Source: an uncultured Verrucomicrobiae bacterium (lineage in GTDB: Bacteria > Verrucomicrobiota > Verrucomicrobiia > Palsa-1439). Taken from it: DNA of 64,000 nt. The stretch is from assembly GCA_963817685.1 (NCBI GenBank), contig CAWFPN010000010.1, positions 450,852 through 514,851 on the forward strand, given 5' to 3'. The position numbers and the translations under genes were made by a program. Of the stretch, positions 1 through 64,000 are shown piece by piece; the first letter of the stretch is position 1; every line of letters starts with the position of its first letter. The notes under the pieces are model-generated. The model was not told the origin of the DNA and did no database searches. It worked only from the letters and a program-made list of their open reading frames with translations.

Positions 1-1
1 T

Positions 2-1153
2 TTTGAACACAATCCCACGACCGGGGCGTCTTATCAAGACGACCGGCTGCGCTATCGCATCCGTTTCCGTCTGGGCGTTGAAGCCAAACTCGAGGATTGG
101 GCCGACGTCGGCGGCCGGATCGGCACCGGCGACAGCGGCGATCCTTACAACGGCGTGAGCCAAAACGCCACGCTGACCGACACCTTCCGCAAGAAAGCGA
201 TCGACCTCGATCTGGCCTACGCGAAGATCCATCCGCCGATGTGGGATTGGTTGACTGTCACCGGCGGCAAGTTCCTGGTGCCGTTCTGGCATCCGGTGAC
301 TCTGTCCCCGATGATCTATGACCCGGATGTGACCGTAGAAGGCTTGGCGGAGCAGGTGTCGTTCAAGCTGGGCGACAAGCAGCAGTACCGGTTCTTCGGC
401 ACCGCCGGCCAGTTCCCGCTCAAGGAAATCTCGAAGGACGAGAACGACGTCTACATGTTCGACATGCAGGGCGGCGTGGAAGCCAAGCCGATTGACAAGT
501 TGAAGCTGACGGCTGCCGGCGGTTACTACCTCACGCACAACCTGCAAAACGAGCAGGCTTCGCCCGCCCCGGGCTCCGGCCCCGGAGGCACCACCCCTGG
601 TAACACCAGCACCGCGGACTCGGCCAATACCGGCAACAGCGCCATCGTCAGTGGCGGCAAGACCAACTATCTCGGCAACTTCGCCGTGATCTACGGCGGC
701 GGGGAAGCCGCTTACACGGTCTGCGACCAGCCGTTCCTCAACACGCCGCCCGTCCTGACCCTCGGCGGCGAGTATCTCTGGAACATGCAGGGCGTCTACG
801 ACACCAAGTCCGCCGCCAACCCTGACGTGCAGTCCGAGGGCTGGGCCGTACAGGCCGTGTTCGGCAAGGCCGACAAGGCGGGGCAGTGGTACGTCGGCTA
901 CGAATACAAGCGCCTCGAAGCCAACGCCACGTTCGACGCCATCGTCAACGACGACTTCGGCTCGTTCGGCGGCACCGACCGCCAGGGCCACGTCTTCAAC
1001 GGGGCCTACAACGTCAGAGACTGGTGGCAACTCGGGTTCAAGGCGTTCTACACCTCCAAGATCGACGCCGCGCGCACCGGCCTCCATTCACAGCCCGGAT
1101 TCGCAGGACAAGACTCCCTGCGCGTCCAGATGGACACGCTGTTCAAGTTCTAA
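2..1153 (+). CDS. Outer-membrane beta-barrel (porin-like) protein, 5' end outside window
   Basis: The frame is open from base 2; the listed start at 155 is an internal GTG. It shows alternating beta-strand-like segments with Gly/Asn/Thr-rich loops. The C-terminus ...MDTLFKF ends in Phe, as in BAM-dependent OMPs. A hairpin plus T-run follows. Confidence 0.6.
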   Translation, partial: FEHNPTTGASYQDDRLRYRIRFRLGVEAKLEDWADVGGRIGTGDSGDPYNGVSQNATLTDTFRKKAIDLDLAYAKIHPPMWDWLTVTGGKFLVPFWHPVTLSPMIYDPDVTVEGLAEQVSFKLGDKQQYRFFGTAGQFPLKEISKDENDVYMFDMQGGVEAKPIDKLKLTAAGGYYLTHNLQNEQASPAPGSGPGGTTPGNTSTADSANTGNSAIVSGGKTNYLGNFAVIYGGGEAAYTVCDQPFLNTPPVLTLGGEYLWNMQGVYDTKSAANPDVQSEGWAVQAVFGKADKAGQWYVGYEYKRLEANATFDAIVNDDFGSFGGTDRQGHVFNGAYNVRDWWQLGFKAFYTSKIDAARTGLHSQPGFAGQDSLRVQMDTLFKF

Positions 1154-1170
1154 GCCGCTCCTGAATCGTC

Positions 1171-1214
1171 GCCGCAACGGTCCCGGAACGCCGGGCCGTT
1201 GCGGCGGCTTTTTT
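1171..1214 (+). terminator. Rho-independent terminator of the porin-like gene
   Basis: GC-rich stem gccgcaacgg(t)cccgg / ccgggccgttgcggc with loop aacg, followed by ggctttttta. Confidence 0.75.
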
Positions 1215-1364
1215 ATTCTCCGAGCCGCCCGCCAGCTCCGCAACTGTCTCGTCGTTGACCCCGGAAAGCAAGCCCGCGCAAGCCGTTGAACTCGGACGAG
1301 ATGACGTTGGAGACGGATGTAAAAATCGAAAAGGCCGGCCCGGGTGAGCGGTCACAGCGGACGA

Positions 1365-1399
1365 CAAAGGCGCGGGAGAGATTCTCTCCCGCGCCTTTG
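1365..1399. terminator. 17-bp perfect inverted repeat between convergent genes (probable terminator of the 2801-aa gene)
   Basis: caaaggcgcgggagaga / tctctcccgcgcctttg lies 35 nt beyond the stop at 1434. No clear T-run on either strand. Confidence 0.5.
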
Positions 1400-1433
1400 C
1401 GCGTTTGCTGCCTCGAACTTAGATCGTCATCGA

Positions 1434-4400
1434 CTAGTAGTTGACGATGATGTAGTTGGTGCCGGCACTGCTGCCGAGCGCGCCCTGGATGTGAACGCGG
1501 CCGGTGCTGGTGTCGTAATCGCCGCCGGACGGCGTGTAGCTCACCCCGTTGGTCACCACGCTGGAAGGCGTGGTGTTGGTCGGGATGCGCAGCCACAGGT
1601 CGTAATTCAGCGAGCCGCTGGTCTTCTTGTTGATATCAGCGCGCGTGCTGCTACCGACTTCGCTGATGGCGATGTCGTAGTACTGGCCCTGCGAGAACAT
1701 GTTGCTGAAGCCCATGGAACTCCAGCCATCAGGCAGCTTGGGTGCGAAGTAACACGTATTGTTGTTCGTGCCTTCCGGTTTGTAATCCAGGAACATCATC
1801 ATCTCGTCGACGAGTGTGGATTCCGATTCCCAGACGTTGGGCCACGCGGCCTGCAGCCAGAAGTTCGGATACTTCTGCTGGCCACTGCCCGAGATCTGTT
1901 CGGCGGCCAGGCCGCAGAACCCGAGACGCGAGACGAGGTTGCTCAGTGAGGTCAGGTTGACGTCGATCAGCCCCTTGCCGCCGACGAAATCCTGCCAGCG
2001 CGCATTGAACTCACCGTACCAGGACGTGCACAGGAACCACGGGCCGCCGTTCCAGTAGGTGTCGGTCCCGCCGGTGATCGTGTGCTTGTACCGTCGCCAG
2101 TAACCGCCGGTATTGCCGATCGCATCGCCGTCGCTGTCGGTGGACTCGACCTGGAGATCGTCGTTGTACCCGCCGGCCGCCGCGCCGTTGCCATGGAGCC
2201 ATTGCGCGACAGCCTGCATTTGACTGCTCGTAGGCGTGAAGACTTCAAACGGCACGCACATGCCGAGCTGACTGATGTCAGACGGTTCAACACGGGCGTT
2301 GACGCGGTTGGTGAGGCCGCCGACGATAGTGGCTGCCTGATTGGTCCAGATGGTGAACTCGGTATTGGAGCCCACGACCAAGGCCAGGTTGGCGGCATCG
2401 CGCAAACCGCGCACGATGGCGGCGTTGGAGTAGAGGAAGTCATCCCACTGGTCTTCCCAGATGTTGTTGCCGTGCATCAGGTTGTTGGCGAAGTCCCAGT
2501 AGGCACGGTTGTCGATGCAACTGCTCCAGTAGCTGGCGTAGGCCGCTGACTCCGCCAAGCCATAGTAGTTGCTCACGAACGACCCGTCGCCAGTGGTCAA
2601 GTAGTGGTAGTACAACGTCCACGGCACGCCGGCGGTTTCGTCCATCTGCGGGCCGGTCCATGCCTTGTTGCCGTCCGTCATATACTTCTGGTAGAAGAAC
2701 TCCTTGCCGCCAGGATTACAGTTGGTGCTCACCCGGTAGGCCACGTCGCGCAGGAAGTGGTAGAAATTCGCCGCTTCCTTCGTGTGACCGGTCTTGTCCA
2801 GCGTGATCGCCGCATACTCGCCGTCACGCGGCCAGCTGTACGGATAACCGCCGTTATGCATGCCGGCGATGATCGCGCCGGTCACCGCGTCACAGTGCAG
2901 CGCCGTCACCAGCAGGGCGCGTTTGAACACTGTGTTATACGCGTCCACCGGGAAGTGGGCTGTCACGCCGCCGCTGAGCCAGTTCGACCAGTAGGTCTCG
3001 GTGTTGCCCTGCGCCGTGGCCATGCTGTTGGTGTAGAACCAATCGAGCATTGGCCGGCCCCAGTAGTTATGCGTCCCGGTGGCCCCGGCGAAGTCGTCCC
3101 ACGAACCGACAACCATCACGTCCACTTCGACAGGTGTGTTGGTCGGCAGCGTGATGCTCTTGCCGATCCAGCCTTCCTGGTTGTCGGTGCTGGTCGACGT
3201 GCGCCAACTGTCGTCGGCGGCCGACCCGTAGCCGCTGGCGGAATTGGTCACCAGTTTCATCGCGGTGCCGAAGTACACGGACATGAACTTGTCGTAGGAG
3301 GAATTGGCCGTTGGCTGCAATTCGGTCGCCGCGGTGCCGCCGTAACCGTTCGGATCGCAGTTGTTGCCCGTAACACTGCGGTCGGTGTTGTCGTACACCA
3401 CCATCGCGTTCTCGTTGTTGTACGTGTCGTAATACATCGAGTTATAGGCGTTACAGCCCTTCACGTTGAAGTTCGCGTTGTAGTAGAAGTAGATCGTCTG
3501 CGGGGAACCGGACTGATTGTTCAGGATGTAGCGTTTGACGTACACGCCGAAGTTGGTCCTGGTGCCATCGGTCACGATCGGCAACGCGTTGGTCGCGGGG
3601 CAGAAGTCGTACTGCACGACCTGGATGTTCTGCCCGGCGGCGGTCAGTTTGTTGGAACTGATGACCACGTTGTTGTCCTTCTCATACGCCTGGCTGACGT
3701 TGACGTAATCGGTGCCGTTGGTGTTCTTCATCCAATACATCGCGTTGGTGCCGCCACCCGGGATGGCGATGCCGGCCATGGCGTTGATCACGTTCATCTG
3801 ACCATTGGCTTCCTGGTCGAGGCCGGGGCAGTACGGGTTCTCTTCCGGCCCGCGATAGCCTTCACAGGCGGTGTCGTTGCCGTTGCGGATGCCGACACTC
3901 GGGAAGTAGATGTCGTACAGCGAGCCGTTCATGTCCAGCATGGCCGAGATGAAGCCGTTGCCGATCACGGCCTCTTCCGCCCAGTGGTAAATCCGGCTGG
4001 CCGGATCGCTGGCGTAACCGGTGTTGTAGCCCGGCCATTGCAGCAGGGCGATGTTGGTCACCGTCAGGCTGCAGGTCGAAGCGCACCCGTTGCTGTCGGT
4101 CACTGACAGGCTCAACGTGAACGTGCCGGAGTTGTCCCAGTTGACGTACGTTGTCTGGTTGTTGCCGCCGTCGTCCAGCGTCCCATTGCCGCTGATGCCC
4201 CAGGAATACGTACTCAACCCGGACGGCCCGGAGTAGCTGTTACTGACCGAATTCGGATAGACCTGGTTCGGTCCCGTGATCAAACAGGACGGCAGCGCAT
4301 TGACCGTCACGGTCAGGTTGGACGTGCTGCTGCTGCAGCCGGTGATCCCGCTGACGGTCAACGACAGCGTGAACGAGCCTGCGCTCGTCGCGTTGGCCGT

Positions 4401-7400
4401 GACCGATTGCGTATTGGTCGGCGCGGTGAGCGTGCCGTTGCCGCTGATCGACCAGAGGTACGTCAGGCCGGCGCCGCTCGGGCCGGTATACGTGCCGCTG
4501 GATCCCGAGCACATTGAGCCCGACCCGCTAATGGCGGCCGGTAGGATCGTGTAGACGGTCACGGGGAAGGTGCAACTGCTGCCGCAGCCACTGTACGTCG
4601 TCGTATACGTCAGCGTGTAGCCGCCGGAGCTTGAGCCGGAAGCGACCGTCACCACGTTGGAGCTCCCGCCCGAGACAATCGCCGCCCCGCTGGAATTGCC
4701 CGAGAGCGTCCAGTTATAGGAATAACCCGCTCCGGTTGGGCCTGAGTAGCTGTTCGTTGTATTGATGCAGTTGATGCTCTGGCCCGTGATCGGCGAGCAC
4801 GTCGGCGCCGTCGTGACCGGGATATTCGTGGAACTGCTGCTGCTGCAACCCGGCGGGGTGCGCAGGCCGTATACCACGAGATTGCTCACGGTGGTGGCGA
4901 CATACACCCTGCCGTTGGCGATCGTGGGTGAGGTGAACTTGTTCATGTTGCCCAGGAAATCGCCGGGCAATTGGGAGCTGTCCCACAGTTCCTGCGAGAT
5001 ATTTTCGGCATTGTACGCGTAGAGCGTGCCGTTGGGGTAGTTGGTCAGGCCCCAGATGCCCCAGAGAATCCCGCTGCCCGGCTTGTTGCCGATAGCCGAA
5101 ATCGAGATTCCGCCTGTTTCAGCGTCAAACTGCGTTACGACGCCCGAGATCTCGTTGTTCGTCAGGATGCTGGAGCCATTGAACTGCCACTGCCTCAGAA
5201 CGTCATTGCCGCTCCACATGTAGATGAACTGGTTCGTCGGTCCGCACCAGTAGAGTGGCCCTGGTCCGACCGGGTCTGTTGCGGCGATCGCGTTGCTGAT
5301 GATCTCGACCGCAGCATAGTCGCCGCCCGCGTTATACCCGCCCAGATGGTTCTGGTTGAGCAGGTACATAAACCCGGTCTTGATGACGCTGACGATCATG
5401 TTGGTGGTCGGCAACACCAGCGGCCCGTCCGTGCCAACATCGAAGTCGTTATAGTTGTAATAGTTCTGGTTGAACGTGGTGAACCAGTCGGACAGGGCGA
5501 TCTGGCCATATGTCGTGTTGAATTTGAGCCAGGATTCACCCATGTCGGTGCCGCCGGTGGCCTTGGTGAAATCACCGTTGCCCGTGCAGGCGTAGATGTT
5601 TCCGGCGGCGTCGGCGGCCAATCCCTTGCCGGATTGCCAGATGGAGCCGTCATTGCCGTCGGGTGAGGTGCAGTAGACCGCCACTTGCGCCAGGTTGGTG
5701 GCATTGTAGCCAAACAACCAGCCGTGGAACGGATCCCAGTCGCAGTGCGAGCCATAGGCGATATAAACGACACCGTTCATCAACAGCAATCCGGGCCGGT
5801 TGCCCTCATGCAGCGCATTGAACGTAAACGTGCCGCCCGAGCTGTCAATGCCCGCTCCCGAGAGCGTGGCCGTGACCAGCACCGGTCCGCCGAATTTCTC
5901 CGCGCCGGTCTTGATGTCCAGCGCGTGCAACCGGTTATACCAAAGGCCGCTCTCCTTCGTCTTGGCGCTCACATACAGCGTGCCGCTTGCCGGATCGATC
6001 ACGGGCGTGCCCGTAATGCCGATCACCGGCTCGATCCCGCTCACGCAGACATCTCCTTGCTCATCCAGAATGTCGGTGACAGGCACCGCCGGACCCAGGT
6101 TGACCTGCCACAGCGGGGTGGGAATCGCCCCGGTGCCGTCAAAGGCGTAAACACTGTTATTTTCCGTGCAGACGTACACGGCGTCGTGGGTGCCGTTGGA
6201 GAAGCTCACCGCGTGCACGAAGAGCGGCTGCGCGTAAATCTGGCCGTCCACGGCGCGGGAGAAGAGCTTGCCGAACGTGTTGGTGTTGACGTTGGAGGTG
6301 TTCAGGAAGAACTCGTTCAGATTGGCGCCATGACGCATGGTGTTGTTGCCCTGGGTCAATACGCTCACACCCGCGTCCGACGGCTGGGTCACGGTCACGT
6401 TCAACGTCACCGTTCCGCTCGGTCCCGCCACGAAGGTGATCGTGGGCGTGTCCTGTCCGGCCGTGATGGTGCCGTCATTGATCGTCCACGTGTATTGCCC
6501 ACCCGTGATGGCCGGCACAGAGGCGGTGTTGGTGGTCGAATTGCCGCAAGCCGAAGTCGGCACGGTAATCGTGGGCGTGGCAGGACTCGCGTTGGCTGTG
6601 ACATTGGCCGAACCGCTGCTCGAACAGCCGCCGCTGCCGGTCACCGTCACGCTCAGCGTGACCGTGCCGCTGGCGCCGGCGGTGAATGTGATCAGATTGG
6701 TCGTGGTCGAGCTGGTGATCGTGCCGTTGGTGATGCTCCAGCTATAGGTCGCGGCCGGGCTGGCCAACGGCACCCAGGCAGTGTTGCCCGTGGAACCGCC
6801 GCACACAGACAATGGCGCGCCAATCACGGCCGACGGCGTGACATTGACCGTCAGGACCGCGTTGGTGGAGGTGACGCTGCGACCGCAATTGTCGCTGACC
6901 GTCACCTGATAGGTGCCTCCATCGTTCGGTTGCGCGTTGGAGACCGCCAGGGACCCGCTGGTCGCGCCGGCGATGGTCGAGAGATTGCCCGACGGGCCGT
7001 TGGTCAACGTCGCCAGGCCGCCGTCGGTCTGATAGTTCCAGCCGCCGTCATAGGCGTGGTCCGACGCGTTGTCGGTCTTGCCGCCGACGCTCATGTTGTT
7101 GAAGTACGTATCCTGCGTGGCATCACTGGATCCCGGATTGAAGTCAAACAGCCGCACCCGGTCGATCACCGTTCCGGTGGTGCTGGCCAGGTAGCCGGTG
7201 ACCGTCGAGCTGGTGAACGCGCCCGGAGTCACCGGGCTGATGGTCACCGAATACGTGTTGGTGCCGGTCAACGTGAAGGCGATCTGCATGCCTTGGAGGG
7301 TCCATCCAATTCCGGAGTCCGTGCCGCCCTGCCCATTGGTGTCCGTGATGCTGTAGTCCGTGTTGCCGGACTTGAAGAAGAATTCGAACCGGTTTTGTCC

Positions 7401-9839
7401 GCCCGGGTTCTGCAGGCCAAAGCCCACGGATTGGGCGGCGCCGTTGGGCAGATAACCGTTGTTCATCTGGATCGTGAACGTCTGGCCGATGGCCATGCTG
7501 CCGTTAAACAATCGCAGCGCTTCCGTGAAGTTGTGACTGGCGGCCCACATGCCCCAGGACCTTTCACAGCCTGCGCCGCAAGCCGTATCGATGCCGCCGC
7601 GCCCGTTGTTGGTGGAACTGCCCGTGAAGAAGCCGCCGATGGTCCCCTGGTTGTTCAGTTGCCAGCCGTTCAGGCCCCAGCCGAATTTCTTCCAGGTATA
7701 ATTCAGCCCGGCGATGTCCGACGCGGTGACAGAGAGCGTGCCGGTGTTGCCGGTGCAGACGGCGGTATTGGTCGGCTGCTGCGATATGCTCGGCGCCGAT
7801 GTGGCCACCGTCACGGCCTGCGAGCAGGAACTGCTGCAGCCGTTGCTGTCGGTAATTGACAGACTCACGGTGAAGCTATTCGAGGCCCCGCCGTTGACGT
7901 AAACGGTCTGCTGGGTGGTGCTGCCGGTGAGGGTGCCACCATTGCCGGTGAGCGTCCAGGAATAGGTGCTCAGCCCCGCCGGACCGCTATAGCTGTTGCT
8001 GCTGGATGAGGGGCAGGCATAGCTCAATCCCGAGATCGAGCAACTGGGCAACGGATTGACGGTGATCGTCTGGTTGCAAACGCTGTTGGAACAGCCGTTG
8101 ATCCCGCCCACCGTCAACGTCAGCGTGAACGTACCAGAACTGGTGGCGTTGACGTACACCGATTGCGCGTTTGTCGAGCCGGTGAAGGTGCCGTTTCCAG
8201 AAATCCCCCACGCGTAGGTCAGCCCGGCGCCGGATGGCGCGGTATAGCTGTTGCTGACCGAATTGGCGCACACCGCGCTTGCCCCGGTGATGGAGCACGG
8301 AGCCGCCGTGCTGACAGTGACCGTGTTGCTGCAGACCGTCGAACAGCCGTTGGTCGTCGTCGTGAGCGTGAGTGTATAAGTACCCGAACTGGCCCCCGCG
8401 CTGACCGACACCGATTGACTGCTCGACGAACCCAGGATCGACGCGCTGGCACCGCCGCCGCTGGCAAGCGACCAACTGTACGTCACGCCATTCGGGCCGG
8501 TGTAACTGTTGGTGCTGGTGACGCAAACCGGGTTGGCGCCCGAGACCGAGCAGGACGGATTGGCGTTGACCGTGAGCGTGACGGAGCATTGTGTTGTGCA
8601 GCCCTTGGAATCCTGCACCGTGCAAGTGTACGTGCCGGCCGTACCGACACTGATGGTGGCATTGGTGGAGGTAAAGGCGCCCGGGCCCGACCAGGAGTAG
8701 GTGTAAGGAGAGGTTCCGCCGCTGGGGTTGGCCGTAAAGTTCTGGGTTGAATTGGAGCAAATCGTCGCGCTGGACGGACTGATCGAACAGGTTGGCGACG
8801 AATTGACGGTGACAATGTTGCTGCAGGTGGTGGAACAACCGTTGTTAGTAATCAGCAGGTTCACGGTGTACGTGCCGGACGAACTGCCGTTGTTGACACT
8901 GACGGTCTGGTTGGTGGTCGGCGCCACGATGGTCGCCCCTGTGTTGGTGGCCGACAGCGACCAACTGTAGGAGGTCATGCCCGCCGGGCCAGAGTATGTA
9001 TTCTGCGTGCCGGTACAGTTGGAGCCGGCGGTCTGCGTGATGGCGCACGGTGGATTGTTATTGCACGACAGGCTCATGTAGTTGACGAAAAAGTCCGTCG
9101 AGCCGCCGCCGCCGGCAGGATTATAATGAAAACACCGCACCTGGCTGATCGCATTGTTCACCGTCCCGGTCAGCGTGCCGGAGATATTGGTGCTGACACC
9201 GTTGACCAGGCGTTTGATGGTCACTGAGTATGTGTTGCTACCCGTCAGGGTAAATGCGACAGACAGCCCGCCGTCAGTCCAGCCAAGGCCTGTGTCCTGG
9301 CCATATCCCCTGGCGTCGTGAATGTAGTAGTCCGAAGCGCCCGCCGTAAAATAAAGTTCAAACCGGTTGACGGAGCTGGAATCCTGCAGCCCAAACCCCT
9401 GCGACGCGTTGTTGCCGCCCGAACTGTTCAGATAACCGGTGTCAAAATCGATGTCGAACACCTCGCCGCTGATCATGCCTCCGGTGAACGGCCGGATCGC
9501 CTGCGCCGTCGCGCCGCTGTTGGCCCAAATCCCCCAAGCCTGAATGCCGCTGCTGCTGTTGGTGCAATTAATGCCCGGACCGCCGCCGCCGCCATTGTTG
9601 TCGGAGTTGCCCACGTAGAACCCCTGATTGGCGCCGCTGCTCAACTGCCACGCCCCAAAACTCGTCCCCCCATTGGCGCCGTTGGTCCAACTGCCGTTGT
9701 AGAGCGAACTGCACGCGTTGTCGCTGCCGGGATTGGAGGCCGACGCGTTGTTGATCGCCAGTAACGCCGCCATTGATATTGACGCCGCCAGGGTTTTGAC
9801 AGAGGTTGCGGCCACGGATGACAGAAATTGCTTGTTCAT
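1434..9839 (-). CDS. Giant secreted multidomain protein: Ig-like Cys-rich repeats, beta-propeller and GH15-like glycoside hydrolase
   Basis: 2801-aa uninterrupted ORF with a Sec signal peptide (MNKQ...AINNASA). It has about 16 copies of an ~80-aa four-Cys Ig-like module, one carrying the SprB-type GGTSPYTYSW signature. A PQQ/BamB-like propeller sits in the middle. The C-terminal GH15-like region contains GYPYSWPRDGEY and NIWEDQWD motifs. Confidence 0.9.
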   Translation of the reverse strand: MNKQFLSSVAATSVKTLAASISMAALLAINNASASNPGSDNACSSLYNGSWTNGANGGTSFGAWQLSSGANQGFYVGNSDNNGGGGGPGINCTNSSSGIQAWGIWANSGATAQAIRPFTGGMISGEVFDIDFDTGYLNSSGGNNASQGFGLQDSSSVNRFELYFTAGASDYYIHDARGYGQDTGLGWTDGGLSVAFTLTGSNTYSVTIKRLVNGVSTNISGTLTGTVNNAISQVRCFHYNPAGGGGSTDFFVNYMSLSCNNNPPCAITQTAGSNCTGTQNTYSGPAGMTSYSWSLSATNTGATIVAPTTNQTVSVNNGSSSGTYTVNLLITNNGCSTTCSNIVTVNSSPTCSISPSSATICSNSTQNFTANPSGGTSPYTYSWSGPGAFTSTNATISVGTAGTYTCTVQDSKGCTTQCSVTLTVNANPSCSVSGANPVCVTSTNSYTGPNGVTYSWSLASGGGASASILGSSSSQSVSVSAGASSGTYTLTLTTTTNGCSTVCSNTVTVSTAAPCSITGASAVCANSVSNSYTAPSGAGLTYAWGISGNGTFTGSTNAQSVYVNATSSGTFTLTLTVGGINGCSNSVCNQTITVNPLPSCSISGLSYACPSSSSNSYSGPAGLSTYSWTLTGNGGTLTGSTTQQTVYVNGGASNSFTVSLSITDSNGCSSSCSQAVTVATSAPSISQQPTNTAVCTGNTGTLSVTASDIAGLNYTWKKFGWGLNGWQLNNQGTIGGFFTGSSTNNGRGGIDTACGAGCERSWGMWAASHNFTEALRLFNGSMAIGQTFTIQMNNGYLPNGAAQSVGFGLQNPGGQNRFEFFFKSGNTDYSITDTNGQGGTDSGIGWTLQGMQIAFTLTGTNTYSVTISPVTPGAFTSSTVTGYLASTTGTVIDRVRLFDFNPGSSDATQDTYFNNMSVGGKTDNASDHAYDGGWNYQTDGGLATLTNGPSGNLSTIAGATSGSLAVSNAQPNDGGTYQVTVSDNCGRSVTSTNAVLTVNVTPSAVIGAPLSVCGGSTGNTAWVPLASPAATYSWSITNGTITSSTTTNLITFTAGASGTVTLSVTVTGSGGCSSSGSANVTANASPATPTITVPTSACGNSTTNTASVPAITGGQYTWTINDGTITAGQDTPTITFVAGPSGTVTLNVTVTQPSDAGVSVLTQGNNTMRHGANLNEFFLNTSNVNTNTFGKLFSRAVDGQIYAQPLFVHAVSFSNGTHDAVYVCTENNSVYAFDGTGAIPTPLWQVNLGPAVPVTDILDEQGDVCVSGIEPVIGITGTPVIDPASGTLYVSAKTKESGLWYNRLHALDIKTGAEKFGGPVLVTATLSGAGIDSSGGTFTFNALHEGNRPGLLLMNGVVYIAYGSHCDWDPFHGWLFGYNATNLAQVAVYCTSPDGNDGSIWQSGKGLAADAAGNIYACTGNGDFTKATGGTDMGESWLKFNTTYGQIALSDWFTTFNQNYYNYNDFDVGTDGPLVLPTTNMIVSVIKTGFMYLLNQNHLGGYNAGGDYAAVEIISNAIAATDPVGPGPLYWCGPTNQFIYMWSGNDVLRQWQFNGSSILTNNEISGVVTQFDAETGGISISAIGNKPGSGILWGIWGLTNYPNGTLYAYNAENISQELWDSSQLPGDFLGNMNKFTSPTIANGRVYVATTVSNLVVYGLRTPPGCSSSSSTNIPVTTAPTCSPITGQSINCINTTNSYSGPTGAGYSYNWTLSGNSSGAAIVSGGSSNVVTVASGSSSGGYTLTYTTTYSGCGSSCTFPVTVYTILPAAISGSGSMCSGSSGTYTGPSGAGLTYLWSISGNGTLTAPTNTQSVTANATSAGSFTLSLTVSGITGCSSSTSNLTVTVNALPSCLITGPNQVYPNSVSNSYSGPSGLSTYSWGISGNGTLDDGGNNQTTYVNWDNSGTFTLSLSVTDSNGCASTCSLTVTNIALLQWPGYNTGYASDPASRIYHWAEEAVIGNGFISAMLDMNGSLYDIYFPSVGIRNGNDTACEGYRGPEENPYCPGLDQEANGQMNVINAMAGIAIPGGGTNAMYWMKNTNGTDYVNVSQAYEKDNNVVISSNKLTAAGQNIQVVQYDFCPATNALPIVTDGTRTNFGVYVKRYILNNQSGSPQTIYFYYNANFNVKGCNAYNSMYYDTYNNENAMVVYDNTDRSVTGNNCDPNGYGGTAATELQPTANSSYDKFMSVYFGTAMKLVTNSASGYGSAADDSWRTSTSTDNQEGWIGKSITLPTNTPVEVDVMVVGSWDDFAGATGTHNYWGRPMLDWFYTNSMATAQGNTETYWSNWLSGGVTAHFPVDAYNTVFKRALLVTALHCDAVTGAIIAGMHNGGYPYSWPRDGEYAAITLDKTGHTKEAANFYHFLRDVAYRVSTNCNPGGKEFFYQKYMTDGNKAWTGPQMDETAGVPWTLYYHYLTTGDGSFVSNYYGLAESAAYASYWSSCIDNRAYWDFANNLMHGNNIWEDQWDDFLYSNAAIVRGLRDAANLALVVGSNTEFTIWTNQAATIVGGLTNRVNARVEPSDISQLGMCVPFEVFTPTSSQMQAVAQWLHGNGAAAGGYNDDLQVESTDSDGDAIGNTGGYWRRYKHTITGGTDTYWNGGPWFLCTSWYGEFNARWQDFVGGKGLIDVNLTSLSNLVSRLGFCGLAAEQISGSGQQKYPNFWLQAAWPNVWESESTLVDEMMMFLDYKPEGTNNNTCYFAPKLPDGWSSMGFSNMFSQGQYYDIAISEVGSSTRADINKKTSGSLNYDLWLRIPTNTTPSSVVTNGVSYTPSGGDYDTSTGRVHIQGALGSSAGTNYIIVNY
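1437..4037 (-). other. GH15 (glucoamylase/glucodextranase-like) N-domain plus (alpha/alpha)6 catalytic region of the giant protein
   Basis: aa ~1935-2801. Motifs: IGNGFISAMLD...(N-domain), SWPRD, [DN][IL]WE[ED], and GGPWFLCTSWYGE near the end. Family assignment is by motif recognition only. Confidence 0.6.
4860..6347 (-). other. PQQ-like / BamB-like beta-propeller region of the giant protein
   Basis: aa ~1165-1660. Motifs include ...DGQIYAQPLFV...VYVCTENNSVYAFD...LHALDIKTGAEKFGGPV...KFTSPTIANGRVYVAT.., with a repeated blade-like pattern. Confidence 0.5.
7086..7694 (-). other. Uncharacterised ~200-aa domain, copy 2 (inside giant protein)
   Basis: aa ~716-918. It aligns by eye with copies at 9066-9707 and 13514-14206. 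Shared blocks: W..NG..GG, WG.WA, F.G....G..F.I..(D/N)(T/N)GY, GFGLQ, NRFE(L/F)(Y/F)F..G..DY.I.D, G(L/I)GWT..G...AFTLTG.NTYSVTI, (Y/F)FN.MS. Confidence 0.6.
9066..9707 (-). other. Uncharacterised ~200-aa domain, copy 1 (N-terminus of giant protein)
   Basis: aa ~45-258, directly after the signal peptide. Same conserved blocks as copies 2 and 3. Confidence 0.6.
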
Positions 9840-9863
9840 GGTATTCCTCGCTGGATTTGGAAG

Positions 9864-10340
9864 CTATTTGACGTTGCCTGCCGGCGCGCCATAACTGGCC
9901 CCGGTCACAAGCGCCCCGCTCACCGCCGAATCGGCGCCAATCGTGATCACCCACTCGCTGTCACCCGACAGCACCGCCTGTTGCGCTCCGAGATAGGCTG
10001 AGATCCCCCCGTCCGCGCTGTCAATGTGTGCACTGTCCGACACCGGCCCCATCACGTACACCCACACTGTCTTCGTTTCCCCCGCATTCACCACCCCGTC
10101 CCAGTTCAACACCGGATCAACCGTTGCCGCCGCCGCCGAGGAGGCCACCGCCGTCCGGCAATTCCACACCGCCCAGTGCGACGCGTTGGTTGATTGATTG
10201 ACGAAACTGACGCGCGCCCACGTCCAGCCATTGGCGTCCTGCACCGCCCGCCAACTCTGCGCAAAACACCGCCCGCCCCACAGACCGGCTGTAAACGTCA
10301 AAAGAACAATTACAATGATGCGTTTGATTCCAGTGTTCAT
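9864..10340 (-). CDS. Small secreted protein of unknown function
   Basis: An internal ATG at 10340 is preceded by aaaggag. The signal peptide is MNTGIKRIIVIVLLTFTAGLWGGRCFAQ. The gene ends 24 nt upstream of the giant gene start, so the two are probably co-transcribed. Confidence 0.6.
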   Translation of the reverse strand: MNTGIKRIIVIVLLTFTAGLWGGRCFAQSWRAVQDANGWTWARVSFVNQSTNASHWAVWNCRTAVASSAAAATVDPVLNWDGVVNAGETKTVWVYVMGPVSDSAHIDSADGGISAYLGAQQAVLSGDSEWVITIGADSAVSGALVTGASYGAPAGNVK

Positions 10341-10684
10341 GAACACTCCTTTGGGTTGACTGTAGGAAGGACCGGGGAAAAGAAAACGTCTGCACGTATC
10401 ACGGACAACCTGGCCACTCGTCGTAAGGGTTCGCAAAATATTCTCCTGCTGACCGGTGAGATGAATAGCACAAGCGGTTTTTCTTGTCTGCCGCCTGAAG
10501 GGTGATAGTTGTGTAACCGAAAAGGCTACGACAAAATACAGTCTCACTAAAACAGGAAAGCCCCGCCGTGGTGTGGCAGACGTTGTGGAATCGCGGACAG
10601 ACGTCAGGAACGCTTCTCTGAGCAAGAGATGGCTACGGTACGACGGTCTTCACCATTGCTTGAGCGATAGACCGTGCAGAGCGA

Positions 10685-11437
10685 CTATTCCCCCGGCTTG
10701 TCAGCCGGAGAGAACCAATGGGCCTTCTTTTGCGCCTCTGGCAGACCGCCGCTCTCCCGCCATTGGACGGCGTGCTGCAGCACTTCCGTCGCACTACTGA
10801 GGTTGAGCTTCTCCTTGATCCGCGTCCGATAGGTCTTCACGGTGTTGACATCAAGGTGCAGCGTAGCGGCAATTTGCCGCACCCCTCGGCCGTGACCGAT
10901 GAGATGAAATACTTCCAGTTCCCGGTCGCTGAGCAAATCCATCGGGGCAACCAATGAAAGTTTTCCCCGGTGTGCGCATTGTTGCGCCAGCCGGGACTTG
11001 ATTGCCTCGCTCAGATAAAAACCCCCGTTCAGAACCAGTCGAACCGCTTTAACAAGACTGACGATCGCAGCCTGTTTATTGATGTAACCCTGGGCCCCGG
11101 CCTGCAGTGCGCGTTCGGCCATCAAAACGTCATCGTGAAGGGAAATCACCATGATCAGCAGTTCTGGATAACGACCTTTAAGTTCCTTAATGAGTTCCAG
11201 ACAGAGGACGCCCTTCAAATTCAAATCCAGCAAAATGAGCTTCGGTCGCAGACTCTCGACTGCCGCCAAGGCCTCGGAAACGTCCTCCGCCTCTCCGCAT
11301 ACTACAAGATCCCGCTGTTCATCGATCGTGGCTCTCAAGCCCTTTCTAAGAACCGGATGATCATCGACGATCAAAATTCTCGCCTTTTGATGAGCGGCCC
11401 GCTGTCCGGACCCTTCGATGGGAGATACCTGTCTCAT
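10685..11437 (-). CDS. NarL/FixJ-type response regulator (REC + LuxR HTH), orphan
   Basis: REC domain ..ILIVDDHPVLRKGL...LILLDLNLKG.. and C-terminal LuxR-type HTH ..LSDRELEVFHLIGHGRGVRQIAATLHLDVNTVKTYRTRIKEKL... An alternative start lies at 11461. No adjacent histidine kinase. Confidence 0.85.
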   Translation of the reverse strand: MRQVSPIEGSGQRAAHQKARILIVDDHPVLRKGLRATIDEQRDLVVCGEAEDVSEALAAVESLRPKLILLDLNLKGVLCLELIKELKGRYPELLIMVISLHDDVLMAERALQAGAQGYINKQAAIVSLVKAVRLVLNGGFYLSEAIKSRLAQQCAHRGKLSLVAPMDLLSDRELEVFHLIGHGRGVRQIAATLHLDVNTVKTYRTRIKEKLNLSSATEVLQHAVQWRESGGLPEAQKKAHWFSPADKPGE

Positions 11438-11735
11438 GGCGACACCCCACAGAACGGGCAATCATAGAGAATCGCTGAAAGCGATTCTTGAACCCTTGGA
11501 AGCATCAAGAGCCCGGGTAAGAATTTGAGGGCACATTTCACGGGTGTCACCTTCCCGCAGCTACCCTCCGGCGGTCTGGATTTTCACTATTACCAGAGCT
11601 GCCGGCCCCTTGTCAAGAGCCGACGGACCCTGGTAGGAATGAGCCAAAGACCTCGATCACAACTCAAAAACCGGGTATCAAACCCCCTCAAGCATCCGAC
11701 GGAGTGGTTGAACAAGCCCGATGCTAAATGAACGA

Positions 11736-11770
11736 TTGACAGCCGCACGAGAACATGTTATCGTTAACAT
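11736..11770 (+). promoter_or_regulatory. Candidate sigma70-like promoter overlapped by a LacI-family operator
   Basis: TTGACA at 11736-11741. A 16-bp near-palindrome atgttaTCGTtaacat (11755-11770, 14/16 symmetric, central CG) lies about 90 bp upstream of the LacI-family gene. Confidence 0.4.
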
Positions 11771-11857
11771 TATAGGCTTTCTTAGAGGAAGCGCGTTTTA
11801 TAAACATTTGTCGGCCACACAGCCCAATCACGACATTGAGGAAATTGCAGACGCAGC

Positions 11858-12919
11858 ATGCCTGAGATTAGAAAAAGGTACACCATCAGAGACATTGCCG
11901 AGCAAAGCGGCGTTTCGATCTCGACGGTTTCCATGGTCTTGAACGGCAACCCGCGCGTCCGCGCTACGACGCGCGACCGGGTGCACAAGACAATCCAACG
12001 GCTGGCGTATCAGCCGAACCGGATGGCCCGCGCCCTGGCGTGGCGCCGCAGCCGGACCCTGGCCATCCTCATCCCGCAAATCTCTCGCGCCTTTGCCGAC
12101 GTTTATTTTGGCGAGATTGTCAGCGGTATTTACGACCGCGCCAGCAAGCTCGGTTACAAGATCATGCTCGAAGTGGCCAGCTCGAAATTCATCGAGAGCA
12201 AGGAATACCTGGAACTGTTCGACCAGAAATTTGTCGACGGCATTTTGATGATCGGCGCAAACGCGAAACACGACTTTCTGTCGGAGATGGTGGACATCTC
12301 ACGCCCTTTGTTGATGGTCAACAGCTACTCCATGGAGTGGGACGCGAATTACGTGGTCTCGAATTACCGGTATGGCGCCTGGCAGGCGGCGCAGCATCTG
12401 GTGCAATTGGGGCACCGCCGGATCGGGTTTATCGCCGGCGGCATTGGGACGATCCAGACAAGCCAGGATGTCTGCGAATCGTTCAATGAAGTACTGCGGG
12501 AGTGGGGGATCGATCAGGACCCGCGATTGATGGCGGACGGCCTGTTGACGGAAGACGGCGGCATGAAGGCCGCGGAGCAACTGTTGCGGTACGATTCACA
12601 GATCACCGCCATGTTTGCGCTGAACGACAAGATGGCGCTGGGCGCGATCAAGAAATTGAATGAACACGGCCTGCAGGTGCCACGCGACATTGCGGTCGTC
12701 GGCTTTGATGATATTCCGCTGGCCAGTTACTCGATTCCCAGCCTGACGACAGTGCATCAACCGCTGTACGAGATCGGCAAATTGAGCTGCGAGCGCCTGA
12801 TCGAGTTGATCCACGGGAGGATCGACCGGGTCAACGAAGTGCTGCCGATCTATTTGGTCGTACGCGATTCCTGCGGCGCCAGGCTCAAGCAGAACCAGAG
12901 CGTCGTGGCGCGGGTCTGA
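11858..12919 (+). CDS. LacI-family transcriptional regulator
   Basis: N-terminal HTH ..YTIRDIAEQSGVSISTVSMVLNG...RVHKTIQRLAYQPNRMARAL.. followed by a periplasmic-binding-protein-like sugar-binding fold (..VDGILMIG.., ..AVVGFDDIPLA..). Confidence 0.9.
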   Translation: MPEIRKRYTIRDIAEQSGVSISTVSMVLNGNPRVRATTRDRVHKTIQRLAYQPNRMARALAWRRSRTLAILIPQISRAFADVYFGEIVSGIYDRASKLGYKIMLEVASSKFIESKEYLELFDQKFVDGILMIGANAKHDFLSEMVDISRPLLMVNSYSMEWDANYVVSNYRYGAWQAAQHLVQLGHRRIGFIAGGIGTIQTSQDVCESFNEVLREWGIDQDPRLMADGLLTEDGGMKAAEQLLRYDSQITAMFALNDKMALGAIKKLNEHGLQVPRDIAVVGFDDIPLASYSIPSLTTVHQPLYEIGKLSCERLIELIHGRIDRVNEVLPIYLVVRDSCGARLKQNQSVVARV

Positions 12920-13114
12920 ACAATCACGGCGTATGGGTATTTGCCGCCGCATAGAGGCCAACTTCAACCGCTTGGACATCGGGTGTCTGCTCCAAACTCG
13001 CAACACTTCCTGTCGTTTTGATCCACAGGAGGCGTATCCACGCGGTCCTTGGCGGTTGGACCTTGAAAAAACAGGCACTCCCCCCAGCCCTCTGATAAAT
13101 GCTACCAGAGAGGT

Positions 13115-13158
13115 TGGAGGCGGGTATCGGAATCGAACCGATGATAAGAGTTTTGCAG
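13115..13158 (-). tRNA. tRNA-Cys(GCA) 3' half only (truncated; candidate att-site remnant)
   Basis: The minus strand reads CTGCAAA-ACTCT-TATC-ATCGG-TTCGATT-CCGAT-ACCCGCC-T-CCA. That is an anticodon loop with GCA, 3' anticodon stem, 4-nt variable loop, perfect T arm, acceptor 3' strand, U73 discriminator and CCA. No complementary 5' acceptor strand, D arm or 5' anticodon stem lies upstream. Confidence 0.6.
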
Positions 13159-13288
13159 GCTGGCCGGATGGGGTCTTGAACGTTTCCCGCTTTAGCGGGG
13201 ATTATTCGGAAGGTCTTTGTTTTCAAGCGATTGGGAAATTCCTGCAAACACAAGCAAACTTAGAAACAACTCGAAATCTGAAGCACAA

Positions 13289-13312
13289 GTGGTATCCACG
13301 TGTGGTATCCAC
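13289..13312. repeat. Tandem direct repeat of the dyad-symmetric 11-mer GTGGTATCCAC
   Basis: Copies at 13289-13299 and 13302-13312, separated by gt. Each has GTGG/CCAC arms and the junction forms CACGTG. Confidence 0.6.
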
Positions 13313-13510
13313 TTCGCCACGCGTCACATTGTCATTTCTTGCGGCAGGCGGGGCCTGCCGAGGTAGCAAGTGTCAGCATGGAGCAGAGAGAGGAGCGCAG
13401 CCAAGGCTTAGGTCATCTGGCTGTGAACACGGGTTGTTTTGTTCACGGTTTCATTGCGCTCGGCTGCGCTCCGCATCATCGCCAAGGTTTCCTTGGCTGG
13501 GGCGCGGAGA

Positions 13511-16500
13511 CTACGGACCTCCACTTGGAATGATGCTCATCCTGTTGAAGTATAGGTTGTAGTTCGGCCCAAACCCATCCTGTTGATTGTATAACGAGAT
13601 ACTGTTGATTTCCGACCCCGCTTGACCGCCGAGAGTCCCGCTAATATTTGTGGAAGCTCCACTGACTAGAGCGGTGACGGTGCAGGAGAAGCTGTCTACT
13701 CCGGTGAGGGTAAAATTCACTATCACTCCTCCATCGGTATATCTGATTCCTGTGTCGATCAACGGTTGAACGGAGTTGGTGACGATGTTGTAATTGGTCT
13801 TACCGCCGATGAACAAAAATTCGAACCGCTCCCCAAAGTTCTTGTTTGTTGTGACATTGCCGCTGCGCAGTACGAACCCAACCACTCCAGGGGTGGTAGT
13901 CAAAACGTACCCATTGTCCATCCCAATGCTGAACGTATCGCCGACATTCAGGGGGCCGTCTGTGAAACTGCGGTAGGCTGCCGCCGTGACGGACAGGTTG
14001 TTATTCGTATTGCCGTACAACCCCCATGAGACTGGGGTGCTGGATGCATTGGTCGTGTTGATTCCCCCGCCACTGGGGATTGTGCCATTCTCGGTGGCGT
14101 TCCCGATGAAGAAGCCTGTGTTGCTCGAATTAGTGCTGGGGCTCATGGTCCAGGGACTAAACCCCGTCCCGCCGTTGCTGCCGTTTGTCCAGCCGCCGCT
14201 GTAGGCGGGATCCGCGGCGTTGTCGGAAGGGGGCGGGGCAACGAGCGCGATTCGGTAATAACGCGTTGGTCCGTTGGTCGCGCCTCCGATGTCGGTGTAA
14301 TTTGTACTGGTGACGCCAAGGGGGACGCCAATCATTGGGCTCAGGTCCAGGAAATTATTGGAGTAGCCGCCGCCCGCCGCGCTGGAGGCGACCTGCACCA
14401 CGTTGGTCGTGCCTCCGAAGGTTGTCCACGTGAGAAGGATATTGTTGCCTTGTTTCACGATGCTGCTGATCTGGAAGATGGGAGGCGCCGGGCCGCCCAG
14501 AATGGTGCCGTTGTTGATGAAGGCGGCGTGGAAATTCGTCTTGCCGGCGGTGATGTCGATTGTGCCGTTATTGACCACGGTGCCGTAGGCTTCCAGCGTG
14601 CTGTTCGCGATGGCCCGCATCGTGCCGTAGTTGGTGACGATGCCGCTGAAGGTCAGCGTCCCGCCGCAATCAGACAGGATCGTGCCGTTGTTTTGCACCG
14701 TCACGAAATTCTGCACCGTGCCACAGCCTTCGATCAGGCCTGTGCTGCCGTTAACGTAGAGGCTGGCCACACCGCTGCCGCCCGTGTCCTCGCCGCGCAG
14801 CGTACCGTCCTGCAGATAGACCGTGCCCGCATTGGTAGGGAACTTCGCTCCTGAATTGTACCAGGCGTTGTCGGTGCGGCGGATGACCAGCGTGCCGCCG
14901 GTGTCCACCATCATCGTGCCATTGCTTCCATTCTGCACGCCGCCGAAATTGAATGCATCCTGAGGCAACAGTGTCAACGTGTCGCCGCTGGCCGCGCTGA
15001 TCATCCCGAAGTTGACGATCGCATAATTGAACTGGTTCGTGCCATAGCCCGTCTGGAAGGTGCCGCTGCCCGTGATCAACCCGGTCGCCGTATTGGTGAA
15101 ATTGGTCAAACCGCCCGTGTTCGGCATCGAGATGATGCCGCCGTTGATGTCCAAGGTGCCGACCAGGGTGTAAAATGGCCCCCCGGCATTGGTGCTGGAC
15201 AACGTCAGCGCCGCGCCGGGGTCAACCAACACGGTTCCTTGGACGTTTGCAGAGGGGAGGTAGGCGTTGCTCAGACTGGCTGTCACATTGGTGGCAATCT
15301 CCAGCAGGCCGCCCGCGTGGACCGCCCAGAATCCGCCCTGCGTGGTAATCGGCCCGGTGACCTTCAACTCCCCGCCGGTGACTGCAAGGTAGCTTCCGTA
15401 CTGGCCGTTGCTCGGGGCGTAGACGGCCTGTCCGCTGGCAAAATTGCCGTAGATGTTCAGCACGCCATTGCTGGCGACGGTGAAGCCGCTGGCCGGTTGA
15501 ATCACCGAGGCGGCCAGCGTGCCTGAACCAAGGATCGTGCCATTGTTCTGGATGGCTCTCGCCACATTTTGCGTGTCCGTGTCCGTGTCAGCCACCGTAA
15601 GCATGCCCCCGTTCATCAGCAGGACGCCGGTGTTAAGCGGCGGAACATTAGTCGCCGATGCACTGGCTGTCCATGCATTGTCCATGCGCGAGATCGTTAC
15701 CGTGCCGGTGGTTGCCTCGATCAGCCCCGCGTTTGTCGCGAGACCGGCCACCAAGCCGGAATTGCTGACGAACACAACGCCGCCGGTGCCGACGGTCAGA
15801 CTGGTAAGGATCTGCAACGGCGTGGCCGTACCCGCATTATTCAGGAACAGCGTGTTGGTCGAGCCAGACGGGGCGGACACGGTCAGGTAGTTGATCGTCA
15901 GCGCGCTCGGGGTACCGGTGGTGACGGCGTCGATGGTCACGCTCTTGGTGTTGGCGTTGGTGAGAAAATCGCCGAGATCAGTGACGAGCGGCGCCGCACC
16001 GAACGACCAGTCGCCGGCGGTCTCCCATTTGCCGCCGCTCGCATTGGTCCAACTGTTGTAAAGGGGATTAAACAGCGGGATGACGGTCTTGCAGGCGTCC
16101 ATCAGCAGATTCACGACTCTATTCGTATTGGTGGAAATCGTCGATGAACCGGTATTGGTAATGGTCAGACTGCCAAAGGCCCAACTCGCATTGGGCACGG
16201 CCGTGAGCTGCACCGTATTACTCATGGTGTACTCCGGTTCGAGCGGGACGGCATTGACCACGCCGCCGCTGGCCGGGATGATATACAAGCGAGGCATGAG
16301 CGAACGCGAGTTGGTCGGGTCGGTCCCGTCGATGTACTCGCCATAATTCGACACGCCGTCACCGTCAGCGTCCGCATCAGGATTAACGCCCGTCGCGCCA
16401 AAATACCTCATTTCCCAGGCCACCGGCAACCCGCTGCCGTCCGGATCAAAGTACGAGACGTTGATCACCGCGCTGGTCACCGCGCCGGCGCTGTTGCTCG

Positions 16501-16837
16501 CGATGAGCTGGTAATTGCCCAAATTGCCCGCCGTGGCGTCGGTCAACAGAAATGAATCATTCGTGGCCCCGCCCACCACCCCGCCATCGAACAGCCACTG
16601 ATAGGTAAATCCCCCTACCCCCGTCACCGGCGCGGAAATCGCCAGCACCCCATTGGAATCCGCCCCCATATACTGCGGGTAAAACTGCTGAAAAGCCGGT
16701 CGCGCCACGGCCACGACATTGCTCTGCGCTGTCAAATTGCCCGGTAAATCATATTGAAAAGCTACCTGCGCCTCCACCGGCGCAACCATCGCCCACAAAA
16801 ACGCAATCGCAAAGAACCTGGAAAGAGGATGGCGCAT
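13511..16837 (-). CDS. Secreted adhesin-like protein with Ig domain, Ca-binding TSP3-like motif and autotransporter-associated beta-strand repeats
   Basis: 1108-aa ORF with signal peptide MRHPLSRFFAIAFLWAMVAPVEAQ. Ig-like segment ..YQWLFDGG...GNYQLIASNSAGAVTSAVINVS.. and DADADGDGVSNYGEYIDGTDPTN. W.NASGGKWETAGDWS is followed by many GT(L/V)T(I/F)..G-type beta-helix repeats. The C-terminus is copy 3 of the uncharacterised domain. Confidence 0.85.
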   Translation of the reverse strand: MRHPLSRFFAIAFLWAMVAPVEAQVAFQYDLPGNLTAQSNVVAVARPAFQQFYPQYMGADSNGVLAISAPVTGVGGFTYQWLFDGGVVGGATNDSFLLTDATAGNLGNYQLIASNSAGAVTSAVINVSYFDPDGSGLPVAWEMRYFGATGVNPDADADGDGVSNYGEYIDGTDPTNSRSLMPRLYIIPASGGVVNAVPLEPEYTMSNTVQLTAVPNASWAFGSLTITNTGSSTISTNTNRVVNLLMDACKTVIPLFNPLYNSWTNASGGKWETAGDWSFGAAPLVTDLGDFLTNANTKSVTIDAVTTGTPSALTINYLTVSAPSGSTNTLFLNNAGTATPLQILTSLTVGTGGVVFVSNSGLVAGLATNAGLIEATTGTVTISRMDNAWTASASATNVPPLNTGVLLMNGGMLTVADTDTDTQNVARAIQNNGTILGSGTLAASVIQPASGFTVASNGVLNIYGNFASGQAVYAPSNGQYGSYLAVTGGELKVTGPITTQGGFWAVHAGGLLEIATNVTASLSNAYLPSANVQGTVLVDPGAALTLSSTNAGGPFYTLVGTLDINGGIISMPNTGGLTNFTNTATGLITGSGTFQTGYGTNQFNYAIVNFGMISAASGDTLTLLPQDAFNFGGVQNGSNGTMMVDTGGTLVIRRTDNAWYNSGAKFPTNAGTVYLQDGTLRGEDTGGSGVASLYVNGSTGLIEGCGTVQNFVTVQNNGTILSDCGGTLTFSGIVTNYGTMRAIANSTLEAYGTVVNNGTIDITAGKTNFHAAFINNGTILGGPAPPIFQISSIVKQGNNILLTWTTFGGTTNVVQVASSAAGGGYSNNFLDLSPMIGVPLGVTSTNYTDIGGATNGPTRYYRIALVAPPPSDNAADPAYSGGWTNGSNGGTGFSPWTMSPSTNSSNTGFFIGNATENGTIPSGGGINTTNASSTPVSWGLYGNTNNNLSVTAAAYRSFTDGPLNVGDTFSIGMDNGYVLTTTPGVVGFVLRSGNVTTNKNFGERFEFLFIGGKTNYNIVTNSVQPLIDTGIRYTDGGVIVNFTLTGVDSFSCTVTALVSGASTNISGTLGGQAGSEINSISLYNQQDGFGPNYNLYFNRMSIIPSGGP
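13514..14206 (-). other. Uncharacterised ~230-aa domain, copy 3 (C-terminus of 1108-aa protein)
   Basis: AYSGGWTNGSNGGTGFSPW...WGLYG...FSIGMDNGY...GFVLRSG...ERFEFLFIGGKTNYNIV...GIRYTDGGVIVNFTLTGVDSFSCTV...ISGTLGG...LYFNRMSI. Same block order as copies 1 and 2. Confidence 0.6.
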
Positions 16838-16881
16838 ATTGCCTTCAGTTCATACGAGATCATCTAAGTTTACACGGCCAA

Positions 16882-19800
16882 TCATTTGCATGAGCAATTG
16901 CCTGATGGCGAAGGAAGAAGCGCGCCCCCAACAATATTTTCAGCCGTTGTGGGCGACCCTTCCACTGTGCTGCTAACAACCATTTTTCCAACACTCGTGC
17001 TGGTTACGTTCCCAATTTGCCCAAGCCGAGCCTTTGTGATGAGTTGGTTGTACACCTGTAGAAAGCTTCCGCTTCCCCCGTTGATCCCAGGGATTTTGAT
17101 AGCGCTGCTTAGGGGAGCGATAAATCCTGTCGCAACGCTCAAAGTTGTATTGGCGGCAAGGTTGTTAATATCCCAGCCGCACTGGTCTCCATAATGTATA
17201 TTTAAGTATTGGTTCACGACATTCCCGACGATCCCCCCAGCCACGTTGGCTACGAAGGGACTAGCATAAAGCGATAGTTCCCCGCTAACTGCCCCCCCAG
17301 CAGCGCCACCAACGACGTCCTGCCATGTGATCGGACGACCCGCAATATAATCCGAAATAGCCGCTCCGGCGCCCCCGATGACGGCCCCCCCGGCGGTGAA
17401 TGCGAGGTCATCCCAGAAGAAATACAGTCCGAGAGGGTCAGTTCTGTCCAGCGGATCCTGACCAACATACGAATACATATTTACACCAAACGCCTCTCCC
17501 ATCGGATCGCGACTGAGCCATCTGCCGGCGCCACTATCAAGGGGCCGATAAAGGGCCAGGTATAATCCTGAACGCGAGTGCAAGAAGAAGCCCGTATAGG
17601 CCAGAGTCGTGCTTAGATTTTGTTGAATGACCGCCTCTTGCCCGTAGGGATCGTAATCATAGCGCGTCGCAAGAACACCGCTGGCGTCTGACGCCTCGCG
17701 GATACTGCCGAGATGATCCATCGTATAGAAATAATTCGTGCTGTTGCCGAACCCGGCCAGTGATTCGCCCTGTGGATAGAGCCTTCTGATAACGTTCGTG
17801 CCGGTGGAATCGCGTATTTCGCAGATGTCGGTGCCGCACCAGAGGTAGTAGTTGTTGCTGGCGACAACGCCGTTTGTTTTCTCCACAATCTCGACCCGGC
17901 GGCCCAGGCCGTCGTAGCTGAATTCGCTGCGGTTGACTCCCTGGTTGATGGCTGTCAGGCGATTCTCGGCGTCCCACTCGTAGGTGGGTGCGTTTGTTGA
18001 TGCTGCGGAACCGCTCTGGAGCTGGTTCAGGGCATTGTAGGAATAGGTGGTCTGGACGCCGTTTGTGGCGGCGAGCAGGCGGTTTCCGGCAAGGTCGTAG
18101 GCGTAGGTGTAATTTGTAACGGTTGACGGGCCGCCGGCGCTGACCACGTTCGTCAACTGGTCCGCTGCGTCGTAGCTGGGAAGCCAGACGCGTGTTGAAA
18201 TTGTGTCCCATTGGTTGCTCCAGGTAGTGATCTGTCCCACCGCGTTGTAGCCGTATCCAAATCCCGACAGGAGCGCCCCGTTTGGTTTGAGATGTTGAAT
18301 CTGTTGGAGACGATCGTCTCCCAGATTGTTGTAGTACGTGTAAAGATTGGTCTGACCGTTGGGGTAGGCCTCGGAAGCGAGCCGGGCGGTGGCGCCGACG
18401 TATGAGTACTGGAACGCGCCAAGAGCGTTGGTCACCGCAATGGGACGGCCTAAAAGATCATACCTTGTGGCCAGCGGCACGCCATTGATGGCGCGATTGA
18501 TCATTCTCCCCAATTGATCGTACTGATAGGTCACGGCGCTGTTCGGCAGCGGACCTGAAACCGACGCCAGTTGCCCCGCGCCAAGCGATGGGGTCGCGGA
18601 TATGGGATTGTAGGAATACATCGTGGCGCCAATCCCGTCCTGCATCGTGAGGCAGCGATTGTAGTTGGGGTCATACGTGTAATTGACCGTCGGTGTCGCG
18701 ATGGTGGCGTTGGGGTAGCTGACGCTCTGGAGGTTGTTGTCGGGATAATACTGGTAAACCGTCTCCTGTCCCTTTTCGTCGAACTTGGAATGCAGCCGGC
18801 TGGTCGTATTCTCGTAATTGTACAGGACCCGGGAGCCGTCGGCATATTGTTTGGCGACCTTTCTGCCCTCGATGTCATATTCCCAACTCGTCCTGCGCCC
18901 CATCGGATCGATTAGTCCGGACATCGCGCCGCACCCGCAGTATTCGAACCTCGTGACTCGGTTGAGCGGGTCTTGGACGGCAATGCGTTGCCGCAAGGCG
19001 TCGTAGGTGGACACCGTCTGGCGCCCCAGGCGGTCTTGCACGACGGCGAGGTCCAAATTGCTGTAGGTCAAGGCCTCGAACGTGCCATCCGGGTAGGTGA
19101 TGTTGGTGACGCGGTCAAAATTGTCATAGCTGTAACTGAGCGTGTAGCCGTCAACTCCAGTCGCCGTGCGCACGCGGCCGACTGTATCGTAGGAAAAGCT
19201 GACCATGTCGTTTGTGCCGGGGAACGGGCCCACAACTGACAGAAGATAGCCGTTGGTATCATAATTGCAGGTGGTGGTTTCGCCCAACGGATCCGTGGAC
19301 GTGAGCAACTGTCCGCGCGCGTTATACGTGTTGGTGGTTACCTGACCGGCGGCGTCAACAATTGTGACCGGCAGATGCTCGGAATTATAGACGAATTTGC
19401 CCAACAAATCGTTGTTGGCGCCCGTCGTCTGATGCACTTCCAAGAGGTCCACGAGGTTGGTCGAGTAGATGTAGGTCATCGCGCGCCCGAGGGGATCCAC
19501 CGAGTTGGTCAGTTTGCCCAGGGCGTTGTATTGGAAAGTGCTGAGCTGGGTGGTGCCGTCATCCAGAACGCGCCCGATGGCGGACGGCTCGCTGGACGTC
19601 CCAATCTGCAGGGCGCTCGGCTGGCCGGCGTAGTTGTACCAGACGCGATTTTCCAGGGGCTGTTTTTCACTGTCAAGAACACCCATGGCCGTTGTGTAAT
19701 CCAACGAGTGCAGCCAATGGTAGATATGGGCGGTGCTGAAGTCGTTCGTCTTCGCCGTGAAGGCGACATAGGCCCGGCGATTCCAGAAGTACGTGTTGCG

Positions 19801-21879
19801 GTCTTCAAGATACTCGTCCAGCGTGGTCATGCCCGTGGGAACCGTGCCTGTAAGCCCGGCGTCGGGTATGTTGACGGTGGCGGACTGGGAGAACTCGACA
19901 CGCTCCTGTTCGCCGTCGGGGTAGGTGACGACAATCCATTTATTCGACCCTGACTCGCCCGACGCATACGAGTTAGTGCCGTAGGGAGTAGTCAACGCCT
20001 GGATGGAAGTGCCGGAGTCATAGGTGAATTTTGAAGTCAGCCCGATGCAGTCGGTGATCTGCGCGAGCCGGTTGCTTGCGTCGTAGTTAAATGTAGCAAA
20101 GCGGCCAAACGGATCGGTGACTTGCGTGATCTTCAAAGGGTCGCTGCCGAGTCCATAAGAAAGAGTCGTCACCTGCCCAATGGCATCCGTCAGCGCCACC
20201 ACGCGAAAGTTGCTGTCATAGCTGATTTGGACAGCGTTTCCCTGTGGATCAACCATGCTGGTCATGAACACATTCCGCGAGGTCCCGTTTGTCGCATTCG
20301 GCTGCGCAAACACATACTCGGAGCCATCCGGAAACAGCATGACATAACTGTTTGGCGACGTCCGAGTCAGAATGGCCTGGCTCTGGATCTGGGGAGCAAA
20401 CGATTGCGAATTGGTGCCGAACCCGGTAAACGGCAACGTGCCGCCGCCGTCCGTGTAATAATTGACGTTTGCTGACGGGGCGCTTGGGTTGTCCGAGATG
20501 TAAGCCAGCCAATTGAACGTCCATTGTTGGCCCAAATTGGAATAGGTGAAGGTGGCAGGCTGGTCGGACTCATCCTCGTTGTAGGTGACAACGAGCTTGA
20601 CCGGCGGACCCACTGGTGGGGTGTAGCCGACAGGATTGTCCCGCAAGTTCAAACTGACGAGCAACAGTTTGATGCTATGGACGGCCATGCCGCCGCATTG
20701 GGGAGAGCCAGTTCCCATGTCCGACGGGGTATTGGCGTGAGGGTTCTCTTGTGCGACTTGTCCTCTGCCCCAAACGGTCTTACCTTCGTCTTCGGAAACA
20801 GGTCGCCAGCCCGGCGGTAGGGCTCCGGAGCGCACCAGAAAGTAACCACTCGCTTCCGCGTCCAACGCGCGTCTTGTCACCCATGTGTCATTCTGAAACG
20901 TCGGGTCTTGAAGGAGGTAAAGCCCGTTCTCCTCCCGAATCAACGCCGCATAGTGACCCACCTTCCAATTCACGACCGCCGGCGTCAGCAGTTCGGCTCC
21001 CGGAGAGCGAAACGCCATCTGGTAGTTCATCCCCAACCCTCGGGACAAGGCGGCGACCTGACTTAAGGAAAAGCCGTTGGTCGTCGACCTCGAATTGCGG
21101 ACAAGCAAGTCGCCCGCCTTTTCCGGGGCTTGATACGCCAGAATCCGGTCCAGCGCCAGCGGCCCACAACGAAACGAAACACCAGGGCGGTTCTGCATTG
21201 ACCACAACCCCTGTTTCGCGACCGAGACTTTCCCTTTGGCAGAACCAACAATGACACGTCTCTGAATCGATGTCAGTAGAGAGGATAATTTGTCCATACG
21301 CCCAATCCGCGCGTACATCTCGGCGAGTTCGCTGACGGCCCTGTCGGCGAGCGCCTTGACCGCTGGATCCGTTGCGTCTTTCAGCAAAGACCACGCTTTC
21401 TGGTAGGCGTCCAAAGCCTTGGAATACCAGCCGGTGTTGTAATACTCCATGCCGAGATTGAATAGCAACGAAGGCGTCCAGGGAGAATCAGACTGATCCG
21501 TCACAAACGTTTCCAAGGCAGTGTAGTCGTCCGGGATCGTGTGTTGAGCATAAAGCTGAAGCGCTGCCGCCAATTGCCGATTTTGATCCTCCGTGGGCGC
21601 TTTGGCTGGTATCAGCGGCTCGGCAAATAAATGAAGACGCTCGATCTCCTCCACCGAGGGATTCTCAGAAATGCTTGCGCCAATGCTGGGGGGCGAGAAA
21701 GACGGGAGTGTGCGATTGACCGCGCCTTGAGTTTGGGTTGCCGCTGCTACAGGGTCCCCGAACGCCCGGATCGGCAGGATAGAGAGGATCATGAGGCCGC
21801 TTCCCAACAATACCATCCCGTGCTGGTACACCTTAGCAATCGAATCCTTAAGCGTAGACACGTGGAATCGCTCGATCAT
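16882..21879 (-). CDS. RHS/YD-repeat polymorphic toxin with N-terminal C39-like cysteine peptidase domain
   Basis: 1665 aa with a signal/TM segment. Papain/C39-like Cys and His contexts (..VSFRCGPLALDRIL.. and ..WKVGHYAALI..). Dozens of YD repeats (..YDALGR.., ..YDxxGRL..). RHS core ..YFYTMDHLGSIREASD...YDYDPYGQ...SRDPMG...YSYVGQDPLDRTDPLGL is followed by a ~220-aa Gly-zipper-rich C-terminal tip encoded by A/T-richer DNA. Confidence 0.9.
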   Translation of the reverse strand: MIERFHVSTLKDSIAKVYQHGMVLLGSGLMILSILPIRAFGDPVAAATQTQGAVNRTLPSFSPPSIGASISENPSVEEIERLHLFAEPLIPAKAPTEDQNRQLAAALQLYAQHTIPDDYTALETFVTDQSDSPWTPSLLFNLGMEYYNTGWYSKALDAYQKAWSLLKDATDPAVKALADRAVSELAEMYARIGRMDKLSSLLTSIQRRVIVGSAKGKVSVAKQGLWSMQNRPGVSFRCGPLALDRILAYQAPEKAGDLLVRNSRSTTNGFSLSQVAALSRGLGMNYQMAFRSPGAELLTPAVVNWKVGHYAALIREENGLYLLQDPTFQNDTWVTRRALDAEASGYFLVRSGALPPGWRPVSEDEGKTVWGRGQVAQENPHANTPSDMGTGSPQCGGMAVHSIKLLLVSLNLRDNPVGYTPPVGPPVKLVVTYNEDESDQPATFTYSNLGQQWTFNWLAYISDNPSAPSANVNYYTDGGGTLPFTGFGTNSQSFAPQIQSQAILTRTSPNSYVMLFPDGSEYVFAQPNATNGTSRNVFMTSMVDPQGNAVQISYDSNFRVVALTDAIGQVTTLSYGLGSDPLKITQVTDPFGRFATFNYDASNRLAQITDCIGLTSKFTYDSGTSIQALTTPYGTNSYASGESGSNKWIVVTYPDGEQERVEFSQSATVNIPDAGLTGTVPTGMTTLDEYLEDRNTYFWNRRAYVAFTAKTNDFSTAHIYHWLHSLDYTTAMGVLDSEKQPLENRVWYNYAGQPSALQIGTSSEPSAIGRVLDDGTTQLSTFQYNALGKLTNSVDPLGRAMTYIYSTNLVDLLEVHQTTGANNDLLGKFVYNSEHLPVTIVDAAGQVTTNTYNARGQLLTSTDPLGETTTCNYDTNGYLLSVVGPFPGTNDMVSFSYDTVGRVRTATGVDGYTLSYSYDNFDRVTNITYPDGTFEALTYSNLDLAVVQDRLGRQTVSTYDALRQRIAVQDPLNRVTRFEYCGCGAMSGLIDPMGRRTSWEYDIEGRKVAKQYADGSRVLYNYENTTSRLHSKFDEKGQETVYQYYPDNNLQSVSYPNATIATPTVNYTYDPNYNRCLTMQDGIGATMYSYNPISATPSLGAGQLASVSGPLPNSAVTYQYDQLGRMINRAINGVPLATRYDLLGRPIAVTNALGAFQYSYVGATARLASEAYPNGQTNLYTYYNNLGDDRLQQIQHLKPNGALLSGFGYGYNAVGQITTWSNQWDTISTRVWLPSYDAADQLTNVVSAGGPSTVTNYTYAYDLAGNRLLAATNGVQTTYSYNALNQLQSGSAASTNAPTYEWDAENRLTAINQGVNRSEFSYDGLGRRVEIVEKTNGVVASNNYYLWCGTDICEIRDSTGTNVIRRLYPQGESLAGFGNSTNYFYTMDHLGSIREASDASGVLATRYDYDPYGQEAVIQQNLSTTLAYTGFFLHSRSGLYLALYRPLDSGAGRWLSRDPMGEAFGVNMYSYVGQDPLDRTDPLGLYFFWDDLAFTAGGAVIGGAGAAISDYIAGRPITWQDVVGGAAGGAVSGELSLYASPFVANVAGGIVGNVVNQYLNIHYGDQCGWDINNLAANTTLSVATGFIAPLSSAIKIPGINGGSGSFLQVYNQLITKARLGQIGNVTSTSVGKMVVSSTVEGSPTTAENIVGGALLPSPSGNCSCK

Positions 21880-22095
21880 AACTTACCAGTCTGAAGCACG
21901 TTTATCTGCAACCGTAGTCTCTAGTGCGCGTCTTGTTATTCGGGAGGAAATACTTACGCCACGCCACCCTTTTAGCTTCTCCAAACAATATGAAAGCAAA
22001 CCTATCCCATAAACTCAAGCAAATACTTAGTACCCAGGCCGCCAGCATTGTTGGCGCAACACCCGAAATCCGAACCAAAGGCGGCATCCACTGCT

Positions 22096-23310
22096 TCACC
22101 CAACCCTTGCCCCTTTAAAACCATAAGCCTGCCCCTTTTCTCGAATTAGCAAGCGCACACGCTTGGCTTGTTTGAGCAGGTGCTCAGGTCGCACATCACC
22201 ATATGTCCGGGCGATGATCGCCGGGCCACTTTTATCCCCAATCAACGCGGCGATCTCAGTGTCAGGCAGCCCAGACTCTCGGCACTGCGTCACAAAGAAA
22301 CTGCGCAGCCCGTGGAGCGTCACGTATCGTGTTTGCGTGGAACGACAGAGTTTAGACAGCTTTCTTGCAAGCGTCGGATAAGGAAGCGGCTTGCAGGCGT
22401 CTAGCGCTGACGGGAATAACAGGTCACTGCGAATCCGTGTCTGCATCTGCTTTAGCAGTTGCTCCATTTCCGGCAGAATCGGCACGAAGGGATTGATGCC
22501 GCGTTTCTCACGTCGGACATGAATGATCCCCTCGCCCCAATTCACCGCCTCCCACTTCAACATCAACGCCTCGCGCACGCGCAGCCCGGAGAATGCCAGG
22601 AACATGACGCAGTCCGCCTCCACGATGTGGGAACGCTGCCGCAGGGCCGCGTCAATCATCTGCAACTGCTGCGCTGTCGGTGCTGTCTCGCGGCAGTGGC
22701 GTGTGTCTTCTTCGGCGTGGTAGCGTGCCCGACCCGCCAGCGGGTTGAGTTTCAACTTCCCCCGCCTCACGGACAATGCCAGAGCATTGCCGAGCGTCTG
22801 CAATTCGATGTCGACGATCCTGGTGCCCGCCCGGCTTTGTCGCGTCACCTCGCCGCGCTTCCATGTGTAACCGCCCTTGGCACGCCACTGACGGTAAGCA
22901 TCGCAATCCTTCAGGGTCAGGCTGATGGCCGCTTTTTCGGAAAAGAAAGCTGCCAGCCTCGGCAAGTTCTTGCGCTCCTGCTGGACTGTGGCGGCGGTTT
23001 TTGAGCGCATTTTACGGTCGGGGAACCCTGCTTCCTCATAATCTTTGAGAATCTGGCCTACTCTGAGCTTGTTCCGCTCCAAGATCATCGCGCGCGTCTC
23101 AATCCCGTGCTCTTGCAAAACCAGATCGTTTTCCCATCCCTTCAGGATTCTCCGTGCAGTTGCTGGGTCGTCCGTGCCTGTGCAACGAAACGTACGCTTT
23201 CCTTCCACCCAGACCCGGCAGTAAATGAGGCCACTGCGTCGGTAAAGATTGCAACCGACACGCTCAAACCGTCGATCATCCTTCCTTCCTGCGTCTTTCC
23301 ACTTTATCAT
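22096..23310 (-). CDS. int: Tyrosine-type site-specific integrase
   Basis: 404 aa with an N-terminal SAM-like/core-binding region. The catalytic region has ..GLRVREAL.., ..LHGLRSFFVT.. and ..IARTYGDV.. (R..H-x-x-R..Y pattern). Confidence 0.85.
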   Translation of the reverse strand: MIKWKDAGRKDDRRFERVGCNLYRRSGLIYCRVWVEGKRTFRCTGTDDPATARRILKGWENDLVLQEHGIETRAMILERNKLRVGQILKDYEEAGFPDRKMRSKTAATVQQERKNLPRLAAFFSEKAAISLTLKDCDAYRQWRAKGGYTWKRGEVTRQSRAGTRIVDIELQTLGNALALSVRRGKLKLNPLAGRARYHAEEDTRHCRETAPTAQQLQMIDAALRQRSHIVEADCVMFLAFSGLRVREALMLKWEAVNWGEGIIHVRREKRGINPFVPILPEMEQLLKQMQTRIRSDLLFPSALDACKPLPYPTLARKLSKLCRSTQTRYVTLHGLRSFFVTQCRESGLPDTEIAALIGDKSGPAIIARTYGDVRPEHLLKQAKRVRLLIREKGQAYGFKGARVG

Positions 23311-23633
23311 GGCGAGCTGCGTCCCTTCCGTTCGCTTATCTGGCTGCCGCCGTTGCCGCTCGTACAGTGCTGCTCAAGCCAAGCCACCAAGTCATGCTCG
23401 CGGACACGTCTGATCCCCCCCACGCGAATGACACGCAACCCATGCTCGTTCATGAAACGCCAGACAGTTGTTCGACTCACGTTCAGCCGGTTGCACACGT
23501 CTTTAATCGTGAGGAATCGCTCGGCAACCGTCTGCGTCCCTGGTAGATTCTCGCCTTCTGTTGCCGGGTCACTGCTCGTTCGACTCTCTCCGTTTGCCAT
23601 CGTGCTCATGTTCTGCTCCTCAGAGGCGACCAC
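23307..23633 (-). CDS. xis: Excisionase-family (HTH_17/AlpA-like) DNA-binding protein
   Basis: ..FLTIKDVCNRLNVSRTTVWRFMNEHGLRVIRVGGIRRVREHDLVAWLE... Its stop overlaps the integrase ATG (ATGA). The true start may be one of the internal Met codons. Confidence 0.7.
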   Translation of the reverse strand: MVASEEQNMSTMANGESRTSSDPATEGENLPGTQTVAERFLTIKDVCNRLNVSRTTVWRFMNEHGLRVIRVGGIRRVREHDLVAWLEQHCTSGNGGSQISERKGRSSP

Positions 23634-23634
23634 G

Positions 23635-26600
23635 CTAACGCATGCTCACCGTATGGGATTGGTGAGTTTGGCGACGCACCGCTCTCGCCGCCTTCTCCGC
23701 AACCGCTTCCTCGCCATCAGGAATAGCAGCAGCGTCGAGCTTGTTAGATGCCTGATTCCGGGTCAGGTCCAGTGCTTTCACGATCTCGTCCTGGCGCTGG
23801 GCTAGGCTTTTCAGTTTGGCTTCGTGCTCGAATGGCTCGCCTACCTTCGCTTCCAATTCCGCTATTCGCTTCCTGGACTCCGCAACGTCCTTCTCGGTCT
23901 GAACCAACTTCTGGTCGAGGGACTGCATGGTGTGCTCCAGCGAACGTGTCGTGCCGTGGGCATTGTCTGAGATGCTCGCCGAGTAGAGATTCGCACCCTT
24001 GAGGACAAGTTCGGTGTGTTCCAACGCGCTGGCTCGGAGGACCACGGCAAACCCGGCAAGCTCACCAACGGTGTACTCTTTCCCTGAACTCCGGAGTTGC
24101 TGGGCGCGGCGATTGATCAGCTCCCCGGCGATTCCTCGATCTGTGTAGTCGGTTCCCTCGATGCGGATCTTAAAGGCGTTGCCCTGCGTCGGCTGTCTGC
24201 AACCGATGTCCTTGTGGAGGTTCTCGATGCGTCTGGTGAGGATTTCAACCTCCTCCGTCGTTCGTCGGATTGTGTCCCGAATCCGGTACTGGGTCTCGTG
24301 GTGCTGGGCTCGCAATCGGCTGAGGCGGCCCAACTCGGCGTCGGTGTGGGCCTTCTCGATGACCAGTGGGTTCCCTGATGCGATGGCTTTGACCTCGGCG
24401 TAGGTGAGCGCGGTGCCGTCGACGTCCTCGATATGACGCAGGTCATTGCGGCCGGTCATTACCTGGTGAATGAATTTGGCCTTCGTTTCGAGCGTCTGCC
24501 ACATGTAGGCGTCGAAGCTGCCTTCTGTCACGTACCGGTAAATCTGCACCTCGGCGTTGCGATTGCCCTGCCGGAGAATTCGTCCCTCACGCTGCTCCAC
24601 GTCCGCCGGACGCCAGGGCGCATCGAGGTGGTGTAATGCAACCAGCCGCTCCTGCACATTTGTGCCGGACCCCATCTTCTGCGTGCTGCCCATCAAGATG
24701 CGGACTTTACCGGCGCGAACATCCTTGAAAAGCGCGAGCTTGGCTGCGTCGCTTTCAGAATCTTGAATAAAGGCGACTTCGGCAGCGGGAATGCCGGCGA
24801 TGACGAGCTTGGCTTTCACGTCGTCATACACCGAGAACCCAACGTCCTTCGGCGTGGACAAATCGCAGAAAACAAGCTGCGTCAGCCGATCAGCCTTCGT
24901 CTCCTGCCAGATGCGGAAGATTTCATGAACCGCGAGGTTTGCCTTGCTCTCGGGATGGTCGCGCGCGCTCGTGTCGACCAATCGAAGGTCCAGTGCGGCC
25001 TTCCGGCCTTCGGTGGTGATCTTGAGCATGTTGTCCACGCGTGGATCAACGCGCCCCTTGCGCAACTTTTCCGCTCTGTCGGCCAGACCGGAAACGAGCG
25101 CCTTCAGTTCTGGCGTTGCTGGCGCACGGATGATCGCGGCTTTCCCGCTCCGCAGCGCGGGCGTGGGCAGCTTCAACGTTTCCGCCGTGCGTATATCGGC
25201 AACCTGTCGGAACTGTTGCATCAGCTCAGGGACGTTCACGAACCGCGCGAACCGCGTGTTCAGCCGGTAGCCCGCTCCGTCCGGGGCCAGTTCCATCGCC
25301 GTTACCGGCTCGCCAAACGTTGCCGCCCATGAATCGAAGTGGTGCACCCGCAGCTTCGTCAGCGCGGTCATTTGCAGGTAACGCTGCATGGTGAACATCT
25401 CCGCCATGCTGTTGGAGATCGGCGTGCCGGTCGCGAATACCACCCCTCCCCCGCCGTTTACCTGCTGGATGTACCGGGTCTTGAGGAACAAATCGAATGC
25501 GCGCTCCGAGGCTGTCTGTGGCAGGCCCGCGATGCGGGTCATCTTGCTGACGTAAAAGAGATTCTTGAAGTACTGGGCTTCATCAATGAACAACCGATCC
25601 ACGCCCAGTTCCTCGAATGTCAGAGTGTTGTCCTTCTTCCCCTCGGCCAAAAGGAGCTTCAGCCGTGTCTCCAGTCGCTTTTTCGCGCGCTCCAGGTCTT
25701 TGACTATCCGCCGATCGTCCTTGCCAGCGCGCTGTTCGCGGATGGCCATTTCCAAGTCGTGGAGCTGCTCGCGGAAGAACGCCTTCTTGGTTTCATCCGA
25801 TAAGGGGATTCTCTCGAAGCCCGAATGCGTGACGATGACCGCGTCCCAGTTCCCCGTGGCGATGCGACTCATCAACTGCCGACGCTTGCTCGCTTCGAAG
25901 TCCTCCTTGCCGGCCACTAGAATGTTTGCGCCAGGATAAAGCATGAGCAGTTCGGACGAGAACTGGCCGAGCATGTGGTTTGGAACGACGAACAAGGGCT
26001 TCCGGGCCAACCCCAGCCGCTTCAGCTCCATCCCTGCCGCAACCATCGTGTACGTCTTGCCGGCGCCCACCACGTGGCCCAAGAGCGTGTTGGGAGTTTG
26101 CAGGATTCGCCAGACACCCGCTTTCTGGTGTGGGTGCAGGACCACGACCTGGCTCGCGCCCGGCAACGTCAGATGATCACCGCTGAACGTCCGCAATCGA
26201 ACATTGTTGAATTCCTCGTTGTATTTCCTCACCAGCCGCTCACGGCGCCCGTCGTCCTGCCAAATCCATTCCTTGAACCGGTCCTTGATCTTCTGCTGCT
26301 TCTCACGCGCGCCTTCGGTCGCTTCAGGATTCGCAACGAGTTTGTCCGACTTGAGGTCTTTGTCGTAAATGGTCGGCGTGCGGAGATTCAGCGCGTCCTG
26401 AATCAGGTCGAGCGCCCCGGCGCGGTCCGTCCCCCATTCGGTTGTGTTGGCAACAGTGCGTCTGGCGAAGTAGTCGCCACTGACAACCCAGGTGCCGATG
26501 GCGTGCGAATGGCTGACTTCGATGCCCGTCGCACTGATAAATTCCTGGCAGAACCGCTCGATGTCCTCTGCCGGGACCCACGACGCGCCCAAGCGCACGT

Positions 26601-28448
26601 CAATCTCGGCGGCCGACAAGTCCTCCGGCTGGACGGCCTTGAGCGCGTCGACGTTCTCCTTGAAGCGTGGGTCGGTGATGCTCGCGGCCTCAGCAATCTC
26701 CAGCTTCTCGCGGACGTTGCCGGACAGGTATCGGTCGTCGGTCTCCCACTCGTTCGATTGCGGATTGAGGAAAATCGCCCCTCTCAGTTCCGGCAGGAAT
26801 TCGTCTTCGGAGCGGCCGAGCAAGGCGCTCATGTAATCGAGGTCAACGCGGCCCTTTTCGTTCAGCGAAACGATCAAGGCTTCCTTTGGCAGTTCAACCG
26901 ACTCGATAGGTTTCTGATACTGAATCGTTCGCTCGCGAAAGATCGCCGTTTTCTTGGCTCGTTTGGTCTCCTCGTCGTAGACCTCCAGTGACAGGAGCAA
27001 CGGCAGGTCGGGATCACCATTGAATACGCGTGTGTTCGCACGGCTTGAAATCGGACCGAATCGTGAGATGAACGAGTCGTATGTCTGATTGAGTCTCTCT
27101 CTCGCCGCGACAATGGCGGCCTCGTCGCTGCCATCGAGTTGACTGCGGAGACATTCACGCACGGCGTCACGAACCCGAATCAGCCGTCGGATTCGCACCT
27201 TGGTTTCCGCCGGCAACCCCGGCAGCGTCTTCAACGAATCCCCCACCCGGACGGCAACATCGTCATGAACCATCACGAAGGCGTTGGGCTTGACGTGGTC
27301 GGGGGCAGGAAACGTCTGGTCGAGGGACGGCGGAGTCACAGCCCGCTTCTGCGCTCGGTAAATATTTTGCGGCAGGTTGCTGAGTGCTTCCGTCAACGCC
27401 TCAGCTAAATCCCGGCCATCGCTGACCAGGGTGGGTTCGTTGTCGCGGTACATGCTGCCCGACAACTCCATCTTGCCGAGCATCATGCGCGGGTGCTGCA
27501 CGAAGTATTCGTTGATGTAGATCGTTTCGCCCTTGGCGTTGCCATGCTCCGCCGTCTCCTTCCACGCCGGACCCGACGGGGTTTCGCCGGGATTCAGTTT
27601 GCGCAACATCACGATGTCGGTGGTGACCTCGGTGTTCGCGTTGCGCTTGAACGCGTTGTTGGGCAGTCGCATTGCGCCAACGAGGTTGGCCCGTTGCGCC
27701 AAGTATTCGCGCAATGCCGAGTCCTCTTTGTCGAGGGTCCCTTTCGAAGTGATGAACAGAATCAGCCCGCCCGGCCGCACCTTCTCCACGGTGGCAGCGA
27801 AGAAGTAATCGTGGATTGAAAACTTGAAGACGTTGAAACGCGGGTCGAACGGCTGGTAGTCCCCAAACGGGATGTTGGAGACCGCCGCGTCGTAGAACCC
27901 GTCGGCCAGCCGAGTCTCTTCGAACGGCTGGTGGCGAATGTCGGCATCTGGATAAAGCGCCTTCGCGATGCGGGCGGTCAGTTGGTCAATCTCAATGCCG
28001 GTGATAGTCGAGTGGGCGTGCATTTCCTCCGGCATCAGCCCGATGAAATGGCCCAGCCCGCAGGCAGGCTCCAAGATGCGCCCATGGTTGAAGCCGAAAC
28101 GCGCGAGGGCGTCGTACATCCCGCGAACGATGACAGGCGCTGTATAGTGGGCGTTGAGTGTCGAGGCGCGGGCAGACGTGTGTTCCTCGTCCGTCAGAAG
28201 TTTGGACAGTTCGACCTGCTCCCTGGACCACTCGCGCGAGTTGACATCGAAGACCTGTGGCAGCCCTCCCCAGCCGACGTACCGCACGAGAACCGCTTTT
28301 TCGTCGTCAGAGGCAGGACGTTTTTCGGCTTCGAGGCGTCGGAGAAGTGTGATCGCCTCGACGTTGGCGCGGAACTTCTGCTTGAGCGACCCCTCCCCCA
28401 GGCGGTCGCGGTCGGTAATGCGGTAGTTGGCTTGGTTACGCGGCGTAC
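23635..28448 (-). CDS. N6-adenine DNA methyltransferase fused to SNF2-family helicase (5' end unresolved)
   Basis: Methylase motifs LEPACGLGHFIG (SAM motif I) and VSNIPFGD (motif IV). Helicase motifs GHVVGAGKTYT (I), LFIDEAQYFKNL (II), GTPISNS (III) and HHLDAPWRPADVEQREGRILRQGN (VI). The listed ORF runs to 28773, but its first ~108 codons overlap a better-coding 88-aa frame. Confidence 0.85.
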
Positions 28449-28715
28449 CTAATTGTTCTCGGCCGGCAGCAAGATGTACCTCTCCCTCACCATTTCCCAA
28501 GCCTGATCCTGGGCCTGCTGCGGCGTGAACCCCTGCTCGGTCAGTTGCCGGCGAATCGCGTCCATTTCGTCCTTGGTCTTCTCCTCGGCCTCCAGAAGCA
28601 TCTGCTGCAGCGTGCTCGTCCGCTCCATTTCCGCCACCATCCGCGACCGATGCACGCGCCAGTGTTGTTCCGCCATCAAGCCGTATTGAGTCAGTGTGCT
28701 CATGTGAGTCTCCAT
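28449..28715 (-). CDS. Small helical protein (88 aa), possibly the displaced N-terminus of the methylase-helicase
   Basis: The translation is protein-like (..YGLMAEQHWRVHRSRMVAEMERTSTLQQMLLEAEEKTKDEMDAIRRQLTEQGFTPQQAQDQAWEMVRERYILLP..). The third-codon position is strongly G/C-biased in this frame. The overlapping frame gives Gly/Arg/Asp-rich low-complexity text. Confidence 0.6.
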   Translation of the reverse strand: METHMSTLTQYGLMAEQHWRVHRSRMVAEMERTSTLQQMLLEAEEKTKDEMDAIRRQLTEQGFTPQQAQDQAWEMVRERYILLPAENN

Positions 28716-28854
28716 TGCCCGAAAACAAATCGAGTTGATCTTGTTGCCGTCCCTTTGACCGTTTGAGAGTCATTGGTTAAATCGCGTGCCACATTTCCCC
28801 TCATCTGAGGGCATTTTGCTACGGGGGGATTTAGCCATGATTCGCTGGTGGAAC

Positions 28855-28872
28855 TGTTCCCAATTGGGAACA
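28855..28872. promoter_or_regulatory. ICE operator palindrome, site 1 (TGTTCCCAATTGGGAACA)
   Basis: Perfect 18-bp palindrome in the non-coding region upstream of the minus-strand 88-aa/methylase/xis/int block. Confidence 0.6.
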
Positions 28873-28957
28873 AAATCACTGATGCGTTCTTGGCGTGCAG
28901 TTGCTCCAGCGTGAAGTCTTAGAGACCAAAGCCGTTGGCGAAATGTTGAGAACGCAA

Positions 28958-29021
28958 AAATGTGGAGTTGGGCGGAAATTGGCACGATTTACGGCTTTTT
29001 CTGCCAACCAACTCCACATTT
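28958..29021. repeat. 14-bp perfect inverted repeat AAATGTGGAGTTGG ... CCAACTCCACATTT with 36-nt spacer
   Basis: Arms at 28958-28971 and 29008-29021. It shares the ATGTGGAG core with the palindrome at 29331. Confidence 0.6.
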
Positions 29022-29330
29022 ACGAAGAGGATCTGTGGGCTGTACTTTCGACCACTGGAGGCAACAGAGGCGTCGCCGAGAATGCGACGCTCCCTGATCA
29101 ACGGGCACTTGAATCCAACGGAAGGCCCTTCCCACAACGGCAAAACAGTTCGCAGCAACGGCGAGCCAAGCATTCCCTGAGAACCAGGGCCAACGCGATG
29201 GGTTGCGTGGAATCCCGCCGGAAGGCTTGCTAGGCGTTGCATAAATGTTGAGTCCGCTCGCGTGTTTGCCGCGTGACTACAGGGTCTTTCGCATCAGCTT
29301 CACATTTTTGAAAACTTAACATTTCGCCAA

Positions 29331-29350
29331 TTATGTGGAGCTCCACATAA
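29331..29350. repeat. 20-bp perfect palindrome TTATGTGGAGCTCCACATAA
   Basis: Read directly from the sequence; lies in a 1.1-kb non-coding stretch. Confidence 0.6.
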
Positions 29351-29505
29351 TAGGCGGAGCGAGCACGGTCAAGAAGCGCAAGCGGTGGACCGCAGCCCCG
29401 CGAGGAATATCTTGACGGCGCACAGCGAGCCGTAGAATCGAGGGGCGATTCACGCAAGCCGACTGAAAACACAGCGCGAATGCGCAACGGAACTGAGATT
29501 GCGAA

Positions 29506-29650
29506 AAGCGATGTGGCCGCGAGAAACGACGGCTCGCAGCGGTGACATCGGAGCGCAATCAGATCGCCAACGGCACAGCGAAAGTCTTTGGGGTTTTGCA
29601 GCGGAGCAGCGCGAAGCGGGCAGAGCGAAAAACCACAATATCTTTAGCGG
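29506..29650 (+). repeat. Structured ~145-bp repeat, copy A
   Basis: aagCGATGTGGCCG-[inner hairpin gcgag/ctcgc]-CGGTGACATCG...GAAAGTCTTTGGGGTTTTGCAGCGG...gcgaagcgg.... Aligns with copies B and C. Confidence 0.65.
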
Positions 29651-29730
29651 CCCGCACGGGTAGTGTCGATTGACGTGCTAGACGGTCCGAGATGTCGAGC
29701 GGGATGGCGCCGAGCCTGTAGCGTGTCGGG

Positions 29731-29875
29731 AAGCGATGTGGCCGTGCGTGATGTGCACGCGACGACATCGCCAGCGAATCAGATAGCCTCTGCCAGAGCA
29801 AAGTCTTGGCGCTTTGCAGGCGGCGGCGAGGGGAGCAGGGACGCCGAAGCGGCAAAGGCCAAGTCTTTGAACGGC
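29731..29875 (+). repeat. Structured ~145-bp repeat, copy B
   Basis: aagCGATGTGGCCG-[inner hairpin cgtgc/gcacg]-CGACGACATCG...CAAAGTCTTGGCGCTTTGCAGGCGG...gccgaagcgg...CCAAGTCTTTGA. Confidence 0.65.
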
Positions 29876-29916
29876 TCTCCGATTAAGAAAATAGTAGTGA
29901 GCGGCTATTTTTCCTG

Positions 29917-30252
29917 TCATGCGATCCGATTGATAAGGTTGTCGTAGAGCGAGCCATGCGGGTCAATAATGATGAGGGCACCGTATTTGTTTTCGTGCCA
30001 TTTTTTGATGTCCTGACAGATGAGGGTCTCCAGTATTTTCGATTTCCCGGTGCTGGCGGCACCGCAGATGTAGAGATGCGTCAAACGCATTTTGCCCTTG
30101 CGGATCACCTGCATGCCTTTCTGGCCGGCGGTGATGCCGTTGCGGTAGCTTTCCAAGACTTTCTCGGAAACCCAGCGCTCGATGGACGCGGTGTCCGCAC
30201 CGCTGTCGAGCTTCTCTGCGAACTCGACTTCGAACTGTTCAATGTATGACAT
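29917..30252 (-). pseudogene. Truncated P-loop NTPase (HerA/DUF87-like N-terminal fragment)
   Basis: 111 aa with Walker A ..CGAASTGKSK.. and ..ALIIIDPHGSLYDNL... The ORF stops just before the repeat array, far short of a full ATPase domain. Confidence 0.5.
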
Positions 30253-30488
30253 GTTCGTTTGTAGTTGGCTGATAAGGCGACCTTGTGCGTGCGGTTGTGA
30301 GCCGTCCGCACTCTTGACGCACCGTCCGCAGTCAAGGTGAATGCCTTGACCGGGACGGTATAATGAAAAGAGAGCGCGGCGAACGCCTTGCGAGGGGAGC
30401 GGATACTCCCGATTTTAAGTGTAACTAAGGTTGAATCGACCAACCCGGTTTTAACCTTGCAGAGATTGAACTATTCTGCTTTCTTCAC

Positions 30489-30839
30489 TTGATGGCAGAT
30501 CGCACAGTGCGAGATGTAATTGACCAAGCGATTCAAGAGAATCGCTTCGGGGAGCGGCTGCTATACGTTTTCGCATGTGGCATGTTCGGCGTTGGTATCG
30601 CGCTTATCATCCACGGGATGATTGTTGGTTCGACTACTCAAACAGTTGTTGGTGCTATAGGCACTTCAACCTTCATCCCAGCTGTGCATGTGGCGCAAAA
30701 GCTTAGACAGCAAAACATGTCCGTTCGACTACTTGAGGCTGCGTTGATGAGAGCAGACACTGCAAAAGACGCTGCTCAAGCCATTCGCGCTGCATTTACT
30801 GAACTTTTTACAAAAAACGGCGGCGCAGGCAAGAAATGA
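30489..30839 (+). CDS. Small membrane protein (2 predicted TM helices), unknown function
   Basis: 116 aa with hydrophobic segments LLYVFACGMFGVGIALIIHGMIV and TVVGAIGTSTFIPAV. Its stop overlaps the permease ATG (ATGA). Confidence 0.5.
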   Translation: MMADRTVRDVIDQAIQENRFGERLLYVFACGMFGVGIALIIHGMIVGSTTQTVVGAIGTSTFIPAVHVAQKLRQQNMSVRLLEAALMRADTAKDAAQAIRAAFTELFTKNGGAGKK

Positions 30840-32932
30840 TTTTCCGAAGACGCACGTTTAAGTCTGTTGCCAAGGACCTAGTTTCTGGTCTTGAAAACGG
30901 CACTATATCCCTGACCCGATCAACAACTGCTCCAGTCAAGCAGCCTGACGCGATGTCAGCAACCTTAGCGCCCAGACAGCCACCCACGGCAACGTTGGGG
31001 GCGACGGGGCTGGCATCAAATGCGATGGCGCTGATCGCGCCGGGCACGTTCTTGTGGTTGACCTTTCAAATCCAATCGCTGTATGGCACACCCATGGCAG
31101 GCTGTGCGATGTGGTTCGGCTTGTTGTGCGCGCTATTGCTGTGCTTCGCGACGGCGATCAGTTACTCCGAGCTATCCAAGCTGTTCCCGGTAGCCGGGTC
31201 TTCGTACCTCTACGCCGAGCAGGCGTTCCTGTCCAAGACGCACGCGTATAAGTTCGCCCGGCTCGTCAAGTTCACCACAGGGTGGGCTACCCCTCTGTAC
31301 TACTGGGTCTACCCCGGCTTGATGGTGGGCGTGACGGCGATTTTAGCTGGTTATCTGGCCAGCCAGTTCTGGCCGAACACATTCAGCGGGACATACAATA
31401 GTCCGCTGTTTATGTATCTTTTCTGCGCCGTGTTCGCATTGCTGTTAGGCTACATCGCCTACCGAGGCGTCTATGGTAGCACCGCCATTAATCTAGCGAT
31501 CAACACCATCCAGATCACGGCGTTGATCGTGTTCGCGGTGATGGCCATTGGATATCGCCTACATCACCCGCAAGGCTCGGTCGGCTATCACTTGTCGGGC
31601 GGAACGCCGGTCGATTATCAGGTTGATCAAGTCAATCAGACTGACGACAAGGGTAAACCGGTGCAAGCCACCTGGGCTGACAATTCACCGAAGACCGACG
31701 ACAACGGCCAGCCGGTCTACAAGAGGAAAGATCGTACCGTTACCAAAGACGACCTGGCCAACAAAGACATTCCGCTTCCCGCCGGGCTGAGAGAGGGCGA
31801 CCCATATCCACTGTTGCAGAAGGACGACAATGGCAAGTTGGTTTTGGACAAGGATGGCAAGGGGATTCCAGTGCCGTTCACATTGAGTTGCAAGCCCGAG
31901 GACGCAGTCACCGGGAATCCGGGCGACGCCCGGGACCCTGAAACCTTCAACTTCCATAGCAGCACCGACTCGGTGGTCGCCCCGCACGGATTCAACTTCG
32001 TCTTCATTCAGGCGTGCGTCGCCATTCTGCTGCTGGTCGGGTTCGAGTCGGTCACCGCGATGGGTGAGGAGGCCAAGAACCCCAAGGAGGACATCGGACG
32101 GGCCGTCTTGTTGTCCTTGGCGATCCAGGGCGCGTGCTGTTACCTGTTCGAGTATTTCGCGGCGAACTACTTCCTGAATAGCGGCTTTACCATGTCCAAT
32201 GCGGGCGCTTCCGGTGCGCCCATCGGCAACATGTTGGTCATCGTCGGCACGTGGCTGTTTGGCAGCTATTCGGCAGGTCGGGCATTCATGCTCGTACAGG
32301 CGTTCACGGTGTTCCTAGGGCTGATTGGCATGACGTTGTCCTGCCTCAGCACTAGTGCGCGCGTGACGTACACGATGGGCCGGGATGAAGAAGTGCCGTC
32401 GCACTTCGGCCTGTTGCACGGCAAGACGTTGTCGCCCTACCGCACCATCTGGACGCTGTCGATCCTTTCAATCTTCATCGGGATCGTGACGGTGAGCGTT
32501 TATTTGGGCGGGCAACGTTCGGATATGCCGCCCTTGGAAGTGCACAACTTCTGGTACGGCTTCGGCATTTTTTCGCCGCATGCTTACACTTGGTTGCCGA
32601 ATACGCTCGTCATTGTAACGCTGATCACCAGCTTCGGGATATTTATGCGCTACATGATGACCTGCTGGATCGCCATGGTGGCGTTCAAGGAACATCATAT
32701 CTTCAGCGGGGTGAAGCACGTGCTGGTCCCGTTGTTCGGCCTGCTGGCGAACCTCTGCTGCATGCTGTTCTACCTGATCGGGCCGTTCACGGTCGATGGC
32801 ATGAGTTGGCATGAACCTTACATTGTGCTGGCTGTGGCCCTGGCTGTGGCCGCCCTTTTGGGAGTTTCTTACTATCGTCGTCAAAACGCTCAAGAAAGCC
32901 AAGTGTTACTCGCGAGACAACGGGCTAGCTGA
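30836..32932 (+). CDS. APC-superfamily amino-acid/polyamine permease with large hydrophilic insertion
   Basis: Has ..ISYSELSKLFPVAGSSYLYAEQAF.. and about 12 hydrophobic helices. A ~140-aa hydrophilic loop (aa ~243-385) interrupts the helices. The true start may be an internal Met (MSATLAP.. or MALIAPG..). Confidence 0.8.
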   Translation: MIFRRRTFKSVAKDLVSGLENGTISLTRSTTAPVKQPDAMSATLAPRQPPTATLGATGLASNAMALIAPGTFLWLTFQIQSLYGTPMAGCAMWFGLLCALLLCFATAISYSELSKLFPVAGSSYLYAEQAFLSKTHAYKFARLVKFTTGWATPLYYWVYPGLMVGVTAILAGYLASQFWPNTFSGTYNSPLFMYLFCAVFALLLGYIAYRGVYGSTAINLAINTIQITALIVFAVMAIGYRLHHPQGSVGYHLSGGTPVDYQVDQVNQTDDKGKPVQATWADNSPKTDDNGQPVYKRKDRTVTKDDLANKDIPLPAGLREGDPYPLLQKDDNGKLVLDKDGKGIPVPFTLSCKPEDAVTGNPGDARDPETFNFHSSTDSVVAPHGFNFVFIQACVAILLLVGFESVTAMGEEAKNPKEDIGRAVLLSLAIQGACCYLFEYFAANYFLNSGFTMSNAGASGAPIGNMLVIVGTWLFGSYSAGRAFMLVQAFTVFLGLIGMTLSCLSTSARVTYTMGRDEEVPSHFGLLHGKTLSPYRTIWTLSILSIFIGIVTVSVYLGGQRSDMPPLEVHNFWYGFGIFSPHAYTWLPNTLVIVTLITSFGIFMRYMMTCWIAMVAFKEHHIFSGVKHVLVPLFGLLANLCCMLFYLIGPFTVDGMSWHEPYIVLAVALAVAALLGVSYYRRQNAQESQVLLARQRAS

Positions 32933-33044
32933 GGATCGGGAGGCGTGTTCCTGCATGGGACAGTTGTTCGGGTGTCAAATTGAATCCGTTGGCCTTGACG
33001 AATATCTTGAGGGACATATACTACTGCCAGCTTAACGAGCCATT

Positions 33045-33251
33045 ATGAGCAAACATTATCCAAAAGGTCTTGATGGCCGCGAGCGCGACAGAGATGGCCA
33101 GATTCGCGAAAAGCGGGGCGACACTCGTGTCGCCACATTGCGCAAGGAATACGGCGACAATTTCGCGAAGGGCTATCGTTCAGACACCAAACTCGAAACC
33201 GTGCGAGATGAGACGGGAAAGAGTTTGAGCGAGCTCGTCAAAAAGAAATAG
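33045..33251 (+). CDS. Small basic/acidic hypothetical protein (68 aa)
   Basis: ORF with coding-like codon usage (MSKHYPKGLDGRERDRDGQIREKRGDTRVATLRKEYGDNFAKGY...). No recognisable family and a weak RBS. Confidence 0.35.
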   Translation: MSKHYPKGLDGRERDRDGQIREKRGDTRVATLRKEYGDNFAKGYRSDTKLETVRDETGKSLSELVKKK

Positions 33252-33462
33252 GGCTGGCGTCTTCGCTTGGGAAGCCTCCCCCCCTGCACAAAGCGATCCA
33301 TGAAGAGTTTTGCGTTGGGGAGTTTGGGACCCTTTCCTTGCCACCAGAATCGCGGCTTGGGGCGAAATCGGTTGCGAGATTGTCCGTGCGGCCTCGAACG
33401 GCCGTCCGGTAGAGCGGACGCCGAAGAAATATTGTTTCTGAGTCGCTGTTGACCAACATGGA

Positions 33463-33610
33463 GAGTGATGTGGCCGAGAGAAGCCATGGCTCGGAGCGGC
33501 GACATCGTTGCGTGGTACGGTCGCCAAAGGCAAAGCCAAAGTCTCTGGGTTTTGACGCGAGGCACCGCACGGAGCGGTTCGAAGCAAAAAACCTCAGAGT
33601 CTTTGGCTGC
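33463..33610 (+). repeat. Structured ~145-bp repeat, copy C
   Basis: gagTGATGTGGCCG-[inner hairpin ccgag/ctcgg]-CGGCGACATCG...CCAAAGTCTCTGGGTTTTGACGCG...ggagcgg...CAGAGTCTTTGG. Same orientation as copies A and B. Confidence 0.65.
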
Positions 33611-33634
33611 CCAACCGACTGGTTTTGGTGGCGG

Positions 33635-34045
33635 TCAGACCCGTGCGCCTGCGACTGACTGCGTTTGGCGCGGCGTGATGCTGCGCATCGTCCGGCTGGC
33701 GATGGAGACCATTACCTTTTCGCGTTGATCTTCCGGCAGGTGCTTCACTAGGGTTTCGTACGCCTGCTTGAGTTCGGGGTTCTGCTCCAGCTTGCGCAGA
33801 ATGCCGTCCTTCATCTTTTGTTGCCGGTCGAGCTTGTTCACCTCGCTCAGAACGAGCGCGCGCTCCAGTCGCTCGCGTGGCATGGACTGGATGTAGCCCC
33901 AGTGCTTGGGGTTGTTCTTGATGTACTCGTCGATTCGGGCGTTGACCTTCGGGTTGTCCCGGTATTGGCCGGGCTGTTCAGTGGACTCATCTTGAGTCTT
34001 GGCTTTGCCTTTGAGCATTTGCTCTCTCCTCTGGGGATTATTCAT
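33635..34045 (-). CDS. Hypothetical ICE protein (136 aa), last gene of the T4SS block
   Basis: Charged helical protein (..NPKVNARIDEYIKNNPKHWGYIQSMPRERLERALVLSEVNKLDRQQKMKDGILRKLEQNPELKQAYE..). No family recognised. Confidence 0.5.
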   Translation of the reverse strand: MNNPQRREQMLKGKAKTQDESTEQPGQYRDNPKVNARIDEYIKNNPKHWGYIQSMPRERLERALVLSEVNKLDRQQKMKDGILRKLEQNPELKQAYETLVKHLPEDQREKVMVSIASRTMRSITPRQTQSVAGARV

Positions 34046-34057
34046 GTGGGTGAATGT

Positions 34058-34652
34058 TCACCAGTTTGGGTTTGAGGTTTCAGGTGTCCCGCTGGATGCG
34101 GGACTTTCCTTTTGCTGGTTGCGGATTTCCGTTTCCAACAAATCGAGACGCTGTTTGGTCAGGTCCAACTCCGTTTTGAGTTGGCGATTCTGCTCGGCAA
34201 CCTGCTTGCTCGCGTCCAAAGCAGTCGAAATCTGCGTAAGCGTATCGTTCAGCCGCCTCCCCTGCTCGATGACGGTCTGCGTGGCTGCCTTTTGCCGGTT
34301 GACCTCCGCGATGACTTCCGGCGTGGTCGGTCCGTCTTTGTAGGCCGGATCGATGATCTGCACTGCCGGCCCCAACGCGACGGTGGCCGGCGCGTTGGGG
34401 CGCAAGTTCCACTTGGCTGTGGTTTCCACACGGTAAACGACGTGGCGTTCGTGCATGACGAACGGCATTGTTCGGGTCAACGTACCGGCCGACGTTGTAC
34501 GCCTTGATGTTTTCGGAGTACCGCACCGACTCGATGTCGTCGCTGGGCAGAGTCGTTCCGGGAACTGGGCGCGACATGTTGAGCAGGCTCAGGTTGCGGT
34601 TCGATGCGCAAGCGGAGAGGAATAGCAGAGGGATCAGGTAGATGGTTTTCAT
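34058..34652 (-). pseudogene. T4SS-associated lipoprotein with coiled-coil C-terminus, apparently frameshifted
   Basis: Lipobox MKTIYLIPLLFLSAC...GRYVDPNN is in one frame (34080..34652 ORF). The sequence continues as MPFVMHERHVVYRVETTAKWNL... in the other (34058..34480 ORF). The junction is near 34465-34485. Confidence 0.55.
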
Positions 34653-35689
34653 GGCTCGTTGCGATGTGAAAGGCGGGGTACGATGGTTGGTGTTGACTGG
34701 TCGGTTTCGGTCGCCAGGAGTCGTGTGCCGCCGACGACTGCGTCGGACTTGTCGATGGTCTGTGTGACGTATAGGTAGAATTCTTTCCCGGCCGGCACGC
34801 GCACGTAGAATCCGTCGCGTTGGATGCTATCGAGGATTTGTTGCGCATAGGTGCCTAGGACATCCTGTGCCCCTTGCAACGGCGCATTTTGGAGTGTAGG
34901 CAACAGTTCTGTACCAACGACCGTCTGCCTCGTTTGAGTCATTGCGGAAGCAGCCCCGCTCAGGAGGGTGGCCGCGAAAAGTTTGATCTCGGCCAAGTTG
35001 TCGGTCTTTAATAGCTGCCCCCGCAAGCCGGCGCTGCCATCAGTGATGCCCCACCCTTCGCCGTCAGGGTCTTTCTCGCGGTCGAGAGCGATGCCCTGCA
35101 AATGGAGTTCCTCGCCAGTTTGCCACACCAAAGTCCAGCCGCCGTTACTGGCGATGCGTTCGCGTTTCCGATCGGCCTGGGCTGTCCCATGGACTTCAGT
35201 CCCGGCAGGGATAATGAGCCGGCCATCGTGGTAAACGTCGTCGGTGACCAACGCGATAATCGGCGTTTGGATCGAAGATGAGTCAACGGTCACGATGAGT
35301 TCGCATGAAATCAGCCGTCCGTAGGGCGCGTAGAATTTGCTCAGCGGCTTGTGCTCGGGCTCGGACGAGGGTGGTTCGGTGTAGAGACTGATGGGCGTGA
35401 AGCCCTCGTTGATTTGCTGCGCCTGCGCGCCGGTTGTTTGCGCAATCATGCCGGCGGCAGTGGTGCGAGGGGGCTTGAAGGGGACGATCTCCCGCTGGAT
35501 CGTCTGAAGAATCTGGGATGTTCTGTTGGTGTTATCAGCTAGCGTTGGCAAGGCAACCGTCTTTGGCTTGCCCTTGTTGGGGTCGTAGAACCCTTTGACG
35601 AATACAAGCGCGAAGATCAGCAGAACCACGAATGAGAGGACCACGCCGGTCGGGCTGCGCAAGAATGTGATGGCGTTGCGCGGGTTCAT
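34649..35689 (-). CDS. VirB10/TrbI-like T4SS protein
   Basis: N-terminal TM helix (VVLSFVVLLIFALVFV) and a Pro-rich linker. The C-terminal beta-barrel region reads ..LIIPAGTEVHGTAQ...GGWTLVWQ...GWGITDGSAGLRGQL... Confidence 0.6.
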   Translation of the reverse strand: MNPRNAITFLRSPTGVVLSFVVLLIFALVFVKGFYDPNKGKPKTVALPTLADNTNRTSQILQTIQREIVPFKPPRTTAAGMIAQTTGAQAQQINEGFTPISLYTEPPSSEPEHKPLSKFYAPYGRLISCELIVTVDSSSIQTPIIALVTDDVYHDGRLIIPAGTEVHGTAQADRKRERIASNGGWTLVWQTGEELHLQGIALDREKDPDGEGWGITDGSAGLRGQLLKTDNLAEIKLFAATLLSGAASAMTQTRQTVVGTELLPTLQNAPLQGAQDVLGTYAQQILDSIQRDGFYVRVPAGKEFYLYVTQTIDKSDAVVGGTRLLATETDQSTPTIVPRLSHRNEP

Positions 35690-36591
35690 TCTGACGATTT
35701 CCGTTCTGGCTGCACCAGTTGTAGCGGTGGTGCGTTCGTCTCGATGCGGTCGAGAAGCACAATGAAGTCGTTCTTCAGAGACAGGTCGTTGCGTCCGCCG
35801 TTAGGTGTTCCGGTTATGGCAAAGTAGGCGGGCGCTTCGCCGTTTGGCGGGATCGTGCCGCTAGCGTCGCTGATGGACTGCGGATAGGTGCGTTCACCGA
35901 CGCGGAGCGAAAAGCCGTCTGGCCCGTACTGAATGGGCTGGTTGGTCTTGTTGCGTAGCAGAATCCGAAAGATGAGCGTATCCTCGGGGTCGAACCGGAA
36001 AACCTCGTCGAGTTGAATCTCGTAATCCCTGAAGTCCAGGACTCGCGGGGTCTTGCTGAAGTTGATGTAGTCGACCTGGGCAACCGCGTCCGCGTGGTAC
36101 TCCTTGAGAAGCGGGTAGGCTTTCGCCTTGTCCAAGAGCGCTAGCAGCCGGTCCGGCGTGATGCGGTTTGAGCTGGGGTGGAAGTCGGCCTCGGTATCGG
36201 CGTCGGTGTCGTACTCAAAGATCACGGAGTAGAGCGGTGAGGGACTCTCAACCAATTCGATCGCGTAGGTTTTCTCGTTCCACCGAATGTTCATGTTGGT
36301 CGTGGCCCTTTCGACCAGCGCCCTCACGGACAGGAAGTATGAGCCTTTCGCGTGGGCGATTTGAAACAGTCCGGGGACTTTGGGGTCGCTGGTGACGTTA
36401 GCCGCATCAATTGCCGAGATTGGACCGGGGAAGCTGATGGTTGTCACGCGGCTGCGGGATACCGGGATTGCGTACACTGTGTGTTCGTCCAAGCGATATT
36501 CCGCAATGGGGCTGGCGTCCTTTGCGAAGCTTGACTGAAGGCAAACCAGAAGCATCGACGCGATGTGGATATGTTTAAGGAGACGTTTCAT
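35686..36591 (-). CDS. VirB9/TrbG(CagX)-like T4SS protein
   Basis: Signal peptide, then ..HTVYAIPVSRSRVTTISFPGPISAIDAANV...YFLSVRALVERATTNMNIRWNEKTYAIELVES... Position is between the VirB8-like and VirB10-like genes, with 4-nt overlaps. Confidence 0.55.
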   Translation of the reverse strand: MKRLLKHIHIASMLLVCLQSSFAKDASPIAEYRLDEHTVYAIPVSRSRVTTISFPGPISAIDAANVTSDPKVPGLFQIAHAKGSYFLSVRALVERATTNMNIRWNEKTYAIELVESPSPLYSVIFEYDTDADTEADFHPSSNRITPDRLLALLDKAKAYPLLKEYHADAVAQVDYINFSKTPRVLDFRDYEIQLDEVFRFDPEDTLIFRILLRNKTNQPIQYGPDGFSLRVGERTYPQSISDASGTIPPNGEAPAYFAITGTPNGGRNDLSLKNDFIVLLDRIETNAPPLQLVQPERKSSE

Positions 36592-37315
36592 ATTTGAAAT
36601 CGAACACAGCGGTCGGGAATCGTCCGTTCTGGACCATGTTGGGGTTGCGCTGGAACTTGAAGGCGAGCGTGAACGGGACAGCTTCGGCGAAGGCTCTGTC
36701 CTCGAAAATCCCGGTGCGAACGAGTTGCCCGGTCACCTGGGTCAGGACGAAGTTCTCGCGGGTCTGGAGGATCGTGATCTTGGCAATCTCGGCTTTCTGA
36801 TGCAATTGCTTCGCGGCAAACTCCGCTTCTTCCGAAGCGCGTTCAGCCTTGGCTTTGACCAGAGCATTCTTCAAGAACATCTGCTTCAGCAGGTCATCAT
36901 GGTCAAAGCCTTTGGGGTTGCGCTCCAGGAAGGCGACGGTGGCCAGTGTGCTTTGCTCCGCGTGGAGGTCTTTGGCTTCCTCGAATTTCAGGAGCGGCGC
37001 GACATGGTATGTGCCGGATGGATCAAGGATGACCACGCGCTCGCGTTGTTTGAACGTCTGCACCAGAATGAAACGGTCAACTGCCGCTGCTACAAGAATC
37101 AGTCCGGCAACGATGAACCAGAACCACGCGAGCCGGTCGCGATCGACGAAGATGCGGGTCGGATCGAACTTCTTGCGGGAGAGATTGGGGCGCTCGGTTT
37201 TCGGCACTGGAGTTTCTCGGAGTGTTGTCTCGGTTGCGTTCATGTTCGATGGGTTGTGGGGGTTCTTGGTCTTGCGCAGCAAGGCTTGCACGGCGTTGTC
37301 GCCGCTCACGTCCAT
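36575..37315 (-). CDS. VirB8-like T4SS protein (bitopic, NTF2-like C-domain)
   Basis: Single TM helix LAWFWFIVAGLILVAAAV followed by a ~170-aa periplasmic domain. The start is uncertain: ATG 37315, ATG 37243 or GTG 37366. The call rests on gene order and topology. Confidence 0.45.
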   Translation of the reverse strand: MDVSGDNAVQALLRKTKNPHNPSNMNATETTLRETPVPKTERPNLSRKKFDPTRIFVDRDRLAWFWFIVAGLILVAAAVDRFILVQTFKQRERVVILDPSGTYHVAPLLKFEEAKDLHAEQSTLATVAFLERNPKGFDHDDLLKQMFLKNALVKAKAERASEEAEFAAKQLHQKAEIAKITILQTRENFVLTQVTGQLVRTGIFEDRAFAEAVPFTLAFKFQRNPNMVQNGRFPTAVFDFKYETSP

Positions 37316-37359
37316 CGTGGATGGCGTTGGGTGCAGTCGCGCCGTCACTTTCTCGCTTC

Positions 37360-38382
37360 CTAGCACTCGTGTCCGCGTTGTGCATCTGTCCCAAGGCGGT
37401 GATCATCGAGCCCGTCGGCGAGTACGTGCTGCCGCTGAATGACGAACCAACCAGCGTGGCCCCGGCTGCCGTGAGACCGCCGGCGGTGGCCATCGCCGCA
37501 CCGGCCAGACCGCCACCCGTTCCGAACGTGCCGGCCGCAATGAATCCGCCGGCGATGGCGGTGGTCGCGGCGGTTGTCACGCCGCTGATAAGAGCTGCGC
37601 CGGCCTGAATGCCGTGAGTGATGACGCGTTGAATGACGACGGGCGCGGCGATGGTGCTGAAGATCAACCACACGCCGAGCGCCGCGACCCCGATGAAATT
37701 CTGGAAAGCATACCCGGCCGCCCCGCCGAGGGACTGATTCCAAAGAAAACTCTGGTCGGTCATGAAAGTGATCAACCCTCCGGTGACCAGCGATGCCGCG
37801 CCCCACCCCAGCGGCCAGAGCATGACGCCCAACGAGCGAGAGCAGATAGTTCGTGCCGATTTGGTTCAGGGCGCGGATCGCGAGAAACCCAATGAAGATC
37901 GGCGAGAGCGCGTAGCCCAGGTAGAGGATGAACTTCTGGATCAAGTACGCATAAAAAACGATCACACTGGCCAGCAAGCCGAAGATCCAGAGCAGACCCG
38001 AAATAAGCGCCTCGAAGATGGACGTGCCGGCGTTGAACAGTTTCTGCCACCAACTATTTTGAGATGTGGTGGATTTCTGAACCTGCAACGCCTGGTTGTA
38101 TTGCTGGTACACGTTGCTGGGATCGGCCTGAAGAACATTCGTCACTGTGTCGTTTGTGATCTGGGCAATTTGATTGCCCCAATTGACCAACTGCGTAAGC
38201 ACGATGATGTAAACGATGGTGCGGCCCAGTGCTCGCAGGACGGCCTCGGCGCTGTGGGGACCGGCTATCGTGGACGACACCATGCCGGTGACGAGAAACA
38301 GATACGCCACCGGCATCAGCGCCGACTGCAAGGCAGTGCAGCTCGCAGCAAAATTCGGAAAGAGGGTGTCGAAGTTGTTCAT
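37360..38382 (-). pseudogene. VirB6/TrbL-like polytopic membrane protein, apparently frameshifted
   Basis: Frame A gives MNNFDTLFP...IGTNYLLSLVG, then junk. Frame B (ORF 37077..37832) continues VMLWPLGWGAASLVTGGLITF... with more TM helices and a Gly/Ala/Thr-rich tail. The junction is at a GGG run near 37826-37832. The 3' end is also unresolved. Confidence 0.6.
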
Positions 38383-38385
38383 GGG

Positions 38386-38556
38386 CTATCGCTGAGAGAA
38401 CTGCGGCGACAGTGTGTCGAGATTCAGCGTCTTGTTGGGTTGCGTGGCCGGCGATGTGGATCGCCGTTGATTTGCCTGCCGCGCGGTGAGCACGGCGACA
38501 ACCACCGTGAGAATCACGAAAGCGGCAACGCAGACGATGATCAGTTTCTTAATCAT
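38386..38556 (-). CDS. Small single-TM protein (56 aa)
   Basis: An internal ATG at 38556 overlaps the stop of the upstream gene. TM helix: MIKKLIIVCVAAFVILTVVVAVL. Confidence 0.4.
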   Translation of the reverse strand: MIKKLIIVCVAAFVILTVVVAVLTARQANQRRSTSPATQPNKTLNLDTLSPQFSQR

Positions 38557-39361
38557 TGGAGTTGTCCGGGAACGCCGCCGGCTGCGTACTGAGTGTGAGC
38601 GTGTCATTGTACTTCTGGATTCCTTCCGAAAACTCGGCCTGTTGCTCCTCAACCTGCGCCTGCTGCTGCTTGGCCTGATCGTTCTGGTTCTCCGCGTCCT
38701 GGACGATGCTTAGGCTGGCTGCATGGTCGAGTTCCTTGTCGGTGGCAGAGAGTTCAGCGTTCAGTCCAATCAAGATGCCCGTGAGCTTTTGCACCTCCGA
38801 TGCGGTGGTGGCTGCCCGGAGTTGTTCGGTGGTGTTGGCAATGTCTTGCCGAAGCGAGTCGCGGCGGGAGACCACGTCGGCATATACGCTGGTGAAGTTC
38901 TTGGTCGCTTCGTTGATGGCGGCGAATTGACGGTAGAGGGTGGGGTCCCGCGACACCGAATTGCCGTCGGGCGTGGTAAACGTCACCCCCACATCGTGAT
39001 AGAGGCCATTCGCGTCGTATTGCATGGCATCAATCCCCTGGGACAGGTTTTCCAACTGTCCCATCGCCTGACCGACACCGGTATCTTGGAGGTCGGAAAT
39101 CAGGCTCGTGAAGCCAGCCAGGTTGAGGATTTGGGACGGATTACCAAAGACCTGGTTGTACTGTTGAAGCTGCTGCAACTGCGAGGTCATCGTGCTGATC
39201 TGCTGAACCTGGTTGTCGATCATCTGCACGTACTTGGCAATGTTCTCGGCTTCATCAAGAATGCCTTGCGTGTGCAAGGCGGGGTCGTAGACGATGTACT
39301 GGGCGCGGCCTGATGCGGCGCAGAGCAAGCTGACGGCGATAACGGTGAACATTCGTTTCAT
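38549..39361 (-). CDS. VirB5-like secreted helical protein
   Basis: Signal peptide MKRMFTVIAVSLLCAASGRAQ followed by a long helical, Gln-rich protein. Position is between the VirB4-side lipoprotein and the VirB6-like gene. Confidence 0.4.
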   Translation of the reverse strand: MKRMFTVIAVSLLCAASGRAQYIVYDPALHTQGILDEAENIAKYVQMIDNQVQQISTMTSQLQQLQQYNQVFGNPSQILNLAGFTSLISDLQDTGVGQAMGQLENLSQGIDAMQYDANGLYHDVGVTFTTPDGNSVSRDPTLYRQFAAINEATKNFTSVYADVVSRRDSLRQDIANTTEQLRAATTASEVQKLTGILIGLNAELSATDKELDHAASLSIVQDAENQNDQAKQQQAQVEEQQAEFSEGIQKYNDTLTLSTQPAAFPDNSND

Positions 39362-39364
39362 GGC

Positions 39365-39778
39365 TTATTCCTCGATTCGTAGGAGTTTGGTTGTTGGGTT
39401 TAGGATTACCCCGTCGATTGTCTGTTCGGGGACCGGGATCTCGTAATAGCGGACATTGTCTTGGTTCTGTCCGGCTTTCTCCTTTTGTTGGTTGACCTGT
39501 ATCCAGTACTGCTGTTTGGCTGCGTCACTGCGCCCTTTCTCGTAGCCGTTGTTGTAGGCGTTGTCGGCCTGCTTTTGGCTGGCGTAGTGCAGCCCTTCGC
39601 TGACAAGGACACCCCCTGCGGCGCCGGCGGCTGTGAGGGCGGGATTGCCGTGCGAGAATTCGCTGGCGAGTGCCGCACCGCCGGCGCCCATGGCGAGGTC
39701 GCTAATCGGTCGCGTCGCGGCGCACCCGGTCAGCAGGGGTGGGATGATTACGATAGCGATGAGATGGAAGAATTTCAT
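39365..39778 (-). CDS. VirB7-like small lipoprotein with glycine-zipper segment
   Basis: The ATG at 39778 overlaps the VirB4 stop (ATGA). Lipobox MKFFHLIAIVIIPPLLTGC, then ..AMGAGGAALA...AAGAAGGVLV... The rest of the listed 369-aa ORF overlaps virB4 and is rejected. Confidence 0.55.
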   Translation of the reverse strand: MKFFHLIAIVIIPPLLTGCAATRPISDLAMGAGGAALASEFSHGNPALTAAGAAGGVLVSEGLHYASQKQADNAYNNGYEKGRSDAAKQQYWIQVNQQKEKAGQNQDNVRYYEIPVPEQTIDGVILNPTTKLLRIEE

Positions 39779-42504
39779 ACGGGTTCGGCTACCGGGGTTG
39801 GGTTGGCGTGACGGATGATGCCCTCGATGATGTTGCTGCTGCCACGCAGTTCCTTGGCACGCTTTTCGAAGTGTTCGCCGCTGGAACTGCTGCAATACAG
39901 CATTTCGGGTGAGGCGATGTTGTGGACCGTCCCGCAAATCGGCCGGAGCGAATCGATTTGCAGGTAGGTGAACGCGGAATACTTCTGCCCGACTTGGTGA
40001 TCGGGGAGCGGATAGTTCATCAGGGTGTGTTTCGTGATCTCTGGGATGGCGATGTCCTGCGCCATGTCGTCGATGTCCGCGCGGTCGTTCTGGCGCATCA
40101 GGAAGAATTGCCGACTGTTGCCGAACACCGCCGACCTGATGCGGCTCTGTTTGAAGCGCGCGTACTGCTGCACGATCGAGATGTTCCAGCAATTGAACTT
40201 GCGAAGCTGCGCGTAGCTCTCTTTGACGATCTCCTCCCCACCAGGGACGTCGAGGAACCGCGCGACCTCCTCGTACACGTTCCTTTTCCGCAACGCGCGG
40301 GGCAACGTGATGATGTATTTGCGCGCATCGTTGGTGATGAGGAAGCCGGCGGCAGCGCGCAATTCCTTCGCCGAGTCCGGGATGTAGCCCAGTTCGAAAT
40401 GGGCAATCTTGCCGGTCAGGGACAAGTTGGTGACACCGTCGAACAACGCGCCGTAGTTCCCATCGCGGCACCACGGTAGAAGCAGCGTGGCGATTTCGTG
40501 AATCTGGTCGCGCTCGGCACCGGACGCGTCCAGGAACATCAATTCCTGCAACATCCGGTGCGTCGGAAATTCCTCGGGCTTGACATAGGCGAACGCGAGG
40601 TTGCGCACCTCTTTACTCGTGTTGGGGTCTTTTAGGAATTTGAGGACTTCGCCTTCGTCGAACTGTTCGAGGTACGCGCGGGCTTCGTCTTCGTGCTTAG
40701 CCCTCCAGTCGCGCAGGTCGGCGAACGCTTCCAGCGTCGTTGCGCCTGGCGGCATCTTGTCGCGCCGGTAGTGGCTCAAGGTGTAGGCTTGCCGGGCGAT
40801 GGCGAGCAGTTGCTCGGAATGCCTGCGGGACCACTCTTGGAACACGTCTTCGTACAACAGGTTGATGTACTTGGCGATTTGCGCCTGCCGGAGCATCTGC
40901 TTGTCTTCGTGCTGGCTAACGCCAACCATCCGGGCGACCAAAGCGGTCGCAGAGGCAAGATGATCGGGTGTCAGCGGAAGACCTTTCGTGTCAAGGTAGT
41001 TTATGGTGATGTTGCCGTCCGGCTGGATGATGATGGGCTTGGCATCGGGATCAACCGTCTGGACGTAGATGCCGTAGGACAGCCCCTCCTCGATGATGAC
41101 TGTGTAGGCGAAGTAGCCTTCGGTCTGCGTAAGAAGATCGCAAACGGTGACGGATTTCCCGGCACCGCTCATACCGAGCAAGACGGCGTGCTGCGGCGAG
41201 ACGTTCGACGCCTGCCCTGCGAACGTTTTAATGCCGACCAGGTTGCTCGCCGATCCTTCGTAGATCGCCTCGGCGGTGTCCAGGTGACCGGTGAAGGTGG
41301 CGCAGAATGGGAGCATGTCCGCGATGTACCGGCTTTCGCCGTAAAGTTTGCGGTGCTCATAGCGTCCCCATGTCCACCCCGGCCATGTCTCGTAGAACAA
41401 CTGGCGCGACGTGCTCGGCAGCGCGCACTCGAAATACTGAGCGCTGTTCATGCTGTTGATCGCATTCTTGATCGCGCTGGTCTTGACGGACAGGCCCTCT
41501 TTCGTCTTGTCCCAGGTGCGCACGATGAATTGCGCGTGGAACGGGAGTGTATCGCCTCGTGCGAGCGCGGCGATTTTGCGCTGCTTCTTTTCCAGCACGG
41601 TCAGCAGTGACACTTTCTTTTCGCTGGCGTAGTCGCCGGCGATCCGGTCGTGTTCCTTTTCTTCCTTGAGGATCTCCTGGCGAACGGGCAGCGGGTCGAT
41701 GTTGACGGTGATCGTGTAATCGAGGAGCCTGAGATTGGTCAGCCGGCGGACCAGACCGGGATGGGTCATTTTCGGCCAGCGAGTGAGGGCGATGATGGAG
41801 TGGTAGTAGCCGTCCATCCAGAAACCGTAGTCGCGTTGCCCGTTGGCTTCGCCGTGCCAGCAATTCTCCTGGATGGACAATTCCGGGTCGAAGGCGTCGA
41901 AAATGTCGTAATCGAATCGCTCGGCCAGAGACGGATTCAGGAACATCTTGTAGTGCCGGTAATGGTCCGCATCGGTCATCGGGATGACGCGGGCGCCCTG
42001 CCCCGCGAAAATGCTGGCCAGCATCTCGTGGACTTGGGTGAACTCAGCCTGCATCTGCTCAAGCGTCATCTCGTAGAACGCCGCCAGCGCCTTGGCGGTG
42101 CTGGTGGCCTTCGGCGAGGTGTCTATCTTGCGCGAGATGTAGAGGAGGAGACGCTGGCGGCGGAGATTACGGTCCGCCATCGCCTGCCAGTAGCGCATGA
42201 ACCGCTCGTTCCGGCAGCGTTTCGTCCAGACGTTCTGCATCTTCTCGGTTTCCTGCTGGTAACGAAGCAACGGGGCGCGGTAATCCGAGTCGCAGTAAAA
42301 TTGCACCTGCAGCCGGCGCGCGTCGCCGAGCGATGCCAGGAGCAGCGTGATTTGGTCTTGGAACTCGTTCAGGTCGGAGACCTGGGCGTTGTCGAGGTCG
42401 GGTGGTTCAAAAACGAACCCCTTGGAAACGAAGCAGCCTTGCCGCAGGCCGTTGAAGACGAGCAGGTCGCGAACGAAGTAACCGTGTGGGGCGTTATCGA
42501 ACAT
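39775..42504 (-). CDS. virB4: VirB4/TrbE-family T4SS ATPase
   Basis: 909 aa with Walker A ..LLGMSGAGKSVTV... Size and position, immediately after the VirB3-like gene, are typical of the family. Confidence 0.85.
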   Translation of the reverse strand: MFDNAPHGYFVRDLLVFNGLRQGCFVSKGFVFEPPDLDNAQVSDLNEFQDQITLLLASLGDARRLQVQFYCDSDYRAPLLRYQQETEKMQNVWTKRCRNERFMRYWQAMADRNLRRQRLLLYISRKIDTSPKATSTAKALAAFYEMTLEQMQAEFTQVHEMLASIFAGQGARVIPMTDADHYRHYKMFLNPSLAERFDYDIFDAFDPELSIQENCWHGEANGQRDYGFWMDGYYHSIIALTRWPKMTHPGLVRRLTNLRLLDYTITVNIDPLPVRQEILKEEKEHDRIAGDYASEKKVSLLTVLEKKQRKIAALARGDTLPFHAQFIVRTWDKTKEGLSVKTSAIKNAINSMNSAQYFECALPSTSRQLFYETWPGWTWGRYEHRKLYGESRYIADMLPFCATFTGHLDTAEAIYEGSASNLVGIKTFAGQASNVSPQHAVLLGMSGAGKSVTVCDLLTQTEGYFAYTVIIEEGLSYGIYVQTVDPDAKPIIIQPDGNITINYLDTKGLPLTPDHLASATALVARMVGVSQHEDKQMLRQAQIAKYINLLYEDVFQEWSRRHSEQLLAIARQAYTLSHYRRDKMPPGATTLEAFADLRDWRAKHEDEARAYLEQFDEGEVLKFLKDPNTSKEVRNLAFAYVKPEEFPTHRMLQELMFLDASGAERDQIHEIATLLLPWCRDGNYGALFDGVTNLSLTGKIAHFELGYIPDSAKELRAAAGFLITNDARKYIITLPRALRKRNVYEEVARFLDVPGGEEIVKESYAQLRKFNCWNISIVQQYARFKQSRIRSAVFGNSRQFFLMRQNDRADIDDMAQDIAIPEITKHTLMNYPLPDHQVGQKYSAFTYLQIDSLRPICGTVHNIASPEMLYCSSSSGEHFEKRAKELRGSSNIIEGIIRHANPTPVAEPV

Positions 42505-42842
42505 GGTGTCCCTTGAGCGGGTGCGTGGATTGGCGGCATACGTCAGGGCCGAAGCCAGCCCCCTTGATCCATAAATCCAGACAATCCGTGTCGTAGCCGG
42601 GCGGTTTGCCCTGCCGGAAGCCGTAGACGTACACGAGTGTGAGCAGCAGCGGAACCGCCGCGATCATCAACGAGACCATGAAATGACACCTTCGCGACGC
42701 TGAAGGTGATCAACAGCGTCATGACCGATGTGAAGCAGCCGCCGGTCATGTACCAGAACAAATTCCCCTCAAGACCCCATGTCCGGCCTTTGGAGTCGTC
42801 GGCGCTGTTGGTCTCGGTGAGTCGCAGTGTTTGATTGCTCAT
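42494..42842 (-). CDS. VirB3/TrbD-like small membrane protein, split over two frames
   Basis: ORF 42543..42842 gives TM1 (..CFTSVMTLLITFSVAKV..) and ORF 42494..42679 gives TM2 (MVSLMIAAVPLLLTLVYVYGF..). This is either a frameshift near 42677-42690 or two tiny genes; an AAGGTG lies 7 nt before the second ATG. Confidence 0.45.
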
Positions 42843-43141
42843 TGGAATGTGCCCACGTCCACTGTCGAAGTGCCGATGCCGAACGCTGTGAACAGCGCCT
42901 TCACGATCACGGGCGCACCAGCAATGATGAGGCCGCCGATGATGGAGAGTTTCCCGGAATCCGTATCACCACGGCGAATCGCAAACCCGCCGCCGACGAC
43001 ACAGATTGTTCCGAAGATGAACCCGATGAGCATGACGATGCCCAGTGCGCTGCTGACTCCGCTTGTAAGAGTTGTTCCGCCGGCTGCCTGCGCGAGGATC
43101 GGGGTGAACCTGATTGTTGCTATTAAGAATCTTGTTTTCAT
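42839..43141 (-). CDS. VirB2/TrbC-like pilin
   Basis: Starting at the internal ATG 43141, the protein has a signal peptide (MKTRFLIATIRFTPILAQA) and two hydrophobic helices (..ALGIVMLIGFIFGTICVVGG.., ..IIGGLIIAGAPVIVKALF..). It is about 100 aa and is the first gene of the T4SS block. Confidence 0.6.
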   Translation of the reverse strand: MKTRFLIATIRFTPILAQAAGGTTLTSGVSSALGIVMLIGFIFGTICVVGGGFAIRRGDTDSGKLSIIGGLIIAGAPVIVKALFTAFGIGTSTVDVGTFQ

Positions 43142-43173
43142 GAGCCAGAGTTGTACTGCGATTAGCTGCGGTT

Positions 43174-43195
43174 GTTGTTCCCAGTTGGGAACAAC
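43174..43195. promoter_or_regulatory. ICE operator palindrome, site 2 (GTTGTTCCC-AGTT-GGGAACAAC)
   Basis: 9-bp perfect arms, 33-54 bp upstream of the pilin ATG. It sits between the divergent T4SS and Clp-like genes. Confidence 0.6.
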
Positions 43196-43320
43196 TTTCA
43201 GCGTGCAATCGGCAAGATGAGAACCCATGACAACAACGGGTTCACCAGCAAGGATCGAATGGAAAACTGCACGAACTGGAATCGCACCTCCGGCAGCGCA
43301 TTCGCGGACAGGATCACGTC

Positions 43321-44151
43321 TTGCCGCGCATTGTTTCCATTCTTCGGCGTGGCGAACTCGGGTTGACTAAGCCCGGCCGTCCACGCGGGAGTTTTCTGTT
43401 TCTCGGCCCGACTGGCGTGGGCAAAACGGAAGTCACACTGGCGTTCACCAGTTTCCTGATGAGCAAAGATCACGCGTTCCGCTTCGACATGTCGGAATAT
43501 CAAACGCAAGAGAGCTTGGGACTGCTGCTTGGCGGCAAGCTTGGTGAACGCGGGACGCTGGGGATGGTTTACGACCGCTCGAGAATAGGGACGCTGCTTT
43601 TCGATGAAATTGAGAAGGCGCATCCCCGCGTACTCGATGTCTTCCTGCAAATCCTGGACGCAGCGCGGGTGACACTGGCCAGCGGCGAGACGCTGGAGTT
43701 AAGTGGCTTCTACGTGGTGTTCACATCGAATATCGGCAGCGCCGACCTGATGAATCTGCAATACTCGACGCCAGCCACGATGGAGCGTCATGTCCTCACG
43801 CGCGCACAGCAATCAATGCGTCCCGAGTTGTACGCCCGTATTACGGAGAAGCTCGTCTTCAACCGTCTGAACTATGATCACCAATTGGAAATAGCGCAAT
43901 TGCTGTTGAATCAGGAATTGGCGTTCCTGAAGGCCAAGGGTCATGAATTGACGCCAGACGCCACGGTTCTCCCCTTTCTTGTTCGTCGCGGATTTCATCC
44001 GAAACTGGGCGCGCGTCCCATGCGCGATGCCGTTGAGAAGCTAATCGGTGACGCTGTGGCCGTGAACCTGCTTACCAGCGGTTCGGGATGTGGCTGGCTG
44101 GTCGTGGACGAGGCAGCGAATTGCTTGTTGATCAGTGGAGGCGGCCATTGA
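43321..44151 (+). CDS. Stand-alone ClpA/ClpB D2-like AAA+ ATPase (start unresolved)
   Basis: Walker A ..GSFLFLGPTGVGKTE.., Walker B ..TLLFDEIEKAHP.. and sensor region ..VVFTSNIGS... The family-typical ..LHELESHLRQRIRGQDHVLPRIV.. is in frame upstream (from 43231) but has no ATG/GTG. An ATG at 43227 is in another frame. Confidence 0.7.
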   Translation: MPRIVSILRRGELGLTKPGRPRGSFLFLGPTGVGKTEVTLAFTSFLMSKDHAFRFDMSEYQTQESLGLLLGGKLGERGTLGMVYDRSRIGTLLFDEIEKAHPRVLDVFLQILDAARVTLASGETLELSGFYVVFTSNIGSADLMNLQYSTPATMERHVLTRAQQSMRPELYARITEKLVFNRLNYDHQLEIAQLLLNQELAFLKAKGHELTPDATVLPFLVRRGFHPKLGARPMRDAVEKLIGDAVAVNLLTSGSGCGWLVVDEAANCLLISGGGH

Positions 44152-44310
44152 CCTTGCCTGCGGGTTGCGGCCGCGAAGACTTGCCGGGAATATGAGGTGT
44201 CGCTGTATGCGCATTCATGGTTTATTCTGGGTTTGGGAGTAGGCGTCAATGTAAGCCATAATGAAAGCGACCTCTGTAATCTGGGCTCAATCTGTTAATT
44301 TTTCGGCTTC

Positions 44311-44353
44311 ATCGGACGATTCGAGGAAAAAATCGGACGATTATCGGACGATT
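44311..44353. repeat. Three direct copies of ATCGGACGATT
   Basis: Copies at 44311-44321, 44332-44342 and 44343-44353. They lie between two convergent genes, and the last copy touches the stop codon of the minus-strand gene. Confidence 0.6.
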
Positions 44354-45888
44354 CAAAGGCCGACCTCTTTGAGCCGGTAAGCTGCGCTACGTCCGCGTCC
44401 TGTCCTGACCAGAATTTGCTGGCCAACAAGCTCCACCAAATCGCGATGGGCGGTATCCTTGACCACATGTAAATTCTGCACACACCAACCGCTCGTGACA
44501 TGCCCTGTCTCAAGGACATGAGCGATTATTTTTTTCTGTCTTTCATTGAGCCGAGCCTCAAGGGCCGGCGTCACTATAAGCCGCGTTTCAGGCACCCGGA
44601 TGCGTTCGAGGTCATCGCCTGGCCCGGGGAAGGTGACTTGGAAATAGCCGGTGTCGCTGCCAAGCAACGGCTGGTCCAATCCGTGATTGAGCATCTGCTC
44701 GCGCATTCGACGAAACCCACTACCTCGCTCTTCGATGCGATGAAAGTAGGACAGGCACTGGGCTAAAACGGGGTTGCGGGAACAGGGTCTATATTTGCCT
44801 TTCCGCAGGCGTTCAAAAGTGATCGGGCTGGGCGGCATGCCGGGACTGGAGACGACGACCCGGTCGGCGAATACTTCGAGCATGATCTTGCGCCCCGCGT
44901 CTTCGTATTGTCGATGTGCTGCGGCATTGACCAAGGCTTCCCGCAATGCCTCGACAGGATATTCGTCCAACCGAACGCGGTTGAGGCCGACCACCTTCAT
45001 CGGGTGTCGCGTGTTGCGGTCGATGAAGGCGATGGTGCGGTCAATAGCCAACGGCATGGGGCCACGAATGTCTTCGTGGTCGCGCGGTTGGCCGTCAGGC
45101 TCCGTAGCCCGGTAAGCGTCGGCGAGGATGCGGCATTGTGGAAAAACGGCTGACGGGTCTTTCGCCAGCAGCACAATGCCAGCTGCGGTGGCGTAGTGCT
45201 CGTTTGACTCCGGGTCGTGCCAGAGGAGGCCGCGCAGCGACGCCCCAGCTAAAAGGTCAGCCGTGGAAATGTCCTCGGGGCTTCTCGCCTCAGCCGTGGC
45301 GATCAACCGGCGAATAACAGTTTGGTCGAGATTCTCCCAAGAGAGGCGTTTCATCGGCTGCGATTCGAACGTGGAGGTAGCCTCGATGGTCTGCTGTGCG
45401 ATTTCGTTCTCGTCTGAGGAAGGGGCGACGCCAAACTGTTCTTTGAGCAGCTTTACCAGGGCTGCTCGGACTTCCTTCTGCAACTCGATGACATTGCCAA
45501 AGCGCTTATACTTGTAGCCATCCGAATCCAATTCCTTCAGCAGGAGGTCCGTGCCCTCCTCACGCTTCATGTGACGCTCACCCTTGATGAAGGCCAGTAC
45601 GGGCAGTTCCCGTTCCTTGGCGCGACGGTATTCAGCATGAGTGATCGAGAGTTCGCCAAGGCGTGCACCGTATTGTACCGCGACAATGAGCAAGTAAACC
45701 TCGCAGGTATCGAGGGCTTTGAGGCATCCCTCCAGTGCCTTGTCAGGCGAGGCGGGTTCAAACTCGTACAGCACAGGAGCACAGTGAACCGCAAGGAAAG
45801 GGTCGGTGTTCAGAAGATTCTGAACGATGACCCGTTCGTCTTCCAATTCCTTTTGGACGGAACTGACGAACACTCTCAGCATGCTCAT
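44353..45888 (-). CDS. DUF4062-like N-domain fused to RecG-C-terminal-like HATPase_c_4 and winged-HTH
   Basis: N-terminus MSMLRVFVSSVQKELEDERVIV... matches the VF(I/V)SS..(D/E)L..ER pattern of DUF4062. The middle reads ..LREALVNAAAHRQYEDAGRKIMLEVFADRVVVSSPGMPP...SRNPVLAQCLSYFHRIEERGSGFRRM.. (COG2865-type). The C-terminal wHTH is ..LNERQKKIIAHVLETGHVTS... The listed ORF start at 45936 is an alternative. Confidence 0.6.
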   Translation of the reverse strand: MSMLRVFVSSVQKELEDERVIVQNLLNTDPFLAVHCAPVLYEFEPASPDKALEGCLKALDTCEVYLLIVAVQYGARLGELSITHAEYRRAKERELPVLAFIKGERHMKREEGTDLLLKELDSDGYKYKRFGNVIELQKEVRAALVKLLKEQFGVAPSSDENEIAQQTIEATSTFESQPMKRLSWENLDQTVIRRLIATAEARSPEDISTADLLAGASLRGLLWHDPESNEHYATAAGIVLLAKDPSAVFPQCRILADAYRATEPDGQPRDHEDIRGPMPLAIDRTIAFIDRNTRHPMKVVGLNRVRLDEYPVEALREALVNAAAHRQYEDAGRKIMLEVFADRVVVSSPGMPPSPITFERLRKGKYRPCSRNPVLAQCLSYFHRIEERGSGFRRMREQMLNHGLDQPLLGSDTGYFQVTFPGPGDDLERIRVPETRLIVTPALEARLNERQKKIIAHVLETGHVTSGWCVQNLHVVKDTAHRDLVELVGQQILVRTGRGRSAAYRLKEVGL

Positions 45889-45972
45889 GCTGTCCTTTGC
45901 TTCATGCCGTTTGGCTCGCATCGGGTTGAGTATCACGAAACCTGACGGGCGAATCCAGTCGATTCCAAGCTC

Positions 45973-47463
45973 TCAAAACCATCGCCTCCTAAACCAGGGC
46001 GAGACTCGGCCATCCGGTTCGATGGGCGGCAGCGTTGTTCTCTTGAAACCTCGTTCGCAGTGGACCAGAACGGCGGTATGCTTCGGCAGTGCGCGGAGAA
46101 TGTGGGGCTTGATCTTGTGTTCCTCGTGCTCGGCGTAGCTGCGATTGGCTTGGCCGCCCGAGACGCCCCACGTCTTCTTGACGACGCGCTTCTTGCCAAG
46201 GAAGTCGGCGCTCTCCTGCGCATCTTCCTCATCGGCGGCTTTGAAGATGATGCGATTACGAAGATTGAGCACAAGCACCTTCGCCTTGTCCTTGCCCAGT
46301 GCCGGCAGGAGCGACGTGGAGGATTGGGCGGCGGCAACAACGGTGGCGTTGGCTTCGCGGATCACGTCAATCGAGCTGTAGTCGCTCATGCCATCTTCGC
46401 TTGAGGTCATGAATCGTTGTGCTTCATCAGCCCAGAGGATCAGCAGATTATTCCGCTGGCGCACTGCTTTGGGCCGGTCAAACCGCCGTAAGACATGGGT
46501 GTAGAAGAGCATTTTCAGAAACGTGTTCACGTACCGGCGCTCGGTCTGGAATTTCTGAGGCATCGCCACACAAATGATCTTGCCCCGGTCAATGTCGCTG
46601 AACTCGAAGGTGTTCTTGTCGGGGCAAAAAACCTGCGCAATATCAGGCGTTAGGAAATTATGAAGGTAGTTGGCGATGGTCTCCTTCACGCCGCCCATCT
46701 GTTCGGGTGGTTGGGTGAGGTAGCGAAACCGGAGATGCTCCACGAGCGCGCGGCGGCGTTCGGTCGGATAGCCGTCTGCCAGCTCCCCTAGTGCGTCGTC
46801 GAGTTCTTCTTCGTTCAACAGGAGTTCGTGGGCGTTCTCCAACGTCACGTCGGCCTGAATTTCGTACAGCGCCTCCAAGGCGTGCGCGATATGCGTCTGC
46901 GCCTGGCTCTTGAAGAATCCCTTGTCGCCCTGCTGGCCAAGACTGGCGGCGGTATCCACGACGAATTTGGCGAACGTGCTGAATGGGACGCTGCTGTCGG
47001 AAGTCAGGTTGTAGGTATGCGTGGGTTTCCAACTGAGGGGCGCATTGTCGGGTCGGACTTGGAGCAGGATCAAATCGTTCTGGCGGTTGAAATACCGGGC
47101 CATCTCCGAGAGCGTTTCCCAATAGATGCCTTTGTCATCAATGCAGAGCCCGCCCCAGTTCGGTTCGTTCTGGAAGACCTGGTACAGGAGTGGTGTGATG
47201 CCGGACCGTGTTTTCCCGGAGCCGGTGTCGCCTGTAATCAGCCAGCCACGACAGAAATCTTCCCGCGTCCACGTCAGCCCCTTCAATCGCACGATCGGAC
47301 GATGGCTCGTGCGAAGAGAAGTGGCAGTCGCGAAGGCGGCAAGAATCCCAAAGGCCCCGGCGAACACCCACGAGAACGGTGGGGCTTGGCTCAGGAGAAA
47401 GTACGCACACGCGGCAAGCGACAAGCCGGCGATTGTGAATCCGAGACACCGTGCTTTGCTCAC
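45973..47463 (-). CDS. virD4: VirD4/TraG-family type IV coupling protein
   Basis: Two N-terminal TM helices and Walker A ..LITGDTGSGKTRSG... Further motifs: ..LILWADEAQRF.. and ..VVAAAQSSTSL... Confidence 0.8.
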   Translation of the reverse strand: MSKARCLGFTIAGLSLAACAYFLLSQAPPFSWVFAGAFGILAAFATATSLRTSHRPIVRLKGLTWTREDFCRGWLITGDTGSGKTRSGITPLLYQVFQNEPNWGGLCIDDKGIYWETLSEMARYFNRQNDLILLQVRPDNAPLSWKPTHTYNLTSDSSVPFSTFAKFVVDTAASLGQQGDKGFFKSQAQTHIAHALEALYEIQADVTLENAHELLLNEEELDDALGELADGYPTERRRALVEHLRFRYLTQPPEQMGGVKETIANYLHNFLTPDIAQVFCPDKNTFEFSDIDRGKIICVAMPQKFQTERRYVNTFLKMLFYTHVLRRFDRPKAVRQRNNLLILWADEAQRFMTSSEDGMSDYSSIDVIREANATVVAAAQSSTSLLPALGKDKAKVLVLNLRNRIIFKAADEEDAQESADFLGKKRVVKKTWGVSGGQANRSYAEHEEHKIKPHILRALPKHTAVLVHCERGFKRTTLPPIEPDGRVSPWFRRRWF

Positions 47464-47822
47464 CGTACTAGCCTCCCGATGAGGACGCCCGCCAGCAGCG
47501 CCAACGCCGCAGTGAATACCAGGGCAAAAACAGGAAAACGGTTCAGGTCGCTCCTGATCTTCGGCACGGCCCGTAACTCCTCAATGATCTCGCCGGCTCG
47601 TCCCGTGAAGTCGCCGCAGAGCCTCTCCAACTGCTCCATCGTGCTACGGAAGTCTTCAAACGACGGGGGTCGTTCCTTCGGTTCGTTCAGTTTGGCGTGG
47701 GTGAAGTAGATTTCCCACAATTCCACAGCGGCCAGCATCGGATCGCCGTCCTGAACACTGTACTTCTTCCGCCATTCCAGAATGGCGTCTTTCAGCGCCT
47801 GTTTTGGGTCGGCTTCGCTCAT
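47460..47822 (-). CDS. Hypothetical protein with C-terminal TM anchor (120 aa)
   Basis: Soluble helical N-domain and C-terminal FPVFALVFTAALALLAGVLIG. It has 4-nt overlaps with both neighbours. Confidence 0.5.
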   Translation of the reverse strand: MSEADPKQALKDAILEWRKKYSVQDGDPMLAAVELWEIYFTHAKLNEPKERPPSFEDFRSTMEQLERLCGDFTGRAGEIIEELRAVPKIRSDLNRFPVFALVFTAALALLAGVLIGRLVR

Positions 47823-48518
47823 GGCTCACTCGGCAAAATGATCTGACGGACGGAGTCGATTTGTTCGTGGAACTGCCGCTGCCAGTTCTTGAGCCGCTGG
47901 CGGTCCATGAGGGAGAATTTCTGGTACTGAATCCCCTGCCCGACCGGCAGATTCGCCTGCTGTAGCAGCGCGACCAACCAGTCATGGAGTTTGGGCATAA
48001 TCATTTCTTTGGCAGCCAGTTCGTTCAGCAATCGTTTCCGCGTCTTGCTGGTGTCGTAAATCGTGAAGTGCTCCGTCAAGGCTTGGTTCTTCACCACCAG
48101 ATAGCGGCAGCGGTTGTTGAATGCCTTCGCGATGAAGCTGATTTGTTCCACGCTGTCGAGATCGTGATTCACCGGCGACACCACCGTCAGGGCGGCGCCC
48201 ATTCTGTTGAGAACATCGAAGACACGTCAACTCGGCAAAGTAGTTCAGGAACACGTCCGTTGAGGCGGCTCGGCAATCCACGACCACGAGGTGGGCGCTT
48301 TCGACGGCCGCAACCAGTTTGTCGAGTTCCCGCAGATTAGCCAGATTCACGAACCGGGCATCCGGGTGAAAACGTTTCAGGGTCGAATTCTCGTTGTCCG
48401 TGTCGATGGCGACATGGGGCATTTGCTGGTCTTTGAGGTACTGAACGAAATTCGCGGTAAAGAAGCTTTTCCCAACTCCACCCTTGCCGTTGAGAACGAG
48501 ATTGATCTGCTTTTGCAT
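47819..48518 (-). pseudogene. parA: ParA/MinD-family ATPase, apparently frameshifted
   Basis: Deviant Walker A ..LNGKGGVGKS.. in ORF 47982..48518 reads well to ..STDVFLNYFAEL. The sequence continues in ORF 47819..48202 as (VFDVLNR)MGAALTVVSPVNHDLDSVEQISF.... The junction is near 48221-48230. Confidence 0.65.
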
Positions 48519-48520
48519 GG

Positions 48521-48907
48521 CTAGATGGTATTGGGGTCAGCAATGCGCGGCCCACGGCGTTCCTTGCTGGCTGGCACCGCGCGGTTGCCTGTGTTGCGGA
48601 TCTGAGGCCGGCTGTGCGCCTCGTGAGACATCGGCTTACCAGCGGCTTTACGGGGTTGCCCACGCCGTCGTTTTGACTTCGAGACACGAAGGCAAAACTG
48701 TCTGACGGTCACGTGTGAGACCGGTACATCGATATTACGCAAGATTTCCGCGATGGTCCTGTACGAAGCGCGCTTACGCCGAAGTTCCAGAATGCCTTCC
48801 TTAAGGGAGAGAAGTTTCTTCCATTTGGCTGACACTCGTGGAACGTAGTTCTTAACTGCCTCGGCCAATCGGCGTTCCACCAAATCGGACGGTGAAGCGT
48901 CATTCAT
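48521..48907 (-). CDS. Putative DNA-binding protein (relaxosome accessory or regulator)
   Basis: 128 aa with an HTH-like ..ASYRTIAEILRNIDVPVSHVTVRQF.. and a basic tail. It is divergent from the relaxase. The function is inferred from position only. Confidence 0.35.
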   Translation of the reverse strand: MNDASPSDLVERRLAEAVKNYVPRVSAKWKKLLSLKEGILELRRKRASYRTIAEILRNIDVPVSHVTVRQFCLRVSKSKRRRGQPRKAAGKPMSHEAHSRPQIRNTGNRAVPASKERRGPRIADPNTI

Positions 48908-49015
48908 GGTAACAGTTTCCTACCATACGGAGGTCCGAAAACTTCTAGCGTGAGCTAGGGGTCGGGCGTGCCATCTTTCCATGCGCTGGAGTAAAGCGCA
49001 TTCCCCGCAACAATC

Positions 49016-49033
49016 TGTTCCCGTTTGGGAACA
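49016..49033. promoter_or_regulatory. ICE operator palindrome, site 3 (TGTTCCC-GTTT-GGGAACA)
   Basis: Lies in the 140-bp gap between the divergent relaxase and accessory/ParA/T4CP genes, 33-50 bp upstream of the likely relaxase ATG (49066). Confidence 0.6.
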
Positions 49034-49065
49034 CAATTTCCCGCGAAGTGAGGTATCCGTCGTCC

Positions 49066-51696
49066 ATGCTGTCGCCCAAAACACAGTACCGTCTGGCTAA
49101 TGCCAAGGAGTACTTCGAAGAGCACCTGTGTGCGGGTGATTATTACAACGAAGGACAATCCATTGCCGGACAGTGGTTCGGCAAAGGCACGGAGTCTCTC
49201 CAGATCACGGGAGTGGTTCAGCGTGAGGAGTTCCTCCGTCTTTGTGACAACCTCGATCCCCGCAGCGGCAACCGGCTGACGCAACGACTTAAGACGACCC
49301 GAACCTTGGCTGGAGACGCCGGGGAAGTACACGAGGTGGCGAATCGCCGCGTGTTCTACGATTTCACCTTTTCACCTCCCAAATCGGTTTCGATTGCCGC
49401 GCTAGTCGGACGCGACTCCCGCATTGTGGAAGCCCACAACCGCGCTGTCGTGGAGGCACTTGAGGAATTGGAGCGGTTCGCTGCCACGCGGGTCCGCGTC
49501 CAGGGGAGTTTCTCGGATCGAACCACCGGAAATATCGTCTGCGCCGTCTTTCGACATGACACCTCGCGCGCCTTGGACCCGCACCTGCATAGCCACTGCA
49601 TCCTGTTCAACGCGACGTTCGATCCAGCAGAGAGCCGTTGGAAGGCGTTACAGAACTTCGAGATGCTGCGAGCCCGGAAATACGTCGAGAACGTCTATTA
49701 TCATACGCTGGCACGGGAACTCGCCGAATTCGGATACGAAGTGAAGAACCATCCCCGTGGCGACTTTGAAATCAAGGGTGTGTCTCCGGAACTCTGCCGG
49801 CGGTTCTCGAAGCGCCATCAGGAGATTGATGAGAAGATGCAGGCGTTGCTGGCGGAGAAACCACACCTGCGCGATGGCAATGTGAAGGACATTCGCGAGG
49901 GCATTGCCCAAAGCGAACGGATGCGCAAAATCAAAGGGATTCGTCTGGAGGAATTGAGGCGTCACTGGGACAGCCAAATCTCCGCCACGGAGAAGCAGGC
50001 CCTTGTCAGTCTGAAGAACGGCTCGCCCAAGCGGGACCAGCAAATCGGGAGTGGTGCGCTGGCCGCAGTGGCTTGGGCAGAGGAACACTTGTTCGACCGT
50101 CGCTCGGTTGTTCTGGAGTATGAACTGTGGCGGCATGCCCTGGAGCACGCCCGTGGCCAGAACATCACGATTGAAGAGTTGCAGCAGGCCACTCGGGATC
50201 GCGGCTACATCCGCGACGAACGCAAACCGCACAATATCACAACCAAAGGCACTCTGGAGCGGGAATGGGAAATCGTTTGCCTGGCGAAAGACGGCATTGG
50301 GCACTTTCGCCCCCTGGCCTCCGGCTATGCCCTTCGCGATTCGAGACTGGACTCAGGCCAACGTGCGGCGGTTGATCAAATCCTGAATTCTCGCGATTTC
50401 ATCACGCTGTTTCGCGGCGGAGCCGGCACGGGCAAAAGTTACGCCCTGCGAGAGGTACGCCGTGGACTGGAGACCGCCGGTCATCCGATTCAGGTCATCG
50501 CGCCGCAACGCCAGCAAGTCATCGGCTTGGAGCATGATGGATTCCAGCGCGTTCAGACCGTCAGCGAGTTTCTGACGAAACAGCGCATGCCGCCAGGTGC
50601 GGTCGTCATCGTTGACGAAGCCGGCCAGATCGGTGCCAGGCAAATGCAGCAATTGCTCCGGTATGTCCGTGCCAATTCTGGCCGGGTCATCCTCAGCGGG
50701 GACACGCGCCAGCATGGAGCCGTGGAAGCATCGGATGCTTTGCGCGCGATTGAGAAGTACTCGGGCCTGAAGGCGGTGGAGTTGAATGAGATTCGCCGGC
50801 AAGATCCGGCGCGGGGGCACACGCGCGCCGAACGGCACCGGATTGAACAATATCGGCAAGCCGTCAAGGAGGCATCCGAGGGGAATTTTGTTGGCTCTTT
50901 TGACCGCTTGGACAAACTAGAAGCCATCGTAGCGTGTTCGCTGGCCGACCAACAAGATCGGCTGGCCGAATATTACATCAATCTGGCTGCGGACAGGCAG
51001 TCAGTGGTGGTGGTCTCGCAAACCTGGTCGGAAATCCACAAGGTAAACGACCGGGTGCGAGCAACCCTGAAATCCCGTAAACTGCTTGGTGCGGAAGACC
51101 GGACAGTCACCGCGCTCGAACCGGTCGATTTGACCGATGCCCAGAAACGCGATCAACGCTCGTATACGACTGAGCGTGTACTGGTGTTTCAGCGCCCAGC
51201 CGCAGGGTTTGAAAGGGGTGAAGTGGGACGTTTGCTGGCCATTACGCAAAGAGGTCTGGTGGTCGAAAGCGCGGACAAGGTTCGGACTGTACGCTTCAAG
51301 CAAGCGGGTCACTTCACTGTGTGCCAAATGCGTCAGCTTCCTCTGACGGGTGGGGACCGGCTCCAACTGAAGGCCAATGGCCGAACCCGGCAACGGCAAC
51401 GGTTGGTGAACGGGGAGTTGGTGACCGTGCAGAAAATCCAGGCCGATGGGCGGATTAAATTGCAGGACGGCCGGGTTCTCGAAGCGGATTATCGCCAGTT
51501 CGTGAGAGGGTTCGCGATCACGTCGTATGCGTCACAGGGCAAGACAGTCGAGTATGTCCTGTTCTCCGATTCGGCGGTCAAGGCCGCCACCAACCAGCAG
51601 CAGTGGTACGTGACAATTTCGCGGGGGCGCAAGGGGATACAGGATTTTTACCAGCGACAAAGAGCAACTGCGGGAGAACATCCGCCGGTCCGGTGA
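49066..51696 (+). CDS. MOBF (TrwC/TraI-type) relaxase fused to RecD-like helicase; C-terminus appears frameshifted
   Basis: N-terminal ..YFEEHLCAGDYY.. and 3-His motif ..HDTSRALDPHLHSHCILFN... Walker A ..FRGGAGTGKSY.. and ..VVIVDEAGQIG... From ~51640 the family-typical ending YVTISRGRKGI-RIFTSDKEQLRENIRRSGDRELALD continues in the +1 frame. An alternative start is at 49048. Confidence 0.85.
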   Translation: MLSPKTQYRLANAKEYFEEHLCAGDYYNEGQSIAGQWFGKGTESLQITGVVQREEFLRLCDNLDPRSGNRLTQRLKTTRTLAGDAGEVHEVANRRVFYDFTFSPPKSVSIAALVGRDSRIVEAHNRAVVEALEELERFAATRVRVQGSFSDRTTGNIVCAVFRHDTSRALDPHLHSHCILFNATFDPAESRWKALQNFEMLRARKYVENVYYHTLARELAEFGYEVKNHPRGDFEIKGVSPELCRRFSKRHQEIDEKMQALLAEKPHLRDGNVKDIREGIAQSERMRKIKGIRLEELRRHWDSQISATEKQALVSLKNGSPKRDQQIGSGALAAVAWAEEHLFDRRSVVLEYELWRHALEHARGQNITIEELQQATRDRGYIRDERKPHNITTKGTLEREWEIVCLAKDGIGHFRPLASGYALRDSRLDSGQRAAVDQILNSRDFITLFRGGAGTGKSYALREVRRGLETAGHPIQVIAPQRQQVIGLEHDGFQRVQTVSEFLTKQRMPPGAVVIVDEAGQIGARQMQQLLRYVRANSGRVILSGDTRQHGAVEASDALRAIEKYSGLKAVELNEIRRQDPARGHTRAERHRIEQYRQAVKEASEGNFVGSFDRLDKLEAIVACSLADQQDRLAEYYINLAADRQSVVVVSQTWSEIHKVNDRVRATLKSRKLLGAEDRTVTALEPVDLTDAQKRDQRSYTTERVLVFQRPAAGFERGEVGRLLAITQRGLVVESADKVRTVRFKQAGHFTVCQMRQLPLTGGDRLQLKANGRTRQRQRLVNGELVTVQKIQADGRIKLQDGRVLEADYRQFVRGFAITSYASQGKTVEYVLFSDSAVKAATNQQQWYVTISRGRKGIQDFYQRQRATAGEHPPVR

Positions 51697-51823
51697 CCGC
51701 GAATTGGCCTTGGACATGGCTGGTGGTGCCTTCGGCGAACGGCGACGGCACGTCCCGATTAGCGTGAAGGCTATCGACAAAACACAAGCGCATCGGACAA
51801 TCAACTTCAGTTTGAGGAAACCT

Positions 51824-52202
51824 ATGAAACGAAACCAAAGTAAGGACGCACCTTCGGGTGACCTGCCGAAAAGGAATTTTCTCTCATGGAACAGAGCCGT
51901 TCAGCCAAGGTGTTTGCGGGTCGAATTGGCTGACGGAACCTTCTTTGTGCTCCCGTATCAACACTCTGGTCTGCGTGAGATTTGAGCCGGGAACCGACGA
52001 CACGATCAACGTCACCATCGCTCTGCACGAGGTGAAGATCGCGGGCAAGAACTTGCGCGAACTCGCCTTGGCGTTTCAAAAGTTCACGGTCGATTGGGTG
52101 AAGGAATTACCACCGCGCTACGCGGCGGCTGCAAATGGCGAGGGCGTCCATATCGCCAGCATCGCGGTCACCAAAATTCAAGCGCACACGACCGTACTAT
52201 GA
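51824..52202 (+). pseudogene. Small ICE protein, frameshifted
   Basis: GAGGAAA precedes the ATG at 51824. Frame 1 reads MKRNQSK...LRVELADGTFFVLPYQH, then stops. Frame 2 (ORF 51858..52202) continues LVCVRFEPGTDDTINVTIALHEVKIAGKNLRELALAFQKFTVDWVKELPPRY... A one-base offset lies at about 51961-51970. Confidence 0.55.
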
Positions 52203-52286
52203 CCGTAACTCATCGCTTTTCGACTTGTACTAAGGCCATAAAGCCCTTATGGTATAGCACGGGCGGGGAGAAAAGGGATTTGGCGT

Positions 52287-52994
52287 ATGCAACGCGAGGA
52301 GTCAGCGAAGTCTGAAGTGCCGCGCAAGCGGCAAGCGTTGGTCGTGGACGATCATCCCTCCGTGCGGATGGCGTTGCGAATGGTGATCAATGGCCAGGCT
52401 GACATGGTCGTCTGCGGTGAGGTTGAGGATGCGGGACCGGCGTTGGCAGCCGTCGAGCAGTTGTGCCCGGACATCATGATCGTCGATATCGCGCTGAAAA
52501 GATCACACGGGTTGGATTTGATCCGCGATGTGCATATCCGGTATCCGCGGCTGCCGGTGTTCGTCCATTCCGCACACAACGAGGAGTTATACGCACCGTT
52601 GTGTTTCCATGCTGGGGCGCGCGGGTACATGAACAAGGGCGAGGATGTGCAGACGATCGTACACGCCATCCGAACCGTGTTGGATGGTGAGGTCTACCTG
52701 AGCGCCCGGATGTTTAAATGGTTTACCAGTTGCGCGTTGACCCATGAAACCGTTGACTTGCGACACCCCTTAGGCATTCTCAGCCCACGCGAACTGCAGG
52801 TCTTCGAAATGTTGGGCCGCGGCCTGGACATTAAGCAGATCGCCACGCAACTCTCGCTGGATCACAAGACTGTCGAGTTGTACCGACAACGCATTAAGGC
52901 CAAGCTCGGAGTTGACTCGGCTCCCGCCGTTCTTCGGGCCGCCGTTCTGTGGTGTAATTCACCCGCGGCAGAGACCGAATTGACCCCCGTCTGA
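52287..52994 (+). CDS. NarL/FixJ-type response regulator (REC + LuxR HTH), orphan
   Basis: ..ALVVDDHPSVRMAL...IMIVDIALKRSHG.. plus ..LSPRELQVFEMLGRGLDIKQIATQLSLDHKTVELYRQRIKAKL... It is a paralogue-like match to the regulator at 10685-11437. Confidence 0.85.
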   Translation: MQREESAKSEVPRKRQALVVDDHPSVRMALRMVINGQADMVVCGEVEDAGPALAAVEQLCPDIMIVDIALKRSHGLDLIRDVHIRYPRLPVFVHSAHNEELYAPLCFHAGARGYMNKGEDVQTIVHAIRTVLDGEVYLSARMFKWFTSCALTHETVDLRHPLGILSPRELQVFEMLGRGLDIKQIATQLSLDHKTVELYRQRIKAKLGVDSAPAVLRAAVLWCNSPAAETELTPV

Positions 52995-53265
52995 TGGCTT
53001 GAAGCGCGTGTGCCGATCCCTCTCCGGTGACAGGCTGCCTAAATGAAGGCGGTACCGGCGTCCGCAACGATCAGTACCGACCTACTCCTTTGACCTACAC
53101 GAGAATCTTCTTTAGCCCGTCATGACGGATTTCGTGCGCCGATGTAGAACAGGTGCACGAGATGATCGCTGAGACCATACCACTGAGAATCCTACCTGCG
53201 CAGCACAGTGCGCTCGTCATCCCCACAGCTGGAGCACCCGTTGTGTGGAAAGCGTCGGGAGACAG

Positions 53266-53580
53266 ATGAAGTACCTGAATATGGTGGGGCCTCAGGTGCG
53301 GAGGCTGAGGTATGCGAGGGGGTGGTCGCAGGAGTTGCTCGCGACGAAGCTGCAGATCCTGGGATGGGACATCGACCGTGTGTGCGTCGCCAAGATCGAG
53401 TCACGGCTGGTCTATGTGGACGATTATGAGTTACCCTACTTCACCAAGGTGTTCAACGTCAGTCTAGTTGACCTCTTCCCCAGAATCGATCCGCAACGCC
53501 GGATTCACGAGGTTGTGACAGAGCTGATGCAGCGCAGACCGTCCTCTGGAGTAAAGCAAGTCAGGACACAAAGCGGTTGA
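53266..53580 (+). CDS. XRE-family HTH transcriptional regulator
   Basis: ..VGPQVRRLRYARGWSQELLATKLQILGWDIDRVCVAKIESRLVYVDDYELPYFTKVFNVSLVDLF... GGGAGA lies 5 nt before the ATG at 53266. The listed GTG at 53245 is an alternative start. Confidence 0.75.
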   Translation: MKYLNMVGPQVRRLRYARGWSQELLATKLQILGWDIDRVCVAKIESRLVYVDDYELPYFTKVFNVSLVDLFPRIDPQRRIHEVVTELMQRRPSSGVKQVRTQSG

Positions 53581-53896
53581 CAGCACCCCGACTACGGTCC
53601 CATAACAACGACCGACAGAGCCGGAAGCAGTCGCGCTTCTAACCCGTTCGCAGGGAGCCGGGCGGTGACAGCGCCGGATTTCCCGAGGTTGATCGGGGGA
53701 CAGCACTGGATGTGGGTGGCCCGTGTGTTGAAGCGTTCGGATGGCTTGTCCGCCGTAGCTTCAGCGAAGGAGGATAAGCGAAACCAGCCTGCCCTCGTGC
53801 AGGCTGTGATTAGCGAGAAGCTGGGTCCGGAACTTGTGCAGTGGAAATAGCCGGCATCTTGCCTGCTATTGGTTGGCACATTTGACACCTACGGTC

Positions 53897-54871
53897 TCAT
53901 AAGTAAACGCCAAAGCCAAATAAGCCCATCACAATAAACGTTTGCTGCCCGGCATCAGCATTCCCGTAAAGGAGGATCCTCGCCTCCCACATTCCATTAC
54001 CTGCAGGCCTGAACAAAGGCAGCCCGGGCCTTACATTCATTTTATCAGCGGTTTCTGATGTAGAGCTAAAGAGGCGAAGCACCCCCGTTCTCTGCTCGAA
54101 ATCCAAAAAAAATGCCAAGGCCGTTGTCCCGGACATCACGTCCTCCGTTCCAGCTGCGATCTTGTCGACTGTGTTGTCGGCGCTATCAATATATCGCCTG
54201 TAACCCCACATATCGTGTGCACTGATCTCTTCCCAGTCGCGCGTGCTAATCACATTGCCAGAAGCATTATTGTTTGTTGCCAGGATTGTGGTCATCTCTT
54301 TAACGGCGTCTACAGTATTGCCGACTACTACAAACGAGCGACCGACCTGGGCGGCGTAAAACGGCATAGGTTCCGGGTGCCCCTCAGTGCCTCTTACCGA
54401 CCACTTCCATATGGATGACTCGACTTGCGTTGCAAGAGGGGACTTGCCGATTATTTCGCCAATTGCAAATGCGGTTCGTTCTGGAAGTACCAGCACATAG
54501 CAGAACTGCGATTGAACGTCGCCGAGGCCTGTAGGTCCTGAAGGGGGCCGAAAGTCCTTCGCGCCAATTAAAACAGCGTCTGCATTATTGAGTGTCTCTG
54601 TAGGAACCTGCGCGCCAAGTGCACCAAGTCCTCCTAGAAGATCAGCGAAGGGCATGCCCGCGATTCGTCTCTCTTCTTCGGATAGCTGATGAGGCACGCT
54701 GGAGACCCCCAAGAGGTTTGCCTTGCTATAGAAAACAGTCTCATAATTTGCGTAAAGGGCTGACGCAGCCTCCGATTGATTCGTTCTGTTTTCATGTTGC
54801 ATGCATCCGCAAAACAGAATGGCTACAAAGGCTGATATTGTGCATAATATACGGGTAGAATTCACAGTCAT
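53897..54871 (-). CDS. Lipoprotein, candidate immunity protein for the upstream RHS toxin
   Basis: An internal ATG at 54871 gives the lipobox MTVNSTRILCTISAFVAILFCGC. The gene starts 19 nt after the RHS stop and its DNA is A/T-richer. No family recognised; the immunity role is inferred from position. Confidence 0.5.
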   Translation of the reverse strand: MTVNSTRILCTISAFVAILFCGCMQHENRTNQSEAASALYANYETVFYSKANLLGVSSVPHQLSEEERRIAGMPFADLLGGLGALGAQVPTETLNNADAVLIGAKDFRPPSGPTGLGDVQSQFCYVLVLPERTAFAIGEIIGKSPLATQVESSIWKWSVRGTEGHPEPMPFYAAQVGRSFVVVGNTVDAVKEMTTILATNNNASGNVISTRDWEEISAHDMWGYRRYIDSADNTVDKIAAGTEDVMSGTTALAFFLDFEQRTGVLRLFSSTSETADKMNVRPGLPLFRPAGNGMWEARILLYGNADAGQQTFIVMGLFGFGVYL

Positions 54872-54890
54872 TCCTCTGGCGATCCTCCCG

Positions 54891-57800
54891 TCACCGGGAG
54901 GCGCCCCACCAAGCGTCCCACCCATAACTTCCGTGAGGGGCAGGAACACTAAAGCCTGCCGATCTAGCGAGGTAGTGCGCCGCCGTGTTGCTGTTTGCGC
55001 CCTGCATAGCATTGTATTCCACCTGATCTTGCGGCCAAGTCTTTGCTGCCTGAATTAGTTTATCTGCGGCAGCGCCGTTTTCCAATGAAATTCCGCTGTC
55101 CCACGACGTTCCAGCTGTTATGTTGTCAATGCCACCGTAAATGTCATTGCTGATAGAAATGTCCAAACAACCACCGCGAGGCCAACCAGAAATTATATAT
55201 TGCTGGCCATCGCTACCCTGTACATACCAAAAACTGTGCGTGCCCCCTACAGCTTGGGCTCGCCAATCGTCGACAGATCTCGTTTTCAATTGGCCGAAGC
55301 CGTCGGAGCCTCCATTATCCTGATTCGGATTATCAGACCCGGCCCCAGGTCCTGCCATGTCATTTGAATGGTTAATGCCCGTCTGGTCCCCCCCGCCATC
55401 GAGTGACTGTGGTTGGCCTGCCGAGCCCTGATCAGATGGGGAACCCTGTGCTGCAGCGGCTGAGGCGATGCCGTAGACCAGTGAGGCGACACTGACTCCC
55501 AGCGCTGCCCAGCCCAGGTTGGCGCTTAGGTTTTGATCGCCGGCCAAGCCGGCGCTAATCGAGGCCAGCGACAATGCTCCGGCGGCGATGAGCCCGATGC
55601 CTGCCGGGGCGGTGGCCGGCGTGCAGCACAAGATCGCCCCCACAACGATATCCGCCACGCCCTCAACAACGGCCACCGCCGTATTGAACTCCTGAACGCG
55701 GGCTGCGGCGAATTCGACAATGAGCACCGCGGCGATTGCGTAAGCCCACCCGTATGGCGACGCATACGCGACGACGATGCCGGCCAATTCCCAGCCTGAG
55801 GCGTGGTGAAACTGGTCCGCAATGGAATGCCAGGCGCCGGTCAACCAGTTGCCGTGGCCGCTGGGGTCGGTCTGGTTCAGGGGATTGTTGTGGACGTAGC
55901 TGTAGCGGTTGTAATCCTGCGGATTGGCCGGGTCGGTCACCATCGAATCGGGTTGGGTGAACCGGCCGATAACCGGATCGTAGTAGCGGGCGTTGTAGTA
56001 GTAGAGGCCGGTGTCGCTATCGAAGATCTGGCCGGTGTAACGGTTGGAGACCTGGAAGGCGGACGAGTTGTCGGGGGCCTGTTGCTGGCCGAAGGCTTTA
56101 TAGCCGATCCGATCGACCTGATTGCCGCTGCGGTCGGTCAGGACGCTGGAACTGCCGAGTTGATCGGGGTGGTAGTAGTAGAATACCGGCGAATACTGCT
56201 GGGCGTCCACCTGCGTGGGTGTGACGGCCAGCCAGGTGGCGACGATGAGGAGGATGGAGATGAATTGGAGCCAGAGGGGGTAGGCGCGGAGGTGCAGACG
56301 GGCGTAGCGACGTGACAGGGCAACGCCAAAGTCGGACGGAAGAGATCCCTCGACAGGCTCGGGATGACGACCGAAGATCGCGCTCGGAAGAGCGCTCCTA
56401 CGGAAGGCTGGCCGGCGACAGCTCCGGACGCCGGGTGGGGTCACCCGGCCTACAACTGCACGGCGGCGGCTGAAGATGGAGGCGCAGAGGATGCCGACCA
56501 GGGGGATCAAGGCGGCGGTTAATGGGGTGCGGTTTTCCTGCAGGGGCCAGGTGGTGGCGACGTTGAAGGCGGTGCTGCAGGCGGCCAGCCAGGGGGTGCG
56601 CTGGATGAGCTGGCAGACGGGCGAGGTCACCTCAAAGGTGGCGACTCGACGGGAGCCGGCCAGGACATGACACAATTTCTTGCCCGCCTTGATCTCGTAG
56701 ATGCCGCCGATCCAGACGTGCAACCCGCTGGTGCTGCTGATTTCCCACAACCGCGCCCCGCCGTCGGCGTAGCCGAATGTTACGTACGAGCCGTCCTTGT
56801 TGGTGACGGCGACCAACTGGTTTTCCTCGTCGTAGACCAGCACCTGGCCATTGCGGTTGGTCATGTTGCCGTTGGCGTCGTAGGAGAACGAGGTGCCGTT
56901 GCCGACGCTGGTCACCGCATGCGGCCGGGCGAGGTCGTAGGTATACGACCCCGTCCCGAATTCGGTGCCGGACTTGATGTTGCCCAGACCTTTGGGGTCA
57001 TAGGTATTGTTGTAGGTGGCGCCGGCGAGGGTGTACCCGGTCAGTTGATAGAGCCCGTCATAGGTGGCGCTTAAGAGCGCTTGCGAGCCTGCCCCCGTAT
57101 CCGCGCCTTCTTGAATCCCGAGAATGTCGGACATGGCATCATAGGTGTACCCCAGGCTTTGAAGGGTCACGCTGGTTTTGGTGGTGATGATGTTGTTGAG
57201 GCGTTTGGAGTTGGTGTAGTAGTTCAGCGTGGTCTGGACACCGTTGCCGAAAACCATATTGGTCAACTGTCCCACCTCATTGAAGCCGTTTGCCGTATAG
57301 AAGGTCTCATTGGAGCCGGTGCCACAGGTGCTTTGGACCTGCTGCAGATGGCCCGCCGTGTCGTAGCTGTACTGGATGGCGGCAGTGTTTTCCGGGTAGC
57401 TGACGGAGGTGACGCGGTCGAGTTCGTCGTACTGGCTTTGGACGGTGTAATCGGTGTCGTTGGTGTTGAGATGCCGGGTGGCTTTCAGCGCGCGCCCGCG
57501 GATATCATAACTTGCCTTGACCGTTCCCTGCCGGTCTGTGAGTTTGTACAACTGGCCTTTGAAGACGGTGTAATTGGACGGGTCATCGCTCACATCCCAG
57601 GTGTTGCTGACGGTGGCGACCAGTGTTCCGCCGGCATTGTAAATGAATTTACGCATCAAGCGGCCCAGCGGGTCGCCGGAGTAATCGAAAGTGATCACCT
57701 GCTGTTTGTTGTCTTTTTGCAGGGTCATGCGGCCCGCGGAATCGAAATTGTAGGACCATGTTCCCATGTCCGGATCGGTCATCTGGCGTTTCCGCCCCAG

Positions 57801-60800
57801 ACTGTCGTACTGCATGGTGGTGATGCTGCCGGCGTTATCGGTGACCTGGATCAGCCGCCCGAGCAAATCATAGGCGTAAGAGGTGGTAAATCGGCCGCCA
57901 TCCGCGGTGGCCTGGACGATGTTGATCACGTGATTGTTGGAGTCCATATGGGAAATCCGCTGGTTGCTCATCGGATCGGTTGCGACGGTCGCCCACGGGT
58001 CCCCGGTCGCGGGGTCCACGTAGCTCACCGTGCTCGCGCCTGTAGGCGAGTTCGCGTCGCCTTTAGGCGGTGTCACGGAAGATACTCGGCCGACCGGATC
58101 GTATTGCGTTAACGTCCCGAGCGAATTCGTACAACTCGCCGAATAGGCCTGCCCGGAACAGAACAGGGGCAATGATTGGAATTGGACTTGTCCGCGCGCG
58201 TTGTATTCGGTGGTGGCCACGCGGTATAAACCGGGCACTTCGGATTTGACGCGGGTCTGGATGGCGCGGCCCAAGCCGTCGTAATAGGTGGTTGTTTGCA
58301 GGTTGGTGACGGTTAGCGAGTTGCCGTCATTGATGCTGACGGTGAGGCTGTTCGAGGATGTGCCATCCGAACCCATCCCGCCGGTCTGATAATCGTAATG
58401 TTGTTTCCAGACAAAATCGGTGGCGTTTGTATACAGGCGGGTCTCCTGAGGCCGGTAAAACACATCGTAGACCGTTTCCGATTTGAGGCCCTTGGGATCG
58501 GTGGCCGTCAGGGCCTGCCCGGTCCGCGGGTCGATGCTGACTGTATTGGTGAATATTGCGCCGACGACCTGCTGGGTCGGATACAACTCGTAGACGGAAT
58601 CGTAACTGGTGACCCGGGTGATGCCCGCCGGATCAGTCGCGCTGGTTGGGTTCCCGAAAAGGTCATAACCGTTAATGGAAGTGGTGGCGAATGTGCCGTC
58701 CCAATCGATGCCGCGTGATATATTGGTTAGTAGTGCGGAAGAATTATAATAAAAATAGGTGATTTGCAGCACGTGTGTACCCGGCGGCGGGTCCGAACTG
58801 GTCCAGATCTGCGAAGGGCGGCTGAGGACATTCGAGTACGCGCCGGAGAAACTGGCGTAACGGGTGTGCGTATAGATTTGATTGGAGGAGACGTAGCCGG
58901 TGATCGCCCCGGTGGGATTGGCGGTGACTTCGCCCAGATTGTAGGTGTCCAGCAAATTGCCCGTTTCCGTGTCGTAATTGTACTGGACCGCTGTTGTCCG
59001 GGCGGCGCCTGCAGTTGCCCCCACCGGATAGGTAAACTTCGTGGTTTGCTGGACAAACGGGAACGTGCACGTGGCCGTCGCGTTGGTGTGCGTGGGGAAC
59101 ACCTCCACGAGGTCGATCGTCTTGCTGTACAGGTTGCCGTCACTGCCATACACCTCGATCAGATACGGCGTGCCCTGTTTGCCGTCGTCATCGCTGAAGA
59201 GGCCGTCAGGCGTCATGGTGCCGGTGATCGTCGCTTGCCGGCCTTGATGGAAATACGTCACGGTTTTGGTCCCCAATGGATCAGTGACCTCTACTTGATT
59301 GAACCCGCGAAACTCCTGCTTATCCCAATCGTAATAGCCGCCCTTATAGTAGTAGCCGGTGGTATTGGTATTGCCCCGGCCGTCGCATGTGGTCATCGAC
59401 GAGACGGTATACGTCGGCATGGGCAGCAATGAGACGTCATTGGGCCCCGTGTTGGTGTACTGCGTGGAAGGCACATAGTTGATCTTGGTCCAACCGCCCA
59501 TGCCGTTATCGACCCGGTTCATCAGATCGGGAAACGGCCCGGCGTTGAGCTGCACGACAAGATTTGTGTAAGGACCGTTGCCGCGTTGGCTCATCACGCG
59601 ATCCGGCAAACCGTCGCCGTTGATATCGACGAGATCCGCCCAGATGTTTCCGACGCTTGTGCCTGCAACTCGTAGGCACGACCACCTGGAATCCAGGCTC
59701 CCCTGCGCATTGACATTGGACCAGGCAATCGGAGGGCCGAACCCCGTCCCCGTGTTCAATTGGACAGTGAAATAGTTTTCGCCATTGCGCGGAGCAAGCA
59801 CACGGTCGGGCAAACCATCGCCGTTGATGTCGATGAGTTCCACTAAAGTGCTGCCGTCGCTTGCATCTGTGGTGCTGATCACAGGGCCGTAGTCCTGGTT
59901 ACCCTGGACCCCTGTCAGAGTCCCGCCCCCCCAGTACCGTTCGGTTGGTTCGAACCCAATGCCGTTGTTTAGCTGCACGGCAATTCCGGCATAGGCGGAG
60001 TTGTCGGTCTTCACCATGAGCCGATCGGGCAGGCCGTCGCCGTTGATGTCCTGGAGGCGCATGGCGGTGCGGAGGAAAAACGGAGGCGATGATCCGGCCT
60101 GGGACGTTACTTGCACTCTATCATACTGCCTGGCCCAAGCATTGGTGTTGTTCAGTGGGCCCCATTGGACGAGGCTGTTGCTGAATCCAGTTCCCGTATT
60201 GAGTTGGACCAGATAGGTGGTAGCGTTGTTTGTGCCGAACCACATCACGCGGTCGGGGTACCCATCTCCATTGATGTCCAGCATCGTGAGCTTCAACCTC
60301 TGTTGGCCTTGGGAAAGCGCGCTCCATTCTTTAATCATGCTTCCCGTCCCATTCGTCGTCGAATACCACGGCTGCTCGGAATAGAATCCAGTGCCATTAT
60401 TCAACTGCACCATCAGGTTGGTATAAGCGGGAGGACCCGAGGACCAATTGGTGTGTCCAGCACCGTCAATTGTAAACTTGCAAATCTGGACATCGGCAGG
60501 TCGCATGACTCGGTCTGGCAATCCATCCCCATTCATATCCATCAATCCCAAATAGTTGTGGAACGGGCCGTTGTCGCTGCCTGATCCGCTCACGTATCCC
60601 CAATAGTCCGTCATGGCACCCAAATTTCCGTAGGAGAAGTGACACACATTGGTGCCATCTGATTGCGAGTGGCTGGCCGAGTCCCTTACCCCCGATGCCT
60701 GGAGAGGCCTCCACAGGATGTTGGTGGGGGCAAACCCTTGCCCGGTATTAAGCTGCACATAATACAGGTCCGACGGGGCAGCTGACTTTCGCATCACACG

Positions 60801-61970
60801 GTCGGGCAGGCCATCGCCGTTGATGTCGATTAATTGCGATTCGATCTGATTAATTCCACTCCCCAGGGAAGTCCACCTAACGTTGTTGTCGGATTGTCCC
60901 GGAGGGGGCACAAGCGGTCCCCATCCTTGAGGATCTTTGAACGCAAAGGCCATCTGCTGATATTGGAACTTCACCGGCGGAAGGATCGAGGTGGAGTTGG
61001 AACCCGATACATCGATCTCCGCCAGCAATGACCGGTAGGTCGAGGTCGAGTTGGTGTAAACCAGCGTGTACTGGCGCACAAAATTGGTGATGCCCGCCTG
61101 GGGCGTGAGGAACACGGTAATCTGATGGAGCCGTTGGGCTTGCGTGATGCAGACGCCGATCTTGCAGTTGATATTCGTGTCAGGCCGGGTTTCCAACGCA
61201 AAGCTCACATGGTGCGTTGCCGGGAAACCCTGGCCCGGATTTGCGTTGTAATCAATGGCAATGGGGTACAATTGCCCCATGTCGTTGGTGTAGCTGTAAA
61301 AGGCCGTGTTACCGTTAATGTCGACGATCTTGTCCACCGCCCAGCGATAGGTGCCAAACTGGTTGGAAATCTGCGAAGCAGGAGTGGACCCGAAATAGTA
61401 CGTCGTACCCGCCTTATCGACCGCGGTCCAGCCGCCACCGGAGGGGTCGTGGATATATTTGATAAAATTGCGTTCCACTTCAGAAGCGTAAGCACTGCCG
61501 CCGATGTTAAACAACCGCGTCTGAACTCCGCCGAAACTCGTCTCAAATGGGCAGGTAGGGCTATAGCTGGAATTCGGCATGCCATCCGAACCATGCCCGA
61601 TGGGCGTGCCGTCACGCAGATTGCGCTGGATGGAGGCGGTATCCAGCGTCCAGCCCACTCCACACCAGCCGTTAGCAGCCCCCGAGTTGTAGCCCAGGGC
61701 CAGGCTCGGCGTTACAGCGCCGCGACCTGGCGCCACTCGAATCGGCACGCTCATAGTGAAACGCCCCGTAAACAGATCAGTCTGAAAATCCCACTGGTCA
61801 CTCGGCGCTTGCGCCCCGCTGGCCGGCGTCGGCAGATTCACGCCGCTATCGTCATCGTCTCCTTGAGCCCAACTCGGGCGTGCAACCAGCAACCCCAGCA
61901 TCAGCACCGCGAAGAGCACCAGCCCGTGATGTACGGCGATCTTTGCGGCTCTGTTTAAATTTCGTCTCAT
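54891..61970 (-). CDS. TcB/TcC-like fusion toxin: SpvB N-domain + FG-GAP/VCBS repeats + RHS shell + C-terminal variable toxin
   Basis: 2359 aa with a signal peptide. SpvB-like ..[26 protein letters not shown].. is followed by at least 7 repeats of (I/M)D(I/M)NGDG(L/Y)PDRV. Many YD repeats follow. The RHS core ..[16 protein letters not shown]...[32 protein letters not shown]...[19 protein letters not shown] precedes a ~370-aa tip with hydrophobic helices. Confidence 0.9.
   Translation of the reverse strand: [2359 protein letters not shown]
56335..56405. repeat. REP/MITE-like palindromic element embedded in frame in the RHS gene
   Basis: ..tccctcgacaggctcgggatgacgaccgaagatcgcgctcggaagagcgctcc.. 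translates as ..[21 protein letters not shown]... This is the signature I associate with a widespread dispersed repeat, recognised from memory and not searched. Confidence 0.4.
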
Positions 61971-61988
61971 CTGATCTTCTCCTACAGT

Positions 61989-64000
61989 CTAAAAAACGCA
62001 GTGGATATGAGGAGTGAAAGGCGCACTGGCATTCGGTGGTATGTACAAAGTGCCGCTTGTCAGATTAGTGTCCACGAGGAATTGGGTTTCGCTGTCCTGG
62101 ACTACATTTGTGCTTTGCGCTATCCATGGAGCACTTGAGAAACTTGATGCGGCGGCGGCCTGGGATTCGCCGGTGACGTTGGGCGCTTGGAGTGTCATCT
62201 CGGTTTGCATGATCTGCTGTTGCGACGCCTGCTGGACCTGTTGGGTTTGGATGATTTGTTGGACCTGTTGCTGCATATAAAACAGATTGGAGACGGTGGT
62301 GGCAGAGAGGGATACGCGGTATAAGCGCACGTCATCCAGAACGCCGGAGAAGATCTGTTGCAGGCCGTTGGTGGCCAGGGCGCCGATGTAGCAGTCCCCG
62401 CCGTTGAGGGCCGGGCCGGGTTGTGGCAGGCCGTTGGTGGCGGCTGTTTGGGCGCCGTCCACGTAGAGTGTCATGTTCGAGCCGCTGGCGCTGTAGACGC
62501 CCAGCACGTGGTGCCATTCATTGGTGGGAATCGCGTTGGTGGACGTCAAGATCAGGGGCGCGGTCGGAGCGGACGACAGGAAAACCGTCAGCGTCGGGTA
62601 GCCATTGGTCAGGGCCAGGATTCCTCCCACTTGCGGTTGTCCGAGGTTTGTGGAGCCGAGGGAGAAGATGGTTTCGGTCCCTGCCAGGCCATTGCTGGCC
62701 AGATTGACCCAGGCGGCGATGGTGAATTCGTTGGCAACCATCGACAAGGGTGAGGTGGCCGGATTCGGCACGTCCACGGCGGTGCCGGTGCCGTCAAACA
62801 GCAGGCCGTTGGCGATGTATCCGGGAACGCGATTGGACTGGGTCATGCCAACCAGGGTGCCGTCGTCGCCCTGGCCGCTGGAGTCAAACGCGGTTGGCCC
62901 ATTGGTTTCGTCAAACGTCCACCAGCCGACCATTGGGCTTGACTGGGCCAGTTGGGCGGCCGTCTGGCCCGACAAAGCCGTGTTGTAGAGTCGTACTTCA
63001 TCTAGAACGCCCGAGAACACCGCCATCAAGCCATTGCTGGCATTGGTGGCCACGGCGCCGATGTAACTATCGCCGCCATCCAAAAGCGAGCCGGCCTGGC
63101 CCAGGCTGTCGTTGATCGCAGCCTGGGCGCCATCCACATAGAGCACCATGGTTTGCCGGCTGGCGCTGTACACACCAATGACATGATGCCACTCGTTCGT
63201 CGGCAGGGGGTTGGCAGCGGACAGGACAAAAGGAGTAGCCGAACCGGCCGCTAGGAATACCGATAAGACCGGGTATCCATTGGTCAGCGCCAGCACCAAG
63301 CCGGCTTCGGGTTCCACCCCATTGGAAACCGAACCCAGGGAGAAGATGGTGCCCGTGCTGTTCAAGCCGTTCGCGTTGAGATTGACCCACGCGGCGACGC
63401 TGATTTCGTTGGACGCCGATGACAAGGTGGGGAATTGGGACAGGGGAATTTCCACGGCCGTGTTGGTGCCGTTGAACAACAGTCCTTTCCGCACGTAACC
63501 GAGCACGCGATTGGACGGGCCCATGTTGAGCATGGTTCCGTTGGCGCCGAATGCGCTGGAATTGGTCGCCGTTAACCCATTGGTCTCGTCAAATCCCCAC
63601 CAGCCGATCAACTGAGGCAAGTACGGGGCATAGGGATTGGCCAGAAGGTTGTTGGCCTCGGCCACATCGGACACGCCGTAGCCATTGTTTTGCGCGTTAT
63701 AGATGCCCATGACCTCGCCGGGGGCCAGTGGTCGGTTGTAAATTTGCAGATCATCAATGGCCCCGTTGAACGGCAGTGAATTCGTATTCGCGCCAATGCC
63801 GACCATGATCGGAGCATTGACATAATCGATCGTCCCTGTCGCTGCCTGACTGGCCAACAGGCTGCCATCGACGTAGAGACTCAAGGCGGCGCCGTTAAAC
63901 GTTCCCGTGATCAAATGCCATAGGCTGTCATTCGTGATGGCGCCAGTCACCAAAACGTTCTGGTTGCTCACGAACGCCTTAAACTCCACCTCTCCCTGGC
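61989..64000 (-). CDS. LamG/Laminin_G_3 (concanavalin-A-like lectin) repeat protein, 5' end outside window
   Basis: The frame is still open at base 64000. At least three ~200-aa repeats carry ..NEWHHV(I/L)GVYSAS...(M/L)(V/T)LYVDGAQ..A...FSGVLD(E/D)VRLY... The tail is Gln-rich. The gene ends 19 nt before the RHS gene start. Confidence 0.8.
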   Translation of the reverse strand, partial: QGEVEFKAFVSNQNVLVTGAITNDSLWHLITGTFNGAALSLYVDGSLLASQAATGTIDYVNAPIMVGIGANTNSLPFNGAIDDLQIYNRPLAPGEVMGIYNAQNNGYGVSDVAEANNLLANPYAPYLPQLIGWWGFDETNGLTATNSSAFGANGTMLNMGPSNRVLGYVRKGLLFNGTNTAVEIPLSQFPTLSSASNEISVAAWVNLNANGLNSTGTIFSLGSVSNGVEPEAGLVLALTNGYPVLSVFLAAGSATPFVLSAANPLPTNEWHHVIGVYSASRQTMVLYVDGAQAAINDSLGQAGSLLDGGDSYIGAVATNASNGLMAVFSGVLDEVRLYNTALSGQTAAQLAQSSPMVGWWTFDETNGPTAFDSSGQGDDGTLVGMTQSNRVPGYIANGLLFDGTGTAVDVPNPATSPLSMVANEFTIAAWVNLASNGLAGTETIFSLGSTNLGQPQVGGILALTNGYPTLTVFLSSAPTAPLILTSTNAIPTNEWHHVLGVYSASGSNMTLYVDGAQTAATNGLPQPGPALNGGDCYIGALATNGLQQIFSGVLDDVRLYRVSLSATTVSNLFYMQQQVQQIIQTQQVQQASQQQIMQTEMTLQAPNVTGESQAAAASSFSSAPWIAQSTNVVQDSETQFLVDTNLTSGTLYIPPNASAPFTPHIHCVF

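Follow-up and report, generated by a model that had tools for sequence, protein, structure and literature searches.

A 64,000-nucleotide stretch of DNA from an uncultured Verrucomicrobiae bacterium (the window) encodes two large secreted proteins in which three segments resemble one another. The question raised by this locus is whether the segments are copies of a single domain and, if they are, what that domain would do. The first-pass annotation placed them at 9066-9707 and 7086-7694 in a 2801-aa ORF and at 13514-14206 in an 1108-aa ORF, and we used aa 45-258 and 716-918 of the former and aa 878-1108 of the latter as starting segments; the locations were right, although an HMM of the domain gives slightly wider limits.

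Three copies in two secreted proteins

We list the host genes, the copies and the catalytic region as follows:
1434..9839, minus strand: host gene 1, a 2801-aa secreted multidomain protein (ORF list, translation, Pfam)
9042..9734, minus strand: copy A, aa 36-266 of host 1, domain HMM positions 1-215
7017..7691, minus strand: copy B, body plus displaced motif, aa 717-919 and aa 920-941 of host 1 (HMM)
1998..3005, minus strand: GH15 (glucoamylase family)-like catalytic region, aa 2279-2614 of host 1 (Pfam, NCBIfam)
13511..16837, minus strand: host gene 2, an 1108-aa secreted protein (ORF list, translation, Pfam)
13514..14236, minus strand: copy C, aa 868-1108 of host 2, domain HMM positions 3-218

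Both host proteins have N-termini that read as signal peptides. In host 1 the signal peptide is followed by copy A, an array of PKD_6 and K319L-like PKD domains (Pfam, 4.8e-36 and 2.2e-18), an Ig domain in which copy B is nested, further Ig/PKD domains, about 520 aa with no Pfam match, another PKD domain and a GH15-like C-terminal region, where Glyco_hydro_15 matches aa 2310-2614 (Pfam, 9.8e-13) and the NCBIfam oligosaccharide amylase model TIGR01577 matches at 2.7e-23, far under the cut-off of that model. Host 2, of which an identical protein is recorded elsewhere as P0139, consists of a signal peptide, an Ig-like segment, a TSP3-like Asp-rich segment, a long Gly/Thr/Asn-rich repeat region, a small domain ending ...RYYRIALV, and copy C at its extreme C-terminus. 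The host genes had been described as neighbouring; they are not adjacent, and the roughly 3.7 kb between them encodes a small secreted ORF, a LuxR-type response regulator and a LacI-type regulator.

All three segments represent a single autonomous extracellular domain, about 215-230 residues long. In the formal pairwise check (BLASTP with composition-based statistics) every pair aligned significantly: A and B are 42% identical (E 2e-43), A and C 38% (E 2e-36), and B and C 34% (E 1e-26). An HMM built from the three copies and run against the window in six frames finds copies A, B and C and nothing else. The host proteins are rich in Gly, Ser, Thr and Asn and contain many repeats, but the notion that the similarity is an artefact of this low-complexity composition, with no true domain behind it, is refuted with next to no residual probability by E-values that remain at 1e-26 to 1e-43 after composition correction, by 50 invariant columns in the three-way alignment (W, R, F and Y among them), by boundaries common to thousands of homologues, and by a confident AF2 fold.

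A displaced motif in copy B

The first-pass annotation also described an ordered set of blocks common to the copies, including (Y)..G.W.NG.NGG.GF..W. All three do align, but this block is out of register in copy B, whose match starts at HMM position 20 and which is therefore without the N-terminal signature motif. The piece that is absent from its start (DNASDHAYDGGWNYQTDGG) is found directly after its C-terminal strand and, because the motif is displaced, the order of blocks is not identical in all three copies. Copy A is N-terminal and has the standard topology, in which the motif (DNAC..LYNGSWTNGANGGTSFGAW) is followed by the beta-sandwich body; copy C has the same topology (DNAADPAYSGGWTNGSNGGTGFSPW and body) and ends ...YFNRMSIIPSGGP (IIPSGGP) without a PEP-CTERM anchor. 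The parts of copy B and of the Ig domain around it are:
7692..7793, minus strand: N-terminal half of the host Ig, aa 683-716 (Pfam Ig_3, AF2)
7083..7691, minus strand: body of copy B, aa 717-919 (hmmsearch, positions 20-216)
7017..7082, minus strand: displaced signature motif, KTDNASDHAYDGGWNYQTDGG, aa 920-941 (motif HMM positions 4-23)
6840..7016, minus strand: C-terminal half of the host Ig (...SLAVSNAQPNDGGTYQVTVSD...AVLTVN), aa 942-1000 (Pfam I-set, AF2)

With its motif placed after the last strand, copy B reads in sequence and model as a circular permutation nested inside an Ig domain, an arrangement that had been missed. The N-terminal Ig half comprises strands A-C, ending ...LNYTWKK, and the Pfam Ig_3 match at aa 683-721 covers profile positions 2-40 of 78; the I-set match at aa 961-991 covers positions 55-85 of 90. 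The AF2 model of aa 676-1000 (pLDDT 89.8, pTM 0.84) is confident in the strands of the N-terminal half (pLDDT 93-98), in the C-terminal half (93-97) and in the trailing motif (about 91-93), which is modelled as a strand running as far as the D of DNA plus a short helix at HAY; copy A has these same elements at its N-terminus. A Foldseek search with this model returned I-set Ig proteins as well as lectins. By Pfam, AF2 and Foldseek alike, then, the flanks of the insert form a complete Ig sandwich.

The permutation pattern is also clear in the sequences of relatives. An upstream Ig C-strand signature is present for 32/40 N-truncated copies versus 0/173 others, and the trailing motif follows 28/32 N-truncated copies versus 13/153 complete ones (Fisher p=4e-19). 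Across 16 aligned nested units the Ig flanks are conserved, and D248, A250 and W259 are fully or almost fully conserved. We distinguish two forms of the domain. In the standard form, represented by copies A and C, the motif DNAxDxAYxxGWxNGxNGGxGFxxW precedes the body; in the permuted form, represented by copy B, the first ~20 residues of the motif have shifted to the C-terminal end of the body and the permuted unit as a whole sits in a loop of an Ig domain. We know of no counterpart to this family signature.

A sequence family and its predicted fold

Neither the single copies nor a 72-sequence profile of the domain matched anything in Pfam-A (2025 copy), NCBIfam 20.0 or PDB sequences, which agrees with the earlier statement that this is not a named family. 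A word-indexed search gave 70 relatives, and among representative clusters (50% identity) 3,331 match at E<=1e-3 and 1,279 at E<=1e-30. The matches come from genomes of Verrucomicrobiota and Planctomycetota, the source of most members, and of Lentisphaerae, Kiritimatiellae, Bacteroidota and Anaerolineales. Members are either proteins of ~270 aa (signal peptide, domain, PEP-CTERM anchor) or giant surface proteins with 1-8 copies, most of which have no CAZyme domain; partner domains are PKD, HYR, Ig, PA14, SprB, cadherin and FG-GAP, with T9SS tails. The PEP motif occurs in 77/119 short members, and the 72 aligned sequences carry PEP-CTERM (42), VPDSG-CTERM (5) or T9SS (1) tails. In the window, a PEP motif, a transmembrane helix and a basic cluster are absent from all three copies, and there is no remnant of a PEP-CTERM anchor downstream of copy C in any frame. 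Each window copy is nearer to copies in other organisms than to its two window partners; copy A shares 81% identity with the N-terminal copy in P0072, and copy C 57-62% with the standalone PEP-CTERM proteins P0002, P0003 and P0006. Together with the variety of architectures, this bears out the earlier view of an independent, shuffled module.

Structure prediction gives the domain a concanavalin-A-like (legume-lectin-type) jelly-roll beta-sandwich, in line with the beta-sandwich suggested by the first-pass annotation. The AF2 model of copy A (pLDDT 93.8, pTM 0.91) is nearly all beta and, as a predicted structure, fits the concanavalin-A-like lectin/glucanase superfamily, whose jelly roll consists of two curved antiparallel beta-sheets in about 200-250 residues. 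Of the 237 PDB matches that Foldseek gave at E<=1e-3, the listed ones are with few exceptions concanavalin-A-like jelly rolls. They include legume lectins, the lectin-like alpha-amylase inhibitor, calreticulin and PL7 lyases, with E-values near 1e-5 to 1e-6; the likeness to lectins is at the level of fold (TM 0.4-0.55, rmsd 5-9 A, ~10% identity). Pfam gave no Lectin_legB match (single copies at E<=10, 72 members at E<=1), LamG and Laminin_G_3 are not among the Pfam matches of the copies or the 72 members, and a profile search found no lectin among PDB sequences at E<=10. On sequence and predicted structure, the family is new and its fold a known one. The concanavalin-A-like fold is also that of lyases, glucanases, peptidases and protein-binding LamG domains.

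Genomic context and candidate function

Two further features of the window lie between the host genes:
11858..12919, plus strand: LacI-family regulator (Pfam LacI, Peripla_BP_1, Peripla_BP_3)
11755..11770, no strand assigned: 16-bp palindrome ATGTTATCGTTAACAT, 88 bp upstream of the LacI gene

The LacI regulator is 66% identical to that of locus L006 and 44-48% identical to those of L005, L030 and L046. In all four loci the orthologue directly adjoins family genes, and we therefore treat the window LacI as context and as a possible regulator. The palindrome resembles a LacI-type operator, and the window has no other LacI-type palindrome at <=3 mismatches (1 match versus 0.08 expected by chance); it precedes the LacI gene itself and neither host gene. 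In L030, L044 and L046 family genes are preceded, at a distance of 28-209 bp, by a perfect 16-bp palindrome. Just downstream of LacI in L005, L006 and L046 there is a GH13/CBM48 amylase or a CBM48x3/CBM53/CBM20 protein, in L030 a protein with a weak alpha-amylase match follows the family genes, and in L007 the family member adjoins a GH31 protein with CBM53. Across 23 standalone loci the neighbours include LacI (5), GH13 alpha-amylase with CBM48 (4), GH5 (3), GH53 and a fucosidase, a mixed signal in which alpha-glucan enzymes occur along with GH5, GH53 and a fucosidase. The loci from planctomycetes may not represent independent lineages.

We think it fairly probable that the domain is a non-catalytic, lectin-like binding module that holds polysaccharide, with a concanavalin-A-like fold in two topologies. 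The fusion of copies A and B to a GH15 region and the LacI/amylase neighbourhoods point to glycan binding, and a binding module is favoured over an enzyme because of the 1-8 copies per protein, the nesting in Ig domains, the adhesin-type partners and a set of invariant residues (D, Y, two W, R and N, plus glycines) in which there is no conserved His and no Glu/Gln dyad. In host 1 the role of copies A and B would be to tether the glucoamylase-like enzyme to its glycan substrate or to hold the substrate near the cell surface. In host 2, and in the many standalone relatives with a PEP-CTERM, the domain would act as a lectin exposed on the surface. We infer surface display from the PEP-CTERM, VPDSG-CTERM and T9SS tails (for background on PEP-CTERM, see PMC3237569) and from one member encoded beside exosortase EpsH/EpsI and exopolysaccharide genes. 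For the window subgroup an alpha-glucan (starch, glycogen or dextrin) is a possible ligand, which is the weakest step of this proposal. Counting against the proposal are the mixed neighbourhood signal, the lack of CAZyme domains in most giant relatives, the position of the window palindrome, a likeness to lectins at fold level only, and the range of other functions that this fold houses. The earlier suggestion of a carbohydrate-binding or adhesion module is thus plausible from fold, fusion partners and gene neighbourhoods, its binding part being presumptive.

Rather unlikely, in our judgment, is a role for the same lectin-like fold in protein-protein adhesion or as a matrix scaffold without a specific sugar ligand, in which it would build a surface layer or a biofilm or floc matrix like LamG-type domains and other PEP-CTERM proteins. 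PKD, HYR, cadherin, SprB, FG-GAP and PA14 are typical adhesin partners, small PEP-CTERM proteins account for many members and sometimes form arrays of tandem paralogues (four consecutive ones in L030), and the exosortase/exopolysaccharide locus would suit such a role. There is also a precedent in Zoogloea and Aquincola, where floc formation, according to two reports (PMC9012009, PMC9850573), requires PEP-CTERM proteins together with exopolysaccharide. The fusion to a GH15 enzyme and the recurrence beside LacI-type sugar regulators, GH13/CBM48, GH31/CBM53 and GH5 argue against this role. It also overlaps with glycan binding, since polysaccharide takes part in the matrix roles of the PEP-CTERM proteins themselves.

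A catalytic domain, whether a divergent PL7-like lyase, a GH16-type glucanase or an eqolisin-type peptidase (all concanavalin-A-like jelly rolls), is highly improbable. Foldseek does match PL7 alginate lyases (8wok, 7w12, 7p25) and scytalidoglutamic peptidases (2ifr, 1s2b), and one Arg, one Tyr and one Asn (R79, Y12, N211) are near-invariant. However, these three residues lie in other sequence contexts than the PL7 motifs, the Arg, Gln, His, Tyr signature of PL7 alginate lyases lacks its conserved His and Gln here and has no Pfam match, and over 345 instances there is no conserved His, Glu/Gln dyad or ExDxxE-type motif (Glu121 is 52% conserved and Gln90 53%). No CAZyme or peptidase family gave a profile match, and up to 8 copies per protein, some nested in Ig domains, would be unusual for a catalytic domain.

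The proposed binding module can be compared with several known systems. Most short relatives have the layout of PEP-CTERM/exosortase cargo (signal peptide, domain, PEP-CTERM tail), although the tag is missing from all three window copies and, as a mere sorting tag, is uninformative on its passenger domain. Starch-binding modules (CBM20/48/53) and the SusE/F-type surface glycan-binding proteins of Bacteroidota share the proposed role, in that they are non-catalytic, on the surface or appended to enzymes, and likewise encoded beside GH13, GH15 or GH31 and a sugar-responsive regulator. CBM20/48/53 are smaller than the window domain and without a sequence match to it (among CBM models of any family there was a single stray match, to BgaA-like_CBM, in 1/72 members at E 0.0014), and SusE/F-type proteins have a lipid tail in contrast to the PEP-CTERM/exosortase anchoring of the domain family, for which binding is a presumed role. 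The best TM-score among the PDB matches (0.53/0.55) belongs to 6yp6, the C-terminal lectin-like module of the phage esterase NanS-p / vb_24B_21 (rmsd 5.5 A over 221 columns, 14% identity), which has no sequence-profile link to the domain and is appended to an enzyme by the same logic as copies A and B on GH15. Legume (L-type) lectins dominate the Foldseek list (ConA, PHA, Ulex lectin II, bean alpha-amylase inhibitor, Emp47p CRD); they differ from the domain at ~10% identity, TM 0.4-0.5 and rmsd 7-9 A, but are alike in size (~220-240 residues) and have the two-sheet jelly roll that is predicted here. Concanavalin A is the classic circular permutant of other legume lectins, and its permutation parallels the two topologies of the window domain.

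Three copies of one domain and their predicted fold

The first-pass annotation had proposed that one domain occurs three times in two neighboring giant proteins. The segments and their host genes are as follows.

1434-9839, minus strand: ORF for the 2801-aa protein, which holds copies A and B
13511-16837, minus strand: ORF for the 1108-aa protein, which holds copy C
11858-12919: LacI-family regulator gene, between the two host genes
Copy A: residues 45-258 of the 2801-aa protein as first named; 36-266 by HMM
Copy B: residues 716-918 of the 2801-aa protein as first named; 717-919 by HMM, plus a displaced piece at 920-941
Copy C: residues 878-1108 of the 1108-aa protein as first named; 868-1108 by HMM

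The HMM boundaries are slightly wider than those first named. In BLASTP with composition-based statistics, copies A and B are 42% identical (E 2e-43), A and C 38% (E 2e-36), and B and C 34% (E 1e-26), and 50 columns, W, R, F, and Y among them, are invariant in the three-way alignment, so the repeat is genuine and lies well outside what chance would give. Scanned in six frames with an HMM of the three copies, the window showed no fourth copy. The giant 2359-aa ORF at 54891-61970 on the minus strand also has no copy of the domain by HMM scan.

Pfam-A matches PKD_6, K319L-like PKD, Ig fragments, and Glyco_hydro_15 in the 2801-aa protein and only Flg_new_2 and TSP3, both weakly, in the 1108-aa protein; no Pfam-A family covers the three segments. 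When the isolated copies were searched, Pfam gave nothing at E<=10 except a stray, weak Lipocalin_4 match to copy B (E 0.015), which we dismissed, and there was no match in NCBIfam or among PDB sequences. A 72-sequence family profile found nothing meaningful among PDB sequences, and 0/72 family members have a Pfam match over the domain. The earlier reading, in which the domain was not recognized as a named family, therefore stands for Pfam, NCBIfam, and PDB sequences, with single copies and with profiles alike. We also found no description of the domain family in the literature that links PEP-CTERM to lectins, concanavalin, LamG, Verrucomicrobia, Planctomycetes, or starch. Because it is absent from the searched libraries and from this literature, the sequence family appears to be undescribed.

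The beta-sandwich suspected from strand periodicity was supported by the AlphaFold2 model of copy A, built with the 72-sequence alignment, which has 17 strands and one short helix (pLDDT 93.8, pTM 0.91). Foldseek returned 237 PDB matches at E<=1e-3, including legume lectins, the lectin-like bean alpha-amylase inhibitor, calreticulin, and PL7 alginate lyases. The top TM-score (0.53/0.55) was to 6yp6, which a later paper identifies as a jelly-roll, lectin-like module at the C-terminus of the phage esterase NanS-p. Since identities are ~10% and TM-scores are 0.4-0.55, the assignment is made at the level of the fold: the domain is predicted to be concanavalin-A-like and is not assigned to any single family.

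Several other regions of the host proteins and their surroundings deserve mention. A GH15 (glucoamylase family)-like region ends the protein bearing copies A and B (Pfam 9.8e-13), and TIGR01577 matches it at 2.7e-23, well under the TIGR01577 cut-off. Between the Ig/PKD arrays of the same protein, ~520 residues (aa ~1180-1700, window ~4740-6300) have no Pfam match and contain repeated Gly/Trp-rich strands, e.g. VYVCTENNSVYAFDGTG..., which look like a beta-propeller. A 253-aa ORF (9864-10625, minus strand) lacks any Pfam match and contains an internal stretch resembling a signal peptide (MNTGIKRIIVIVLLTFTAGLWGGRCFA); only 24 bp separate its end from the 2801-aa gene, which follows on the same strand. 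In the 1108-aa protein, a small ~80-aa domain ending in ...(R/Q)(F/Y)YR(V/I) (aa ~790-867, window 14240-14500) directly flanks the lectin-like domain; it lies directly before or after the domain in several relatives too, being seen with the relative proteins P0001, P0003, and P0063, and it had no Pfam match in this analysis.

An Ig-nested, circularly permuted copy

Copy B aligns to the domain HMM from position 20 onward only, and the missing N-terminal signature (HMM positions 4-23) is found directly after its last strand (...YFNNMSVGGKTDNASDHAYDGGWNYQTDGG). The flanks of copy B are two halves of one Ig domain, matched by Pfam Ig_3 at aa 683-721 (profile positions 2-40 of 78) and by I-set at aa 961-991 (profile positions 55-85 of 90). 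The blocks reported earlier are thus shared by all three copies, but their common order does not extend to copy B, which is circularly permuted so that the signature trails the body.

The same order of elements is kept in 16 aligned nested units from relatives: Ig strands A-C with Y.W(R/K)K at their end, then the body, followed by the D(N/D)A..Y..W..G motif and Ig strands E-G. In this alignment D248 is invariant, and A250, W259, and G266 are nearly so. Across all instances counted, a trailing signature goes with N-truncation (Fisher p=4e-19, odds ratio 75, counting copies without another copy directly following).

Elements beside N-truncated and N-complete copies of the domain
Element; N-truncated; N-complete
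Signature motif directly after the C-terminus; 28/32; 13/153
Ig C-strand signature directly upstream; 32/40; 0/173

The AlphaFold2 model of aa 676-1000 (pLDDT 89.8, pTM 0.84) is confident for the Ig halves (pLDDT 93-98) and for the trailing motif (~91-93), and Foldseek matches it to both I-set Ig proteins and ConA-like lectins. The trailing motif is predicted to form a strand and then a short helix, as the N-terminal motif does in the model of copy A. Based on sequence, secondary structure, and model confidence, we infer that the two motif positions are equivalent in three dimensions. The permuted, Ig-nested form is an unusual variant, and together with the standard form it provides a clean natural case of permutation coupled to domain insertion.

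Family distribution and genomic context

A word-indexed profile search gave 70 proteins, the majority of them 255-290 aa long and made up of a signal peptide, the domain, and a tail carrying PEP-CTERM, a sorting tag for exosortase (PMC3237569). Among 72 aligned sequences the tails were PEP-CTERM in 42, VPDSG-CTERM in five, and T9SS in one. An exhaustive HMMER search of 1.84 billion representatives matched 3,331 clusters at E<=1e-3 and 1,279 at E<=1e-30. Scanning one genome per species with the three-copy alignment yielded 50 loci, mostly from Verrucomicrobiota MAGs, with Planctomycetota (Phycisphaerales, Tepidisphaerales, Bythopirellula), Lentisphaerae, Kiritimatiellae, Bacteroidota (Saprospiraceae, Lewinellaceae), and Anaerolineales also represented.

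Copies of the domain per protein in the 211 sequences in hand
1 copy: 127 proteins
2 copies: 49 proteins
3 copies: 28 proteins
4 copies: 5 proteins
5 copies: 1 protein
8 copies: 1 protein

Giant relatives such as P0071 (3454 aa) bear up to 8 matched stretches, and the partner domains in 36 long relatives include PKD_6, HYR, I-set/Ig_3, PA14, SprB, cadherin-like, FG-GAP, GSDH, and T9SS tails. Copy A shares 81% identity with the N-terminal copy in another relative, P0072, and copy C shares 57-62% with standalone PEP-CTERM proteins; in mutual match lists, siblings in the window rank just 18th to 125th. Each window copy is nearer to copies in other organisms than to its siblings, which argues that the three are old subtypes and not the product of recent local duplication. 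With 1-8 copies per protein, varied partners, and siblings outranked by copies from other organisms, the domain is clearly the independent, shuffled module that had been proposed.

Long verrucomicrobial proteins ending in the domain (at loci L008, L015, and L018) keep the tail ...FFNSLQI(I/V)GP before the stop codon; in the window (13514-13540) it reads ...YFNRMSIIPSGGP and stop. The stop falls exactly where standalone relatives run on into the (I/V)PEP of the PEP-CTERM tag, and in the window no degraded PEP-CTERM anchor was found 3' of copy C in any frame.

Genes were called crudely around short family members at 23 loci, and the neighbors included LacI-family regulators (5), GH13 alpha-amylase (4, CBM48 with 3), GH5 (3, one with dockerin), GH53, a fucosidase, prepilin-type N_methyl proteins (5), and TPR proteins (5). 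In the window, the ~3.7 kb between the two host genes holds a small secreted ORF, a LuxR-type response regulator, and the LacI-type regulator. The latter shares 66% identity with the LacI of L006, from a Verrucomicrobiia MAG, and 44-48% with the LacI proteins of three Planctomycetota loci, L005, L030, and L046, and each of these four orthologs directly adjoins a standalone family gene that is divergently transcribed. Genes adjoining these LacI orthologs, and one adjoining a family member at L007, are as follows.

L005: LacI, closely followed by a GH13/CBM48 amylase; a sugar ABC-transporter binding protein is also present
L046: LacI, closely followed by a GH13/CBM48 amylase
L006: LacI, closely followed by a CBM48x3/CBM53/CBM20 protein
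L030: four family genes, then a 1001-aa protein that matches alpha-amylase weakly
L007: 602-aa family member, then a GH31 protein with CBM53

The four standalone genes of L030 form a tandem paralog array (2353-6427), and L032, L034, L036, L045, and L046 have pairs. The family genes of L032, L036, and L045 adjoin a GH5 protein (with dockerin in L036) and an orthologous ~270-aa protein, which in L032 has a prepilin-type N_methyl motif.

Family genes in three planctomycete MAGs are preceded, at a distance of 28-209 bp, by the 16-bp palindrome GTTTAACCGGTTAAAC, which is perfect in L030 and L046 and has one mismatch in L044 (sites L030:2144; L044:4578; L046:5482/5733/11052). In the 583 kb examined, chance would by calculation yield only ~3e-4 perfect sites. 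One site precedes L046:11110-12231, an ORF matching the L032 prepilin-type N_methyl protein (phmmer E 5e-16). This palindrome is probably the operator of the adjacent LacI ortholog. The sole LacI-type palindrome in the window, the 16-bp ATGTTATCGTTAACAT at 11755-11770, is 88 bp upstream of the LacI gene, which suggests autoregulation; it is absent from L006. No LacI-type palindrome was found upstream of either host gene, so the window holds no cis evidence that LacI controls them.

On the other side of the 1108-aa gene we noted a block with these features.

16882-21879, minus strand: 1665-aa protein with TPR and many RHS/YD repeats, plus a peptidase C39-like domain; its C-terminal region is Gly-rich and divergent
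22096-23310, minus strand: phage-type integrase, directly adjoining the RHS gene
23635-28773, minus strand: 1712-aa helicase-like protein (ResIII/Helicase_C), beside the RHS gene

The RHS protein looks like a polymorphic toxin. A gap of only 44 bp separates the end of its gene from the 1108-aa gene, which has the same orientation, and co-transcription of the pair is therefore possible. With the integrase and helicase-like genes alongside, the RHS/1108-aa block may border a mobile element.

Conserved residues and likely role

Over 345 domain instances, the near-invariant positions are D5 (99% where present), Y12 (98%), W16 (83%), G23, G25, W29 (98%), R79 (99%), and N211 (94%). They correspond to D40, Y47, W51, G58, S60, W64, R116, and N253 of copy A, S60 being Gly in most family members, and 6/8 fall within the signature motif that relocates in the permuted form. 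This set would fit either a sugar site rich in aromatic residues, Asp, Asn, and Arg or a structural clasp.

The repeat, the family, its architectures and distribution, and the permutation pattern are firmly established. For function, the best-supported reading is that the domain is a non-catalytic, lectin-like glycan-binding module, which would be displayed at the cell surface or appended to enzymes and adhesins; the ligand of the subgroup in the window may be an alpha-glucan. The main rival is a role in protein binding or as a matrix scaffold. In other bacteria, floc formation requires both PEP-CTERM proteins and exopolysaccharide (PMC9012009, PMC9850573). In our set, one Kiritimatiellae member adjoins genes for exosortase EpsH/EpsI and for exopolysaccharide. 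The domain is unlikely to be catalytic: PL7 alginate lyases are among the Foldseek matches, but no His and no acidic or Gln/Glu pair is conserved in the 345 instances, which counts against an active site of the PL7, GH16, or eqolisin type.

Verrucomicrobiota and Planctomycetota are major polysaccharide degraders, and to our knowledge little is understood of the way they retain glycans at their surface. With at least 3,300 sequence clusters of predicted lectin fold that are unnamed in Pfam or NCBIfam, found in PEP-CTERM-anchored proteins, giant surface proteins, and sugar-regulated glycoside-hydrolase contexts, the family is an obvious candidate for this task and could readily be annotated as a new family of the Pfam or CBM type. 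The fold and general role are of a familiar kind, so the result is useful and not surprising; what appears to be undescribed is the sequence family.

We think it improbable that this family is the main surface glycan-capture device of PVC-group bacteria. If it were, the standalone forms would act as lectins anchored through PEP-CTERM and exosortase, controlled by LacI-type sugar regulators and cooperating with glycoside hydrolases such as amylases; giant enzymes and adhesins would incorporate the same module, and the permuted Ig-nested form would be an evolved means of presenting the lectin on a stalk. In function, the standalone forms would then correspond to the SusE/F-type proteins that bind glycans at the surface of Bacteroidota.

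Follow-up and report, generated by a model that had tools for sequence, protein, structure and literature searches.

Fossil or degenerate ICEs are remnants in which transfer genes have been pseudogenised or deleted, and such elements normally combine deletions, nonsense codons, IS insertions and relaxed selection. When indels arise by replication slippage, they take the form of neighbour-base duplications. Genes can also appear truncated or split in Nanopore-only MAGs: the consensus errors published for Nanopore are homopolymer indels for the most part, found genome-wide at low coverage (PMC9262707), and the MFD MAGs are metaFlye assemblies made with one Medaka round and without short-read polishing (mmlong2/MFD, PMC12313526). 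The element described here, carried in a 64-kb stretch of DNA (the window), recalls both situations. As in fossil ICEs, T4SS, partition and relaxase genes are broken in an integrated element whose integrase is intact and, as in Nanopore-only MAGs, private one-base indels truncate or split genes on a very long contig (708 kb). It also differs from both. Unlike in fossil ICEs, the lesions are +1 insertions only and constraint is otherwise equal to that of intact relatives; unlike the published consensus errors, they are mostly non-homopolymeric and are restricted to a mobile element common to many co-occurring variants.

The element comprises an integrase, a methylase-helicase, a VirB-type T4SS, a coupling protein, a TraL/ParA-like ATPase and a TrwC relaxase, and is probably a normal, functional ICE of a soil Verrucomicrobium. 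It resembles VirB-type (MPF-T-like) elements with a MOBF/TrwC relaxase by its TrwC relaxase-helicase and VirD4-type coupling protein, by its homologues of VirB2, B3, B4, B5, B6, B9 and B10, and by its TraL/ParA-like ATPase and tyrosine integrase. It departs from them in that its sequences are very divergent, most matches lying under curated cut-offs, in that no VirB11 or VirB1 homologue was found, and in that it carries a ClpB-D2-like AAA gene, a giant methylase-helicase with a nested tnpV and a DUF4062 cargo gene. Its features are the following.

22096..23310, minus strand: tyrosine integrase, intact, an uninterrupted 404-aa ORF (Pfam Phage_integrase, E 2.2e-14)
23635..28773, minus strand: methylase-helicase, 1712 aa, intact; Methyltransferase, ResIII and Helicase_C domains in the ORF translation
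28452..28715, minus strand: TnpV-family gene, 88 aa, nested out of frame in the 5′ part of the methylase-helicase gene
34058..34652, minus strand: T4SS lipoprotein gene with an extra C at 34463; repaired product of 197 aa, stop-free
34649-35689, minus strand: TrbI/VirB10-like gene, intact (Pfam; full-length tblastn match to L012 and L022 proteins)
35686-36591, minus strand: CagX/VirB9-like gene, intact (Pfam; full-length tblastn match to L012 and L022 proteins)
36575..37243, minus strand: VirB8-position gene, 222 aa, intact (position and synteny)
37246..38382, minus strand: VirB6/TrbL gene with three frame breaks (Pfam TrbL)
38549-39361, minus strand: VirB5-like gene, intact (Pfam; full-length matches to relatives)
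39365-39772, minus strand: small lipoprotein gene, intact (full-length matches to relatives)
39775-42504, minus strand: VirB4/TraC ATPase gene, intact (Pfam; full-length matches to relatives)
42494..42842, minus strand: VirB3-like membrane protein gene with an extra base at 42679-42681; repaired product of 115 aa
42839..43228, minus strand: TrbC/VirB2 pilin gene, intact (Pfam TrbC; match to L012 and L022)
43226..44151, plus strand: ClpB-D2-like AAA+ gene with an extra C at 43256 (Pfam AAA_2, ClpB_D2-small)
44353..45936, minus strand: cargo gene, intact (Pfam DUF4062, HATPase_c_4 and HTH)
45973..47463, minus strand: type IV coupling protein gene, intact (Pfam TrwB_AAD_bind, TraG-D_C)
47819..48518, minus strand: ParA/TraL-like ATPase gene with an extra A at 48224; repaired protein of 232 aa
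49048..51815, plus strand: TrwC-type relaxase-helicase gene, body intact and tail broken (Pfam TrwC, 4.9e-83; AAA_30)
51824..52202, plus strand: conserved 125-aa gene of unknown function with an extra C at 51964

The Phage_integrase match (22096-23310) places an integrase at one end of the element, of which this gene is the probable left end. Relaxase, coupling protein and VirB4-class ATPase are all recognised by profiles (TrwC 4.9e-83; TrwB_AAD_bind 4.6e-15; TraC_F_IV/P-loop_TraG in a 909-aa ORF), and equivalents of VirB2, 3, 5, 6, 8, 9 and 10 make up the mating-pair-formation genes, with matches to TrbC, TrbL, T4SS/DUF4141, CagX and TrbI and with the VirB3 and VirB8 roles assigned solely from position and synteny. 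No direct repeat of at least 10 nt that could serve as attL/attR is shared by 21.85-22.12 kb and 53-54 kb, and no tRNA gene was found as an insertion site. Homologues of the cargo gene at ~70-87% identity occur in many phyla, archaea included. A further broken gene was considered in 28.8-30.9 kb; six-frame reading gave no frameshift series there, just non-coding repeats and a P-loop fragment of 111 aa that is truncated.

A preliminary description of this DNA had reported eight frameshift junctions in the element. Seven of them are found where it placed them, and at each of these, as had been proposed, deleting one base joins two ORF pieces in different frames into a full-length protein typical of its family; the eighth, at 28449, is not a lesion. 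Three more window-private frame breaks (37247, ~37331-37345 and 51789) bring the number to ten. The extra bases were tested against up to 13 related loci and against contigs from four metagenome runs (X1-X4). All ten lesions are private to the window, missing from the orthologues in related elements, and each is a net +1 (one extra base, or equal to +1 modulo 3). The repaired genes contain no in-frame stops.

In the T4SS lipoprotein gene, both pieces, which lie in frames -3 and -1, align to a single 212-aa stretch of L022 and L004, and the extra C at 34463 is missing from 6/6 aligned relatives and from X4 contigs. The VirB6 gene is broken three times, and the 381-aa protein of L012 matches its region in three frames (38385-37828, 37832-37335 and 37327-37247). 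One break is an extra C that turns CC into a CCC run at 37828-37834 (absent in 10/10 relatives), another at ~37331-37345 is a net -5 or -2 with respect to relatives, equal to +1 modulo 3 (supported at 8/9 loci), and the last is an extra C at 37247, 9 nt 5′ of the VirB6 stop (supported by 6-9 loci). The VirB6 extra bases are missing from X1 and X4 contigs, and removing three bases yields a stop-free product that ends with NPHNPST before its stop, exactly as in relatives. In the latter, the VirB8-position and VirB6 genes meet in an ATGA overlap; in the window, the extra base at 37247 joins the VirB8-position gene and the VirB6 tail in a single frame.

The VirB3-like region is matched in two frames by a 120-aa protein of L022, and its extra base is missing from 12/13 relatives and from a 99.5%-identical X3 contig. 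In the ClpB-D2-like gene the extra C at 43256, missing from 10/12 relatives and from an X3 contig, lies ten codons past the ATG at 43226; the 305-aa proteins of relatives match this gene only from residue 12, and the repaired reading begins MTTTGSPARMNGK. The ParA/TraL-like region is matched in two frames by a 238-aa protein of L033. Once repaired, its 232-aa protein aligns end to end with NCBIfam TraL (residues 4-224 on profile positions 3-239 of 241), and the extra A at 48224 is missing from 6/6 relatives and from X1, X2 and X4 contigs. The relaxase tail holds an extra A at 51641 and an extra C at 51789, 24 nt 5′ of the stop, both missing from 6/6 relatives and the former also from X1 and X4 contigs; the repaired tail ends with GIGQSTSV before its stop, as in relatives. 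Finally, the extra C at 51964 is missing from 6/6 relatives and from X1, X2 and X4 contigs, and the repaired product of this 125-aa gene is colinear with those of relatives. Further 'private deletions' indicated by MAFFT at 38563 and 43812, and insertions of 2+4 nt at 36183 and 36191, were traced to the alignment itself or to a 12-nt in-frame insertion.

The methylase-helicase had been described as lacking its own start codon. In fact, ORF 23635-28773 owns an ATG, at 28773, and runs in frame through LGTPRNQANYRITDRD, and no window-private indel was seen at 28449 against L004, L027 and L011. The 88-aa ORF there belongs to the TnpV family, which has more than 1000 homologues, mostly free-standing and of ~83-88 aa, many of them with PF14198. 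Substitutions in the nested tnpV are concentrated at third codon positions (64, against 33 and 23 at the other two), and the same nesting is found in six relatives from three phyla (L004, L027, L011, L141, L142 and L143). Thus the possibility raised earlier, that homologues would share the split layout, holds at this site but not at the other junctions. Programmed frameshifting was also considered at this site; no conserved slippery heptamer occurs at the tnpV stop in four aligned relatives.

All ten lesions fall within 34.4-52.0 kb, and the long ORFs of the window (8406, 7080, 4998, 3327 and 5139 nt, ~30 kb of long ORFs) proved to be uninterrupted. With 0.57 lesions per kb, ~30 kb would be free of them with a probability of 4e-8, and the chance that ten uniformly placed events span at most 17.5 kb of the 64-kb window is 5e-5; both figures bear out the earlier proposal that the lesions are element-specific and do not reflect a uniform error rate. 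Tested inside the element alone (22.1-53.0 kb), the concentration is marginal (P = 0.03), and clustering of the ten sites inside their own span is not significant (coefficient of variation 1.0, P = 0.24). The ten insertion sites show no evident common motif, for methylation or otherwise.

The spectrum of the lesions is peculiar. Ten +1 events and no deletions were counted (P at most 1e-3 even with half of natural indels taken as insertions), and nonsense codons and IS insertions were likewise not seen. The ratio of private nonsynonymous to synonymous counts is 0.75 in the window and 0.70-0.95 in five relatives that each have at most one private coding frameshift; neither relaxed selection nor accompanying nonsense codons or deletions were observed. 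Only one of nine placeable insertions duplicates the adjoining base, and the spectrum is not of the slippage type, with its homopolymer or neighbour duplications and deletion bias. At 7/9 sites relatives carry the extra base as an allele of the adjacent column (P = 0.001 against a null rate of 0.235, in an exploratory test devised after the sites had been inspected), which is consistent with errors at positions that differ between co-occurring variants. Among relatives, L033 is truly deleted, with its T4SS gone and a 59-aa VirB4 remnant left.

Among the metagenome runs searched, the strain is present in X3 only, a soil metagenome (word share 0.19-0.22). Over 1-20 kb, 24/27 X3 contigs are at least 99% identical to the window, with 5 substitutions and zero indels; mean depth is ~0.82 in flank and element alike, and contigs over the cargo gene are 100% identical. 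X3 contigs across 42681 and 43256 are without the extra base, and a third contig, which spans 51641, has one base fewer than the window, so that at 2-3/10 junctions, covered at a depth of 2-4x, the indels are private to one assembly and missing from independent same-strain data; because the spanning contigs carry 1-8 mismatches, they could stem from another allele of the element. Soil and peat metagenomes are rich in variants related to this element, with depths reaching ~180, and multiple copies occur in several MAGs, one of which contains both L001 and L027.

The kind of indel also tracks the sequencing platform. Private 1-nt coding indels occur at all six loci of this element family from Nanopore-only MFD MAGs (1-10 each) but at 0/8 other loci, apparently short-read as judged from contig and MAG names (Fisher's exact P ~3e-4). 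The length of the window's soil contig (708,068 bp) suggests a long-read assembly, and we infer long reads as its sequencing platform.

Altogether, our best reading, and a probable one, is that the ten frame breaks are long-read consensus artefacts arising where several variants of the element were mixed. Many close copies coexist in such soils, and reads from these variants would pile onto the element stretch when the consensus is built or polished. At a position where a substitution separates two variants, both alleles may be kept side by side, which would appear as a one-base insertion; the unique flanks would receive the strain's own reads only and would come out clean. This allele doubling is a mechanism that we propose ourselves, rather than a documented result taken from the literature. 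Consensus errors in a strain-mixed region had been named earlier as what would undo the idea of decay, and the data now go part of the way towards them. Several observations speak against the artefact reading. The methylase-helicase (5.1 kb), VirB4 (2.7 kb) and coupling protein (1.5 kb) genes are also shared with related elements, yet are free of insertions. In addition, the indels of the Nanopore-derived relatives are a mixture of insertions and deletions, unlike those of the window, and the published errors are mainly homopolymeric whereas those of the window are not.

The earlier description took the element for a decaying fossil, a view that we do not favour: long-term decay does not fit, since deletions, nonsense codons and relaxed selection are all missing, neighbour duplications are few, the inserted bases mostly coincide with relatives' alleles, same-strain contigs lack the extra base at the junctions covered, and platforms contrast with one another. 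A genuine but very recent inactivation, in which an ICE copy without selection for transfer gained ten real one-base insertions (for example because other copies supply the functions or the host has tamed the element), is a more serious contender, one that we nonetheless hold to be rather unlikely. The lesions do stand in the deposited sequence, they are element-specific and strike essential genes (VirB6 three times, VirB3 and the relaxase tail), structural decay is real elsewhere in the family, as in L033, and genomes with several copies, such as the MAG that holds L001 and L027, offer a setting in which one copy could decay. Moreover, the flanks are error-free, and therefore the assembly is not generally poor. 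This reading has to accommodate ten insertions against zero deletions, nonsense codons and IS insertions without relaxed selection, inserted bases that do not copy their neighbours as slippage would, and a 7/9 match to adjacent-column alleles for which it offers no biological rationale. It also sits badly with the X3 contigs, which lack the insertion at the covered junctions, and with the apparently short-read relatives, of which 0/8 show a private coding frameshift.

An insertion-biased mutational process aimed at the conjugation module, for instance repeated nuclease cuts (restriction, CRISPR or other defence) repaired by end joining with the addition of a single untemplated base, would account for lesions that are insertion-only, mostly non-duplicating and limited to 17.5 kb of a mobile element. 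We consider it very improbable, as end joining usually leaves deletions too and none are seen, the ten sites have no evident motif in common, no relative bears any trace of such a process, and the extra bases are missing from same-strain contigs. It is even harder to believe that the split genes function as separate genes or through programmed frameshifting: a two-ORF layout is kept in six relatives at the tnpV site only, every relative has one uninterrupted gene at the seven confirmed junctions and the three added sites, these sites are not slippery, and VirB6 would need three shifts. Least credible of all is a uniformly error-prone assembly with the lesions concentrated in the element by chance; the bare existence of indels speaks for it and nothing more, and it is contradicted by both probabilities calculated above and by X3 contigs that show no indel over the flank.

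The consequences depend on which reading holds. As was claimed earlier, VirB6, the ParA-like gene and the relaxase tail are frame-broken in the sequence; loss of function follows only if the lesions are real. In that case they would disable VirB6, VirB3, the TraL/ParA-like ATPase and the relaxase tail, and the window would catch an ICE just as domestication begins, its lesions oddly limited to insertions. If a process that only inserts bases were at work, transfer would be silenced, with the integrase, the methylase-helicase and the cargo gene spared. If, as we think probable, the lesions are artefacts, errors can concentrate in mobile elements common to many co-occurring strains even where the rest of a long-read MAG is clean, and counts of fossil or pseudogenised ICEs, as well as mobility predictions, would be inflated when drawn from such assemblies. 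The signature of allele doubling, a +1 insertion whose base is a neighbouring-column allele in relatives, could then serve as a reference-free flag for such errors.

The window has a G+C content of ~58% and carries an integrated conjugative element (ICE) that spans approximately 22 to 53 kb. Its main genes, which include those of a VirB-type type IV secretion system (T4SS) on the minus strand, are as follows:

22096-23310, tyrosine integrase
23635-28773, minus strand, methylase-helicase (1712 aa)
34649-35689, minus strand, TrbI/VirB10
35686-36591, minus strand, CagX/VirB9
37246-38382, minus strand, TrbL/VirB6
38549-39361, minus strand, VirB5-like gene
39775-42504, minus strand, VirB4
42839-43228, minus strand, TrbC/VirB2 pilin
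43226-44151, ClpB-D2-like AAA gene
44353-45936, DUF4062/HATPase_c_4 cargo gene
45973-47463, coupling protein
47819-48518, ParA/TraL-like ATPase
from 49048, TrwC relaxase-helicase

In the flanks lie genes for giant PKD, RHS and Tc-toxin-like proteins, and two large toxin-type genes border the element (16882-21879 and 54891-61970): one product has RHS repeats and a C39 peptidase domain, the other is an SpvB/TcdB/RHS protein. Neither a tRNA gene nor an attachment repeat was found at the two borders. Many soil and peat Verrucomicrobia MAGs carry related elements, several of them in more than one copy, and VirB4 of the closest ones is 89-96% identical in amino acids to that of the window.

The preliminary description proposed that at least eight genes of this element are split by single-base frameshifts. 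At seven of the eight junctions listed, two ORF pieces in different frames indeed match a single uninterrupted protein in the relatives. Nucleotide alignments with these intact homologues show at each one extra base in the window that the relatives lack, and deleting a single base yields a full-length, stop-free product in every case:

34463, lipoprotein
37828-37834, VirB6
42679-42681, VirB3-like
43256, ClpB-like, ten codons past the ATG
48224, ParA/TraL-like
51641, relaxase
51964, conserved 125-aa gene

Independent evidence comes from four unrelated soil and peat metagenomes, whose contigs have one base fewer at the same places. Three further breaks of the same kind were found. That at 37247 lies 9 nt ahead of the VirB6 stop, which is lost, so that the VirB6 frame is joined to the next gene; that at ~37331-37345 falls in a length-variable part of VirB6, where the window differs from the relatives by a net -5 or -2, equivalent to +1 modulo 3; that at 51789 is 24 nt ahead of the relaxase stop. 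The earlier observation is thus largely correct, with the count raised from seven lesions to ten, VirB6 having three of the breaks and the relaxase tail two. Unlike these +1 events, a window-private 12-nt insertion in a GTCGG-rich repetitive stretch of the VirB9-like gene (36164-36196) preserves the reading frame.

The eighth junction, where the methylase-helicase was thought to lack its own start, is a conserved nested-gene layout and not a lesion. The 1712-aa ORF has an ATG at 28773 and is in frame through the residues taken to be its first conserved ones, and comparison with the relatives revealed no window-private indel there. The 88-aa ORF (28452-28715, minus strand) is a genuine TnpV-family gene with more than 1000 homologues, most of which stand alone as proteins of ~83-88 aa, and lies wholly within the 5′ part of the methylase-helicase ORF in another frame. 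The same nesting occurs in the related loci L027 and L011, one Planctomycetota MAG and one 'Aquilonibacter' MAG; in each case an ATG lies upstream and the N-terminus has a conserved '...QLDLF'. L004 has the same layout, but with a one-base indel near the methylase-helicase ATG. Altogether, a nested TnpV gene of 84-88 aa is present in the window and in L004, L027, L011, L141, L142 and L143. The elements come from Verrucomicrobiota, Planctomycetota and 'Aquilonibacter' MAGs, and most have the long ORF open across tnpV, with the upstream ATG and the '...QLDLF' N-terminus. Substitutions number 64 at third positions of the TnpV frame against 33 and 23 at the others, and selection acts on this frame. 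Given this excess, the segment of the large protein that tnpV overlaps resembles an overprinted linker. The methylase domain has no start codon of its own 3′ of the tnpV stop, and the two genes may form an overprinted pair. Gene callers shorten the large gene.

The cargo protein (DUF4062, HATPase_c_4 and HTH domains) matches pAgo-associated (Aga SIR2-PNTD) profiles in PADLOC (2.4e-12) and has homologues of ~70-87% identity in very distant lineages, including Deltaproteobacteria MAGs and, in Archaea, Methanoculleus, Methanoperedens and Methanosarcinales. The same gene is found in elements from JGI metagenomes and MAGs, and it resembles a defence-type gene that is widely exchanged. Weak PADLOC matches to methylation-associated defence (MADS) components concern a 108-aa ORF (23307-23633; mad1, 1.8e-9), residues 181-393 of the methylase-helicase (23635-28773; mad2, 7.7e-14) and a truncated 111-aa P-loop fragment (29917-30252; mad8, 6.5e-5). 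A repeat of ~110-160 nt (29487-29597 and 33468-33629), matching one non-coding stretch of the related locus L022, flanks a 3.9-kb segment with a 698-aa permease-like ORF (30836-32932) and the truncated P-loop fragment. L004 has ~2.1 kb of other sequence in its place, and the segment may reflect an exchange of cargo between the repeats.

The ten events are confined to 17.5 kb, and the ORFs of 8.4, 7.1, 5.0, 3.3 and 5.1 kb are intact. At the observed rate, the chance of zero events in ~30 kb is 4e-8, and that of so narrow a span within 64 kb is 5e-5. The lesions are therefore element-specific, as first proposed, and do not reflect a uniform error rate. When just the element is considered, the clustering is no more than marginal (P = 0.03); the integrase and methylase-helicase are free of lesions.

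The fossil ICE first suggested is not the best-supported reading, and several independent lines speak against ordinary decay. All ten lesions are insertions, with no deletion, and no nonsense codon, IS insertion or larger deletion was seen in the window's element. The ratio of private nonsynonymous to synonymous counts is 0.75, compared with 0.70-0.95 in five relatives having at most one private coding frameshift, a comparison that gives no trace of relaxed selection. Slippage is expected to produce duplications; of the nine placeable insertions, just one duplicates its neighbouring base. In relatives, the extra base is found as an allele of the adjacent column at seven of nine sites (null rate 0.235; P = 0.001, exploratory test), as in GAC-AC-GTC against GAC-C-GTC or GAC-A-GCT, and ACA-CT-CTGG against ACA-T-CTGG or ACA-C-CTAG. 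A consensus built from two variants that retained both alleles of a substitution would gain one such base. Hence, we consider it probable that the ten lesions are a consensus artefact, on a sequencing platform that we infer: the 708-kb contig points to a long-read assembly. Among relatives, every one of six loci from Nanopore-only MFD MAGs has private 1-nt coding indels (1-10 each), against none of eight others, assigned by contig and MAG names to SPRUCE, Stordalen, SMAG or JGI assemblies, which are apparently short-read. MFD MAGs are metaFlye assemblies with one Medaka polish (PMC12313526), and frameshifting indels are known to persist in Nanopore MAGs under ~40-fold coverage (PMC9262707).

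A genuine, very recent inactivation is a lesser possibility, to which we give roughly one chance in four, and all other readings together seem improbable. One metagenome run, X3, contains the same strain and also speaks against ordinary decay. Across 1-20 kb of the window, 24 of its 27 contigs reach 99% identity or more, the differences being five substitutions and no indels; its mean depth is ~0.82 in the element as in the flank. Aligned with the element, X3 differs by just two indels, at 42681 and 43256, where it lacks the extra base, and a third contig, across 51641, has one base fewer than the window. However, coverage in X3 is low, and the contigs that span the junctions have 1-8 mismatches and thus may represent a sister allele. 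Also against an artefact, the indels of the Nanopore relatives go both ways, whereas those of the window are insertions only, and shared genes such as VirB4 and the methylase-helicase are clean.

Genuine structural decay does exist inside this ICE family. In L033 (MAG MFD09222.bin.2.60), the entire T4SS module is deleted and a 59-aa VirB4 remnant runs straight into the 3′ half of the methylase-helicase, at a junction adjoining the T4CP, ParA-like and relaxase genes. The Nanopore MAG MFD03346.bin.1.96 has two copies, L001, nearly clean, and L027, whose T4SS region has 14 private non-3n indels (ten being 1-nt events in coding sequence). L027 also has ~14 further 1-nt indels in the methylase-helicase and a raised private nonsynonymous/synonymous ratio of 1.29. 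L027 is either a real fossil or a badly polished copy.

As an assembly artefact, which they most likely are, the window's lesions would be of methodological interest only. If they are real, they affect VirB6 and VirB3, both essential channel components, as well as the TraL-like ATPase and the C-terminus of the relaxase. This copy of the element could then not self-transfer, while its integrase, coupling protein, VirB4 and relaxase core would still be intact.

Follow-up and report, generated by a model that had tools for sequence, protein, structure and literature searches.

Genes and palindromes of the element

The ICE in the 64,000-nucleotide window (the whole stretch of DNA that was analysed, from a Verrucomicrobia-type bacterium) is organized into several operons (Table 1). 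Downstream of a gene for a 1712-aa methyltransferase with a SNF2-type helicase come an HTH_17 xis-like gene and a tyrosine integrase gene. The conjugation genes encode a pilin (TrbC/VirB2-like), a VirB4/TraC-like ATPase, and TrbL/VirB6-like, CagX/VirB9-like and TrbI/VirB10-like proteins, and are divergent from the gene for a ClpB-D2-like AAA+ protein. The ATG of the latter at 43227 and its domain (which starts at 43231) are in different frames, implying a frameshift in the first codons; intact orthologues begin 41.5 bp from their own palindrome (e.g., in L062). A further operon encodes a 128-aa HTH protein, a ParA-like protein, two small proteins, the T4CP and a DUF4062-HTH protein. On its other side lie genes for a TrwC-type (MOBF) relaxase and a conserved small protein (small120), whose transcription may read through into the genes for a LuxR-type response regulator (RR) and an XRE-family protein (XRE1).

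Table 1. Positions of genes, operons and sequence elements in the window
Feature	Position	Strand	Description and basis
Putative operator site 1	28855..28872		TGTTCCC AATT GGGAACA; exact match; 5' of methylase/helicase-xis-int operon
Putative operator site 2	43174..43195 (core 43176-43193)		Spacer AGTT, 9-bp arms; midway between divergent pilin/T4SS and Clp-like genes
Putative operator site 3	49016..49033		Spacer GTTT; centre 41 bp 5' of relaxase start codon
Second palindrome	48945..48958		CTAGC GTGA GCTAG; 44 bp upstream of 128-aa gene
-10-like hexamer TAAATC	28828..28833	minus	Putative; read from sequence; start about 30 bp from site 1 centre
-10-like hexamer TACAAC	43150..43155	minus	Putative; at -14..-9 of pilin start codon
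-10-like hexamer TATCCG	49054..49059	plus	Putative; at -12..-7 of relaxase ATG
Putative target operon 1	22096..28773	minus	ORFs, Pfam
Methyltransferase/helicase	23635-28773	minus	ORFs, Pfam
HTH_17 xis-like gene	23307-23633	minus	ORFs, Pfam
Tyrosine integrase	22096-23310	minus	ORFs, Pfam
Putative target operon 2	33635..43141	minus	Pilin-led T4SS; Pfam; small ORFs of unknown kind included
Putative target gene 3	43227..44151	plus	ClpB-D2-like AAA+ protein; Pfam
128-aa gene-ParA-T4CP operon	44353..48907	minus	Pfam; TGTTCCC palindrome absent at promoter distance
Putative target operon 4	49066..52202	plus	Relaxase and small120; Pfam, tblastn, alignment
TrwC-type (MOBF) relaxase	49066-51696	plus	Pfam
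small120	51824-52202	plus	Frameshifted in window; tblastn, alignment
LuxR-type RR	52287..52994	plus	REC + GerE; adjoins XRE1; Pfam
XRE1	53266..53580	plus	104 aa; proposed binder; AlphaFold2, Foldseek, covariation

An exhaustive search of the window with the pattern TGTTCCCNNNNGGGAACA yielded exactly three matches to TGTTCCC-N4-GGGAACA without mismatches and the same three copies, with none added, when up to two mismatches were allowed (chance expectation: 0.00 exact matches, and 0.34 at up to two mismatches). A looser scan (up to four mismatches, 16-position frame) revealed no further convincing copy. The earlier note had described these three copies, the 9-bp arms of site 2, its placement between the pilin-led T4SS operon and the divergent Clp-like gene, and the lack of other intergenic copies, all of which agree with our results. 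Its suggestion that sites 2 and 3 sit at operator distance from the first ATG holds for the pilin gene (43 bp from its ATG at 43141; the Clp-side ATG is 42.5 bp from the same centre) and the relaxase gene, but not for the divergent 128-aa gene, which is 117 bp away. The centre of site 1 lies 90 bp upstream of the methyltransferase/helicase ATG, as compared with about 42 bp elsewhere; a methylase/xis/int block is indeed present there, but the 88-aa gene formerly included in it is an ORF (28449-28715) located out of frame inside the 1712-aa gene.

The second palindrome, upstream of the 128-aa gene, is followed by a conserved block, GGGGTCGGGCGT, and compensatory CTAAC/GTTAG variants of it were found in two related loci (L003 and L014). 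It may be oriT or an operator for the 128-aa protein, and it marks the edge of the TGTTCCC regulon.

Conservation and promoter geometry in related elements

A motif scan of related elements, as proposed in the earlier note, covered the window and 182 related loci (2.18 Mb) and detected 63 palindrome sites, all in ICE or IME contexts, including 29 with inner CC (TGTTCCC), 34 with inner GC (TGTTCGC) and none of mixed type. Both classes are strictly symmetric, and compensatory changes preserve the complementarity of the arms. For 54 of the 63 sites, an ORF of 60 aa or longer begins 41-46 bp from the centre (19 at 41 bp, 12 at 42 bp, 16 at 43 bp, 3 at 45 bp and 5 at 46 bp), and the genes downstream at this distance are those for the relaxase, the pilin, an HTH_17 excision protein or an XRE paralogue. 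In relatives, the palindrome precedes by 42-43 bp the HTH_17 gene xis75, the first gene of the excision module, and in mobilizable elements it heads the xis-mob operon, with the relaxase gene 3-4 kb away; the mobilizable elements that carry it showed neither an XRE nor an RR gene.

The position of the palindrome before the relaxase gene is kept across many lineages, and its sequence is lineage-specific. The copy between the pilin and Clp-like genes is the element's own relaxase palindrome in the window and in L003, L039, L053 and L062, and a hybrid version in L046; copies inside any one element share one class, with L028 as the sole exception. Considering that in distant lineages a version peculiar to each is used at the relaxase and pilin/Clp promoters alike, an element-encoded trans-acting factor is indicated.

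Across 77 non-redundant relaxase loci, T occurs at -13 (41 loci) or -12 (28 loci), A at -12 (40 loci) and -11 (43 loci), and T at -8 (43 loci), giving a -10 consensus at -13 to -8 from the start codons, and a -35 consensus is absent. A -10 box so close to the start codon implies leaderless mRNAs, which would place the operator at about -42. The promoters therefore appear to be leaderless, and from the transcription starts that we infer, the operator would be centred at about -41.5 to -43.5. At site 1, the spacing between the palindrome and the putative -10 hexamer TAAATC agrees with that at the other promoters, and the methylase mRNA would have a leader of about 48 nt.

Candidate regulator and alternative explanations

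The AlphaFold2 model of XRE1 (pLDDT 84) places the recognition helix at residues 38-45, and a Foldseek search with it retrieved C.AhdI (rmsd 1.2 A over 65 residues) and the P22 c2, 434 and lambda repressors; the modelled fold is that of XRE/cI-type repressors. Residue 42 (Ala42 in the window) is position 5 of the predicted helix, and operator class varies with it: all nine elements with Ala or Gly are of the CC class and four of the five with Ser are of the GC class (Fisher p=0.005 for the whole contrast). Between L170 (CC) and L161 (GC), the helix shows a single difference, A->S, and operator class follows XRE1 across three relaxase lineages. Members of the wider XRE family have autoregulatory palindromes whose G[C/T]TC[C/G] half-sites covary with the same helix, such as GCTCC-N6-GGAGC with ..LSKIEAQ (about 40 loci) and GTTCGG-AATT-CCGAAC with ..LAKIETQ (11 loci). 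TGTTCCC and TGTTCGC probably represent at least two orthogonal operator classes that track the Ala/Ser residue of the XRE recognition helix. Of the three regulators named in the earlier note, only this XRE protein has a recognition helix covarying with operator class; neither the LuxR-type regulator nor the 128-aa HTH protein covaries with it. The HTH_17 xis75, small120, ParA and T4CP proteins were examined together with these two, and none tracks operator class.

It is conceivable, though unlikely, that the binder is another element or host protein and that the Ala/Ser correlation of XRE1 reflects the hitch-hiking of a linked gene, which would leave the operator and its regulon unchanged. The S-type XRE1s resemble one clade, and hence may reflect few independent events, and a second XRE1 column outside the HTH separates the classes equally well. 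The sole violation of the helix/operator rule is L178, where an S-type XRE1 occurs alongside a CC-class site; the relaxase and small protein of L178 share 95-97% identity with those of a CC lineage, its RR is common to both classes, and this gene mix points to a recombinant or a chimeric short-read contig. No XRE1 was seen in the visible flanks of the T4SS-bearing L046, L053 and L062 or in the visible 22 kb of the GC-class L012, L013, L015 and L017, and the first three of these GC-class elements carry just a paralogue, XRE2, with Ala at the discriminating position of its helix. In the distant lineages L106, L122, L139 and L152, the XRE paralogue's own operators are unlike the palindrome before the relaxase gene. 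However, no further DNA-binding protein examined tracks operator class, the discriminating residue lies inside the recognition helix, and the same position tracks the half-site sequence in the wider family. Moreover, because the two classes share about 95% identity in the RR encoded directly upstream of XRE1, linkage alone fails to explain the XRE1 difference.

Binding of the palindrome by the LuxR-type RR as a phosphorylated dimer that activates the regulon is improbable. Its REC and GerE domains, the location of its gene in or after the relaxase operon, and the 7-4-7 shape and -42 position of the palindrome would suit a LuxR-family activator such as TraR or SsrB, and NarL/SsrB-type regulators bind 7-N-7 palindromes. 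However, its GerE HTH is identical in CC (L001, L016 and L170) and GC (L161 and L164) elements, with no column separating the classes. The visible parts of GC-class L012, L013, L015 and L017 also lack the gene, as do the mobilizable elements and, as far as visible, most of the other lineages in which the palindrome is retained. The RR is possibly an input to the system, yet the identical HTH would exclude it as the class-specific binder.

We give very little weight to the idea that the palindromes are hairpin-forming oriT-type inverted repeats read by the MOBF relaxase rather than operators. One copy does adjoin the relaxase gene, the usual place of oriT, and the arms, kept complementary by compensatory changes, could form moderately stable DNA hairpins (-6 to -9 kcal/mol), but the three copies precede unrelated genes, each at a fixed distance from the start codon, the flanks have no common nic-like sequence, and the site in mobilizable elements is at the operon head, far from the relaxase gene. 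In addition, operator class tracks XRE1 across three relaxase lineages, and the CTAGC-N4-GCTAG repeat with its conserved G-rich block, only 60 bp away, is a better candidate. That the sites are chance matches, or a repeated extragenic palindrome found genome-wide and lacking a specific role, is a negligible prospect for which no support was found, given that zero copies are expected, that none is present in the 32 kb of the window beyond the element, and that the surveyed copies are confined to ICE/IME contexts and mostly lie at promoter distance.

Based on the observed sites and their conservation, geometry and covariation, we consider it probable that the TGTTCCC palindrome is the operator of an element-encoded regulator, with XRE1 as the most probable one, that governs three promoter regions. 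An XRE1 dimer would place one recognition helix on each 7-bp arm, the arm centres being 11 bp apart, and would act on the promoters of the methylase-xis-int module, of the divergent pilin/T4SS and Clp-like genes, and of the relaxase operon. One shared operator and regulator would thereby switch excision, mating-pore synthesis and DNA processing together. The single dimeric regulator envisaged in the earlier note is supported by the shared palindromic operator, that is, its position, its two symmetric classes and its concerted turnover in each lineage, but the "whole transfer regulon" goes too far: a different conserved palindrome lies close to the start codon of the 128-aa/ParA/T4CP operon, which would be under a separate control site. 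As to direction, we lean slightly towards XRE1 acting as a class-II-type activator, by analogy with lambda cI at PRM, the controller proteins of restriction-modification systems, TraR or SetCD, on account of the geometry, the weak -35 regions and the logic of the mobilizable elements only; these elements, whose xis-mob operon is headed by the operator, would respond in trans. Alternatively, XRE1 might repress by occluding the -35 region.

Relation to known regulatory systems

In SXT/R391 ICEs and IncC plasmids, SetCD and AcaCD, respectively, recognize one motif at the xis/int, mating-pore and DNA-processing promoters, which abuts or overlaps a non-consensus -35, divergent promoters share a control region, and the box also occurs in unrelated mobilizable islands, which are triggered in trans (PMC4344509; PMC4207636). 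The element described here has the same set of promoters, non-consensus -35, divergent sharing and mobilizable carriers. However, SetCD and AcaCD are FlhDC-like heteromers with a 19-bp non-palindromic box, whereas the site here is a perfect palindrome with a 104-aa XRE-type candidate, and homologues of FlhC or FlhD were not seen; the element also departs from these systems in host phylum, T4SS type and relaxase (MOBF), and activation is here a proposal.

The tra boxes of TraR in Agrobacterium Ti plasmids are 18-bp palindromes whose centres lie about 42-45 bp before the transcription starts; one box serves the tra operons of the relaxase side and the T4CP side, which are divergent, and more boxes precede the trb/T4SS operon. 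The palindrome length, the position near -42, the divergent-operon box and the trb/T4SS boxes all resemble the layout found here, although TraR is a LuxR-type quorum-sensing activator and the LuxR-type protein of the element carries a receiver domain and an HTH that does not covary with the operator.

XRE1 is predicted to share the XRE/cI-type five-helix HTH fold with lambda cI, P22 c2, 434, C.AhdI and C.Esp1396I. Such proteins bind palindromes as dimers, some of them act as activators from about -42 through contact with sigma and as repressors at other sites, and their operator-repressor specificity classes define immunity groups. They control phage lysogeny or restriction-modification timing and autoregulate from their own upstream sites, whereas XRE1 has no operator copy before its own gene and the sites are at conjugation and excision promoters.

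KorA, KorB and TrbA of RP4, KorA, ArdK and StbA of R388, and ImmR of ICEBs1 are also element-encoded and have short palindromic operators at most backbone promoters, a global-repressor model that would apply if XRE1 is a repressor. An ImmR/ImmA-like pair adjoins the xis promoter in L013; no ImmA-type protease was found next to XRE1 in the window. Unlike XRE1, KorB is ParB-like and KorA belongs to another HTH family, and the operator here is strictly fixed at about -42, a position that repressors do not need.

The palindrome and the gene map of the element

The earlier note had claimed that one palindrome, TGTTCCC-N4-GGGAACA, occupies three inter-operon regions of the conjugative element (ICE), and TGTTCCCNNNNGGGAACA indeed matches the 64-kb window exactly three times (sites 1 to 3 in the table), with 0.00 exact matches and 0.34 matches at up to two mismatches expected from dinucleotide-preserving shuffles. 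The pattern search that it had called for was run over the window with up to two mismatches and returned no extra matches, and a looser scan of the window (up to four mismatches, 20-bp frame) revealed no further convincing copies. The 9-bp arms described for site 2 were borne out as well. By combining ORF lists and Pfam scans, we built a gene map of the window, in which the 88-aa ORF formerly placed behind site 1 is an out-of-frame ORF within the long methyltransferase and helicase gene.

Palindrome copies, genes and other features discussed in the text, in window coordinates
Feature	Position	Strand	Remarks
Chromosomal paralogue of the response regulator	10685-11461		
Palindrome GAATCGC TGAAA GCGATTC	11469-11487		perfect; 40 bp before the paralogue's start
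RHS/YD-repeat toxin-like gene region	16882-21879		flank of the element
Tyrosine integrase	22096-23310	minus	ORFs/Pfam
HTH_17 xis-like gene	23307-23633	minus	ORFs/Pfam
Methyltransferase and SNF2-type helicase	23635-28773	minus	one 1712-aa gene; ORFs/Pfam
Site 1	28855-28872		
Inverted repeats	28958-29021 and 29325-29356		
Poorly coding DNA (~5 kb) and permease gene	between site 1 and the T4SS operon		
Everted 7-mers	30527-30546		
T4SS operon	pilin (ATG 43141) down to ~33.6 kb	minus	VirB4/TraC-like, TrbL, CagX, TrbI
190-aa T4SS ORF	34080-34652		
Site 2	43176-43193		9-bp arms, 43174-43195
ClpB-D2-like AAA+ gene	beyond site 2	plus	conserved ATG 43227
Palindrome GTTCAG AATCTT CTGAAC	45808-45825		perfect
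Operon of 128-aa HTH protein, ParA-like, two small proteins, T4CP, DUF4062-HATPase_c_4-HTH protein	128-aa HTH protein 48521-48907	minus	
CTAGC palindrome and conserved block	48945-48971		
Site 3	49016-49033		
-10-like box of the relaxase gene	49054-49059		
TrwC-type relaxase	49066-51696	plus	beyond site 3; small conserved ORF next
Small conserved gene after the relaxase	51824-52202		
REC+GerE response regulator	52287-52994		after relaxase and small conserved ORF
Conserved non-coding block	~53090-53160		110-180 bp upstream of the XRE gene
XRE-like protein	53266-53580		after response regulator
RHS/YD-repeat toxin-like gene region	54891-61970		flank of the element

Large RHS/YD-repeat toxin-like genes lie on both flanks of the element. 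No att direct repeats of at least 11 bp were found between 21.7-22.2 kb and 53.4-55.1 kb, and the right end of the element therefore has no defined boundary. Three apparent frameshifts were observed: the conserved ATG of the Clp-like gene is out of frame with its domain (43227-43245), the conserved small gene after the relaxase is split over two frames, and the 190-aa T4SS ORF becomes low-complexity; either indels in the assembly or an element at the start of its decay could account for them. In the gene-poor DNA to the right of site 1 there are two inverted repeats with the common core ATGTGGAG/CTCCACAT, one having 14-bp arms 36 nt apart and the other being a 32-bp palindrome with no spacer, which could represent a terminator, a recombination site or another operator.

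Operator classes and promoter geometry in related loci

A relaxase scan of the genome collection yielded 295 relatives, the best 80 of which (loci L001-L080) are almost all Verrucomicrobiota MAGs, several often coming from one genome; this family of elements is abundant in peat and soil genomes. The motif scan of related elements suggested earlier was run and shows that in L001-L017 a palindrome begins 50-51 bp upstream of the relaxase start codon and reads either TGTTCCC-N4-GGGAACA (CC class) or TGTTCGC-N4-GCGAACA (GC class). The 63 sites in the 2.18 Mb fetched comprise 29 with inner CC and 34 with inner GC, none having mixed arms, and the copies within one element belong to one class, the only exception being L028, with one site of each in tandem. 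For 54 of the 63 sites, an ORF of at least 60 aa starts 41-46 bp from the centre, and no copy was found outside the element within the window; the earlier note had named a motif frequent genome-wide and outside promoters as a case against an operator, and a genome-wide repeat is excluded by these two observations. Distant lineages carry other palindromes in the identical place before the relaxase gene (GCTCC-N6-GGAGC, TTGCGC-N8-GCGCAA, TGTGTA-N-TACACA, TTGTCCGC-N4-GCGGACAA and TTGTAATGA-N2-TCATTACAA). In the lineages with a visible T4SS (the window, L003, L039, L053 and L062), the pilin/Clp intergenic palindrome is of the lineage's own type, and that of L046 is a hybrid. An element-encoded, trans-acting dimeric protein would be expected to make the two arms, and sites that lie apart, change in concert in this way.

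Several operons for transfer, excision and integration have the one motif in front of them, namely at three sites in the window and, in relatives, at the promoters of the relaxase, pilin/Clp, xis75 (an HTH_17 excision gene) and XRE2 (a paralogue of the window's XRE protein). Relaxase, pilin, Clp-like and xis75 genes start 41-43 bp from a site and the XRE paralogue 45 bp from its own. The xis75 module of relatives has the order xis75, 216-aa protein, second xis-like gene and int. No xis75 gene was found in the window, where site 1 lies 90 bp before the methylase-xis-int operon; at the usual ~30 bp from the centre of this palindrome there is a TAAATC resembling a -10 box, so that the methylase mRNA would have a leader of ~48 nt. 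Site 3 is 117 bp from the start of the 128-aa/ParA/T4CP operon, which has its own palindrome, CTAGC-N4-GCTAG (with a GTGA spacer in the window), 43-44 bp before the start codon and followed by the conserved block GGGGTCGGGCGT. Both palindrome and block are conserved in L001-L016, with compensatory CTAAC/GTTAG arms in L003 and L014, and the G-rich block is also kept in lineages whose relaxases are only 55-60% identical; they are a candidate oriT (inverted repeat and nic region) or a candidate operator of the 128-aa protein. Because of its distance and different palindrome, the T4CP operon is not obviously covered by the TGTTCCC regulon, and the proposal of a switch for the whole transfer regulon can be kept for excision/integration, the mating pore (plus Clp) and the relaxase operon only.

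In compact mobilizable elements (L019-L022, L028 and L035), int is followed by the palindrome, HTH_17, 206-aa protein (p206), second HTH_17, 128-aa-like, ParA-like, relaxase and small protein, and no T4SS, XRE or response regulator gene was found in them. Their single operon is headed by a CC- or GC-class site (both in L028). These islands, with no regulator seen, thus carry its box before xis/mob genes, from which we infer trans-activation: with no regulator of its own, such an operon would be permanently on if the protein is a repressor, and silent until a helper is active if it is an activator. The CC-class and GC-class palindromes of L028 (6303-6320 and 6412-6429) are 109 bp apart before the xis-like gene, and the promoter distance (46 bp) is held only by the GC-class copy.

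Upstream of the relaxase gene in 77 non-redundant loci, T occurs at -13 in 41 (or at -12 in 28), A at -12 in 40 and at -11 in 43, and T at -8 in 43, which gives a consensus TAnnnT box 8-13 bp before the start codon. Considering this position, the mRNAs would be leaderless or nearly so, and the predicted transcription starts would place the operator centre at about -41.5 to -43.5; the operator-to-start-codon distance is fixed (41-43 bp), with the -10 consensus at -13 to -8. No likeness to TTGACA was found at the expected -35 position, and a simple consensus scan detected no sigma-70 promoter around site 1. The right arm was also considered as a sigma-70 -35 or ECF-type GGAAC -35 box and rejected, since the spacer to the -10-like element (19-20 bp) is too long. 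No Shine-Dalgarno motif was seen at internal operon genes, which, together with the TAnnnT box, suggests leaderless first genes and SD-independent initiation generally in these bacteria. The promoter layout, with its -10 box at -13 to -8 and an operator at about -42, provides a usable hint on transcription and translation initiation in Verrucomicrobiota.

This geometry would be that of class-II activator sites, and a repressor covering the -35 region would also fit. Considering the fixed spacing, the absent -35 box and the mobilizable elements without their own regulator, we lean towards activation. XRE-type proteins of mobile elements are more often repressors; for this reason, and because operators of the paralogues overlap their own start sites, repression is a serious alternative.

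XRE1 as the candidate binder

The earlier note had proposed three binders, namely the XRE protein (XRE1, 104 aa), the LuxR-type response regulator and the 128-aa HTH protein. The AlphaFold2 model of XRE1 (pLDDT 84) has helices at residues 8-18, 22-31, 38-45 and 56-63, and its top Foldseek matches are C.AhdI (rmsd 1.2 Å, target TM-score 0.80), P22 c2, 434, lambda cI and SinR, which assigns it to the five-helix XRE/lambda-repressor-like fold. C.AhdI was also found in a PDB-sequence profile search (E=5e-4). XRE1 misses the Pfam curated cut-off (HTH_31, 17 bits vs 27, E=0.007) and is a divergent member of the XRE family. Since residues 38-45 form the third helix of the XRE/cI fold, residue 42 corresponds in the model to position 5 of the recognition helix, a base-contacting position in this family.

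We collected XRE1 homologues and fetched their contigs for comparison of this helix with operator class, and the XRE candidate does covary with the latter. Immediately before the K-I-E motif, nine elements, all of the CC class (the window, L001, L002, L003, L014, L011, L170, L177 and L182), have Ala (Gly in L011), and five have Ser, four of the GC class (L161, L163, L164 and L167) and one of the CC class (L178); residue type is associated with operator class at Fisher p=0.005, uncorrected for phylogeny. The helices DRVAVAKIES (L170, CC) and DRVAVSKIES (L161, GC) differ only in the residue before KIE. The 7-bp arms, with centres 11 bp apart, would suit a dimer bound to a palindrome whose half-sites are one helical turn apart, and arm position 6 covaries with residue 42 of XRE1. 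Each class is found in three relaxase lineages, so operator class follows XRE1 and not the relaxase tree. The exception, L178, has a relaxase and small protein 95-97% identical to the CC lineage and a response regulator common to both classes, and represents a recombinant or else a chimeric contig of short reads.

The XRE1s with Ser seem to form one clade, and a further XRE1 column, outside the HTH, separates the classes just as well. In the visible flanks of the GC-class elements L012, L013, L015 and L017, no XRE1 was found; the first three have the XRE2 paralogue, whose start is preceded at 45 bp by an imperfect GC-class site. That another factor binds the operator, with XRE1 hitch-hiking, is the less likely reading. 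No operator was found before the XRE1 gene itself; autoregulation of XRE1 could occur only by read-through from site 3. The conserved non-coding block before the gene, TTGACCTACACGAGAATCTTC...GTCATGACGGATTTCG, comes with a short ORF whose product starts MTDFVRR; L173, L175, L177 and L011 have the block ahead of XRE1 as well, and it may serve as the promoter of XRE1 or encode a leader peptide.

When metagenomes were scanned with XRE2-like proteins, a palindrome with G[C/T]TC[C/G] half-sites was found immediately before 52 of 81 distinct genes, its sequence varying together with the helix: ..LSKIEAQ members have GCTCC-N6-GGAGC (about 40 loci), ..LAKIETQ members GTTCGG-AATT-CCGAAC (11 loci) and TRVTLAK members GTTCC-N6-GGAAC. 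Judging from these pairings, the XRE family evidently reads palindromes of the window's kind. We do not extend the assignment to the distant lineages, because the two tandem operators of the paralogue in L106, L122, L139 and L152 are unlike the palindrome before the relaxase gene. Among the metagenome loci L081-L160, many chromosomal or element-borne XRE-family genes are preceded by a tandem pair of operators spaced 46 bp apart, of which the proximal overlaps the start codon (e.g., AAGCTCCATTTTTGGAGCATG), a clear autorepression layout of a leaderless gene. The palindrome GTTCAG AATCTT CTGAAC inside the 5' part of the DUF4062-HTH gene, which is kept in two relatives (L001 and L014, 6781), has a half-site similar to those read by the XRE family, though in coding sequence.

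Tentatively, it is possible that the Ala/Ser switch at recognition-helix position 5 alone sets orthogonal ('heteroimmune') regulatory classes within a large family of Verrucomicrobiota conjugative elements, with different classes co-resident in one genome, that XRE1 is a class-II activator of leaderless promoters without a -35 box, and that regulator-less mobilizable elements, with one class or both in tandem (L028), would answer to the helper that happens to be there.

The response regulator is disfavoured as the binder, since it does not covary with operator class: no GerE column separates the classes in an alignment of nine CC and four GC sequences, the proteins of L161 and L164 (GC) are ~95% identical to those of L014 and L016 (CC), and by this comparison it is not the specificity determinant. 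Its chromosomal paralogue is preceded by the palindrome GAATCGC TGAAA GCGATTC (0.03 matches of this type expected), and identical 7-mers in everted order (AGCGATTC AAGA GAATCGCT) occur in the element near the start of the ORF before the permease gene; these repeats may be a box of LuxR-type regulators. The 128-aa HTH protein also had to be given up as the binder, its recognition helix varying (SHV, SRT, SCR, ASD) among elements that share one operator; in addition, its helix SHDTVARFC is constant in elements with quite different palindromes, and its own conserved palindrome was counted against TGTTCCC binding. Within- versus between-class identity of gene families flagged only the XRE family and small120, the conserved small protein encoded after the relaxase gene. 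Small120, which is nearly universal and has no Pfam match, was rejected, as no segment of it tracks class, L013 (GC) being like L003 and L011 (CC). Further candidates set aside were xis75, whose HTH is identical in both classes and whose gene is absent from the window, and ParA, the two small proteins and T4CP, which are 80-93% identical across classes. Viral-contig scans with the response regulator and XRE1 and an Rfam search gave no matches. An oriT or relaxase hairpin instead of an operator is unlikely, because the three copies lie at promoter distance from unrelated genes, nothing like a nic sequence is common to their unconserved flanks, mobilizable elements have the site kilobases away from the relaxase gene, and a stronger oriT candidate is found at 60 bp, so that the palindrome lacks the MOBF arrangement of a single inverted repeat beside a conserved nic next to the relaxase.

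Relation to known systems

The outcome is a testable regulatory map with three promoters, one operator, one candidate regulator and one predicted specificity residue, which suggests a way for co-resident elements to escape cross-talk and for mobilizable ones to coordinate excision with a helper. A literature search on Verrucomicrobiota conjugative elements found only survey papers and no experimental work.

The arrangement resembles SetCD/AcaCD regulation in having one regulator motif that mobilizable islands hijack. MGIs and SGI1 carry SetCD or AcaCD boxes (PMC4344509, PMC4207636), which is mirrored by the mobilizable elements here, with the operator present and their own regulator not seen, and SetCD boxes are described as class-II sites overlapping or abutting the -35 (PMC4344509), which the geometry predicted here would match. 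No FlhC/FlhD domain was found in any element ORF scanned with Pfam. The tra boxes of TraR are 18-bp palindromes at about -42 common to divergent tra operons; here, in contrast to TraR/LuxR systems, the GerE HTH is invariant between classes and the N-terminal domain is a receiver, not autoinducer-binding. Lacking an FlhDC-like protein, and with specificity not set by the LuxR-type HTH, the element is placed outside both families. No M78 protease adjoins XRE1 in the window as in the ImmR/ImmA module of ICEBs1; such a pair exists in the relative L013, but its XRE has a different operator. The L013 pair (16301-17397; GC class) comprises an ImmR-like XRE gene, which has a palindrome of its own (TGTTGACTATTTACTCAACA), and an ImmA-like (Peptidase_M78) gene, is divergent from the xis75 promoter, and is an ICEBs1-like module layered over the shared operator. 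The closest solved relatives of XRE1 are restriction-modification controller proteins and phage repressors, some of which activate from about -42. Plasmid global repressors (IncP/IncW) follow a like logic, if the sign here is negative. One regulator box at all transfer promoters is a logic already known from SXT/IncC, Ti-plasmid and IncP/IncW systems; what goes beyond the ordinary here would be two orthogonal operator classes tied to one helix residue, leaderless promoters and operator-bearing mobilizable elements.
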